Shown piece after piece: positions 1 through 64,000 of a stretch of DNA of 64,000 nt. Both the position numbers and the translations under genes were made by a program. The DNA comes from Chiloscyllium plagiosum (Eukaryota). The DNA is taken from positions 2,404,007 through 2,468,006 of the forward strand of contig NC_057756.1 of assembly GCF_004010195.1 (NCBI RefSeq). Direction: 5' to 3'. The notes below the pieces were generated by a model. That model had not been told where the DNA came from, made no database searches, and worked only from the letters and a program-made list of their open reading frames with translations. Within the stretch, counting starts at the first letter, position 1, and every line of letters starts with the position of its first letter.

Positions 1-296
1 TACCTGCATTACCGAAAGGATTCACACCTTAGTTAAACATGATACATATACTAGCTCAGGGAATCATAATTTAAATGGAAATGAAATTAGAATCATATTA
101 ACGATCAACAGAAAATGCACAATGCTACGACACGGGTGTGAATGCCTTTGTTAATTAAATTAAACGTCCAGAAAAGTTCTCTTCACCTCGTAATCTGATA
201 AAATAAATGAGTCGCAGGGAACTCTAAAATTTCTTAACTTAACGAAAAAAGATCAATTCATTCTTTAGCTCTAGAAATAAACAACAAACAACTATT

Positions 297-450
297 GAGA
301 AAAGGTGAGCACTGCATATGCTGGAGATCAGAGTCAAAGAGTGCGTGCTAGAAAAGCAGAGCCGGTCAGGCGGCATCTGAGAAGCATGAGTTTCGACGTT
401 TCGAGCATAACCTCTTCATCAGAAAGAGCTCATTCCACATGAAGAACTTA
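297..450 (-). mobile_element. Penelope pLTR 3' fragment (family 1) inserted in the LTR, with a short fold-back arm
   Basis: gagaaaggtgagcactgcatatgctggagatcagag... is homologous to the end of the Penelope element at 46465-46600; 429-450 (ctcattccacatgaagaactta) resembles the same repeat in opposite orientation. Confidence 0.75.
395..422 (-). ncRNA. Minimal hammerhead ribozyme motif
   Basis: Minus strand reads CTGATGA-a-gag-gttatg-ctc-GAAAC-GTC: both core boxes, short stem II, GUC cleavage triplet. Confidence 0.65.
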
Positions 451-1419
451 TTAAAATCGCATCAAATTAATTTCAAAAGCATAGAGCGGCATTCGACGTC
501 AGTATCTGTCTTATTGCCGCTGAATATCTCCCTGGATGGTCTTCTTTCTTTTAACTCATATTTATTACATGAAAAGCTAGGTTTGAGAGACAATCTTTGG
601 ATATGACTCGATGACAGCTACTTTCCATGTCAGTTACGCTTTGATTGCATTTACTCTTGCCGCGGCTGTTACTTTGTCTGATTTCAAAATGATTGCCCTT
701 TTTTAATCCCCCAACATTGGATTGTCTCATTGGTTACTGTTGGCAAATCACGAAATTCAAACTCGATTGGGTTTTAATACCCTGGGCATAATTTAAATTG
801 ACTTATTGTATTCGAATTGTTGTCAAACCAGCAACAATCTCAGGGACCTATTTCACAACTAAACGATACATATTTTCAATTTTTCAGTACATCTGAGACT
901 GCACGTTAGGCATTTGACAAGTACTTGCAAGTTCTCAGAGCATTCTCTATTAAAAGTATAATACAGACCTTCAAATTCATATCACCTCCCACTTAAGAGA
1001 AGCATATAGCATTAAATTCAAAAGAAAGGTTCATTTCTATTCTGATTCTTACTCCCATTACAATGAGATATATATTTAATTAGTCTATGCTCATCTTAAC
1101 TTCTGCACATACATATGTAACATCGGTATGTGTTCAATTGTACCTACACTTTAATGTTCAAATCTGCAATATCACATTTGCTATCACATGTTTTCAAATC
1201 GTAAAATGTACTGTTTCGAAAGTAAGTATCCTTGCCATATGATGGCAACGAGATCATATTATATTTTGTCTTTAAATCATTCCAAGTGTTTGGACATAGC
1301 CAACCATTCAAAACATTCTTAAGCAGGCAGCCCCAGACAACAACTTTGCAATTTGTTTCAGTAAGTGTGCAGTGAACATTACCCGGAGTAAGTTAATTGG
1401 GTTGACTCTTAGATTTTAA

Positions 1420-1606
1420 GGAGAAAGTGAGGTCTGCAGATGCTGGAGATCAGAGCTGGAAATGTGTTGCTGGAAAAGCGCAGCAGGTCAGGCAGCATCC
1501 AGGGAACAGGCGATTTCCTGAAGAAGGGCTTATGCCCGAAACGTCGGTGCTCCTGTTCCCTGGATGCTGCCTGACCTGCTCCGCTTTTCCAGCAACACAT
1601 TTCCAG
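1420..1606. mobile_element. Penelope pLTR-derived fold-back hairpin insertion with 14-bp TSD
   Basis: Inverted arms 1452-1510 and 1552-1610 (59 bp, one mismatch seen); direct repeat ctcttagattttaa at 1406-1419 and 1607-1620. Confidence 0.9.
1518..1545 (+). ncRNA. Minimal hammerhead ribozyme motif in the hairpin loop
   Basis: CTGAAGA-a-GGGC-ttat-GCCC-GAAAC-GTC; perfect 4-bp stem II. Confidence 0.8.
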
Positions 1607-4600
1607 CTCTTAGATTTTAAAACAGACAAAACATTATTCACAAAATTACACAACCAAACATAGGGAACAGAATAAAGAAACGCTACAGATCGCAATCTAT
1701 GCAAACGTGACAAAATTATGCTGTTCCGAATTCACACAACAGTCCCAAAAGCAAACTCCATCTAAATCCTGTGTAAATTGAACACATGCTTGCAAGTTGA
1801 AGTTGAAGGGCGGAAAGAGAGAGAGTTTCCACACAGCTCACTGTTGAACTTCTGACTAGCTCAAGATTATACTAAGTTGCTTATCTCAGCAAGAGAGGTG
1901 GCCACATTCCTTTTTTATAAATAATTTGTAAAATATGACCAGTTTGGCCTGGAGTCTCACCAGTTTACGTATAAACAAAAGGTCTCTCAAAACTCATTTG
2001 ATTTCTGCACGAAACCAGACTGACCCGAGCATTGCCTGGTTTATTTCCCCTCTGAAAACCATCAAGGATAGTGTATACTTTAACCAAGGAATAGCTCTTA
2101 GCCAAAAAAGGGACTAGCTTTGTGACACATGAATATTAGTGGATTGTGATCACTGCACCTAGCGGTCCGTGGTATGTTTTATTTGTCATCACTTAAGCAT
2201 CAATGTGTTGTAAGGTCAGCACCAAAATCAATGTTTCCTTCCCGGTGGTAGAGTATTTTCTCTGGCATGTGTTGGATTTCCTTGAACATCTGCCAATTTG
2301 CTGTTCAACTGTATCATCATATTCCTGCTCCTATACTGCCAGCATCGATTGCAACGTTGACGTTTTTGAATTAAAATGTTTGTAGCTTAAAACAGTGTGA
2401 TGATTAAAAGTGCTTTAAATTGACAAATGCCTCCTGGCAATCTTCTGTCCACCGACAATTTATTTTCTTCTTCAATAAATCTGTTGAATATGAAACTTGA
2501 TTGCTGAAGTTTGAAACAAACTTCCGGTTGATTCTGCATAGTCCCAAAAATTGAACACCTCGTTCTTTGAGGATGTCTGTGGAAATACTTTGATGTAATT
2601 CATCTGGCAGTCCTTCTGGTCACCCATCCGTGACCGATGCTATGTCCGAAGAATGTCACTTCTGCCTTCGCAAATTCTGTTTTTCCAAAGTATATACAAG
2701 TTTTGCTTCACATAAATATTCAGAGATGTCTGCCAACTGTACGATGTGACCTTTTTATGACTCGCTAAAGATCACTACATCATTCAGATTAACTGCTCAG
2801 TTTGTTAACTCAGCCACAACTCTGGTCATGAGTATTTGGAAAGTGGCTGGTGTGTACCTCATTCCAGTGATCTTCACTTTACATTCGTATGGCCCATTTG
2901 GGGTTACAAACGCAGAAACGTCTTTCACTTTCTCTAATAAAGCTAAATGCCAATAAGCGCACTGTAATTCCAACTTGATGATGTATCTGACTTGTCCAAA
3001 TTTCTCTGTACAGTCTTACAATCTTGATCTTGGATGTGAATGCGAATTTGTTATGGTTTTGACCTTCTTATAGTCCACGCAAAATCGTTGAGTCCCATCA
3101 GGTTTGGGAACTAACACGATTGGCGAAATCCACTCACACGGACACAGCTCAATATAGTCTTTGTTGAGGTTTGCGTCCACATCGTTCTGGATCTGTGTAG
3201 ATGTGAAAGGATTAAGTCTTTTAGGGTGTCCTTTTATTGGAGCAGCCTTCCATACTTATACCTCATGTCCAATAGCATGATTTTTCAAAATCTTATTCCT
3301 GCATATGACCTCATACTGCTGCAATAAACCTTTCAACTGGGCTTTTTGTTTTGCTCCTGAGACAGATAGCCCATTAAATTATCGCACTCCTCATGGACTT
3401 CCTCATTGTTCAACGCATTTTGAGGTACGTCAAACTCCACGAAATCTAGATTTGATTCCTCACTCTGCGGGGCAGTGTCCAACATCTGTTTCTCCTGTTC
3501 CCTAAATCTACTATATTAAGTTTTCGACATATTCCCATGACATAGCCGATACAGTTCTTTCTTTCATGTCCAACATCTTCACCAGACAATGTACCCTATT
3601 TATTTTTTCTCAATTCAATAGGGTCCACTAAAACTGGCTTTGAAGGTGTCTGGTAACACTGGTAACAATATTAATATTTCGACCCGCGGGAAAGTCCCAA
3701 CTTTAGAGTTATTACCTGCGACCTGCTACATTCTATGATGTGTTGCCTTCAGTTGCTATTTTGTAAACTCAACTACCTTAATTAATCTCTCGATCATCTC
3801 TGGTGCGTAATAAAATGTGAGATATCTGAATTCAATCCTGTCAAATTCACTTGAATTAATTTCACAGGCCCTCTCACTTTATTAACCGAATGTTGACTGA
3901 AGGGATTAATCAGATTTGATATGTTTGGAGCATTTCTAATGGCAAGCAATACGAATGGGATACCTTTATCCCAATAGTTCTGCTAAACATGACAGTACGC
4001 TCTTAACATTGTCTTCAGGATCTGATGTCAATTACCAAAGCTCACTGAGATTCAGGATGGTGTGCACTTGATTTAAAGTGCTATATGCCTCAGCTATCCA
4101 TGACGTCATTAAACAGCATATCAGTAAAATAATAGCCTTAGTCTGATTAAATCTCTCTAGGTTGTCCATACCGCGTGAAGAAAACTAATAAATGCACAAT
4201 CATACTTTTTTACCTTCATACTCCATAAAGGAATTCCCTGCAGAAATCTGGTAGGCACATGCGTTAAGGGTAGTAAGTACTGATTCACTCTTTTAATTTT
4301 TGGGAAGTGGACGGAACAATCAAGCATAATCCTCGTGACACGTTCTTTGAATGCGGGAATTGGCAACAAAAGTACTGGTTTTATTATTTCATGTGGCTTA
4401 CCTACCATTTGGCATCTATTGAGCAAAAGGCAACCGCATCCTTGTGCATTTCAGGCCAATCAAATTAGTTTGTACCTTAGCCAGAGTCTTCCTCAAACCC
4501 AGGTGACCTCCTACTGGTAAATCACGTGCTACTGTTTCACTTACGGTCTGTATGCTAACGGCAGTTTTATATATATGTATGCTTTAAGCCCATTAACCAT

Positions 4601-4923
4601 TCAGGACTAATTGGCTCTGCCTCACTCTCTGCCTGTTCAGCTTTTTCCTGTACTTTTACATCAAATAGTATGTCCGCCAACTGAACCTCACCTTATTTGT
4701 TTTTATATTTGGATTTTGGTTTGTGGTGTGATTGCTTATAGTGGGATCTTGTTACTACACAGACTGGAAAAGTGCCAGACTATATATTTTCTTTTAACTT
4801 CTCAGTTCCCTCGACTTCATTTGGCTTTTCCACGACGACAAAAAAATACTCCCACGTTGAATCCTGTTAATTCGTTCCCAATAACAAACATTATTCCTGG
4901 AACTGATACTCTGTCAACCATGC

Positions 4924-5049
4924 GAAAGTGAGTACTGCAGATGCTGGAGATGAGAGCCAAGAGTGTGGTGCCAGAAAAGCACAGTAGGTCTGGCAGCATC
5001 CAAGAAGCACAAATGTTGACATTTCAGGCTAAAGTCCTTCATCAGTAAT
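4924..5049 (-). mobile_element. Penelope pLTR 3' fragment (family 1) with decayed hammerhead motif at 5018-5045
   Basis: gaaagtgagtactgcagatgctggag...; minus strand CTGATGAaggactttagcctGAAATGTC. Confidence 0.75.
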
Positions 5050-6318
5050 CCTGTTTTGTTTGGTACTGTAGAATCTACCCTTCCTCCAATTTCTATCCCT
5101 CAAAGTACGCTATTCTTGCCATATGCTAAATTTTGCCTGATGCACTCGTGCATATTCATCTTCAACCTCGGATGCTCTTCTCACTTCTGGAGCTTCCAGT
5201 TGAATTATTATCATCACTGGAAGTGAGATTTTTTTTAAAAATTCCACCAGCAGAACAAAGGATATCACGCCTCATAAGTCTATTTTTTTAAAATCCCACA
5301 AACATCTATCAATATTACTATGCTTAGTCCTTTCTAATTCAACATAAGTCTGACCTGATTGCTTCCTTTTCTTTCTCAAGCTGTATATACGTTTCTGGAA
5401 CCAATTCACCAGCACAGAAAATAACCTTTTTGACATCTGCATAATCACTTGACCCCTCATCTGACAGCGCTGCAAATAGCTCAGTCTCTCTGCTTGCCAG
5501 GTTAGTCAGAAATAGCATTACCCACAACTGTTCTTACCAATCCGTCTGCCCTGCCGACTCTTGAAATGGAATAAAGAAGGCTTTGACAAATTTTTCATTA
5601 AAATGTGGCAATTTTTTAACGTATTTGCATGCATCACTACCTTTTATCTTCTTCTCCCTCTTGTCAGATTGACTTTCTTGATTAATTCGCAACATCTGAA
5701 GATCAAATTCTCTCTCCCTTTCTCTTTCTCTTTTTCCTCGCTGTAATGGCTTAGCAGAACGTTTTCTGTCTGTTTCTTTTTCCACTCTGTCATCCTCTTG
5801 CTTTCTCTTTGCCTCTTCCTCTGCTTCTCTCTCTCTCTTCTCTGATGACTTTTTTCCCACTCTTTATCTTCTGACTCGATATGCCCCGATTGTAATTTAC
5901 TACACCTACTGCACCTGTCTGTTTCTGTAATACACCTACATGTGTGACTAAATTCCTTACAATTTTAGCTTCCATTTTGTCCATGGTTAGACCTTATTCT
6001 AACCTTTCTGCTAATTCTACAAATTTGGCCTTCTTCCGTCTTTCTAAACTTTCTTAACAAATTTGGGAATCATCTTCAAACCCCAGAAACTATGTTATAG
6101 TCCTAAACGACATTCCTCTCTCTTTTACATTCAACAACTGCAAATAATCGAAATTATACAAGTTGACACACCTTCGTTTTAATTAAACATCTAAGACACT
6201 AAGTGACAAGTGTTTACATCTGCTGGGATTTTTAGTACCGCAACTCTATTAAAATTTGTCTAAATCGAAGACTGGATCTGACTAAACTTGTCTAAATAAG
6301 GGACCGGAGCCCCTAAAA

Positions 6319-7086
6319 TGTTATGACATAGCAGGGATCCCCTCTGTTGGTTGAATTAAACACCCAGATAAGCTCCCCTCGCCCCGTAACTGCTAAAAAT
6401 ATCTGAGTAACAGAGAGGTCCCAAATTTCATTACGGAACGGAAATAATATCAATTTGTTGTTTAAATCTAAACGTGAACAATAAACTACTGTTCAGAACT
6501 CTTCATGGCCTTTACTTTTAATTGCTTATTATCTGCCACCTTGTATAACAATATCTTCTTTTAATAAAGATTTTATTAGAATTACATCATCTATGTAACG
6601 GCTGTCATCGTTGATGCTTTGTTCCTACAGCTGAAGTTCTCCCCTGGGTCGTTTTTTTTTCTCTTTAACTGTGAATATTTTCATATCTAAATGTACCTTT
6701 TATAGAGAGTGTTTGTGTATGTTTCGATGGGCAGTTACTCTCCATGGTAACTGCTCTTTCAATGCATTTACTCTGCGTGATGTTCGAAATGCCTGCCTTA
6801 TTTATCCCTTCAGCATTGGATTGTTTCATTGGTTTAATGTTGGGGAAACAGACTCTAAATGGATTCGGTATCGTGTGACATAATTTGAATTGATTGCTTA
6901 GATTCGAAATGCTGCTAAAACAGAAACCTTCTCAAATCTCTTTTCAAAGCGAAATGTTGCATATTTTCCATTTTGCAGTAAACTCTGAGACTTCTAGACA
7001 GTTATATGGCACGTGCTTGACAGCGCTTAGTAAAAAAAAACAGCAATCAATCTCTATTTAAGGTACACGTCTTCATCTTCATAACA
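6319..7086 (-). repeat. 5' LTR of Gmr1-like element
   Basis: tgttatga...tcataaca terminal inverted repeat; similarity to the other LTR copies in the window. Confidence 0.75.
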
Positions 7087-8077
7087 ATAGCCCCATTAAG
7101 ATTAGAAATCTGATAGGTCAGCAGGTGCCATTTGGTTTCCTTCCAAATTCTTTGCGGATTTTGCATTTGAATTGGCATGTTTCTCATCTGTAAAGATTAT
7201 CTAAAGCAACTAAAGGAATATATCTGTTAATATTTACCGACTAAGAATTAAAAAAAAATACAATGCACGTAAATTCTCCTTTAACAGATCAGAGGACATT
7301 CTAGTTGCCGTTCAGTAGGACAGGGCAAAGCATTTTTAAATTTTAAGTAATGTCATGGAGAATTGCGAACGATTCCACAAGGGAAACTATGCGTGACACA
7401 CTTAATGAAGCTACTTGTATTCAAATCCAGAATTTCGAATGTATGCAAAACAGACAAAAAAATATGTGCAGCAAAGTTATTGCATTGCAGATAGCAAAGC
7501 TAAGGTGTGGTCTCCTTATGTGGAATTAATACGTTTCAGCATGGAATTGGAGATAATCTGATATTTGTGCGAGATGTTGGACTCATTAATGATAGCTTGA
7601 GACGTCCTCAAAAAAATAAGTTAAATAGAACACAGGCAAACTAGAGGCAAACTTATTACATGAGCAGCATTCAACTCATGTTTCTGACATAGAAGTATTG
7701 TCACAATTGTGTTGCATTTCCAAAATGCATGGATGCACATAGGCACATTTTGGAACGCTTTTTTATTCTTCGTTTTTGATAAAAAAACAATGAGAATTAT
7801 GCCCCATCTCCCTCCAGATATTTATCTCTTATTTGTAGACACTGATCAACAGCAGATTTTGTTTCAGCGTTCACATTATTTACAGACACTACAGTCCCAA
7901 ATGCGCTGGCAATGAATTCAATGTCGTCAGATTTGCAATTTAGTCCACTTGTATATGCTCGAAGACACATAACTCGTTTGTGTAGGGAACAGGCAAAGAG
8001 CAAGACAGGACTATTCGCAGATATAAAAAACAAACACTCAAAAACAATCTCACTCTATTGCAAATGCACAAACTGAA

Positions 8078-8163
8078 ATACACATGTGTGCACGCACGCA
8101 CACACACACATACGTACACACACACTAACATACGCAGACACAAAGACACACACATGCACATAC
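8078..8163. repeat. Imperfect (CA)n microsatellite
   Basis: Direct reading. Confidence 0.9.
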
Positions 8164-8839
8164 AAAAACGCCTTATGTTGTGTCAACTGAATGACATTAC
8201 TGGAAGCCATTTGAGACTTTATTCCTTAGGGTAATATCTTCACTATTCATTGTCATCTACTATGGCTTACATTTGTTTCATGTGCACTTGCATGCTCTTA
8301 GACATTGTCTGACAGCAGTACATTAAGTGTGAACACCTCTACAATTTGAATTCCTATTAGGGACATTATCTGAGTCAATACAAGAAACAAATATTATTCC
8401 CATTTTCACCTGTATTTTCGCAATTGTTTGCAAGTGATAAGCCCCTTAAAGAAATATACTTTGTTTTATTAGAAATGTGCAAAGCTCACCGTTGGTGGAG
8501 GTGACAGGAAAGTTAATGTTATATTTCCTCAAACACCTCCAATGAACGAAAGTGAGATCCCTCAATGTAATGTGGAGGGATTCACTAAATATCGTTTTTG
8601 TGGCAGGGAAAAGAAATGCAAGTAATTTTAATTTAAGGGCTGCTGCTTTCAGGAGCCATGCACAGCGTGATTATTTAGTTTTAAGAGTACCATTTTCTCT
8701 GTTCAAATTCAGATGATAATGCTGAGTGAATCAAAGTTGTGTCGATGATTTTGTGACAGATGCGACAGAGAAATATGAATTGTGCATTTGAAAACAATGG
8801 ACAAAATATTTGTACTCTTTATCTATTATATTGTTACAG

Positions 8840-8860
8840 ATTTAAAGAAGAGCAAAGAAG
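8840..8860 (+). CDS. 21-nt heptad micro-exon, type A, (D)LKKSKE
   Basis: ttatattgttacAG|ATTTAAAGAAGAGCAAAGAAG|GTtgga; homologous to 21046 and 57552; open in phase 1. Donor is weak. Confidence 0.7.
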
Positions 8861-9266
8861 GTTGGAGCTTTCATATTTCTCTCTGATGGATATATCACAA
8901 TTTATTTAAAGTGAGTGAACACATGCTCACAGCAGTGACTAGATTGCAATGATAAATGCGCCTGGGTTTGTTTTACATTAACAAGCTCCAAGTGTAACTT
9001 TAACTATGCTCACTAGAACTTAATTGTGTACCAGGTAGATAAAGAAATGAAACATAATTTGCTGGACATATGGAATATATTTAGTTGTTTCAGAAATAGG
9101 CATTATAGTAACACATTACTAAAATTGTTATGTCGAAGGAATAAATAATCTTGCTACTCTCCCGTTTTTATTTCTGTTTCGTTCGTACTGACATGATTTT
9201 GAATTTGCTATAATTTCGAGTTGATATCGGCTGTATTAGAAATTATAATCTGGATTTCACCTTCAG

Positions 9267-9287
9267 ATCTGGTGAAGGAACAAATAG
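9267..9287 (+). CDS. 21-nt heptad micro-exon, type B, (D)LVKEQI
   Basis: tttcaccttcAG|ATCTGGTGAAGGAACAAATAG|GTaggt; phase 1. Confidence 0.8.
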
Positions 9288-10282
9288 GTAGGTACAGATA
9301 ATTTTACGAGACGAAAATANNNNNNNNNNNNNNNNNNNNNNNNNNNNNNNNNNNNNNNNNNNNNNNNNNNNNNNNNNNNNNNNNNNNNNNNNNNNNNNNN
9401 NNNNNNNNNNNNNNNNNNNNNNNNNNNNNNNNNNNNNNNNNNNNNNNNNNNNNNNNNNNNNNNNNNNNNNNNNNNNNNNNNNNNNNNNNNNNNNNNNNNN
9501 NNNNNNNNNNNNNNNNNNNNNNNNNNNNNNNNNNNNNNNNNNNNNNNNNNNNNNNNNNNNNNNNNNNNNNNNNNNNNNNNNNNNNNNNNNNNNNNNNNNN
9601 NNNNNNNNNNNNNNNNNNNNNNNNNNNNNNNNNNNNNNNNNNNNNNNNNNNNNNNNNNNNNNNNNNNNNNNNNNNNNNNNNNNNNNNNNNNNNNNNNNNN
9701 NNNNNNNNNNNNNNNNNNNNNNNNNNNNNNNNNNNNNNNNNNNNNNNNNNNNNNNNNNNNNNNNNNNNNNNNNNNNNNNNNNNNNNNNNNNNNNNNNNNN
9801 NNNNNNNNNNNNNNNNNNNTTTGTTCCAAGCAATCAAACATAATTCAATGGTTGTCTGAAGCATACAGCAAGGTATACAATTCAGATCAAAACAATCATT
9901 GACAGGAAATTCGAAAATTCTTGACTGTTAAATGGGAATAGGAGATTGTGAATAAACGCATGTGTTCAAAGTCCAATAAGATAGTCCGGAGTCACAGAGC
10001 ATGAGCTGATCATTGACATATTCGAGAAGGATTCTTTTTGGTTAGTGGTAGTGATTTCTAAAATTAGATACATGGAGACTAAGATATCGTAATTTTTTTT
10101 AAAAAGAGAGAAAGTAGGGCTTTTAGTGGAGAAGATATCCAAATAAAAACACAAAGCAAAGAGATATGGTTAGTTTTATAAAAAGTTTTGATCTGTGGAA
10201 AAACAGATGTCGTTTTTAGCGACAAGCTCACCAACTTGGCACGATGGTGACATCACTGACGTCTTGGTGTAACAGTTCATTA

Positions 10283-12445
10283 AAAATAAATATCACAGAA
10301 GATATAGAATGTCGGGAAGCTGATGGTGACAACTTGAAAAATGACAATATCACAGAGGATGAAGTGATGGATGTCTTCAAACGCATAAAGGTAGATAAAT
10401 CCCCAGGACCTGATCAGGTGTTCCCTAGAAATTGGTGGGAGTCGAGCGAAGTGATTGGTGAATTGCCAGACGACTGAATGTTGGCTAACGTGTTACCACT
10501 ATTTACGAAAGGAGATAAGAACAAGTCAGGGAACTATAGACCAGTGAGTCTGATGTCAGTAATGGTCAACCTGTTGTAGGAAATCCTGAGGTGCAGATCT
10601 AGACACCCGGGACGGGCCTCTCGGTTCCGTGATCAGTGATAGGAATCACTCGGTGTACGGTTTGCTTCAGAAAGGTTCAACAGTTTATTCCAACACTGGA
10701 CACAGGTTTGTCCAGCAACACAGAGGTTAACAGCTTCTGTGTACTTGGAGAAAACTGTGCAATTGAATTTGAGCAATAAGCCATGTTCATATGTTTCATC
10801 AGACATTGTACAACCTTAACTACAAAGGAAAACCAAGGTGACATAATGGACAGAAAGTTAACCCAATTATATATCCAAGGAAACAGTATTGTCTTATGCA
10901 CATTATCGTCTCATGCTTGTGGCTCAAGGTTAGTCAGGGTAGTCAATTAATGTCTTATGATTCATTTTATGAAGAGTTCTTTTTATGCTTTATCTTTTAA
11001 TTCAGCTAGCTCAGCAAAGCAGAAATCCATCTTCCAACCATTTTAGCACCGTATCAATCCTGAAGACATTTTGCTATGTTACTTTATTTAAAAAAAAACA
11101 ATTTTGTGGTTAATAAAAGCTAACGTAGATGTGTTGGTTCTGGCAATAACCTAAATCCCGGGTTTAGATCCTCAGAGGGCCAAAGGTACGTGTGTTTGGA
11201 AACGCAAGGATTGATTAGTGGTAGTCAACATGGTTGTGTGCGCGGAAAATGATGTCTCACAAACTTGACTGAATGTTTTGAAGAAGTAATAAAGAGGATT
11301 GATGAGGGCAGAGCGGTAGATGTGATCTATATGGACTATAGTGAGGCGTTCGACAAGGTTCCCATTAGGGAGACTATTTAGCAAGGTCTGATCTCATGGA
11401 ATACTGGGAGAACTAGGAATTTCGATCCAGAACTCGCTCAAAGGTCGACGACAGAGGGTAATGGTGGAGGGTTGTTTTTCAGACTGAATGTCTGTGATCA
11501 GTGGAATGTCACAAAAATCGATGTTGGGTCCACTTCCTTTTGTCGTTTATACAAATGATTTCGATGTAATCATAAGAAGTGTAGTTAGTACGTTTGCAGA
11601 TGACACCAAAATTGGAGGTGTAGTGGACAGGGAAGAAGGTTACGTTAGATTACAATAGGATTTTGATCAGATGGGCAATGGGCCGAGAAGTGGCAGATGG
11701 GATTTAATTTGGATAAATGCGAGGTGCTGCATTTTAGGAAAGCAAACCTTCACAGAACTTAATGGTAAGATCTGCGGAAGTGTTACTGAACAAAGAGACC
11801 TTGGAGTGCAGGTTCACAGCTGCTTGAAAGTTGAGCCACAGTTAGATAGGATAGTGAAGAAGGCGTTTGTTTGGATGTCCTTTATTGGTCAGAGTATTGA
11901 GTACATGAGTTGGGATGACATGTTGCGACTGCACTAGACATGGATTAGGCCACTTTTAGAAAGGGTTCAGAAAAAACTAACAAGGATGTTGTTAGTGTTA
12001 ATGGATTTGAACTAGAGGAATAAGCTGTACACGCTGTTGCTGCTTCCCTGGAGTGTCGGAGGCTGACGGGTGACATTTCAGATGTTTATGAAATCATGAT
12101 GGGCATGGATAGCATAAATAGAGGTTTCTCCTTGGTGTGATAGAGTAGGGAACTTGAGGGAGTAGATTTAGGGTGAGAGAGGAAAGATATAAAAGAGACC
12201 TAAGGGACAACATTATCTCGCTGACGGTAGTACGTGTATGGAATGAGCTGCTAGATGAGATGGTGGATGCTGGTACAATTGCAACATTATAAAGGCATCT
12301 TGATGGCTATAGGAAGAGGAAGGTTTGGAGGGATATGGGCCGGGTATTGGTAGGTGGGACTAGATTAGGTTGCGATATCTGTTTGGCATGGACAGGATGT
12401 ACCGAGGGTTCTGTTTCCGTGCAATACATCTCTCTGACTCTATGG
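10283..12445 (+). mobile_element. CR1 LINE ORF2 (RT) remnant through 3' tail, split by a solo LTR
   Basis: IKVDKSPGPDQVFPR; FADDTK motif near 11593; QRDLGVQVHSCLKV; tail ctctgactctatg near 12440. Confidence 0.9.
10592..11174. mobile_element. Solo LTR (583 bp) with 4-bp TSD, inside CR1
   Basis: TG..CA ends with long imperfect terminal inverted repeat (tgcagatctagacacccggga / tcccgggtttagatcctca); TSD gagg at 10588-10591 and 11175-11178. Confidence 0.8.
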
Positions 12446-15219
12446 CTCACAGTGCACCACATACAGGAGTACAAAAAAGAATGAAAAAAGAAACATAATT
12501 TGAAAAGTGATTAACTTTGCTTCAGGATAACATCCAGTTGTGTCATACCCAATTAATTGGAATTGCTCAAGAAGTATGAAAATCCTCTGAAACTTTTGAA
12601 TGCCTGCAGAAAGAAACCTAGAGCGTGTATAGACGCTCTATAGAATGATATTTTACAATAGAAGTTAATACTCTTTATGAACAATATCACCTGTAATCAT
12701 CCAAAGGACGTTCATCACGCTAAACAGAGATCCAATTATCCTTCACACATGCTCCCAGATAGGGGAAAATTCAATAAACCACGAACATTTGATTTAGTTA
12801 CAAACCACGAAAATTAAAGAAATATATTTATGATATTGCACAAGGACGAACTCTCCAAAAGTGTGCAGTTCACGAACATTTTTGCACTGAAGCTCTAAAG
12901 ATAGAACCCAACATTGCAACCCTTGCAAGTTGCTGTTGTGAATCGGCATTTACCCAAAATGGAAGCTTTCCCACAGAGGCCTCAGAAAGCACGTCTACAC
13001 AAAGACTTGAAAACCAGTAGGCATAGATGTATCGAACACGCCACTACAAGTTTCGCAAGTATTGTCCACACTAGACAAAGCTAAAAAACGTCTTTCGGAA
13101 GCCCCAGAAATCTCACTCACAGCTGGTCCTTGGCAGAACTAGCAGGTCTGCAGTAGCACTTTCTCAAACAATATTCCAGCGTTTCACAGAAAATATGTCA
13201 CTTCATGCATAACGTTACATCACATCTCAACAACTGACTCGCTATCTCCACATACCACAGACGTGTGATTACATGTTTGTCAGATTATAGGCACATCCAC
13301 TTTCCATATGCCACCTTAAATTTCCACTTCACTTATCGAAAGAGCAGAAATAGAAAATAAACGAATGTCTGCCCGACAATCAAATCTGTTTGTTCATAAA
13401 TCGACCCGACACTTACAGTCACTAACATCCACTAAGCACTGCCCTGCATCCAAATCCAATCTCACTGCCTGAAATCTATACAGATCACCCAATCAGCATC
13501 CAGAAATATCACTCCCCTGAAAACTTTAACTTTCAAACTGAGAAACTAACCTATTTAAATGTAACCCCAAATAAGCGGAACTTTGTCATCTAACATATGC
13601 TTCACGTTTTCTAAATCCAACTGCCACTCAATCCTTGCAAAATATTTGTTGCATGTTGGCTGTCACAGCATTTTTTTGAAGCAAACAAAATGATATAGAA
13701 ATTTTAACGTCAGGTTCAGCACTTGTAGACTCCACTTCCAGGCATAAACATTCTTCTGGCCCTCGATGTGAATTGATCTTTGAATTTTCCTGGCTTGCCA
13801 TTTCTTTAACAAGAATGTGTGAGGAATGTGAGTCGAAACTTCCAACCTGATGCTGCTCGCCATATTCATTATGATTTACTTTTTATTGTGTCCACGATGT
13901 CCAGGTTGAAAGTAGTCTTGGTAATATTGACTTCAACATATGTTATACGACTGCGTGACAATGGTCATCTCTGCATTTTCCCTTTATTTTCTGAATATTT
14001 ATGCATTGCAGGCTGAATTTCCCATGAAATATTATGTATATGTGTCATTTGCCTCTTGTGGATAACTTTGATCGTCCAAATGCTGTGATAAAGATTTGGC
14101 AATCAATAAACTTACTGAACTGACAAGTCATACGTGAGAGAGATACATTTAGGACACATGAAGATACTCCTGCCTCACGGCATTTCTGACAATTCTATTT
14201 GCTGACCCTGCTGATGCAGTTGCTGAGACTTGCAGACAGCTCTGCCCCGACTTCGGAGATCAAATACTGTAATATAAAAAAAAAACAGATATCATGACTG
14301 GTTCGGTCTGTTGAGAAATGCATGTTGAAAGAAAAATATGCAAATAATATTTGTGTTACTCTGAGGATATCGATTGGTTTCTTCACATACATTGAATGAA
14401 TCACTAACCAGAAACAAAAAAAAAACGTTTCCTTGGATTTCTAGACGACATATTTGTTCGTCAAAATGAGCAATTACTAAAATTAGAGCGAAATACTATT
14501 CAACAATCCACTGAAAACTACATGGTTGAGAGAGGAAGAAAGACGTTATGGATACGCAGCGTTTCTGCTATTAAAGTCACTGATCGCTTGTACTGTTCAA
14601 AATATGCATGTTCTGCAAGGACTTGTAGGTTTATAATAATTAGCCACTGCGTTTGAGACGTTTGTCACGGAGGAATAAAAAACAAACTTTTGCAACAAAA
14701 AAGTAAATTTCTCTCCGATAGTACTTAAGAAGTACAAAGAATGTGAATGCTTCAGTGAAACATTTCTCCTGCAATGTTAAAGAGTAAACAATTCATTATC
14801 AACATTCTTTCACGGCTGATGATCACAAGTCCTTGCTCATTGATGTTTATCACTCAGCTCTACATTGGACCTGCTACAAAATTATTTTTTTTTCACAGGA
14901 CATGAGCAAGTTTTAAGAAAATAATGTATCTAAACGTTGATAGAGATTTTGTTTATTACAATTGTCCTCACAATATCAAAGGAAAACCGTTTTTCCATCC
15001 AGACTGTGTGCAATACTGCAAAGTGGAAGTAATCTAACATCAAATTATCTAGCTGACAATGTTGATTTATTTTGGTTAAATATCAAGACTTTTTTTGTTA
15101 GTTTCGAGGTGGATATCAGAGACAAATCTCAAATAATTTCTACGTTCCGTAAGTTAGCTTTTGCAAATGAATTCATAGTTAAGACATGTCAAATATTACT
15201 CTTTTCTTGCCTGTACCTC

Positions 15220-16200
15220 GAACAACAGAACATTGAACATTACAGCACAGAACATGCCCTTCGGCCCTCAATGTTGTGCCGACCTGTGAAACCAGTCTGA
15301 AGTCCATCTAACCTACATTATTCTATTCACGCCTATGTGCCTACCCAATGATCAGTTAAATGCCCTGAATGTTGGCAGGTCTACTACTGTTGCAGTCAGT
15401 GCCTTCCAAGCTTCTATGAATCTTTGAGTAAACAAACTACTTCTGACACCTGTTCTAAATCTATCTCTCCTCAGTTTAAAGTCATGTCCCCTCGTGCTAG
15501 TCATCGTCAGCCAATCAAAATGTCTCTCACTGAATAACCCATCAAACCCTCTGATTATCTTATATATTTCAATTAAGACACCTCTCAAGCTTCTTCTGGC
15601 TAGTGAAAACAGCTTGAAGATCCAAAACCTTTCCTCGTAAAATCTTCCCTCCATGCTACGCAACATCTGAGTAAATCTCCTTTTAACCCTTTCCAAAGCT
15701 TCGACGTCTTTCGCATAATGCACTGACCAGAACTGAATGCAATACCCCAGGTATGGCCACAGCAGAGATTTATACAGTTGCAGTATGATCTCATCATTGC
15801 GAAACCCATTCTCTCTAGCAATAAAATGCTTACACACGGTATGCTTATTCACATCCGTCACAACCTGGGTGACAATTTACAAGGATTTATGTACTTGCAC
15901 AACAATATATCTCTGCTCATCTGTACAATCCAGATTCTGAACATTAGCCCAATACTCTGCATTACTGTTACTCATTCCACAGTGAATCACCTGATATTTT
16001 TTCACGTTAAACTCTATTTGACACCTCTCATCCCAGCTCTACATTATCTACGTCCCTCTGGAACATAAAGCATCCCTCGTCAATATCTACAAATCTACTG
16101 ACGTTAGTGTCATCCAAACATTTACCAACACATCCTTGTAAGCACTTATGGACATGGTTTATAAAAATGACAAACGTATCTATTTTTACACTTTCCAGAA
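15220..16200 (-). mobile_element. CR1 LINE 3' fragment
   Basis: ORF 15352-15861 LQLYKSLLWPYLGYCIQFWS..ALERVKRRFTQML, typical CR1 ORF2 C-terminus; repeat tail near 15220. Confidence 0.9.
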
Positions 16201-16812
16201 TTGCTAAAACCTCCTCATTATGAAAATCAATCGCATGTAGCGCAATAATCTGTATCTTGGCATTCTCAAACAATGTATAATTGTTGTCGATTGATGGTGA
16301 TAACAATTCCCAGAGTTATATACTTCTGGAGAGCTCGCAGCTATCAGGATGAGTATTTAACAATAATTATACAGTAAGCAAAACATTCATATTTTAATGT
16401 CCAGGAAGAACTAATTCCACATATATAGAGAATAACGATACATGCATAGATTTAAAGAAATGGGATAAAGTAGAATTCTACTAGAAATGAAAACTCTTCC
16501 ATTAAGAACGAAAGCAGAATTTTTTGACTGATGCATATATATGAAACAAAACGTTCAGAAAAAATCCCAGCTAAAATCAAAAATTAGTGTGTGACTGTTT
16601 GGTTGCAAATGTATTTGAAGGTGGGGGAAGCGAAAGAGAGGGAGAAGAGCAGTATTACATCAAAATCAGAATTGCAAAAAGAAAAATGCATGTTTCGACT
16701 GGTCCTCTTGGAATTTCATGCATTCTGTTCTGCAAATTACGCATTGTGATATTTCATTTCCTCTCAGTGCATTTCAACGGAATTGTTGTTAATATTATTT
16801 TCTGTCATGCAG

Positions 16813-16833
16813 CTCTTGTCAAGGAAAAGTCAG
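16813..16833 (+). CDS. 21-nt heptad micro-exon, type B, (A)LVKEKS
   Basis: attttctgtcatgcAG|CTCTTGTCAAGGAAAAGTCAG|GTatgc; phase 1. Confidence 0.8.
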
Positions 16834-17267
16834 GTATGCACATTAAGAACATCAATGTATTTTAAAGTTTCATTTAGTAAGGACAGGGCAACACAAAGTT
16901 CTGCTTTTTTTAGCTGATGCTGTGATTGTAATAAAGAGAATGTAACTTTTTAAAACTTGTATTCGAACAAAAATGATTATAGCAACATTTGATTTTTTTT
17001 TCTGTGCAAAGGCAGATTTGCTCATGCACTCAGCTAGAATTTGACAGATGCATAAACCATAAAAGACAGTCTAAATAATCCGAAACAAAGATGGTTTCAG
17101 AACATTTGCAAAACAAATAACATAAATTATGCCCAGTTTCTTGTAATAAAAAAAGAAATGAATACAGAAATTAATCTCAGGAGAGGTAAAAGTGATAAAC
17201 ATGAATATGTGAAAGAGTTGTAACTGTTGGTACAAATTCAAGAATGGAGTTGAACACGTGTATCTCT

Positions 17268-17318
17268 CTGTCTGTGTGTGTGTGTGTGTTTGTGTCTGTG
17301 CGTTTTTGTGTGTGTGCA
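17268..17318. repeat. Imperfect (TG)n microsatellite
   Basis: Direct reading. Confidence 0.9.
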
Positions 17319-18987
17319 CACATTGCTCATTTATGTGTCACTGGGAGGCAACTAAAACACAGGCATGGAGAGAGAGAGAGTCAGAGTCACGATGCTTGGA
17401 GGTGGGTGTGGGAAGGAAGCATCACATTCATGCAGTTCACCTTAGTTAATTGAACAAATTGCAAATTGTACCTCCGTCTTTTCAGTATTTATGAAGACTG
17501 AAATGTTACTTAATCTCCTGTGAATTTGGATTTTTAAGTGCAGGATTGTTATTTTTTCTGTTCATGATAACTTTGGCATTTTCACAATGTTTTTGCATAT
17601 TACTTTGGTTAACAGCAGCAACAAATCTTATCAATTTCAAAGAATGTTAGTGCAATAACAAAACAAAATACAGTTTTGGAGACAGATCAGCTGCTATTCA
17701 CTGCAAACCACTACATGATGATTGTAAGTTCGCTCAATAATATTTTCTTAAGTTATTTACGACTTAAACAGTGTTCATGTCAATTTAGTGTATCAAGTCA
17801 GGTCCACATGTCTTTTGAAAGTGTGAGATGCAAAATGGAAAAAAAACCATTATGGTTGAGAAAGAGTTAGAATTAGAACAGGGGGCATGCCAGCTCGATA
17901 GAGTTGACTTGTGTGAAACAGAGAGGAAGAAGACGACAGTTTGATTCACTGGAAATTACTGCGATTGATTTTAATTTGACTTCCATCACACACATAGATC
18001 ATTCGACAAACTTAGCCTCAACCAGACTCAAAGCAAACATGCTGGCACAAATAAATACGATCAACTAGAAATCTGCAGCTGAATCCAATCCTTCATCAGG
18101 TTTCAAGAAAGCCCCCTCGAACAAACTAAAAAAAATCCTGACTCATAACTGGCCACAAAAGTCAACCATCAGACGCACCACCCAGGAATGTAACTCACAG
18201 TGCTCTGGATGTGAGACCATTCCCAAGAACACAACGTGATATGATACCTGTCAAATACATCAAATCTACTCAAACAGTCCACTCGTCAGTTTCCCTTTAT
18301 GCTTGCTGACATGTTTTGCATCTGGCACTCTAGCCCCCATGCGAACAAACTGAACTGGCTCCATGGGCCCCCACACCTGAATATATGTGTTACGTTATAT
18401 TTGCATTGCAGGACTGACCCAGTTGATTATGATTGAAAAAGGAAGAAGACATTGTGTTGGATTTCTCCATGATTCCATCGTCACATGAAAGGAATGGGAA
18501 CACAAACAAAATCAGCTGACATCAGTGGACTGGCAGTGTAGTGATCATATCTTTAATTGTTGCAAACCAAACATTGCAAATATCAAATTGTGAGCACCAA
18601 CTTGATTTTTTTGAAAAACCAGAAAAGAAAACATTAAGAACGTAATCTATAAGAACACAGAAAAATTAGAAGACAATCGCTTTGACATTTATGAAATGTT
18701 TATTATTTTATGTGTTTATTGAAATAAACTTCTCACTCACATACATCCAGAAAGGCACAAGTAAGCGGCAATTTCCAAGTAGCAAATTAGTATAAGAGCA
18801 ATTTACAATTGTGATTACCGCTTCAATGAATAATGAAACTTCTACATGAAATTATTTGTCAAAGTTTTCTGCTTAAGTCACTTATGACAGTATATCTTGC
18901 TTGACGTATGAAGCTAATGGTCAAGTAAAACAGCTTCTGCAAATGACCACAGAGACTTTTTTTATTATACAGGATTTTTTTTCTCAG

Positions 18988-19008
18988 AACATCTAATATG
19001 TCGAAAAC
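18988..19008 (+). pseudogene. Possible decayed type-A micro-exon, (E)HLICRK, no GT donor
   Basis: Strong acceptor ttttttttctcAG followed by AACATCTAATATGTCGAAAAC, partly similar to the 57552 exon, then tagata. Confidence 0.3.
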
Positions 19009-21045
19009 TAGATAACAACTGGCGAGAACAAGGAATGGGAGGAAAACGTAACAAATGCCATATTTAGCACTTCTTAACGCAAATCAAAAACCTCTCGCAA
19101 AAAATCTGATCCAGTCAGACAAAGTGCAGGCGTTGAATTTGGGTATTTATTGATTTATCAAAATTCTTATGCTTGATATATCAACACTTCTCTGATATCG
19201 ATTCACTAACATAAAAATCAATCCAGCTGCCAGATGCTGAGCATGCAACCTATCATTAACAATTTGTAATGATGCTCCTCCTTTAACAAGTTTATCTTTT
19301 TCCCAGCGCTTCTTTCAAAGAGGCCAAAAAGGCACATGTTCTGAAAGTTCTGGGTTGGCATGGTTTAGAGCCAATTTAATTACACTTAACTGATATTGCC
19401 TCAGTTAAAAAGCGTTTATGTTAAAAAGAAGAATCATTTGTACAATGAAAAGAGAATGGCCAGTTCTGTCAGCTTAGCTTTTCTTTGGTTTGATTTGATC
19501 TTTAGTACTTGATATGTTCATGGCAAGCAGTCACACAGTTGTAGAAGATTCTGGACCCAAGGAAACAAATCCATTCGTGTTCACTCTCTCTGACATCTCT
19601 CCTGTAAGATCCTAAGTGGTTTTGTTTTTGGCCATTTGAGCTAAGAAATGGTTATGGGGATTGTTACAAGTATTTGTAATAGCATAATTAAGTATGGACG
19701 ATCGACCGGATTTTCCGGTTGGTTACGTTATTCAGCATTTTGTTCTCTTTTGTTTGCATTTCATTCGATAATGTTGTAAACAAATTATTTTGTTTAAAAC
19801 TAAGTAGTTTGATCAAATCCATCCCTCTCTGAATATCCACGTACGCCTCCTTAAAACAACTAGTCAATTTACTGGCTGAGTTACTTTCTTGGAATATTTT
19901 CAGGGGGCTCGGCCTGGTCCATAGCAATTGTTCTCACAGTAATTGCCAACCTGCATGAGCATTCCACATCAGTTCGAAAATCAAAATTCAATCGTTGCTC
20001 TCAACAAACTTTAAACTAAGAAAAAGCAAAACCTCTTATTCAAAACACAAAACTTAATTATGAATTAAATATCGTGTTTGGGAATAAAGCTGAGAAAAGT
20101 AAGATGTAGTCGTTTATGTTATGAGCATCATCGAATCGAAAAAAATCAGAATACAAATAAAATCAGTAATTCCAATGGAGCATTGATCAAAATGTCAAGA
20201 ACAAACGTGCAGGCAAATTCATTGTGTGAACAGAAGTAGAATGAAACATTGCATGAGGCTTGAGGACATCGATAGATCCTGCTCATATTTCTGAATGCAT
20301 ATGGTTTATGATCCTCAGCAGGTGTGAGATATTTCCAAATATCGGCCAGTGATGTCTCTGAAATCTCTGCTGTAAACAAATGGCAAAGTATTTGGTAATC
20401 TCATTATTAATGTTATGAACGTAACACGTTAATGGCATGCTTGCATCATTAGCTGTTGGTTGCTTTCTCCAAATGTAACAAGTGCAATCACAGTTTCAGA
20501 TGTGAGCTGATGCCGTTGCTACAGCTTGTGGGCAGCATAAGCAAAACACGTTCTTCTTCCTCCAAAAAATACATTTATGAAACTTTGACGTCACACCATA
20601 GTTAAGGAAAATGCTCCATTGACGATTATTGGTACAGAGGATAAAGATTAAAATTATATGCCTGTATCTGATATGACATATTTAACATATCTTTATTTCT
20701 CTGAATTTCACTGAGCTAATTCATTTAGAGAGGGGGGTATTTCGAACAACTAAAGTACAAACACCTGACGGGTTTTAGTAACGTACAAAGAGTTCCAAGC
20801 TTGTCCCTCGCTGACATTAATACTTGAACATTGAGTTCGAGAGTTTCTTTTGAATATGAAACAGCGCTGCGGTCATACAATCTCTTCAGTTTTGCTTCGA
20901 AAGGCAGGAAATGACATTTGCACATACAACATAAATGCCACAGTTATTTTCAACCTAATCAAAGTAGAATGATGATTTTCGTATAACTTTAGAGCAATAA
21001 TTAGGAAATGACTTTTAAACATTTTTTTTCTTCCATGCAATACAG

Positions 21046-21066
21046 ATTTTAAGAAGTGTAAAGAAG
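21046..21066 (+). CDS. 21-nt heptad micro-exon, type A, (D)FKKCKE
   Basis: ttttttcttccatgcaatacAG|ATTTTAAGAAGTGTAAAGAAG|GTatag; 18/21 identical to 8840. Confidence 0.8.
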
Positions 21067-23381
21067 GTATAGTTTTTTAACACATTCTTTCTGTTGACAA
21101 ATTAAGGTGCAAAGCAACGCCAGTATAAGATATATTTTTTTCAATGTTCATTGATTGACACAACATAGTAGGTAACGCAAATGCCGACCACGTTAAGACA
21201 ACTGCAATGATAATAAATCCTAGGCGAACAATTTGATCATCAGAGAGAGTTGGGATTATGTTTATTGACAATTAATTCGATGCAGAAATATAACTGCAAC
21301 TGTCTTGCATACAGAGAGTGACATAATAAGACATATATTATTGGATTCACATTATATCCAAATATTATCATTTGAAGCTTATCTGTTTAATCGTCTTGAT
21401 AAATTTCGATGGTATGGATTAAAATAACTCTTCATCATGTATTGTAATTCTTTAAAAAATCACACTGGAAAGAATAGAGAAATTGTGACCATTTTCAGAC
21501 CGCAATTGACACCACTAACCCGATGTGAATATTCAGAAAAAATAAAGGAACAGAAGTATTTAACGGAGTGACAAGCCTGACTGAGAATTTGACGAACTAC
21601 GGTTGATTGAATCTATGAATGCTTCTTGCCCACGCAATTCTTGTAATGTTTTGCATCGCTGAAAATCAATATATTCCTCTCTACTTTAGAACAAGGCAAA
21701 TTTAATTTTCCATCACGAGAGAATTTCAACATGCACACTCCGTTGAGTAAATAGAAGTTTATCTGTGAAACAATAATTAATCACAATTATTGCATTTATA
21801 TCCTCTCATTTTATGTTTCCCAGACTTTAGAATATGGATGCTATCTATCCATTTACAAAGTTATAAGTTTAATCAGAATATTTCTCAATACTCGAGATTC
21901 CAGAAATTCAGATCCAGTTTATCCATTGTCCTATTCCAAGTTGCTCACTGCTGTCGTTAAAAGATCTGTTGAACATTAATTGCAAACCACGAGGACATAT
22001 TTTCCTTGAAATAAGGAGGCCAAAATTTCCCATGGTGCCTGCTATGAAGTGTAGTGACGTTCTGATGGCATCGGGACAACAATCCACCACTCCACTATGC
22101 AAATCCATAAATTATAATTTTGTACATTCGAGTAACCTGGCTGATATATTTCTGCAGGATCATGTTAACCTTTAGCGAATCTTCAATTAGTATGCTTAGA
22201 TCTCCCTTTACATCCTTAATGGACAATCTCTCATGATTTCAGAAATCCAGTTGGATTATGTCAGTGCATCCTTTTGTCTTTCATTTCATGGAAGATTACA
22301 TGCAAATGTTTCGACATTATGACCAATTTCCGATTCAGTTGTGCACTCATTGAGTCTGTTCAAATCTTTGGGAAACTCAAAGTCTCCATTAAACAAAAAA
22401 ATAACTTCCACTGAACGCGTATTACCAGGAAATATGGGGATATCACGTTTTTACCCAAAATCCAAAATTATCATAGCAATTTTCAACAAATGGCAACAAA
22501 TAATATTCTTTTGTGGAAACTCAATTGCGAAGGCTTCATATCCATAATGACCCATTAACCCTATTTCTCTGTTTACCATCTGTTAGTAAACAATGATCAG
22601 TCATACCTGAACACCGTTCAGATGAATTTTAGTGTGAATTTCTTTTCAAAGTAGCCAAAACTCGGACACATTAGAAATATTATCTGAAGAGCTATGTATG
22701 CCAGATTCAGCGAATCTCCATTAGCAGGTGTTCCTAATATATTCAAATGAAAAATCAAAAGCATGTGTGTCAAACATAATCTCTCAAGCGCAAATTGATG
22801 CTGATTATGTCCAAGCTATTTGTTGTCTTCCACGATAGAGTCATGTCGTATTTAACCTGGAATATTTTTCAAATAGAGATGCACGGAGGACAGATATTTG
22901 TCGCACACTCTCCTCTTGAATCGTGACATAATTTTTAAAGTGAAAGCTTTCCAACATTACATGCAACCGTTCTTTAATGTACATCCGTTGTACACAGATT
23001 GGCATAGATTTTAATGTATTTTAGTAGACATAGTCAGATACGTCTTGTCTTTGTCCTTAATAATTCACAAACAAATGTAATGAGTATATTTTCCATAATT
23101 ATTCAGCTGATTTTAAGTCATAGTGCAATCTTCGCTCATGTTATAATCATTAATTACTTAATATTGCAAAACAAAGAGTGTCAATGAAGGGTATTTTTTG
23201 ACAATTCGTAAGACCTAGTCGTGAGTAGCCCTACAAGTGACTTATGACTTATTTCCAGGAAACCTTTGAGAACTAAATCCAGACTCTCATCCTCCAACTG
23301 TCAGGGATCATGAGTTTTACCCATATAAGACATGGATTATAATTTTACCGTATGCGAGATTGTTACGAGATGGTGTAAAAT

Positions 23382-26300
23382 TGCTATGGCACGGTGCAAA
23401 CCCCTTCCTGCTAATTTAAACCTGCAACATAGAAATTATCTTACCACTGCTGTGAACTGTTAAAATTCGAGACGCAGAGATCTATCCCAATAGTCACTCA
23501 TTAATGTAAAAAACACTTATTATTAAAGTGGAACAGAGGGTAACTAAATAACCCCTATTTGCAACTCATTTACCTAGATCTATCTTTTACTTTACCCTCT
23601 ACATTACTGGGTTGATAAATCACCCCGTTTAAGTTCTATACAAAAATTGACATTTCAGAAGCAACCAGTTGTTGAATCTTCTCTTGTTATCTTGCTGTGC
23701 TATCCAGGTCGGTGTCGATCATTTATTCCTGAGCAAATGCCTTCTCCAGATGGGTACCTTTCAGGAAGTTATGACGAGCAGCCTGCGTGTTTTGGCCCTT
23801 TGGAATTTGTCCTCCAACTGTTCAATTTTGCATTGGCTTTATATCTCAAAACATCGGATTGTGTCATTGGTTTTTAATGTTGTCAACATACTAAATTCAA
23901 ACTTGATTGGAGATTCGGATTTTTGGGGGTATAATTTAAACTTATTGGACTAATTCGATTTATTTTTGTCTCCAGGCAACCAGCAACTCTTGCTGTTTGA
24001 CCAAAGAGTTATACTGTATCTTGGTCAGTACCCCTGGTGCTGTCATGCAGTTCTGCCAGCTTTTAACTTTTGTAAAAGTGCAGGACACGTCTACACCTCC
24101 ATAACAACTCTCCCGAAGAAAAATGAACCAACATAATGAAACGATGGCTTCAATTTTTGTTTTACTTAAACACATTGCTCTTACCATACAGATGACTTTA
24201 GATTAAGTTCACCTTAACGTTGTCACATTTACCTATATATATATATAAATACAAATATACAACTCTCATCTAAGCAACAATGCACCTGTGATTACATTCT
24301 TACGACCCACAACATATACGTTTTTTCTCATTAATAGTCTGTAACATAAGACTCCAATGAAATAGTCTCATATTCTTGTCTTTAAAGCTCTCTGAGGATG
24401 TAATAGGTTTGTGATCCGTGTAAAAAACGTCTCGGACACATTGTTTGTGACATACATATCAAACTGTTGTAAGGCCAGTAGAAAGCTCAATAGATCTTTT
24501 TCGATAGTGGAGTATTTTCCCTGATGAATGATGATCTGCTTCCAAGTGCAGACACCTGGCAGTTCAATTCCATTCCCTTCTTCCTGTAGCGGCACAGCTC
24601 CAACTACTAAGTCACTAGCGTCGATGGTCACTTTAAAACGTTTTGAAAAGTTTGATGTAGCTAAAACGGGATTGATGCTTATTACTGCTTTAAAACGTTG
24701 GAATACCTCCTGGCATTGTTCGGTCCATCGAACATGTATGTGCTTCCTCAGTGTTTCTTTTAAGGGTGCCACTCCACTGCTGATGTTTGGAGGAAACTAC
24801 CGCCAGAATCCGCTGAGTCCTAAGAATCGAAGCACATCTTTCTTCGAGGTGGAAGTTCCTTGATAGCATTTGTCTTTGCGTTCCATGGGTCGAACTTCCA
24901 TGAACAATGTTATGTCCCAAGAACTTCGCCTCTGCTTTTGCAAATTCAGTTTTATTTAAGAAACTTGAAAGGGTACAGAAAAGATGTACAAGGATGTTGC
25001 CAGGGTTGCAGCATCTGAGCTATAGGGAGAAGCTGAACAGGCTGGGGCTGTTTTCCTTGGAGCGTCAGATGCTGAGGGGTTACCTTATAGAGGTTTACAA
25101 AATTATGAGGGGCATGGATAGGATAAATAGACAAAGTCTTTTCCCTGGGGTCGGGTAGTCCAGAACTAAAGGACATAAGTTTAGTGTGAGAGGGGGAAGA
25201 TATAAAAGAGACGTAAGCAGCAACATTTTCACGCAGAGGGTGGTACGTGTATGGGATGAGCTGCCAGAGGATGTGGTGGAGGCTGGTACAATTGCAACAT
25301 TAAAGAGGCATTTGGATGGGTATATGGATAGAAAGGGTTTGGAGGGATATGGGCCGGGTGCTGGCAGGTGGGACTAGATTGGGTTGGCATATCTGATCGG
25401 CATGGACTGAAGGGTCTGTTTCCATGCTGTACATTTCTATGACTCTATGACTCTAAGTTTATCAACGTTTTTTCTTCTTCCCGTAGCCATTTAAAGAGTT
25501 CTGACAACGGTTACTTGTGATTTTTGCAGGAATTACTAAAGAGCACTATATCGGACTGCAGAATTTGTCAATCCAACCACAACTCTATTCATGCGTCTTT
25601 GAAATATAGTCAGTGCATTCTTCCTTCGAAAGGGCCATGCGTTACACTTTTATAGCTCATTTGAGGTTAGAAATGCAGGAATTTCTTTCACCATCTCTGA
25701 AAAGGCATCTGCCAGTTACTGCGCATTAAGTCCAACTTGGTGATGTAAATGCCTTTAACGACTTTCTCAATGCAGTCCTCCAATCTTGTACATGAATATG
25801 AGTCTAATTTTGTAACAGCGTTCACCTTCTAATAAGTCCATTGAGTCCATCCAGTTTGGGAATGAAGATAATCAGCGAACTCCACTCGTTCCGGCTTTCT
25901 TTGATGATGCCCTCGTCGAACACGGACTCGACATCCATTTGGACCTGTCTGGCTTTGAAATGATTAAGGCGATATTGGTGTGGTTTTGTCAGAGCAGTAT
26001 TCACTGCGTCTACCTGATGTACAATAGCATTATTCCCCCTATCTGACTCTTACATATGTCCTTTCACTGCAGTAACAAATCTTTAATCTCCGTTCTATGC
26101 TCCTGAGTCAAATTATTGATCTATCGCACTTCTTCATGTTTAATCATTTTTGAGGCATATCAAAATCCATAGCATCTGGATTTGATTCCTCACTTTGAAG
26201 GGAGTAACTTAAACCTGTATCTTCAGTTATTTCTCTCTAACGTAACACGGTGTCAACATGTACCCACGTTAACCCTGATAATTTGCTTGTTTATATCTGG

Positions 26301-27819
26301 CATCTTTACTAGAAGGTTCAGATTTAACTTTTTTTCAGTTTGATAGTGACACCAATCACGGGTAAAAATATTAACAGGTCATCCACTCAGGAAAACGTAC
26401 GAGTCTCAGGGCTTTTATCTGCCACCTGATTCATTGTATACTATGCTCTCTTTAGACGTTGTTTAAATAACTCTATTTAGTCTCTGCATGAGATCCAATA
26501 CATAATATAAATGTGAGTTTTCCGAATTTGGTCCTGTCAATTTTTCTTTAAATATTTTTTGACGGACCTCTCACTTCGTGCCCAATACTAACTCAAAGGA
26601 AATGAACTGAGTAGATTCGTTTGGGGCATCTCTAATGGCCAACAATACGAATTGAATACCTGTATCCCAATCATTTGGCTAATCCTGACAGTATACACTG
26701 AACATGTCTTCAAGTTCGGAAGCCAACTTTCTAAAATTTCCTGGGATTCAGGATCACACACACTGGATTTAAAGTGCTATATGCATAAGCAATCCATAAC
26801 TCGTTAATCATGTTCACATTAAAAATCGATCCTTTTTCTGACTTATTCTCTCTGCGTTGCCCATACCATGTGAAGAAAGTTATTAACTCCTCCAACAACT
26901 TCTTTACCTTGATACATCATAATGGAATTACCTGCGGAAACCTAGTAGACAAATCATGTTTCGTTAACAAGTACTGCTTCCCACTTTTAGTTCTCGGGAG
27001 GGGACCTACACAATCATATAAAAACCCCGTGAATGGTTCTTCAAATGCTGGAATATGTAACACATATGCTGGTTTTATTGCCATCTGTGGCTCACCTACC
27101 ATTTGGCTAATAGAGGAACAGCAAAAGTTAACCACATCTTTGTGCATTCCAGATCAATAAAAATGATTTTGTAACTTAGCTTGTATCTTTCCTACCGCTA
27201 GATTACCTCCTGCAGATAGTTCATGTGCTAACCATAACCTCCTGTCTGTATGCTAGCAGCAACACAATCTGGCGCACTTCAGCCCATTTACCCTCTACAA
27301 TAACATGCCGTGATCTCAAGTTCTGGCTGAGGATTCTGTATTTCAGATTTAAAAAAACTCTGGAATATTCTGTACCTCGTTTTTGGAGAATGCATTCACA
27401 TATAAATATTTTACCATCTTGTATTGCTGTTGAAATTCCCTTAGGCTTTCAGGGCCAAACACGTGCTTTCACGCTATCTGTTCATGGTTTTCGTGCACCA
27501 TTACGTCAAACTGGGTGTTCACTAAATGAAACTCAATTCCTTCATCTCTCTGTTTACTTTTCTCTTCGTGCTGTGATTTATGATAGTGGGATCTGGTTAC
27601 TTCGTAATCCGCGAAATTACAAAGATTTTTCTTTCCTTTAGCTTGTCAGTTTCCTGGTCTCCCTTGGGATTTTCCACAAAGGTGTTTTACCTGCAACTTG
27701 GATCCTGCCAAATCAGTCCCAAGAACAGCCTGAATTCCTGGAATCTGACACTGGGACTGTCACTTCCACTGTTACTTCACCAGTCTTGAGTTGGCATTCC
27801 AACCTGATCTTATATAAGG
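23382..27819 (-). mobile_element. Second degenerate Gmr1-like Gypsy element (3' LTR 23382-24106, RNaseH, RT, INT), truncated by assembly gap
   Basis: RNaseH ORF 24368-24772 (FKVTIDASDLVVGAV..YSTIEKDLL); RT 25822-26004 (EWSSLIIFIPKLDG); integrase 26917-27147 (IPAFEEPFTGFLYDCVGPLPRTKSGKQYLLT); LTR tgctatggc...cataaca. Confidence 0.88.
24961..25455 (+). mobile_element. CR1 3' fragment nested in the Gypsy RT
   Basis: KLERVQKRCTRMLPGL..LNRLGLFSLE; (ctatgact)n tail; Gypsy frame LINLNKTEFAKAEAKFLGH rejoins across the insertion. Confidence 0.92.
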
Positions 27820-28959
27820 NNNNNNNNNNNNNNNNNNNNNNNNNNNNNNNNNNNNNNNNNNNNNNNNNNNNNNNNNNNNNNNNNNNNNNNNNNNNNNNNN
27901 NNNNNNNNNNNNNNNNNNNNNNNNNNNNNNNNNNNNNNNNNNNNNNNNNNNNNNNNNNNNNNNNNNNNNNNNNNNNNNNNNNNNNNNNNNNNNNNNNNNN
28001 NNNNNNNNNNNNNNNNNNNNNNNNNNNNNNNNNNNNNNNNNNNNNNNNNNNNNNNNNNNNNNNNNNNNNNNNNNNNNNNNNNNNNNNNNNNNNNNNNNNN
28101 NNNNNNNNNNNNNNNNNNNNNNNNNNNNNNNNNNNNNNNNNNNNNNNNNNNNNNNNNNNNNNNNNNNNNNNNNNNNNNNNNNNNNNNNNNNNNNNNNNNN
28201 NNNNNNNNNNNNNNNNNNNNNNNNNNNNNNNNNNNNNNNNNNNNNNNNNNNNNNNNNNNNNNNNNNNNNNNNNNNNNNNNNNNNNNNNNNNNNNNNNNNN
28301 NNNNNNNNNNNNNNNNNNNATGATGTTGCTATTTATATATCATCGTACCCAACACCTGCAGCAAAGTGCTGCTTCTTACCTTCATTCAGCAGATTCCACA
28401 CGTTGTGCTTCTGATCAGACATTACCTCGTCCTAATGTACTGATGTCATTCTAAATTATGAAATTTACTTCAACTACTTTTAATTTGTTGTTAGTCCTTA
28501 GAAAACTTCACATATGGTTGGATATTCAGTTCTGATGTCTGTGTGGACATATTCATTTTATGCTGAATAGATCATTCCTATATATCTCTGGACCGTTTTC
28601 ATGAGCTGGACACACACAAGCATTGATACGCTGTGTTGGAAAATGACCAGTGTGCAACGAAAGCTCAGATAGGTAAGGGATGAGGGATGGGGAATTGAGC
28701 TTCCGAAAGAGAAAGCAAAAAGCTGGACAATAGAAACCTAGAAGAGATGGGAATTGCAAACAATATTTATTTGCTGCAGCAGATGTCACATTTGGATGAT
28801 GTGTCCGCAAGGTGTCACTGAATGATGGTACGACGAACTGAAAGGGAAAGAATAAAAAAACTAAGAGAAAATGTATTATGCAAAGATGGATGATATATGT
28901 ATGGATGAAGGAAAATGGAGTCTTGCATTTCAGGAACTATGTTACAAAGCCGGATTGCT

Positions 28960-29735
28960 AGTTACTAGTCTGTTGCAAGTGTGCATTTGAACAAGTGGAT
29001 AGATTGGATGAATATTTCTGTGATGACTTGGAGTATGAGCGACTGTTTAAGAATTCCAGATCACTGGTTACTACTCGACAGAATTTTGAAAAATTCGGAA
29101 TCCATTGGGCTGCACGTGAATTCGATCGAGACCAAGTTTCTGGAGTGAAAATCACCAACAGCCCGTGCTGCACGACCCACGTGAATGTAAAGGTGAAGAA
29201 CGCCCAAAAATGATTCTTCCTATGCAGGAACCTCAGGAAATTCGACATGTTGATAAGTACACTCACCAATACTTATAGAGTCAGCATACAAATTATTCTA
29301 TCTGAATCATTGATGGCTTGGTACAGCTCGCCAAGACCATACAAAAGGATACAGAGAATTGTGAGCACAAACCAGTCCAATAGACAAAACATCCTTCCAT
29401 TAACTGACTCCATCTGCGCTTTTAACGGAAACACAGCCAACATTATTAAACGATTCTTCCAAGTACAGTTATAATCTCCTCCAAATTTTTTTCTGGCTGG
29501 TGGAAGGAACAAACGCTTATACACACATGCTAACAAAGTCAAGAACAGATTATTCCTGGTGGTGTTCGACTTCTGAAAGGGCCACTCAAATTTAAAAGTG
29601 TATCATGTGTTTTGCAAATCTTCCACGCGCTGTTCCATCGTCAATGATATTCGTTGGTATGATCTGCATGAAATGTACAGAAAAGAAAACTCTTAACTGT
29701 AACTAAGTACATGTGACAATAATAAATAATACCAT
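28960..29735 (+). mobile_element. Degenerate Rex1/L2-type non-LTR retrotransposon 3' fragment
   Basis: GVKITNSP..THVNVKVKNAQK*FFLCRNLRKF..YRVSIQIILSESLMAWY; 3' end gtgacaataataaa. Confidence 0.7.
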
Positions 29736-30447
29736 ATCAAATCGCCAATTATCAGTTGTGCTGGTGGATGCACTTCATTAGCCAACTGTTTGGATTAATT
29801 CCTACTTTTGGAATAATTCGATGTTGTGAACATTATGCAAGAGCTTGCAAACTGATATCGGTAGCATTTCAACAAAATCAGTAATGTAGTTAGGGGAAAA
29901 ATAAAATTGAAGTTAGTCATATGCAGATATATCTTTGTCTTTTGCAACTATTCCTGAGGGTGAAAAAATAATGACGAGTTATTCATTTTTATTTCATGAC
30001 ATCAGATTGTGATTGCCGGTGTACACCAGGTTTCAGTGGCAGATTCGAAGCAAATTACACTGCAGAAAGCCACTCTCTTCAACTTCGAAATAGAATGGAA
30101 AGGTACATCTCTCAGTCACAAGTTGAAAACTGTATTTTCAGCAAGGCATTTAAACAATATTGAACAGATCCATACTTTGTTTCCTCATCCAGAGATTTGT
30201 TTTCACATTTAATTACCAATTAATTGAGAGCATGGCCGCGTGCAACGAAACGAGATTTCGATCCAAATTGCAATTCTGTCACTTTTGCTGTTAAGAGTCC
30301 TAGCAAACGGTATTAAAACACCATGGACTAAGGCTGGTAAAGAAGACAGCTTAACTCGACTGCACTTAACATGTATTCACTGAAATATAAAACTAGGATT
30401 GGTTTTCCTTTTATTTGCATTTGGTATTCCGTTCTTTATCCCTGCAG

Positions 30448-30465
30448 TTCTTTTGAAAGAACAAA
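30448..30465 (+). CDS. 18-nt variant of type-B micro-exon, (V)LLKEQ
   Basis: ttctttatccctgcAG|TTCTTTTGAAAGAACAAA|GTaaca; 17/18 identical to the start of the 52424 exon; frame-preserving but weak donor. Confidence 0.55.
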
Positions 30466-33400
30466 GTAACATCATGTCCACTGCAAGTTTAATCTTGTTT
30501 TTTTCTAATTTTTCATGCTATGATTTTAGAACTGTTCCTGTGAATGGTCGCCAGTGAGGAAAATGGATGGAGTTTTGTGATTATATTGAAGATTAGGCAA
30601 AAATCGTTGGCAACATCCATTGAATCTCGCAAGAAGTACATTTCTGATTCTGTTGGGGCAGGGGGGGGGGTCTACATTACATGATTTGAGACCATAATAA
30701 CATCCTTTGACAGACAAAGACATGAATACATTTGTTGAATAAAAAACGATATTGTGATAATCGATTGGAAAACACTGAATACAACACAATATTTTACCCA
30801 TTCCACATTGCTATGTGCAATGAATATAAAAAGAATCATGTGTCTTCAAATACATATTTGCAGAGATATGAATGGTGATAGTGCCATGTAGGTGATTGAG
30901 CAAGTAAAATGCCATTGTGTTCAAGACGGAGGAAGACAGACAGAGAATCACAGCGACAGAGAAACAAATTCTATTGATTGAAGTAGGATTTGTGGATAGG
31001 ATAATGCATATGCTTTAGCTGATGTCACGTTCCACGTTTTTCAGTCTTGTAGAAATCTCTTGCGTCTTCCAAGTACAAGTGAAAGCAACTACAATAGTTC
31101 TGGTAGGCCATTTGTCGTTGATACACACATTAACCAAAATTGACAGGAAAGCTTCAAAGTTGTTGGTCGAAAATATGACAACATCAGTCGGGCAGTGGAA
31201 GTTTAATATTGCTCTGCACCAGTAAGTCACAATACAGGAAATATAGAAAATATACAGGCCAAATCCAACCGTGGCAGGAATGCTGGCTCCAGGATTATTT
31301 CTAATTTTGAAAGTAAGTTGGAGAGAAAGTAAATATATTTGACTTGCAAATCTAAATGTTGTCAGAGACGAGAACCATATCCTACATGAATTAACATACT
31401 TGTGCGTTTTCTCAATCACTGTTATGGACTGGATCGTTTGTAATCATCAAGAATCATTCGGAATGTATTTCACTGAGTATAAGTATCTTGAATCGCATGC
31501 ACAATTTGCAAACCAAACTTATTTCCATCGTGTTTTACTGGCAAACATAAGACATGGATACATAATAAGTGTAAGTTAAAAAAAGGACGGCAGACCAATA
31601 TATTATTTTAAATTGATGTCACTTGGACACCTTTCTCTCGGCTATGTACATTCTTAAGGCAAAACAAAACTGATCAAGGAATTCCTCATTCTCACGGACC
31701 AGAAACACATAGAAGAATAAGGGCATATGGAGACATAGTGATAATAACGCCTATGCATTTGATTCCATGAAAGAAAGAGTAAACGAAACATAAATCCCCA
31801 AATGGATCAAGTTGACAAGTGTTTATCTTTTAGTCAAGTATGTGTTTACTAAAGATTTTAGGCTGTTTTTTTTTCCTTGTTCATAGATGTAAACGCAGAA
31901 ATAGATACGTACAGTTAAGAAAACGCAGATACTAATGTACAACTTTCTGTCGACGGCTGCAAAGAATAACTCTCACCGAACTCCAACTTTGCATTTCTTG
32001 CGTTTTTATTGAAGACATTTTCTTTTATCTGTTAATTATGTCCCACATGTAATTCATGTTTTGGTGAAAAGTCATTTTTTCCCAGATGCATCATTACTGA
32101 GCGCAGTGTGGTTTTGATGCAGTCAAAATCCTTTTAAGGACCAAGTTTTAAGAATAAATCTACAATGAAATACCAGAAATAACGATTAATGCAATGAATG
32201 TCCAGAATTATTGGAGTGAGTACCTTAAGTTTGCAAATTGAAGCAAATCTTGAACTCATCAGAAAACCAACGTCTTCAGCATACTCCAGTACTTATTGGA
32301 AGATGTAACTGAGAAAACATGGATATTATCCTGAAATAGTACAAAATATAACTCAAATATTTAAAGAAATACTTCGACTGCTTGTTCGGAAATCATTGTC
32401 CTGAAACTTGGAATATCCAATAATATCAGGTTAAGTGTGCAGGATTCTACCACAGACATTTCTTCAGATGTTTAGGAATATTTGTAAAGGAGTAGTGGAG
32501 CAACATGTATTTATTTCTTTGAACAAATCAATGTCAGAATTCATGACCAGCAGGCATGATACAAGTCACTTAAGTCTATGATGTTAACGATATTACTTCA
32601 AATCTGCCCATCAGGACATTAATGTCAGCACATATAGACGGGTTTTGCAGAATTACACTTTTAACAGATGCAAATTAAAGTAAATACACATTCACATCCT
32701 TTCGATGACAACTCAGAGGTGTACATGCATCATGGTTATTTTGTCTCTGTGCGTTAGTTGGCATTTATCTTAACTTCGGAGGTTCAGTTATGCTACTTTA
32801 TGTGGTATCGTTGGCTATGATATTTACTAAATCTATCACACAAAGAGACATGGCAAGCTAGTCTAGTGGATTGCCATCTGAAAAGTTGTGATAGTCACTT
32901 CTCAGACATGGCCATTTCAAATATTAATTTTCGTCCGGATTTTACCAGTTGATCAACTTTATTTCTATTGCTTGAACGTTTTTTTTAAGAAATCCTCCCT
33001 TATGTCACGCTTCTTCGCGCTACAACAATATTAGTCAATAGTCGTGAGTTAATCACATTATGTCTCTTTCCAGTTTCGCTTAAAACGCTTATCCTGAGTC
33101 ATGTTCTGGAATCGTTGCACTCCATTTGGTATAGGCACATCTCTACATTTTCTTTCTTTCGGAAATTCCACAATTTGGATCCAGAAATGATTAACAGAAA
33201 ATCAGTTACTATCAAAGTTATAACTTCCAAGATTGAATGCAAAAGACCTGCAATTATACAAGTGAATAAGTTGAAAAGACAACTGACATGAATGAATGAA
33301 TATTATAAGTACTTTAAACTTATCTCATTGATCAGAACATTGATCTGCCATCCTGATGTCTCAGCTAGATACTAAACTATTTTAAATGCTCCCATAAATG

Positions 33401-34819
33401 CTTTCAATTAGAACGTAAATGAAATAAATGATTCACAGTTTCTTTTTAAAGTAAAACGTTCTCAGAATTTGTCAAAATGACAAAAGCAACATTAATTGAA
33501 TTCCATATGTGAAGCCAAGAAGTGATGATTAGTTGCTCCATTTATGCTCTGCAATGCATGTGGTAATGACACTACTGCAGTGACATTAAGGACAAGTTTC
33601 CAATAGATTGACACATGCTTAATAACAACAATGAAACCAATATTAACTGCTTACCCACCAATCAAATTCTAGAGATCTCTTCACATAACAGGCACATGCT
33701 TTAAAGGGACGTTTTATGATTTAGCAGATCATCATAAGCTTCCAAATGTTCCCTCAGCTATATCTCGAATTTCTAGTGGATTGATTCTGAATTCTCACGT
33801 AGCATATGTTTTTGGATATAAAGTCCATTGCTGTGTGAGTCATTAGTTCCCAGGTACTTAAAAAAAGGAAGCATAATTTTTTGCTTTCTATGACAAATAA
33901 AAGTGCAGGGTTTTATATTCCTTACATTGTAACGAATAATGAAGGATAATTTCCTGCAAATACAGATATAATTATTTAAATTATACTTTCCGTTCTTCCA
34001 TTGTCTGTGACTAGTTTTAGATAATACAGCATTTCTTGGCAGAATTAAACCAGAACAAAAGTGATTTGTAGCTCAACCTGGACTTCTGTTTTCGAGAAAT
34101 TTATAAATTCCGTTCTTTTGTTATCACATTGTTTTCAGATCAGTTCAGTTTACTCTGCGAACAATTTTTGCTTTGTCACCAGCATTTAATGTAAGGTGCT
34201 GGTCTGACGATTACTTGATACTTCTTGCAACTGTTGCAACTATCTGTATTCAGGAGAATCTTCTGTCTTCACGATACAACGTGGTAAATATATTGTTCTT
34301 TGATTCCTGAGAATCTCATGCATACAAATTATTCTCAAGCATGATGCACATATGTCATGTGAATATTAATGTGAATATGATTTCTCCAAAGTTCACATAT
34401 GCCTGCGTGTCCTGCTTCCATAACTTTCTGAAGCATATGTCTTCATCCAGAATATGTAGACATGCGGAACCGAATGAACTCTTTCTCTGAATATAAACAT
34501 CAGCCACGTCACGGCCGAAGGAATAATGATAAATCAAATTCTAGTGAGAGGTGAAATGCATCGAGCAAATTGAGAAGTGTTTTGTTATCCAAGAATAACG
34601 GAGCAGAATTATCACACTTGAAATAAGGGAGTTGAATGAACAAATATCCGAAACATTAGAAGATAATTTGAAGTGAAGTGAAGAAATCAATGATTCAAAG
34701 TTGCTCAAAGTTAAGGGAAATGCAAATCAATTGCGAGGTGATTCCTTCTCGAATTTACACGTGTAGAAAAGATGAGCACTTAGTCTGCTTGGTATAACAT
34801 CCACATTATTGACTCAGGT

Positions 34820-35310
34820 ACAATTATTTATCGGCCTTCACCGGATTCCGGATCACCAGTGTGGACAGTGTGATGCTGGCTAAGCCCAGCAGCATCCTCA
34901 AAGCAGAAGAATCGACCTTTCGGTCCTAATCCCTTCATCATGAATGAGGAAAGTGCGCCACGGGGTGCTGACTGATAAAGGGGAGGGTGTGAGGCTTGGA
35001 GGAAGGTAACTGGGAATGTGACATTTAGACGAAGGTGCATGTGAAAGAAATAGGTTGGAAGGGAGAGTGCAGCGAATGTGTGAGAAGGAAGGAAGATGTA
35101 AAGGTAAAGGGGCGCTGCTGAGCCACAGGCTTGGGACTGGGGTAAGGTTGGGAGTGGAAGTGAGGAAAATGTTGAAATCCAGATTAATCTTGCGTGATGG
35201 CAGGTTTGCAAGGCGAAGATGAGGCATTCTTCCTCCAGCCGTCGGTTGGAAAGAGTTAAACGATCGAGGAGGCCAAGGACCTGCATGTCCTGGTGGAGTC
35301 AAAGGTAAAG
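34820..35310 (-). mobile_element. Penelope pLTR (family 1), inverted relative to adjacent coding body; decayed hammerhead at 34914-34941
   Basis: RRLEEECLIFALQT C-terminal motif shared with the 46465 element; minus strand aTGATGAagggattaggaccGAAAGGTC. Confidence 0.8.
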
Positions 35311-35329
35311 TCAAAGCGTTTATTTTTTT

Positions 35330-36965
35330 TATTTAAAACTGCCGCCGCAAATTGACTGCCTCAACCTGTCCGTAACTCTCAACCACTCCAACCTGTCACC
35401 CTCACAACGCTCAGCCCTCCACTCCCTCTCCTTTAACACTCTGATTACAACCAAACCAGCAAACGAGATGTGCACGGTTGTAGTTTGCTTTACTGACCTT
35501 GTTCACCACTGAAGCCAGGAGATATCCTTGCAGATACCATCTCCTATTGCCCTCAAAGACCACTTCACCTACCATCCGCAAACCATCGTCTCCCAGACCA
35601 TTCACAAATTCATCATGTGGGAATTTCTCCCACCCAGAGTCTCCATACATTTTTCCCAGGATCCCGCACCACCCGCTTCTCCATCCTCCCAAAAATTCAC
35701 AAACCTGACTGACCTGGTCAACAAACTGTCTCAGCCTGTACCTACCTCGCCAAATTCAGCTCTGCCTACCATGAAACTGTCCTGCCCACATAGTTCATGA
35801 ATCTACATTCGAGACACCACCAATGCCCTTCCCCTCCTCAATACTTTCCTTTCCTCAGCCCCCAATGTCTTATCTTGAACATGGGCATCCATTCCCTCAA
35901 CACGTTAATACACCACAATGAAGATCTCAAATCCGTCTGCTTCTTCTTCTCATACGATCAACCAATAACCCTTCACTGACGCTCTCATTGGCCTGGCTGA
36001 ATTTTCACTCAACTTCAACAACTTCTCCTCTCAATCCTCCCACTACCTCCAAATAATCGGCAAACCATGGACATCCGTATGGATCCTAGCTATGACTGCC
36101 TCTTTGTCGGGTACGTGGAACAGTCCATTTCCCACCGGTGCATCAGCACCAGTCCCCACTGCTACGTCGATATTTGTATCGATGCTGCCTCGTGCTCTCA
36201 CGACGAGGTTGAACAGTTTCTCACCTTCATAAACACTTTCTGCAAAGTCATCTGATTCATTTGGACCATCTCGGACCTTTCCCTCCTCTTTCTGGACCTC
36301 TCCATCTCCATCTCTGGCGACCAATTTAACACAGACATTTACGACAAACGCACTCACTCCCACAGCTACCTGGATGAGACCTCATCCCACCTTATATCCT
36401 GTATAAACACCGTCCTTTATTCCCAATTCCATCGCCTCCGCTGCTTCTGCCATTGAACATCCCAGATAGCCTCATTTTTCAGAGACTGCAATTTCCCCTT
36501 CCATTTGGTCGAGATGCCTCCAGCGCATATTCTCCACATCCCACTCCACCACCCTTGAAATCCACTCCTTTAATCACTAACAGGAACAGAATACACCAAT
36601 TCTCACCTTCTAACCCACCAAATTCCACAAAGATTATATCATGCTACGCCATCTGTTACCTGCGAACAGACTCCACCCCTAGGCACATATTTCCCTCCTC
36701 ACCTCAATCTGTGTGCTGGGGAGACCATTTCTTCCGTGAGTCCCTCGTCATATCCACGCCCACAAATAGTCCAACCACACAAAGTGGCAATTTTCCCGGC
36801 CACCGCAGGAAGTGCAAAACGTACTCCCACACGTCCCACCTCTATCCAAGGTTCCAAAGAATGTTTTCACACCTTTCAAATATTTGCCTGTACTTCCACA
36901 CACTTTATCTGCTGTACCCGTTGTGTTCAGTGTGATTTCCTCTACATCGGACAGACAGGTCATAC
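35330..36965 (+). mobile_element. Degenerate Penelope-like element RT and GIY-YIG endonuclease
   Basis: MDPSYDCLFVGYVEQS..YVDIC (matches MGVSYACLFVGYVEQS..YIDDC of the 46465 element); CTSTHFICCTRCVQCDFLYIGQTG. Confidence 0.88.
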
Positions 36966-37486
36966 ACCGAAATGTCATCCTGGCTGCCACTGAAGTAACA
37001 TGGAACACCAAACAGCCCACAGACACCATAGGCAATCTGAAAATCCCCAGGCACCCTACTAGCCCAGAGAAACAGATGGATAACCCTGAGTGCATCAGAA
37101 AGGAAAATTTTAAAAGGATTCATGGATAAGAAAAACACTATTAAGCTAACCATGAATATAGGGTCATGACTTTATAATGAACAGACGGACTATTTTGAGA
37201 AATCATCGCCTCGCCAGGTCAGTACCGACGGCTGCCACCGGATGGAGAATGATTGCACAAAGCATACCAGGACAGCTTTCTGAGCTTGATTAAGTTTTCT
37301 GTGCAACAGATTTCTTGTCTATATGTCTATGTTGTCTTTGTTGTTGATGTGTGTCAGCTTAACCAGTGTTTTTTTTAGAGTGTAATTCTCTTTCTGGTTC
37401 TGGTTATAATTTTGACGATAGTGTGGCTTTTTCCAGAGTTATCGTCTGTTTTCATTGTCGAATTCCGTGCTGGAAAAGAACAACAT

Positions 37487-38548
37487 GTCAGGCACCGTCC
37501 GAGGGAGAGGGGAATCGGCTTTTCCCGAAAGAACCCTTCATCACGAATGAGGCTTGTGATCCGAGGGGTGGAGAGATAAATGCGAGGGCTGTTGGTCTGG
37601 CGTTAGGTATCTGGGCGTGCGATCGGTATATAGAGGTCGTGGTAAAGGTCGCAGTATGGAAAGAAGGGTGCAGCGGATTATTGGGAAGGAAGATGGACAT
37701 GTAGGGCAGTTCACGAGGGTGGTGCCGAGTTGGAAGGCTGGAAGTGGGATAAGTTTGGTGGAGGAGAAATTCAGAAACTGCTGAAGACCACATTTATGCC
37801 ATATGGTTGAGGGTCCCAAGGCAGAAGATGAGGCAGTCTTCCTCCAAACGTCGGTTGGATAGGGTGTGGCGATGGCGCATGTGCAGTGCCTGAATATCCT
37901 TGGTCGAGTAGGAGACGGAGTTAGGCAGCGGGGCAGTGCGGTTGTGTGGTGTGGCTGTCTCGGAGATATTACTGAACCACTCTGCAAGTCGGCATCCTGT
38001 CTCCCCAGTGTCTCCCCAAGGGAGATTGCATTGGGCGCACTTTATTTCCCTCTCCCACTCCTCCAAAGACATGCAGGTCTTGGGATGCACCATCACAACA
38101 CACTCACCACAAGGTGCCTGGAGGAAAGATACCTCATCTTCACCCTTGGAACCCTCCAACCACACGGTAACAATGTTGTCTTTAACAGTGTCCTCAGTTC
38201 ATCTCCCGTTAACTTATCGCAAATTCAAACTTCCAAGGCAGCACCACCCGTATGACCTGGCGAACATGTCTATCTTCCTTCGAATAGATCTGCTCCACGC
38301 TCCCTTCTGACCTATGACATTAATTCCTACTTCTATCTAAATTCACACTCTAAGCTACCTTGCCCCTAGCCACACCCCCTCCCATTTATCTTTCCACCAC
38401 TCGGTTGACAATCCTCATTCCTGATGAAGGGCTCTTGTCGGAAACGTCAAATCTCCTTCTCCTCGGGTACTGACTGACGTACTGTTTTTTTTTCCAGCAC
38501 CATGCTCTCGATTCTGATCTCCTGCATTTGCAGTACTCACGCTGTCCT
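37487..38548. mobile_element. Two Penelope 3' ends/pLTRs in inverted orientation (37487-38010 minus; 38020-38548 plus)
   Basis: GETGCRLAEWF..RRLEEDCLIFCLGTL (minus) and RCLEERYLIFTLGTLQPHG (plus); plus copy ends gcagtactcac near 38540. Confidence 0.82.
38421..38448 (+). ncRNA. Minimal hammerhead motif, stem II partly decayed
   Basis: CTGATGA-a-gggc-tctt-gtcg-GAAAC-GTC. Confidence 0.6.
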
Positions 38549-38559
38549 AGTTTATTGTT

Positions 38560-39525
38560 CATTGATCAACCCGAACCCGAGCCCTAACCACATTAAAAGC
38601 ATAATCTCCAACATCAAGGTTACGAGGGATGAAGAGAAAAATAATCAACTCCCAATCCTAGACTTTATGGCAGAACGGATGAACAACGGGGGATTTACTG
38701 TGAAACTATAAAGTTTAACAACTACATGAACCATATCTGCAACTGCAATATCAACCATCCAAATTCTGCAAATGGAGCTGCGTCAGGACACTATTCAAAA
38801 GAGTGGTTACACGCTGCAACAAAGAAATAACAGCACAAAGAAGAGGAAGAACACATAAACAAAATTTTTGCTAAAAATACATATCCGAGTAGGGTTGTCC
38901 ACCGATGCCTGTCCAACAGACAACTCCAAGAAGATACCACACCTTCCAACACATTGTGAACCTTAACCTATGTGGTGAACATATTAGAATTATCTACCAG
39001 GCTGCTACGACCATTTGGAATTATGTTAGCAAAGCAACCAACAGCCACACCACGCCACCTATGTAACACTAAAAATGAACCCAAATGCAGAACATGTAGA
39101 ACCAACGTGGCACACGAAGTCCCTTGCAACAACTGCAGTCAGCACTACATCGGAAAAACCGGAAGGAAACAAGTCATGCGACTGGAAGAACACCAACTAG
39201 CTACTAAATGTCATGATTCACATTTCCTCATCTCTAGACACACAGACCAAGAGAGCTATAAATTCGAGTATACAAATAAACACTGTAGAACAAACCAACC
39301 AGAGCCACGCAAGAGAGTTCTTGGAGCTTGATTCTCTTCCAAATAGGACATCAACAGACTCATAGACGTACACCCAGTGAGAAAACCGTTCCAGAGAAGA
39401 TGCGGAAGTGCCATCACACCAGCAGCCCAGAACACAGCGGGAAAGAATAACAGCGGTTCATGCAGATTTCATTTATAGTGTCATCCAGCATGATAACGAA
39501 AGGTCTGCATGATAACCTAGCAGCT
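38560..39525 (+). mobile_element. Penelope-like element, second family (RT C-terminus and GIY-YIG), degenerate
   Basis: IKVTRDEEKNNQLPILDF; TNVAHEVPCNNCSQHYIGKTGRK..RLEEHQLA; decayed hammerhead-like end gtcatccagcatgataacgaaaggtctgc near 39480-39510. Confidence 0.82.
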
Positions 39526-39544
39526 CTGCATCCACTCTACGTCT

Positions 39545-40405
39545 ACTTTATACACATCTTTATCATCTTGAATATCTCAACTTGATCTCCCCTCATTCTT
39601 CTATATTCCAGAACGCACAGGCACAAATCTGTTCAACCTCTCTTCATATGACAAATTTCTCACCACTGGCATCACTGGTGAACCTTCTCTGAACTATCTC
39701 CAATGACAGGAAGGTACATATTCCCTCAAGTAAAGGGAACAAAGCTCTACATGATACTCGACGGCGAGTCTCACCAATGTCTTGCAGAGTTGCAAAAAAA
39801 CATCTTTACTTTATGCTTCATTTATTTATCTATAAAAGCCAACATAACACTCTCTTTATTCGCTGCTCTACCTGCAGCTTTGCTTTCTGTGACTCGTGAG
39901 TGAGGACATCCAAATCCCTCAGCAACTGAGTACACCGATGTAGCCCCATTTAGATAATACATCAACTTCCCATTACTTGGACCAAAATGCATGAGTTCAT
40001 ATTTATCCACGTTAAGTTCCATTTGACACATTTTATCCCACTCTCCCAAATTATCTATATAGATTTGTAAGTTTATTATTTCTTCATTGCAATTCACCAT
40101 TCTGCCAAATTTATTTTCGACCGCAAATTCGTCTAGAGCCTTCTGTCACCCTATGCAATTCAGAAATGTAGATTGTAAATAGCTTGGCTCCAACGAACTA
40201 ACCAGGTGACACCACACTAGATTCATCCTGTCATCAAGATAAAAAAACATTTATTACGAATTTCTGTCTTCTGTCCATTAGTCAGCCATCTATCCAAGCT
40301 AATGCATTACTCCTTACCACATTTGATCCAACCTTATTAATTAATCTTTTGTGTGGTAAGTTATCTACTGCCAGTCAGAAGTACCGATGCACTAAATCTG
40401 GAGGA
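39545..40405 (-). mobile_element. CR1 ORF2 fragment
   Basis: LQIYIDNLGEWDKMCQMELNVDKYELMHFG. Confidence 0.85.
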
Positions 40406-40414
40406 TCACCTGTT

Positions 40415-40925
40415 TGTTGTGGAAAGATCAAAATTCTCCTCACTTTAACTGAAGCCTTAAAAAAAACTTCAAATAACACCGCAAAACGTCGAAGCAAACA
40501 GCTGTTCAGTAACGTGTAATGCACTCTTGTTTAACAAAAGCAATCATCAACATGATAGTTTAAGTTAATGGTTTAGTTCATATGAACGCTCCCCTTGTCG
40601 AAACAAGTCTAGTAATTCTCATGAAGCCTTCATATAAGTATAACACCTTTCCACAAATAACGTGGTCAGTGAAAACACATCATGTTAACAAGCAACAGGA
40701 ACGATTAGAAAGGGGAAAATGCTTGAAATGCAAAATTTCATTAGCTAGGAAAAAAGCCTTAATCAATGTTGCAATATTCAAGACATCGTTACCCACCACC
40801 GCTCCCCACCCCCCCCCCCACCCCCCCCCCCCCCCCGGCCCTTGGCCGTACTGTGAAACTTGCCCTTTCTATGAGTGTCAAACAGGCAACTTTTATTCTT
40901 GAAAAAAAATTACCGCGTTAAAACA
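40415..40925. repeat. Possible solo LTR containing a poly-C tract (40803-40836)
   Basis: TG..CA ends (tgttgtgg...ttaaaaca), near-TSD tgtt/tgtg; no family assignment possible by eye. Confidence 0.3.
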
Positions 40926-42069
40926 TGTGCTTTTCTTTTCAGAAACATTCTGGTTAGGCTCCACGGTATGCCATTCAACTGCCAGCGATTGTTTTGTTGT
41001 CTATTGCGCTGTATCGTGGTGTGGATAAGAAGTTTCCTAGTATCATGCTTATCCTCACATGCACGGTTGTACAACTTTAAACATTCAATCTTAGCTAATG
41101 TAAGAATACTTCTAAACAGCCAGCTCACTTCTTTGGATTGGTCCACTATTTCTGTGGACACACTGATTGTTTCGTAGGTATTTCTTCCCTTTGTAACATC
41201 ATCTGGATTTCAATTTGGAAACTCGGACAGAATGCTACACCTTGCAGATTAAAAAAATAAAACTTACACTCTCTTCAAGCAGCTGCCGCTGCATCTGACT
41301 GTGAACAATATGAACATCTGTTCCCTGTATTATTCACTTCCGGATAAAATTCAAGTTTGCTCAATCAATCAGGTATACTCACTTTCTTGTTCCTAAATTC
41401 ACATGGAAAAATATTATTCCCAGAAGGTTTCAAATGTAACGGTAGCTTTTTTCGCATTTCTCAGATTAAACGCTTCAATTTATAAATAGTACCAAGGAAA
41501 AGTTGGATAAATAGGGAAACTTCCAATTCCCCATTTACGGGCATGTGCAAGTGCTGCCATATTGGATTATGCTAAAGTAATGTTTGTAGCATAATACGGA
41601 AAAAAATGAAGTAATTAATATCCTTGTAAGCTGGAAATTCTGCAACTCAATGTATCTGTTAGGTTGACATCATTTTTCTGGTAGCAATGGTATCCTTAAT
41701 AAATGAGGAACGAGAAGCTCAATGTGAAATGATCAAGGCTTTGGCAGACAATAAGGAACTCATTAGATGCATCTTCACCTCCGAAATTGTCACTTGCAGA
41801 AGCTCAAAATAAGTCTCGGTGTGAAATCTATCACACCTTCTGAATGTTAACCAGGTATTGTTTCCGTCTTCCTTGTGTGATACTTTGACTTGATTTTATA
41901 ATCAACAATAACCAAATACTTTGGTAAAGTGAATTAATTATTTAAGGTCATTAAATGCAATGCCGTAATGTTTCCTGGATTCATAGAGACATCCAGCATA
42001 GAATCAAAACATTGACTCCAAATTTTCCATGCCAAACAAGCATCGTTAATTAAACAAGAACCACTTACC

Positions 42070-43470
42070 TGGTTTTAGCCCCTATCCCCTCTAAGTATTT
42101 CCTATTCAAGTTCCAGCTCAATTGTCATGCAAATTTAAATGTTGTAAATCTACCTAGCCCTTGCTTTACATCTTATTTCCACATGGGAAACACGCATTGT
42201 GTCGAAAATGTACCCTTCAGTTCCTGTTAAACGTTTCTCATATCACCTTAAAATTATACAATATAGTTTTGCATTCCACACACTATGCAGACAGACCTTT
42301 GCAACCGAACACACATATACTTGTCATGCTTTAATAAATCTCGAAAAAAGGTTATCCCTTAACCATTATGCTCCATTCAGAAAGGATCCCAACCTCTCTT
42401 TTTAAGTAAGCCCTCCAGTTCCAGAAGCATCCTGGTCCATCTTTCCTCAACGCTCTCTAATTCATAATGTCTCTCAGATATCTGAGCGACCAGAACATAC
42501 TCTGTATCACAAATGTGGCTTAAACAATGCCCAGTGGATCCTCAACATGATGTGTCACTTCCAAGTCAATAGTTTAAGAAATGAAGGCAAGCGTGCCAAA
42601 TTTCGTCTTCACTATCCTGTCTACCTGTGACAGAAATTTCAAAGAACTATATACCTGAACAAATTCGTATGTCTGTTCCAGAACATAAACTAAGCGAAAT
42701 CAAGGCAGGATTTTCAAAATGAATGTTAGGGTCGTCACGAGTGAAGTGTAACAGAGGGAGCTTGGAGCTCCAGTGCACGTTTCTCTGAAAATGGAGTCAC
42801 AGGTAGACAGGAAGGTGAATAGGTTTTTGGCATTCTGGCCTTCATCGATCATGAATTGAGTGTAGAATCTGAAAAGTCATTTTGCCTTTTGCAAGATGTT
42901 GCTCAGACCGCACTTGGCGTATTGTGTTCAGATGTAATCACCCTGCTCTCGCAATAATGTTCTCACTCTGGAAAAATAAAGTACAGAAGTAAATTACAAG
43001 CATGACGCCAAGACTCAGCGGTCTGAGTTATAGGAGTTAAGTCCTTGCACAAGCTAGAACTTTTTCTTGGCAGCATAGAGACTAAAGGGGGATCTTATCG
43101 AAGTCTATAAGACCATGAGTGGCATGGATAGGTTAAATGCACTTAATCTTTACTCTCAGGTTTAGGGAATCAAGGACAACTGGGCAACTGTTTATATTTA
43201 GAGAGGAAAGAATAAAAGGGAAAGTGACGTAAGCATTTTCTTTACATACTGCTTGACATGCGTATGGCATAGCTGCCAGTGGAAGTGCTGGAGGTGGGTA
43301 CAATACAACGTTTAAAATGCTCTTAGGCGAATAAATGAATAGGAAAAGGTGAAAATGGATGTGCCAAGTGTAGGGAAATGGATTTCATATCGAAGGAAGT
43401 TTTAGTCAGAATGCATCAGTTTGGGCAAAATGGTCTGTATCCATGTTGTAAGACATTATCGTCATATGAC
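42070..43470. mobile_element. Two CR1 3' fragments in opposite orientation (42070-42690 minus; 42690-43470 plus)
   Basis: Both resemble the CR1 3' region at 11750-12445 (e.g. gggggatcttatcgaagtctataagaccatgagtggcatggatagg). Confidence 0.75.
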
Positions 43471-44659
43471 GTGATGACTATCAAATATTAACTGATCCTG
43501 TTCTTATTTGTTCTACCAAAATTGAAAACCTCTTATTTATACAAGTCAATCACTCTTGTTGTAATTTTTCTTTGTTTAGGAGTTGTAGGCATGCATGTTA
43601 GTCTGGAGTTCAAATATAGATGTTGATACCGTCGAGTGGTCTTTAAATATTGCTGCTTCACATTACTCACATGACGCTCGAGAAGACTGATTTGAGTCTG
43701 GAATTGTAGACACGACATGAGGGAGGAAGGTTCCATCGACGTCCCTGACTGAGATTATTAACCTGAAAGAAAACTACCATTTTTTTCAAATCAACATAGT
43801 TGCACGCAAAATATAGCTGTAGGTGAATTCCATTTGAACCTTACAGCCTGTTCCAATCTGTTCAGTACGGTCGTAGTTGATCATCGAACTCAGTAACCTT
43901 TGATCGACATTCCTTTTAATCTACTTACCTCTAAAAACTCTGTCTGATTCCCTCTTGAAGAACTTCTTGTGTTTTTTACAACACAGTTGATTTCTCAGAC
44001 ATAGAATTCATGGTTTCATTAGACTTGCTGTCAGGGCATGTCTCCAGAACTCATTTCCCACTATTTCTTTGCTTACGAATGCTGATTCTGGACTTCCAAG
44101 CACTCGGTAAATCCTTCCTACATTTAATCAACCTCCTTTTATAGCATGTATGTTTTTCCACGCTATTCCTCTCAATTGTTTCAAACTCCAGTCATATAAG
44201 TTCTTGAATCTGGCACTCTTGATGTATCATTTGTGCCAAACAGAAAATCATTCTACTCAGAATCTACTGAGCACCAATCCAAAACTAGTCTTAACTTAAA
44301 TTAAGAATGAAAATGCCCACAATTCTTAAGCTGCAGTCTCACTAATTTCCTGCACAATTGAAACACTGCATCTCTCCTCCGCTCCCCCAGCTAGCTCGTC
44401 ATGGCAACCATATGCCATCTAACATCTCTAACATCTGTTTCAACAGTATGCATACATTACAGGAAATGTTCTAAAATATCAACAGAGTCTCACTGCAGAC
44501 CATCCTTTACCAATCTATTGAAATTCAAATAGTAAGTTACCATCCAGCTTTCGTGAACTTATAAGATCACTTTGCCCTACTGTTTACTTTATCAACTCAC
44601 TAAACTTTTTAAATTACAGTGAACCAGCTCTCACTCTTTTAGGAACCTCACACATAGAT

Positions 44660-46130
44660 TTCCCCTCATTGTACACCTTCCCAAACTAATGTCTGGAAAC
44701 CTGGATCGACTGCACAGTTCCCTCATGTATTTCTTCATTATTTTTTGAGGACAGCATGGAATTAAAAAAAGAAACTGGGTCATTCTCAACTCGTGACCGG
44801 ATGCCACCTCGAACGTTGTTCGTTTCTTTCTCCTTTTTTTTATTCCGGCCTGCCATCAGTCCTCTGTTCACATTATTTCCTAAGCTGAGTTCTTTCTGTG
44901 ATAATGCTACCACTTTAAAAAGGCCACGTTATAATTGGGCACTTTAAAGACAGATTGTAAAGGCAAAGGTGCTGAAATATTTTAGAAAAAGCTGAGTTTA
45001 ATGACGGCAGTGGAGTGGCCTGTTCTCCAAGTTCAGATAACATCGAGTTTGAGTTAGCTGTAATAATGCGAACCTTCTGCAGTCCATAGAAGTATTTCAA
45101 TCTACAACAGATGGTTCCTGACTGCCCAGGTCTCTGCTTTGAACTATAATTCAAACTGCATTATTTCTTTTTCGTTTCTTTTCTTTTGCCTTTAACACAA
45201 GCAGCTTCATTTGCAATTGATTTTAACAATTTACAAAATTTCTGATGGAGTTTTCAGCAAATTTAAATGCCAAGATTTGCTGTAATTATCTCACCTTCAC
45301 TCATGGATGACGGAAACTCCAACTCCAGCTTGTTAGCGATTTCGAGCAGCTTTTCTTGACGCAGCTTTTGTAAAATCCCCAAAGTCAGTTTTACAAGCCC
45401 AGAAACGTCCTGGTGACCGAAAGAGCCATTACTTCCCCAAGCATTGTTCAACCGACACCTGAATAAAAAATACTAACACCCACCACTCACTGCCTTTGTT
45501 TCTAATAATCCTCATGCCTAATAAGAAAGATTCAATCGATTCGAACCACAAACACAATGTATTCTGATTAGGTCTGACCCAAACAATCTGTTTCAAGAAA
45601 TAAGGCTCGAACAAAACTGTTTTTCTTATTTTAAAGTGGATATTTCAGGTGTGATAGATCTGGTCGCAGCACTCGGCTTTAAGCAAAACTGAACTTATTG
45701 AACACTACATGTGAAACACAAACAAAAAAAAACAACAGTATTTATAATAACTACATCAACCTCAATCGACTCCATATCACAACTCAAATAAGGAGCAGAT
45801 TCATTTCCCGTGTCATCCCACAAACACGTCCAGTGAAAAAAAGTTAATCTCAAACATCTTTTCTTATCGTCAGCAGGAAAATACATACAAAGCGATTTCA
45901 CAAAGAAGCCCAGTCAGGAAACATTGGCTGAACATAGCAACCCTTCTCTGGACTGCAGAAGCTTTTCACTGTAACAAATATTCCAAATTAGAAACAACTG
46001 AACTGGGAAAATCGGTCCACTGCAGTCAAGCTAGGCTCTCTCGAAGACATTTCTGCACCTCTTTATTTACGGGGGTCCACTCTTTAAAATGACCGAAAGA
46101 CAAAGCGACATTATGAACGTGTCAGCATCG
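44660..46130 (-). mobile_element. Gypsy (Gmr1-like) gag/5' leader fragment with adjacent LTR-like sequence
   Basis: LTLGILQKLRQEKLLEIANKLELEF followed by E/K-rich coiled-coil remnants like gag at 5500-6100. Confidence 0.55.
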
Positions 46131-46464
46131 TTGCAACTATTATTTCATTTACATTCTAATATCTTTTTTCAGTCTTTGTTGAAATGCTCTTGTCTGCCAA
46201 GAAACCAATTTGACTGCCTCCACTTATGACGCATCTATTCACATTCTCGAAAACTTTCAGTGATTTGTCAATCATACTTTCTGTTTCGAGCATGCATGCC
46301 CTCTCTGGTTGATCGATTCATATCTTCTGGGGTACCAAAAAATGCTTTCCAACCTATGGTAACTGTTGCAGCGTCTATTGAACTGAATGATGACAAAAAA
46401 TGTAATTTGTGTCCTAGACATTAAATACTCCACAGTGTAGATTACTGGGACATTGGTATTTACT

Positions 46465-48220
46465 AGGAGAAAGTAAGGACTGCAGATGCTGGAGATCAGA
46501 GCTGAAAAATGTGTTGCTGGAAAAGCGCAGTAGGTCATGCAGCATCAAAGGAAAAGGAAAATCGACATTTCGGGCATAAGCCCTTCTTCAGGAATGAGGA
46601 GGGTGTACCAAGCAGGCTAAGATAAAAGGTAGGGAGGAGGGGATTGGGGGAGGGGCGTTGTGAATACGATAGGTGGAAGGAGGTTAAGGTGAGGGTGATT
46701 GGCCGGAGAGGGGTTGGGGCGGAGAGGTCGGGAAGAAGATTGCAGGTCAAGAAGGCAGTGCTGAGTCTGAGGGTTTGGACTGAGAAAATGTGGGGTGACG
46801 GGAAAATGAGAAAGCTGGAGAAATCTGCATTCATCCCTTGTGGTTGGAGGGTTCCTAGGCGGAAGATGAGGCACTCTTCCTCCAGGCGTCGTGTTGCCAT
46901 GGTCNNNNNNNNNNNNNNNNNNNNNNNNNNNNNNNNNNNNNNNNNNNNNNNNNNNNNNNNNNNNNNNNNNNNNNNNNNNNNNNNNNNNNNNNNNNNNNNN
47001 NNNNNNNNNNNNNNNNNNNNNNNNNNNNNNNNNNNNNNNNNNNNNNNNNNNNNNNNNNNNNNNNNNNNNNNNNNNNNNNNNNNNNNNNNNNNNNNNNNNN
47101 NNNNNNNNNNNNNNNNNNNNNNNNNNNNNNNNNNNNNNNNNNNNNNNNNNNNNNNNNNNNNNNNNNNNNNNNNNNNNNNNNNNNNNNNNNNNNNNNNGGA
47201 TGCTACGATGTGTCTGGAGGTTGGTGTGGTGGTAGGTGAGGACCAGTGGGGTTCTGTCTTGGTGGCGATTGGAGGGGCAGGGTTCAAGGGCAGAGGAGCG
47301 GGAAGTGGAGGAGATGCGGTGGAGAGCATCGTCAACCATGTCTGAGGGGAAATTGTGGTCTTTGAAGAAGGAGGCCATCTGGGTTGTTTGGTACTCCTGG
47401 GAACAGATGCGGTGAAGGCGAAGGAATTGGGAATATGGGATGGCGTTTGTACAGGGGGCAGGGAGGGAGGATCTGTAATCTATGTAGCTGTGGGAGTCAG
47501 TCGGTTTATAGTAAACGTCCGTGTTGAGTCTGTCATCCAAGATAGAAATGGAGAGGTCTAGGAAGGGGAGGGAGGAGTCTGAGATGGTCCAGATAAATTT
47601 GAGGTCCGGGTGGAAGGTGTTAGTAAAGTGAATGAACTGTTCAACCTCCTCATGGGAGCACGAGGTAGTGCCGATACAGTCATCGATGTAGCGGAGAAAA
47701 AGGTGGCGGGTTGTGCCAGTGTAGCTGCGGAAGATGGACTGTTCCACATATCCAACGAAGAGGCAGGCATAGCTGACTCCCATGCGGGTGCCCATGGCTA
47801 CTCCTTTGGTTTGGAGGAAGTTGGAGCATTGGAAAGTGAAGTTGTTCAGTGTGAGGACCAGTTCAGTCAGTCGAAGGAGGGTGTCAGTGGAAGGGTACTG
47901 GTTGGTTCAACGGGAAAGGAAGAGCGGGGGGCTTTGAGGCCTTCGTGATGAGGGATGGAGCTGTATCGGGACTGGATGTCCATGCTGAAGATAAGGCGTT
48001 GGGGGCCGGGGAAGCGAAACTCATGGAGGAGGTGGAGGGCGAGGGTGGTGTCCCGAACGTAAGTGGGGAGTTCTTGGACTAAGGGGGACAGGACTATGTC
48101 AAGGTATGCAGAAATGAGTTCGGTGGGGGAGGAGCAGGCTAAGACAATGGGTCGGCCGGGGCCGTCAGGTTTGTGGATTTTGGGCAGGAGGTAGAAGCGG
48201 GCGGTGCAGGGTTGTGGGAC
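46465..48220 (-). mobile_element. Relatively young 5'-truncated Penelope-like element (family 1): RT, GIY-YIG mostly in gap, pLTR
   Basis: ORF 46617-47795 MGTRMGVSYACLFVGYVEQS..FLRYIDDCIG..FTNTFHPDLKF..LPFLDL..YYKPTDSHSY; candidate TSD tttact at 46459-46464 and 48221-48226. Confidence 0.95.
46564..46591 (-). ncRNA. Minimal hammerhead motif in the pLTR
   Basis: CTGAAGA-a-GGGC-ttat-GCCC-GAAAT-GTC (one substitution in the stem III region relative to 1518). Confidence 0.7.
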
Positions 48221-48435
48221 TTTACTGACTTTTAATCACACCAGTTTCCTGAACACGCTTTTTTCCTGTTGCACTGCTTTACTTGCATTTATCCCATCTG
48301 CTAGCCCATGTATTCCCAACATTTTTGGGACATTCTTTGTATGCAAAGCAAGAAGCAATATGGTCCAATTCGTCATCTACATCTTTCTGCATTTCTTCAT
48401 ATCTTCCTTTCCTCAATTCATAGCTTCACAACTGC

Positions 48436-48767
48436 CTTTAAAATAAGAAGAAGAGTTTTGTTCAAGCCTTACTTCTTGAAACAGATTGATTGGGTCAGAC
48501 CTGATCATAATGCTTTTTTTTTGTTCGAATCGATTGAATCTTTCTTATTCAGCATGAGGCTTATTGGACTCAAAGGCAGTGAGTTTAGGTATTAGTATCT
48601 TTTGTTCCAGGTGTTGAATTCGGTCTGTTGAACAATGCTTGTGTAAGTAATGGCTCTTTCGGTCACCAGGCGATTTCTGGGCTTTGTAAAACTGACTTTG
48701 GGGATTTTACAAAAGCCGCGTCAAGCAAAGTTCCTCGAAATAGCCGACAAGCTGGAATTGGAGCTCC
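48436..48767 (+). repeat. Inverted copy of Gypsy leader/gag segment 45312-45636
   Basis: Near-colinear reverse complement; MALSVTRRFLGFVKLTLGILQKPRQAKFLEIADKLELEL. Confidence 0.85.
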
Positions 48768-49619
48768 AGTCAATGAATTATCTTTGCTCTCGCACCATCT
48801 CAAAACTATTCATTGATCAAATATCACCTTTCAAACCAAAAAGCAAATTCTTCTGACTGGGCTGTGCTATGAAGAGGGGTATTTTGTGTATATTTGTTTT
48901 AATAGAGAGTTATAAAAAAGAAGTAATGAGAAGGCTGTGTAAATGCAACAGTTTGTGTGGCAGTTTTCTTATTTTGAAGTTCGATCAACAGAAACAGCCT
49001 TGATTGATGTTGCCAGTTCTCACTGACAGACACTTCTAGCTTCATGCTTCTTACATTTTAGTTTCAAAGGCATCTGCAGGTGTCTTGAGAAAAGAGCATG
49101 TGTTGTTTCCTCTCTCTCAGTCGCAGCACGGAGCTGGTATTTCTTTTTCGTTTGTGGTCCTTCCATATGATAAAATGTGATATCTGCGTTTGAATTCTTC
49201 CAATAGTTGTCTGTATTTAGAATGTTGCTACACTGTACTAAAGCAGTTAATTAGCATGAGTTAGTTAATTTATTTTTCTGATGTTTTACATGAGAATTGA
49301 GGTATTCACAGTCTTTCTTTCTTCTGTTGTATTATAACTATTATTTGAATAAATTGTGTTTTTCTTAACATCGCATAGTTTGACCAGGTAAATTGAATCC
49401 GGAACAAAATACATTACATTTGCCTTTACAGTTCGATAAAAAAAGTTGCAATCTCGGCTACTTCTTTAAAAACATATTTTGAGGTGGCCTAGTCTGTATC
49501 ATAGCATTTCAGTGTGATTAGAAATTTTAAAACAGAGACATTCGAGTATAGTGTTTATAAAAGTACACTCGGAAAAAAATATTAAGGAAAGTTTGTGAAT
49601 GTTGACTAGATATGTGAGA

Positions 49620-52230
49620 GATTCATAGCATCATATAGCACGAACATAGTCCCTTTGGTGCAACCAAGCAATGCTGTACATATTCCCAAACTAAACTAAT
49701 CCAACCCAATGGTTCCATGCTCAACTCCCTCCAATGCTGCTCTGTTCATGTACTTAATCAGATGCAACGTTTTACACGTTGTCGTGGTGCACATACTCAC
49801 TATTTCCTCAGGAAGCTCATTTTACATGGGAAGCATACTCCGTTTAAAATGGTTTTCCTCTCATCTCTGTTATAACACTTGTTTCCTCTCCCCTGAAAAC
49901 TGTCGAGAAATGCCACATCGTAGGGAAAAGACAACTAGATTGAATTCAATCAACGCCAAACGTTACTTCCAGAACTCCTTTTGCATCATCTCTCAATATC
50001 TTGCGCTCTAGTGGAAAATGGTCCAGCTTTTTCTTTTGTAAATAAAACTTTCCATGACCGGCAACATCATGGCAAATCACTTCCAAAATATCTTCATCTT
50101 CATAATATCCTTCCTACAACTGATCGAACAGAACTGGACACAGTCTTTCAGGATAGATTTGAGTAAAGAGTATTACAACCTCAACATGACTTCCCAAAGT
50201 CTTATACACATTACACTAAGCAATGAATGTCAGTGTGCAAAATAGCTTTTCCACCACACTGTCTATATGTGACGAAAAATTCAAAAGATTATGTACCTGC
50301 ACCCCTGGATCTCTAAGTACGATGGTATCCAGAGCCATATTATTATCTGTCAAAACGCCTATTCCTGTTTGTTGCACCAAAACGCAATGACTCGCATTTA
50401 TCCAGATTTAAGTCCATCTGCCATTTTTTTTTCAGCTCATTGGGCCACTTTTCAGCAAACCTTCTCAACTATTTGCTATGTCACCGATTTTATTGTCTCT
50501 GCAATCTTACTAATTAAGCCTTTCATATTCGCTTCTAAATCATTTACAAAAATAACAAACAGAATAGGACCCTGATATGATCCCTGTGGAACACCGTGGT
50601 TGAAAGGTCTCCAGTCTGAAAAGCAACGTTCTACTACCACTCTCAGTCTCCTTCCTTTCAGATAATTATGCAAGAAATTGGAAAGATCAATGTGATATAC
50701 ATGTTAACGAACTTTACTAAGTTGTCTCGCGATCAGAACATTTTCGAAGGCGTTGCCATAGTCCAAGTAAACAATGTAATCTGCTTTGGTTTAAACAATC
50801 TTTTTGGTAACTTCTCCAAAGAGTTTAATCAAGTTTCTGAGACACAGCTTTCCTCACACAATACTATGCTGACTATCCTTCATCAATTTTTGTCTCTCAG
50901 AATGACATAAATCCTATCTTTTCAAATCTCTTGTTCTGCACGTGTAGCTGCTCTGTACCTTAAAGAGAGAGAGGAAGTTGGCAAGGACTAAAAGCACAGA
51001 GTGTGCAGAATTTTTTTAAAAATGTAACATTTCTTTTACGCAAATACCTGCTGCTATGTTGCCATCTTACAAAAGAAAATGCAAATTCTTCCAATCACTT
51101 TTAATTATACCGCACAGAAGGAAATACAATGGAATTAGAATTTTACTGTTTGATTACATGAAACGAATTAATTAATCTAATGTTTCGGTGTATAAAAACT
51201 GACATTTTGAACCGTTCGGGGACAAGGGTAAAGAGTAGCAAAAAGCAGCAAAATTGCGAGAATAATACATCTCTGAAAGATACCTGTCCATAAGAAATTG
51301 GTACAGCAAAATACCGAAGCTGTACAGAGACAAATCTACTGAGAAACTTCGACACCCAAAGACAACAACAAGGTTTGAAATTGTTTTGCGGTAAATTTGA
51401 GAAAGAATTTATTGGACAAATATTGAAGAGTGGGTGGTAAATGACTTGATTAAGAGAAATGAGCTGTAAAATGCTGTTGTTTAATGTTCTCTGTTGGGCT
51501 TAAAGAATAAAATCTTTCTTTTTGAACTTTAAATTTTGAAATCTGGGCTAGTTATTTGCCTCTCAGAATTTAGCAGATTACATCTCTAGATGAACTTCTC
51601 TGTGTGTCAGGTTTAAATTAGCACAGTGGTTAACCCGTGTCATAACACTTTCACAATTTACGCACAGTTGTAGTCATACTCAGAGGGTTACAGTTGCCTT
51701 GTTTCTCTTCTCAAGTTTTCTCAAACAAACGTACATTAGACAATTTCTCGTCATCAAGTATCTCAACCGTAGTTATAGATGATGCAAATATTTCTGCAAG
51801 GGGTCATTCAATTTCTGCCCTTACACTCAACAACCTTCTGCGATATATTGGATCAAGTCCTCGAGATTTGTCCACCTTCCCAAACTTCCTCTGCTCTAAT
51901 GTCAACTGATTTAAAATTACGACAATGTATTTCTCTGATTTCCCTTGACTCAACTTTTTAATGCAGAATAACTGACGCAAACTACTCATTTACTATCTCT
52001 CCCATCTCCTGCGGCTCAACACAAGACGATTTCCTTGATCTTTAAGTAACACTCTAATCACCAATTATTCTTAATGTATTTGTCGAATTTCTTTGGACTT
52101 TCTTTAAACGTACCTGATAGTGCAGTCTCATATCTCATCTTTGCCTTCGTTAGTTATTCAAGAATGCCCTGCACTCTCTAAACTAATTAAGAGATTGAAT
52201 TAAAACTAATTGTCTGTATCTAAGTAAGAT
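49620..52230 (-). mobile_element. Degenerate CR1 ORF2 split by a solo LTR
   Basis: NYLKGRRLRVVVERCFSDWR..GVPQGSYQGPILFVIFVNDL (50476-50673); KVDKSRGLDPIYRRRL (51804-51989). Confidence 0.85.
50932..51647 (+). mobile_element. Solo LTR related to the Gmr1-like LTRs
   Basis: End aaattagcacagtggttaacccgtgtcataaca is the reverse complement of the LTR termini at 123 and 23382; near-TSD ctct/cttt; AATAAA near 51506. Confidence 0.7.
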
Positions 52231-52423
52231 TATGGCATATTCTTGATTAGAAACTCCAATGAAAGCATATTTTGCAAAAGCGAGAAAGAGGCATAAAATG
52301 AGCAGGAAGTATTGTACCTATCACCCGTTTCTGTAACTTTCCTTGAAATTGGTTGTTGAATGGAACGTTATTTTCAATTGGAAATAACAAGGAAAATCTT
52401 GCAATGCTTTGTTTTCCTTTCAG

Positions 52424-52444
52424 TTCTTTTGAAGGAACAAACAG
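52424..52444 (+). CDS. 21-nt heptad micro-exon, type B, (V)LLKEQT
   Basis: ctttgttttcctttcAG|TTCTTTTGAAGGAACAAACAG|GTgagt; consensus splice sites. Confidence 0.88.
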
Positions 52445-53737
52445 GTGAGTATTGTATTAATATCATGATTCGTCCATATATGCGATACGAATATAATGAC
52501 AGTCAGATTCATGCAGTGACAGTTTTATGCTTTTTTAGTTACTAGGAATTCGTCTCTTTTTTTCAAACAGAAGGTTGGTCTGTGGACAAAATGTTAACAC
52601 GGAATCGGCCTTTGATTGTAGTCATAAACTTGTTATAATACCTGAAGTTAGAACGTGATGCACTCAGTGTGACAGTCAACTGATGAAAACAGGACCTCGG
52701 TATAATGAATGGGAGACACTGGACAAAGTTACTGTGTGAATTAAGAGTACTTATTCATATTGTACATATATGCACTTTCACTTGAAATCAAGAAACGCTG
52801 GAAAGATAATAAAATATACCTTGGAGATGTATTAGCATTGGCGAAACATTGAAAGAAGTTCATATAATCCCTGCAGGGCAATTAGAAATCAATTGTCCTG
52901 CGAATCTGCACCAATTCTCCAAAGGGCATCCCACTGTATCTCTGCCATCCTAAATTTCCTGTAGTTAACCCACCACCCTGTAAACGTTTCCCCTTCAAAT
53001 CATCGAATTCCTACTTTGAGGAAATAGGCCACTTGGCCGAAAACTGTCCATACCGACACTCAGAAGTGCATCCCACCCAGCAACAGTCGCCCAAGGCTGA
53101 AATCAATCCCATATAGATACTGTTATAACGCAGCAACGCTAAACACTGTTCCGGTCATAGTGGGAAATGGAGAGACACAAATGTAGATCAGGTGACAGAA
53201 ATAGATGAGTGAAACGTCGAAAATGAAATAGAGCAGCAAAAGTACAAGCAAAAATCCAAGAAACAAGACGACTGGTTTAAAATGAGAGCAGCCCAAGTTG
53301 AAAACTTCATTAAAATTTGTCGCTAGCCAAAGCGACATTCAGCCTATTGGAAGTTGTATTTAAACATCGACATAAATAAATAGTCGAAGTAAGATTTAGT
53401 GCAGTTTGGATTGTTGTACAGCCGGTTGCATTGGGTTTCAATGGTGTTTGTCAACTCGGTTTTCCTGATTTTTCTGAGAACTAAGCAACCACTGCTTTTC
53501 ATCTCAAGGATTATAATGCAACCAATACAGACTGGTAAAAAGAAGAACATTAGAAGAAATGCATAGATTCTCGAGGACCTGTCTACTTATAAAATAAAAT
53601 GCAAGCAGTAAAGTTGTTGTACACCCTGGAGTAGCTGACGTTGTACAACTGTACGGCGTTAAGTGTGAGTGGGAACATGAGTATATCAGAAATGTAACAA
53701 GAATTAATTGGCGAAAAATTAAAAGAATGACATTTAC

Positions 53738-53820
53738 CTGGTGATTGGCATGATGGGTCAGCACTACGGCCTGCTGTCTCACAGTGCGAGGGACGTGATT
53801 TCGATTCCACCTTAGGTAAT
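53738..53820 (+). mobile_element. tRNA-derived SINE head (HE1-like), degenerate
   Basis: tggcatgatgggtcagcac..gctgtctcacagtgcgagggacgtgatttcgattcc; A/B-box-like pattern resembling elasmobranch HE1 SINE as recalled, not database-checked. Confidence 0.5.
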
Positions 53821-54279
53821 CAGGCAGTTGATATTCTCAATGACCACTTACAAAATTAAATTCTTTGAAAGATTTTCGATGGATTAAACATAGACATAAG
53901 GGCGGCAGGATCAAAAATAACTTCCAAACTGAATGAAAAATTGAGTGTCTGAAGGAACAATGACTGAACGTTTCTTCATTCATCCTTGTGCAATTGGCTG
54001 TTTCTACCTCGGTGCTGCATTAAATTACTGAAGACATGTAATTCTGCGCCAGCCAAGCAGCAAAGAATTGGTACAACTGATTCTATAATTTAGCCGGGAA
54101 TGTGCTAAAAAAAGAACTCTATGTCATGGCTGCAAAGTAAATAAAAATAAGAATGAATGCACACTGGTAATTAACGTCAGGACACTTGGTGTTTATCATC
54201 AGATGGAGCTCACATTTTGGTTTCATAAATTGGTATATTTTGAATATACGACCACAGCTTTTTTGCTTTTTAGATTAAT

Positions 54280-55110
54280 AAAATGGAGGCTGTGTAGAAA
54301 GAAAAAATCCCTGTGCATTATCTGATACCGTACAGATGTGGCAGGACCTGTAGCAATGAGAACATAAATAATCCACAAATGGCTGCTAATGGATTTAATG
54401 AATGGACAAAAGCTTTATAAGACTATGTGAAGGTGGGAAATTGCGAGGGCATGCAATTTTCTTGTAAGAAGTAAACGTCAGACAATTATTTATTTGAATA
54501 GAGACGTCTGTACAGTCAGAGGGACTTCTTAATACATTGGTAGATGAATATTACACAAAAATAGGCAATAGGAGGAGCAACTACAGTTGTGTTCGCTCTG
54601 CTGCCGAAAGAATGTTGTTAAACTACAAAGAGTGCAGAAAACATTCACAGGAATGTTCGTGAGACGGGAAGGATCGAGTTACTGTCAGAGGTTGAAAAGG
54701 CTGGGACTATTTTTCGTTGAGCGCTTGACGCTGAGGTTTTGACAAGTTGATGGTTTAGATAATCATGATGGAACACAAAACACGAATTAAGAGGCTTTTT
54801 CCAAAGTAACAGAGTCCAAAATTTACTTGACATTGATTTAAATGTTAAAATGTTTCTTTTTAAATGAGTGAAGGGGCAAATGTTTTCCATATAATATGGT
54901 GCATATGGGGAAGGAAATGCTGGAGGAAATTATAAAGGCGGATCCAAATGCATCTGAAATACATTTTAGACATTATTACTGATAGGAAAGCTTTAAAGGA
55001 TTATGGCCCTAGGGCAGACAAATGGTACTTGTCTAGTTTAGTAAAACCAGCTGGCATGGAGCAGTTTTTTTCCAAAAGGCCTGTTTCTGTATTGTATACG
55101 TCTATGACTA
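54280..55110 (+). mobile_element. Highly degenerate CR1 3' fragment
   Basis: Ends ggattatggccctagggcagacaaatggtac...ctgtattgtatacgtctatgact, similar to other CR1 tails in the window. Confidence 0.6.
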
Positions 55111-57551
55111 TAACTGACGCAGAAAATTGAAAATCCGTGAAGTGATGAATTGAGAAGGATTCAGACGTTCGCAATACTGGAGAATTGTTAAGAATTTGGA
55201 GATTGTTGTTGCCGGGAATACAATGATGTGATCCACAACTTGAAATCAATAGGCCCTCATTGGACCAAATTCACAATAAAGTCACTAGAATCATTATGTT
55301 AATGAAAATAAAACTGATCAAGAATAGCCAAAGACGTTCGTGCATTATACATAAACGTTTAGACAAATGAGGAATTGCCTTTTTGAAACATGCCTATTGC
55401 TGATTTCGGTGGCAAGAATTTCCTTTAATATGGATGTAGAAGAGTTCCGCTTGGAGGGTATCTTCAAACAAGAGGACAGATGTGCTGTAGATGTAATCAT
55501 GCTTTGAAAATTGATTTTAAATTGACTTTTCATATTCACAAGAAGTTGGGTATAACTGTATTGATCCACACCAGAAAAATTACGAGGAAGATATTTTTTC
55601 CGGATACAGCCGGTATAAAATTGCTTGAGTTACCAAAATAAAGATGACTATGGTATTTTGATAGGCAATTGGTGTTGAGGGCTTGCCAACCGAGTGTTTG
55701 ACCTATTCAAAGGTAGGGCAGCATTAAGAGGATGAATAGACTGCTCCTGCTTCTCGCGCTTACAGCAGTTATTTCTACCAGGTATGTTAATAGTTCAACT
55801 GTAAGAAAAACATAAATGAGACAGAATGAATAATATATAGCGAAACACAATGATACACCTGCTATTATATTATGGTTGAACGAAATGTTCATTTTTATTC
55901 GGTTTCTTCGAATTTGGGCAGACTTAAAAATGACAGATGTTGCACCACAAAATGCGCAGAATAAATAGAATATAACAGGTAATAAATTTTAACAATTTTT
56001 AAAGTGTAGCTTTGATAGACCATTATTAATATTTCTAATAGGTTCTGCCGTTAAATTCATCGTATGAACTGTACGAAAATTGTACTACCGTTGAGTACTT
56101 TTGAACATAAACGTAACAGTTTTTTTTTGTCGTTGCACAGAGGGACAGTCAATTGTAAAGTCTCCCAGATTGAAAGTGAAACATTCTGAAAGTCTTGGTC
56201 AATTCAATGCAGTTTGTTTCTCTAGCTGAAACGTCTACCGTGCAACAAATCCACGCAGATCAATATAGGGACAGGGATAGGGAGAAAGATAACAAACTCA
56301 TCTGCGTGATAAATATATATTTCTAATAAGCGAAGCTGAAACATCTGTGCTGGCAACAAACAATAATGATAACTTACCGCACTAATTCTGCAGAGCTGAG
56401 ACTTTTGAAAAAAAAATGTGTTACACTCCAGAATTGAAGTGACAGAGAAAGTGTGTGCTGTAATAGAATAAAGAATTAGAAAAGATTAGATAAACGAAAA
56501 ACAGCTGAAATTAAAATTTCTCTGCGAATAACCGTATGATAATAGCTAAACTTGTGCAATAATGGCTTAACACTGTGAGATTTTGATAATTTTGGAATTC
56601 TTGATGGAGCCTGAGAGGATGAATCTTTATCGAGAAACATCAGCTATTGTGATAATTTTTCTGCATACTAGAATTGGATTCAGTGGTAAAAAGGACAAGA
56701 TAATAGCAATGTTGTTCAACTGTTGAGCAGATATATACACATATTTTCAATATTACTTCATAGTACTGCCACTTGAATGTCTGGGTAACATTATAATTTT
56801 GGTTTATGTTGCCGTTTGGCACATGCCCAAGAGCAGGCATGTATGGATAAAAAACATTGAGCATCTACATCCCAGTAGGTTAATGCAATTTTGCAGGTGA
56901 AAATGCCACTGAGAAAATTGGTCTCTGAAATTGCTTTTATGAAGACATACAATAATAAAACAAATGATGTATTGTTTACCCTAATTTAACAATGTCGAAA
57001 TGTCTGTTGATTCCTCGCGTATATCAACAGGGATAGACTCCATAAAGGGGATCGATAAGTTATTCACAATGTGTTAAATGGAACATGCATATGGAGTAAA
57101 GGTATTTTATACTATACCAGCAAGAAATGCATATATGTAGAAACCAGAAGTAATTCACAAAATATTCAATCTGAGGATACATCTTGACAAACAGAGTGGA
57201 AAACTTTGTGTGTGGGGGGCGTCGGTGAAAGGGTGGAATGCAAGTGAGAGAGAGAGAGAGAGAGTGGAGACTACAGAGGAGAAGACAAAGCAGACGCTTA
57301 AAGATGGGGTTAGGAAGGTAAGGAGAAACAGAGACGAAAGTGCTGTAAGACAACGTATTTCGAATAAGGAGAAACAGAGATGAAATTGCTGTAAGACAAA
57401 GTATTTCGAAACAAGGCAGTCCAACATTATTGTTTCTGAATCATACTGGATACTTGAATCTGCGGGAAGATTTAATGTTAAATACTGCCGTGTTTGTACT
57501 GTAAATAGTTAGTTGAACTTGGAAACAAGTTATATAATTTGTCTCCTGCAG

Positions 57552-57572
57552 AACACAAGAAATGCAAAGAAG
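57552..57572 (+). CDS. 21-nt heptad micro-exon, type A, (E)HKKCKE
   Basis: atttgtctcctgcAG|AACACAAGAAATGCAAAGAAG|GTaagc; consensus splice sites. Confidence 0.88.
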
Positions 57573-58260
57573 GTAAGCGTTACACAAATTTTGATGACTA
57601 GCGAAGTGAATATTTCCTCAACTGTGATCAAAATTCATCCTCCAAGGCACGCCTCCGAATCACCATTAATTCTAGTTCTGGTCGTCATTTTAATTTAATA
57701 TTATTTAATGTAACTTCTGTCACACATCTCTGCCTGCGGCCCAAGACAGACACATGTTAAAAGATAGAACTGTTGTGGTTCTGTTCGCCGAGATGGGAGT
57801 TTGTATTGCAGATGTACTCGTTCATAGTATGACAAAAGCAGCTAGAGCCCGTGAAATGACGAAATTGTTGAAACGTTTCAGAAGAATCGCAGATGCCAGT
57901 GGGATGAGCATGTACTGGGCTCGAAAAAGTCTCAAGTCGATATCGGCTACTCCTCATGTCCTTGCCAGTTTGCGATCTCAAAACATTTGTAATGTAAAGG
58001 TTTCTATTTGTTGTGGGAGATCCCATTTCCAAGTACCAGCAAAGACAAGCAAAATGACGGAACTTCATAATGAATATATAAAGTTTTGTTGAGTTTCATT
58101 TTCATACAGTTCATTAAAACACGAAGAATGGGAAAATACATGTGTTTATTTTTTTCCTAAATCGCGACATTCAGTTCTATCTTTTTGAAAGTTTGTGAGA
58201 AGATTTGTAGCTCGGATGTTCGTTGTTGTGGTTCTGTTTGCCGAGATGGGATTTTGTGTT

Positions 58261-58300
58261 GCAGACGTTTCGTCCCCTGTCTAGGTGACATCCTCAGTGC
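58261..58300 (-). ncRNA. Minimal hammerhead motif, family 2
   Basis: gca-CTGAGGA-t-gtcacc-tagaca-ggggac-GAAAC-GTC-tgc; stem I gca/tgc, stem II gtc(a)cc/gg(g)gac. Confidence 0.75.
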
Positions 58301-58411
58301 TTGGGAGCCTCCTGTGAAGTGCTTCTGCGATGTTTCCTCCGGCATGTATGTTTGTCTCCACTATAAATGCCGGAGGAAACATCACAGAATCGCTTCACAG
58401 GAGTCTGCCAA

Positions 58412-58451
58412 GCACTGAGGATGTCACCTAGACAGAGAACGAAACGTCTGC
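58412..58451 (+). ncRNA. Minimal hammerhead motif, family 2, stem II disrupted
   Basis: gca-CTGAGGA-t-gtcacctagacagagaac-GAAAC-GTC-tgc. Confidence 0.6.
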
Positions 58452-59084
58452 AACACAAAATCCCAGCTCGGCAAACAGAACCACAACAACGAACATCCGA
58501 GCTACAAATCTTCTCACAAACTTTGAAAAAGATAGAACTGAATGTCGCGATTTGGGAAAAAAATAAACACATGTATTTTCCCATTCTTCGTTGTTTAACT
58601 GAACCGTATGAAAATGAAACTCAACAAAACTTTATATATTCATTATAAAGTTCCATCATTTTGCTTGTCTTTGCTGGTACTTGGAAATTGGATCGCCCAC
58701 AACAAATAGAAACCTTTACATTACAAATGTTTTGAGATTGCAAACTGGCAAGGACATGAGGAGTAGCCAATATCGACTTGAGATTTTTTCGAGCCCAGCA
58801 CATGCTCATCCCACTGACATCTGCGATTCTTCTGAAACTTTTCAACACTTTCGTTATTTCACGGGCTCTAGCTGCTTTTGCCATACTATGAACGAGTCCC
58901 ACCTTGATCTGTTCACAGCAGTATGGTGAAAAATGTCTCCCAGTCTTTCTGAAGAAAGAAGGCTGAACATATCTACATTCACGACCACCCTGCTCCACCA
59001 GATCGATCTTATTTAAATATTAAACAATTCGCTATTAAATACTCCAACTTTCTTCTGTTTAGAGATGTGGCCACGGGTACCTGC

Positions 59085-60345
59085 ATTGACCCCAGTTATA
59101 TCCATCTCTTTGCTGATTAACCGGCATATTCCTTGTTGCAGTTCTTCTATGACACTCAACTGCAGCTCAATAACGTAACTGGAACTGTTCTCCTCAAATA
59201 AATGGAATTAGAAATACATACCTGATTCATTTCCAATGTCCAACCCTCTTCCAGCTGCATTTGGTCCAGCTCTGACTCATTTTATCCCTGTCTCGAAATC
59301 ATAGTTTCCATAATTATCGATATACTGGATAGCACTACCCACCACACCACTACCATGACCTTGACTATGCATCTTGCTTCCTAGAAAGATTGTATTCCAT
59401 CTTCTCAGTTCGTCCATCTCTGGCTCATATTTTCCAATGATGTGAACTTTCTCAAGGGGTCGATCGAAATGTCCAACTATTTCCTCAACCCACGATTCCC
59501 CATCACTGTGCTTAACAGGTCTCTCAGCTGTGTTCAAGCCATCTCCTGCAAGTTGACCCTCAACCACTCTCTTACCTCCACAACAGTGATAGTGTCTTTT
59601 TCGTCCTGACATGACATATTTGGAGAAAGCACATCCGAAGTTTCTAAGTCAGCCTCATCCACACCACTGATCGTGCGAAATGTAAGCTCCTCCAGTTCGT
59701 TGTTTGCCTTCTACAGGTACCACTTCTGACAAGATACCATATTGTATACTTTCCAACATCTCCATTGCACTTTCCCTTACAATCGCAGAAGGTGTTCCAT
59801 CTGCCAGTTTTATTTTTCTCTCCGCAATATTCAAGGCCACAGACGTAACTTTGAGGGGAATAGCTGATTTATCAGAACTTCACTCAATCTGGTCAATTGT
59901 ATTTGCTGTTCATAGTTTGGTCTGTTCTACAGTGCAGAGACGAAGCACAGACTGGGCGACCACACTTCAGTCCAACAATGTTCCGCCTGTAACTATAACC
60001 CCAAGCTTCCGGTCCGTTGCCAATTCAACAGGCTACTGTTGTTTCACGCCAATAGAGTAGTATTGGGCTATCTGCAGTGCTCCAATGAAGTTCAGCACAA
60101 CGTGGACGCACATTCACTAAATCTCCATTCCTGAACACTTCCGTCTCCTGGACTGAATATCGATTTCAACATTTCTATATCTTCAGCACATTCACCGATT
60201 CCTTATCCCAAGCATGCATACCAAGATTTCTCATCAATTGGTTTGCTACGATAAGCAGTCAATTATCTGCCATTAATGGTCCATCTATTTCGTGCTATCC
60301 ATTATCCCAAGCTGACGCTTTCTCATTCATTTATCCGCCCAACTA
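59085..60345 (+). mobile_element. Old, degenerate Penelope-like element (RT to GIY-YIG)
   Basis: gtggccacgggtacctgcattgaccccagttat corresponds to the MGTRMGPSY region; colinear similarity to 36050-36965 and to the 46465 element. Confidence 0.65.
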
Positions 60346-61431
60346 CCTCTCTCTCTCTGTCTCTCTCACCAGATGTGGATTACAATACGGAGAGGGAGTG
60401 GGTGAGAACGAGTGACAGAGAGAGAGAGAGGTATCTCAACTGACAGCGAGACTGAAGCTCATCTATGAGGACTGAGATGGAAAAAGTATAAATACAAAGA
60501 GGGCTAGAGTGACGAATTTAGAAGTAAAGGATAATATGCAAGTGCACGTGTGTTCATCGAGATCAAGAGAGAAAGGGAGGGGCAAGAGACAGGAATTGTC
60601 GTGGACAGAGCTATTTATACACGGACAGACTCTTGCGAAAAGTGGTTAACGATGCCAAGGGTGAGAAATTTTAAAAAAAAAAGCACAAGTGTGAAAGTCA
60701 AATACAGAGATAACTGCAGTTCATAAAATAAACAACAAAAATATTGAAGGTTAGCAAAGCTGATGCTAACATGTTCTGATTAGGGCACGAGAGGAAAATA
60801 CAAGCTGGAACCTTCGAGTTTTGAATTTAAGTCACTAAAAGTGTGTGTGAGGGGGGGATGATATCTATAGCCACTATGTATTACAGGAAATATGGAAAAC
60901 AATCTCAACATTCATAACATTTAACACTGTCGTAACGCCTTTTGGATCAAAATCAATGCGAAGAAGTTGAATGGTGTAATTTAATTATGTGCTTGGTATG
61001 AAAACAAACAAAAAAGTCGTTGCATGTGGTCAGTTTGAACGAAACGCAGAAATGTCTGCAGAAACTCAGTAATGTGAAGTTTTAAGTAATCGTCAGTTGA
61101 CTGAAAATGCTGACTATACATAGATGCTGCCAGATTCGTTGAGTGTCTCGAGCAAGTTATGGTTTTAATCATTTGACACGATTAATAATGTGGCCAATAA
61201 TGAATATTCCTTCACTGTTGGTAACAGCATTCAGAAATATTTCTTCATGACAAAACAAAATGTTAACTTTAATATGGTATAGGGTAATTTATAGAATACT
61301 TAGTAGATGAGCAGATATGAGGAATAGAAATTAGTGATGTTTAAAAGAAAGTAGATGCAAATTAGTAACGATTTGCATCAAGCAAAGTCGATTGTAGAAA
61401 ATAAGCACTCTTATTATGTGTTGTCCTTCAG

Positions 61432-61452
61432 ATCTGGAAAAGGGAATATTTG
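61432..61452 (+). pseudogene. Decayed type-B micro-exon, (D)LEKGIF, donor GT changed to AT
   Basis: tgtccttcAG|ATCTGGAAAAGGGAATATTTG|ATagga versus caccttcAG|ATCTGGTGAAGGAACAAATAG|GTaggt at 9267. Confidence 0.6.
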
Positions 61453-61624
61453 ATAGGAAGATTGAAGAGAAAGAATGCATCGAGTTATTTTTATGTTTAA
61501 TTACCAATGGAAACAGTTAACTCTGGTCACGTGGATGGAAAATTTCTTCAAGTCTGTATGATGGCATACAGAAAAGCCCTTTTTGACAATATAAAGGAAA
61601 GCAAAACTTATTTTCTACCAGATA

Positions 61625-62365
61625 TGGAGTTGCCAGTGCTGGAACGGGGTGGATAAAGTTAAAGGTCACAAAACACCAGCTTACAGTCTAAAAGATTTAC
61701 GTGAAAGTAGAAGCCTATGGAGGTTTGCTCCTTTGTCAGGTAGCTAGCGGAGTAGGTGTTTAGGTCACAGAACATATAAGTAAAGGATCAAATTGTCATC
61801 AACAGATACAATATATTAGGCAAATCTAAACTGCTGTTAAGTATTTAGTCACTCAGAATGGCGAGACAGGTTTCAATTAATTAACACACAGATTTCAGAT
61901 TTTCTTTTCAGTCTCAGTGCTCAAGCACGTTCGGCCTCGGATTTTGGTTGAATGCCTTCCAAGGCGAACTTCAGAAAACACAAAAATGCAGAATCGTGCA
62001 GTCGAGGCTGATAACCAAGATCAGTACCAATTTGGACGCCCTCAAACGGGATGTTGGGTTTCTGTCGTACTTCAGGTGACCACACCATAGACTGCACTCT
62101 CACACCTACACTCACACGCACACGCATACACAAGCTCTCTTACATAAAAACACTGCCATACAAACCCTCTCTCTGACACACGCATTCTGTCACACCACAT
62201 TGACGTCCATACCACTCACTGGTTTAGATTTTTAGCACTGGTGCACACACTCACTCAAGCATGCTGACAGAGACCCTCACACACACATGCTCACTCCCTC
62301 AGCTACACGCACACACACATTTATAAGTTTATGGAGGGAATTTGCAATTAGCTTCATCGAGTCTT
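61625..62365. mobile_element. Possible third Penelope family terminal fragments with CA-rich tract, degenerate
   Basis: Decayed hammerhead-like segment on minus strand near 61710-61740 (cctgacaaaggagcaaacctccataggc); DALKRDVGF-like C-terminal motif at 62030-62065. Confidence 0.4.
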
Positions 62366-63625
62366 CGAGATATACAAAACGGCAACAGACCCTTTGGTCA
62401 AATCGTCAATGCCGACCAGATATCTCAAAATTATCTCTTCCCACTTTTCAAAAGCCATCCCATATCGCTCCAAACCCTTCTTATTCATTCACTCATCCAG
62501 ATGCTTTTAAACGTTGCAATTGTATCAGCCTCCACCACTTCGTCTGGCAGTTTGTTCCATGCTCACACGACCCTCTGTGAAAACGTCACCCCTCAGGTTG
62601 CTTTTATAACGTTCCATGCACCCTACGTGATTGCACTCCAGTTCTGGACACCTCCACCCCAGGGAAAATTCCTTGCCCATTTACCATATGCATGCCCTTC
62701 AGATTTCATTAACTTCTATTCGGTCACGCCTCAGCTTCTGAGCCTCCAGGGAAAACGGCCATAATCTATTCAAACTCTCCCGATAGTTCAAATCCTCCTA
62801 TCCTGGCACTATCCTTGTAAATCGTTTGGCAGAACATACTTCCGATCAGAAAAAGACAAGAATTGCACACAATATTCCAGAAGTGGCCGAATCAATATCC
62901 TGTACACCCTCAGCATGATCTCCTAACTACTTTACAAAATATACAGAACAACAAAGAAAAGCATACCAAATGCTTTCTTAACTGTACTATCTACTTGTGA
63001 CATTATTTTCAAGGAGGTATGAGCCTCACGCCAAGGTCTCTTTGATTAGCAACACTCCCGAGGACGTTATCATGAAGTGTATAAGGCATGCTAAGATTTG
63101 CTTACCCAAAACGAAATTTATCTGTATTAAACTCCATCTGCCACTACTTATCCCTTCTGTCTATCTAATCAAGATTACGTTACAATCTGAGTTAACCTTC
63201 TTCGTTGTTCACGATAGCTACAATTTTGGTGTCATCTGCAAACTTGCTATCTATACCGCTTCTGCTCCCATCCAAATCATTTGCGTAAATGATGGAAAGT
63301 AATTGACCCAGTACCAATCCTTGTGGCCCTCCATTGGTCACAGGCTTCCAGTCAGAAAAAACAACTCTCCACGACCACCCTCTGTCTTCTAACTTACAGC
63401 CAGTTATGTATCAAAATAGGCAGTTGTCCTTGCATTCTATGAGATCTAATCTTGCTAATCAGTCTCCCATGGGGAAACTTGTCAAACGCCTTATGGAAGT
63501 CCATTGAGATAGCGTCCACCACTCTTCCCTTATCAATCCTCTTTGTTACTTCTTCAAAAAACTCAATCAACTTCGTGAGACATGTTTTCCCATGCACAAC
63601 GCCAAGTTGACTATATCTAATCAGT

Positions 63626-63835
63626 GCTGAAAACGTGTTGCTGGAAAAGCGCAGCAGGTCAGGCAGCATCCAAGGAGCAATAGAATCGACGTTTCGGGCA
63701 TGAGCCCTTCTTCAGGCTCATGTCCGAAACGTCGATTCTCCTGCTCCTTGGATGCTGCCTGATCTGCTGCGCTTTTCTAGCAACACATTTTCAGCTCTGA
63801 TCGCCAGCATCTGCAGTCCTCACTTTCTCCTCGAA
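63626..63835. mobile_element. Penelope pLTR-derived fold-back hairpin insertion with 11-bp TSD, inside CR1
   Basis: Arms about 63626-63706 and 63715-63796; TSD atctaatcagt at 63615-63625 and 63836-63846. Confidence 0.92.
63688..63715 (-). ncRNA. Minimal hammerhead motif
   Basis: CTGAAGA-a-GGGC-tcat-GCCC-GAAAC-GTC; the plus strand carries only the 3' half (63715-63733). Confidence 0.8.
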
Positions 63836-64000
63836 ATCTAATCAGTCCTCGCCTTTCTAAATACATGAAAATTCCTGTCCCACAGGATTCATTCCAGCAA
63901 CTGGCCAGCCATCGACGTCAACCCCACTGGTTTATTGTTCCCTGATTTGTTCTTACCACTTGTCTTAAATATTAAAACCACGTCAGCCAACGTCCAGTCG

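Follow-up and report, generated by a model that had tools for sequence, protein, structure and literature searches.

Micro-exons in the window and the surrounding array

The 64,000-nucleotide window analyzed here (C47:2404007-2468006, positions 1..64000, plus strand) is the interior of an array of micro-exons that we call unit 1. A first-pass annotation of the same DNA had proposed a hidden gene of heptad micro-exons, represented by six plus-strand segments of 21 nt in two sequence families, A and B. Each of the six was found where it had been placed, preceded by a pyrimidine-tract CAG, followed by GT, ending in AG and open in phase 1, and the claimed peptides were reproduced. The two families were also recovered, with identities of 14 to 18 of 21 bases among A exons, 14 to 17 among B exons and 7 to 12 between them. 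A filter for a pyrimidine tract and a terminal AG passed exactly these six of the 186 AG-21-GT strings in the window. An untrained splice model returned six 21-nt candidates on the plus strand, where the mean for a given length and strand was 0.33 (Poisson P, 1.3e-6, or 9e-5 when corrected for 68 tests), at a threshold chosen post hoc so that all six were included. The observation is confirmed for all six, but the list was incomplete: an A-type exon at 14722, the window's seventh, was missing from it, as was a dead copy at 61432. With 14722 included, the proposed order A-B-B-A-B-A becomes A-B-A-B-A-B-A. The scale had been underestimated as well, the six being drawn from well over 100 exons.

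All of the window exons are 21-nt phase-1 exons on the plus strand. The A-type exon at 8840..8860 (LKKSKE) has a weak donor, gttgga, and is followed by a B-type exon at 9267..9287 (LVKEQI). Both recur in contig C62610, the former identically; this contig was rejected as a paralog, being a near-identical second copy of window positions 8515-9319 (1 mismatch in 805). The A-type exon at 14722..14742 (LKKYKE) has weak sites (TAG, AAT/gtgaat) and may be skipped or decaying. A B-type exon at 16813..16833 (LVKEKS) and an A-type exon at 21046..21066 (FKKCKE), whose Cys occupies heptad position d, precede two exons with strong sites, one of B type at 52424..52444 (LLKEQT) and one of A type at 57552..57572 (HKKCKE), again with Cys at d. 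The dead B-type copy at 61432..61452, also on the plus strand, has kept its acceptor and lost the donor GT. Three N gaps, at 9320, 27820 and 46905, leave room for further exons.

Unit 1 comprises about 117 phase-1 micro-exons of 21, 27 and 36 nt over 0.97 Mb (C47:2237173 to ~3203628). One 27-nt and one 36-nt exon are followed by about 70 exons of 21 nt and then by 27- and 36-nt exons. A collinear tandem paralog, unit 2, runs from C47:3279836 to at least 4188974, with 68 exons found, and the two units begin with paralogous exons. Together, the units contain at least 185 tiny exon-like segments on the same strand over 2 million bases, 107 of the cataloged exons being 21-nt phase-1 exons. Introns reach tens of kilobases, and the coding share is below 0.3% of a megabase. 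Genome-wide, the A-type pattern had 16 matches, 15 of them on the plus strand of C47; lone pattern matches on C13, C14 and C9 had no surrounding array and were set aside as chance. A and B types alternated in 46 of 60 cases versus 29 when shuffled, a value equaled in none of 2,000 shuffles.

The ends of unit 1 are less clear, as neither a first nor a last exon could be established. Exons upstream of unit 1 and of unit 2 had no significant homology to each other (score, 35.5 versus 28.5 +/- 5 when shuffled), and none of three candidate end exons (a 127-nt hydrophobic exon, a 108-nt exon and a 155-nt exon, the last at C47:3279708) matched a database protein. A profile built from the 36-nt exon peptides was powerless in a local test. 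A signal-like frame at C47:2229928 was rejected because it resembles a T-rich intron tract.

Coding evidence and the predicted rod

The array has a single reading phase and a heptad pattern, is under purifying selection, and includes dead copies and a tandem paralog. In 664 kb, the untrained model found 61 candidates of 21 nt on the plus strand versus 5 on the minus strand. Scoring by splice sites only, with a model seeded on 80 open exons, gave 65, 24 and 16 segments of 21, 27 and 36 nt on the plus strand versus 1, 1 and 6 on the minus strand. Phase 1 was open in 63 of 65, 23 of 24 and 14 of 16 of these; the two other phases were open in 36 and 47, 14 and 12, and 5 and 5, respectively. The final catalog holds 185 plus-strand candidates versus 1 on the minus strand, and in a held-out 330 kb outside the training set, all 35 of 35 exon frames were open.

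Substitution patterns agree with coding function. Among 25 duplicate pairs selected by intron similarity, 21 of them within unit 1, dN/dS was 0.45 (0.66 and 0.88 in the other frames). Among nine between-unit pairs it was 0.26 (1.18 and 1.70 in the other frames), with third positions taking 37 of the 68 changes; these pairs had been chosen for the identity of their exons, and open exons served to train the exon-body model, which makes the tests partly circular. Reads from runs X5-X7 over window positions 8300-21600 were nearly all repeat derived and contained no exon joint, and no records matched the first exons of unit 1; coverage of the two single-cell runs was about 2% and 6%, and 21-nt exons are hard to seed, so neither count bears on expression.

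The predicted product is a K/E-rich heptad rod in which position d is frequently Cys. Codon 2 is hydrophobic in 91 of the 107 21-nt exons and codon 5 in 61, and in the 36-nt exons codons 2, 5 and 9 are hydrophobic. All 31 cysteines that fall within codons 2 to 6 of the 21-nt exons are at codon 5. Each exon would act as a phase-1 cassette with symmetric ends. One heptad would come from a 21-nt exon, with a at codon 2 and d at codon 5, and three from a 36-plus-27 pair. Because the cassettes are symmetric, duplicating or skipping a copy, or losing one to a splice-site mutation, would keep the frame, and because 21-nt exons and complete 36-plus-27 pairs are whole heptads in length, their gain or loss would leave the hydrophobic seam unshifted. 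The gene may have grown by tandem duplication of exon blocks (two-exon A/B and four-exon units) and afterwards of the entire array. At a coiled-coil rise of 0.15 nm per residue, the chains would pair in parallel, each unit forming a coiled coil about 140 nm long, possibly stapled through the d-position cysteines.

We consider it likely that the window holds 7 of about 117 same-strand 21-, 27- and 36-base exon-like segments that, over 0.97 Mb, are spliced to encode a coiled-coil rod of about 950 residues, a member of a shark rod-protein family that probably ends in B30.2, a binding domain. The rod could then serve as a length-adjustable spacer and dimerizer for B30.2 heads. From its architecture, the role would most likely be in immune or cell-surface recognition. 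The protein may be secreted or cytosolic; a hydrophobic exon before unit 2, at C47:3278120, resembles an ATG-led signal.

The B30.2 exon and the possible extent of the gene

The prediction that a B30.2 exon would lie outside the window was borne out: a SPRY exon is found downstream on the plus strand at C47:4577660 (E, 1.1e-14), though 2.1 Mb off and beyond the paralogous unit 2. A tblastn search with a B30.2 domain from the same genome found nothing in 1.89 Mb, in which the 76 kb between the units are covered without gaps (best E, 4), so that the B30.2 link for unit 1 is indirect. A search for PRY gave no C47 match among the 150 of 292 candidates scored. Since a SPRY exon lies past unit 2, with none between the units, unit 1 either lacks a B30.2 domain or is spliced through. 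The chances are about evenly divided between a separate gene without B30.2 and splicing via unit 2 into a gene of 2.3 Mb that terminates with the SPRY exon.

In the fullest form of this reading, the SPRY exon and both units would make up one 2.3-Mb gene with more than 250 micro-exons, encoding a disulfide-stapled, possibly secreted, B30.2-tipped rod of 2,000 or more residues whose length evolves heptad by heptad, in a shark-wide class apart from BG. We regard this as possible but somewhat doubtful. If true, the gene would have originated by whole-array duplication plus read-through, its rod length would be set per heptad by exon birth, death and alternative splicing, and few vertebrate genes would have more exons; a shark-wide B30.2 class would have acquired its heptad exons separately from BG.

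Unit 1 could instead be a recently silenced or truncated duplicate that has been left without its B30.2 exon, and perhaps without a start, with unit 2 alone expressed. The missing B30.2 exon and the lack of a clear first exon would fit such a pseudogene, as would the 22 dead exon copies, several weak donors and a junction between the weak exon 2358210 and 2358654 that forms a stop codon and requires skipping there. Uniform decay, however, is not what the stops suggest, as they are confined to copies that have lost AG or GT (3 in 22, versus 0 in 70 intact copies; hypergeometric p, ~0.012), and dN/dS is below 1 among duplicates that lie mostly within unit 1. Very recent silencing is compatible with the data, yet on balance we think a pseudogene unlikely.

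Relation to butyrophilins and other coiled-coil proteins

The first-pass annotation had read the window as the interior of a BG or butyrophilin-like gene with Ig and transmembrane (TM) exons upstream. The tail of one-heptad, phase-1 coiled-coil exons, a BG/butyrophilin trait, is present (107 exons of 21 nt), but the upstream exons were not found and the heptad register differs. An Ig pattern applied to 2,701 plus-strand ORFs of at least 70 aa in 1.89 Mb gave 26 loose matches, none of them an Ig domain on inspection, and Pfam analysis of 150 flank ORFs detected no Ig domain. Near the start of unit 1, no TM exon ahead of the heptads was convincing.

The array might still be the expanded cytoplasmic tail of a true butyrophilin or BG gene, with the Ig and TM exons falling in an assembly gap or further than 133 kb upstream; its introns do reach into the tens of kilobases. 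Phase-1 21-nt heptad exons are described as a BG hallmark (PMC5938342, PMC4046983), butyrophilin heptads precede B30.2 (PMC8813856), and the family occurs in cartilaginous fishes (PMC12841164). Set against this, no Ig frame was found in 133 kb of DNA ahead of unit 1 or in the gap-free 76 kb before unit 2, two N gaps lying near 2.27 Mb, and the sole C47 V-set match among the 150 of 1,319 candidates scored sits downstream, at 10.2 Mb. The BG seam is reported at exon codons 4 and 7 (PMC5938342), which here are hydrophobic in only 10 and 9 of 107 exons (33 at codon 7 if Ala is counted), the seam lying at codons 2 and 5. We therefore find this explanation improbable; the shark gene family is probably not a true butyrophilin.

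A type II membrane protein or secreted protein that used the rod as its stalk and bore another head is very unlikely. Cys at d and the signal-like exon before unit 2, the sole such match on both strands of 1.56 Mb, would suit it, but motif scans for C-type lectin, SRCR, fibrinogen, C1q and TNF between the units gave no convincing match, and the plus-strand domain located downstream of unit 2 is SPRY. Chance splice-like strings or repeat pieces can be dismissed: repeat DNA makes up about 30 to 40% of the region, but the exons lie mostly in unmasked DNA and the strand, length, frame and selection tests refute this origin.

A shark rod protein of this kind has partial counterparts elsewhere. In TRIM proteins with PRY-SPRY, a dimerizing coiled coil presents B30.2 heads, as the shark rod may, but it is encoded in a few large exons rather than micro-exons, and no RING or B-box exons were found by regular expression over 2.20-3.17 Mb or by Pfam on the flank ORFs. 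Enterophilins of the guinea pig, compared here by architecture, join a long leucine zipper to B30.2 without Ig or TM; their rod is much shorter. Short phase-1 exons, of 21 and 27 nt, also precede B30.2 in butyrophilins. Enterophilin-1 is cited in PMC13749957. BTN and BTNL proteins, including cartilaginous-fish members, share the probable order of heptads and then B30.2, but have few heptads behind IgV-IgC-TM (PMC12841164, PMC8813856), versus more than 100 heptads and no Ig found in the shark array. Closest is chicken BG, of the B7/butyrophilin family, with a long coiled coil, one heptad per 21-nt exon, a split first codon and an exon number that varies by duplication; BG is described without B30.2, as may be true of unit 1 (PMC5938342, PMC4046983, PMC8813856). 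BG differs in having signal, IgV and TM exons and 13 to 37 tail exons, whereas shark unit 1 has about 117 exons over 0.97 Mb, a paralog, additional 27- and 36-nt classes, no Ig or TM found, and recurrent Cys at d.

A search of openly accessible literature found no paper on a shark micro-exon rod family. The coding pieces are so short that ORF finders and most aligners miss them, and large genes may therefore lie unannotated in several megabases of a shark chromosome. With live, weak and dead copies adjoining one another, the array documents cleanly how protein length evolves heptad by heptad. If the differing register reflects a separate origin, one-heptad-per-exon rods arose twice, once in the shark array and once in BG and butyrophilins, a question that bears on the origin of the BG tail and on recognition through B30.2 among the oldest jawed vertebrates to possess adaptive immunity.

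Heptad exons of the window and the array around them

The first-pass annotation had described six plus-strand 21-nt exons in the window (at 8840, 9267, 16813, 21046, 52424, and 57552), and the sequence matched that description exactly. An untrained splice model, with its threshold chosen so that all six pass, yields 6 candidates of 21 nt on the plus strand, where the mean for any one length and strand is 0.33 (P = 1.3e-6). The set had missed a seventh 21-nt exon at window position 14722, with weak splice sites. The six fall into types A (x[LFH]KK[SC]KE) and B (xL[VL]KE[QK][IST]), and adding the seventh, an A-type exon, gives strict alternation of the two. A B-type copy without a donor lies at 61432. 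The remainder of the window reads as intron holding ORF fragments that we take, by eye rather than from a library, to be LINE-, LTR-, and Penelope-like. Reverse-transcriptase-like frames at 46617-47906 (minus strand) and 36378-38310, one of them broken by an N gap, resemble Penelope or LINE elements, again by recognition rather than library. A 46-bp tandem repeat in two copies (57319-57410) stands 140 bp upstream of exon 57552. The 2-kb contig C62610 is a second copy of window positions 8515-9319 with one mismatch; it reaches about 470 bases into the gap at 9320, and no additional exon was found in those bases.

We scanned 1.89 Mb of the parent contig, C47 (2.10-3.67, 3.77-3.90, and 3.99-4.19 Mb), and catalogued 185 plus-strand micro-exon candidates (107 of 21 nt, 43 of 27 nt, and 35 of 36 nt) versus 1 on the minus strand. 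Two of the 185, both low-scoring, contain a stop codon. Several exons, for example 2320559, 2358654, and 3339218, have variant splice sites, with GC donors in 6/185 and AAG acceptors in 5/185. The candidates form two plus-strand units. Unit 1, which contains the window (C47:2404007-2468006), extends from C47:2237173 to about 3203628 (117 entries), and unit 2 from 3279836 to at least 4188974 (68 entries in the scanned parts). Unit 1 begins with one 27-nt and one 36-nt exon, followed by about 70 of 21 nt up to 2760978 and then by 27- and 36-nt exons; this order recurs in unit 2. The first 36-nt exons of the two units are 85% identical over 52 nt, with introns little alike, and further downstream exons also match pairwise and collinearly. 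No catalogue entries fell in the 133 kb ahead of unit 1. A search of the whole 3.56-Gb genome for the A-type pattern returned 16 matches, 15 on the C47 plus strand; the single match on contig C9 was rejected, having no array around it. Between the units, an isolated 24-nt candidate with very strong splice sites (C47:3254146-3254169) may be the last internal exon of unit 1.

Evidence for coding

The untrained model found 61 plus-strand and 5 minus-strand 21-nt candidates in 664 kb. When candidates were scored by splice sites alone, using a model seeded with 80 open exons, phase 1 was open in 63/65 (21 nt), 23/24 (27 nt), and 14/16 (36 nt), with far lower counts in other phases. In 330 kb left out of training, 35 of 35 candidates were open. 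The dN/dS ratio was 0.45 over 25 duplicate pairs picked by intron similarity (other frames, 0.66 and 0.88) and 0.26 over 9 of the 30 best between-unit pairs, at an identity of at least 0.62 (other frames, 1.18 and 1.70).

A scan of 2.29-2.77 Mb by context revealed 25 extra copies, 3 intact and 22 without AG or GT. Stops occur in 3 of these 22 versus none of 70 intact copies (p about 0.012), a pattern consistent with exons arising and dying while selection persists rather than with uniform decay. Two junctions in the catalogue form stops: the first disappears once the missed exons 3114833 and 3118576 are included, and the second is avoided only by skipping the weak exon 2358210. The C47 micro-exon array is real and unusual, and very likely coding.

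Within C47:2596000-2733500, a 4-exon unit (28 residues) has recently been duplicated in blocks whose introns can still be aligned; several of the copies are dead. One 27-nt pair (C47:3042792/3999754) is 96% identical across units, compared with 50 to 80% for most other pairs, possibly reflecting gene conversion or strong constraint.

The predicted rod and the ends of the units

Together, the 114 open exons of unit 1 would encode 946 residues while taking up 0.29% of 966 kb; the product would have 19% K, 15% E, 12% L, 6 Pro, 26 Cys, and 3 N-glycosylation sequons. In 21-nt exons, codon 2 specifies a hydrophobic residue in 85% of cases and codon 5 does so in 57% (the latter is Cys in 31/107); in 36-nt exons, codons 2, 5, and 9 do so in 74, 82, and 79%; and in 27-nt exons, codon 4 in 67%. 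From these columns, a 36+27 pair therefore holds three heptads in register. Hydrophobicity peaks at a period of 3.5, as expected anyway for 7-codon exons with fixed columns. Of 60 steps between neighbouring exons, 46 switch between types A and B, versus 29 in shuffles.

Neither Pfam, run on 150 flank ORFs, nor a pattern search of 2,701 ORFs revealed an Ig domain, and neither a motif search nor tblastn (C37 B30.2 query; best E, 4) revealed a B30.2, including in the gap-free 76 kb between units. A SPRY search of the genome, with 150 of 293 candidates scored, gave one C47 match, at 4577660 on the plus strand in a 177-aa frame, 390 kb beyond the last scanned DNA. Contig C37 carries a big PRY-SPRY exon cluster (27.5-34.4 Mb), probably TRIM genes. 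A candidate start exon, with an ATG and a hydrophobic stretch resembling a signal, lies 1.6 kb ahead of the first micro-exon of unit 2, the sole match in 1.56 Mb on both strands to a criterion fixed after that exon had been seen. Its phase-2 exit is compatible with an open 155-nt exon ending at the first 27-nt donor. We hypothesize that these two exons start unit 2; neither matched a database protein, and unit 1 has no open equivalent.

Relation to known systems and a proposed mechanism

In BG genes, exons for the signal, IgV, and TM parts are followed by 13 to 37 tail exons of 21 nt, in which codons 4 and 7 are the hydrophobic ones (PMC5938342, PMC4046983). In butyrophilins only a few heptads precede B30.2 (PMC8813856), and members are present in cartilaginous fishes (PMC12841164). 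The locus had been read as BG/butyrophilin-like. It does share the BG tail construction, but no Ig domain or convincing TM exon was found and its heptad register differs from that of BG, and for that reason we do not place it in that family. Enterophilins are an analogue. Our literature search found no description of this micro-exon family, and the array would be a variant of the heptad-exon/B30.2 design.

The C47 locus comprises a micro-exon array in one frame under selection, with heptad columns, paralogous units, and SPRY downstream. Whole-gene duplication may have been followed by loss of the terminal B30.2 exon of unit 1. In that case its stop would have gone as well, and its final phase-1 exon could be joined to unit 2 with the frame kept; the chances that the units are one gene or two are about even. 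The micro-exons would be spliced in order, and the chains would pair in parallel as a coiled coil, about 140 nm long for each unit, possibly with disulfides at heptad d. Such a rod may serve as a spacer for B30.2 heads, its length tuned through gain, loss, and skipping of exons.
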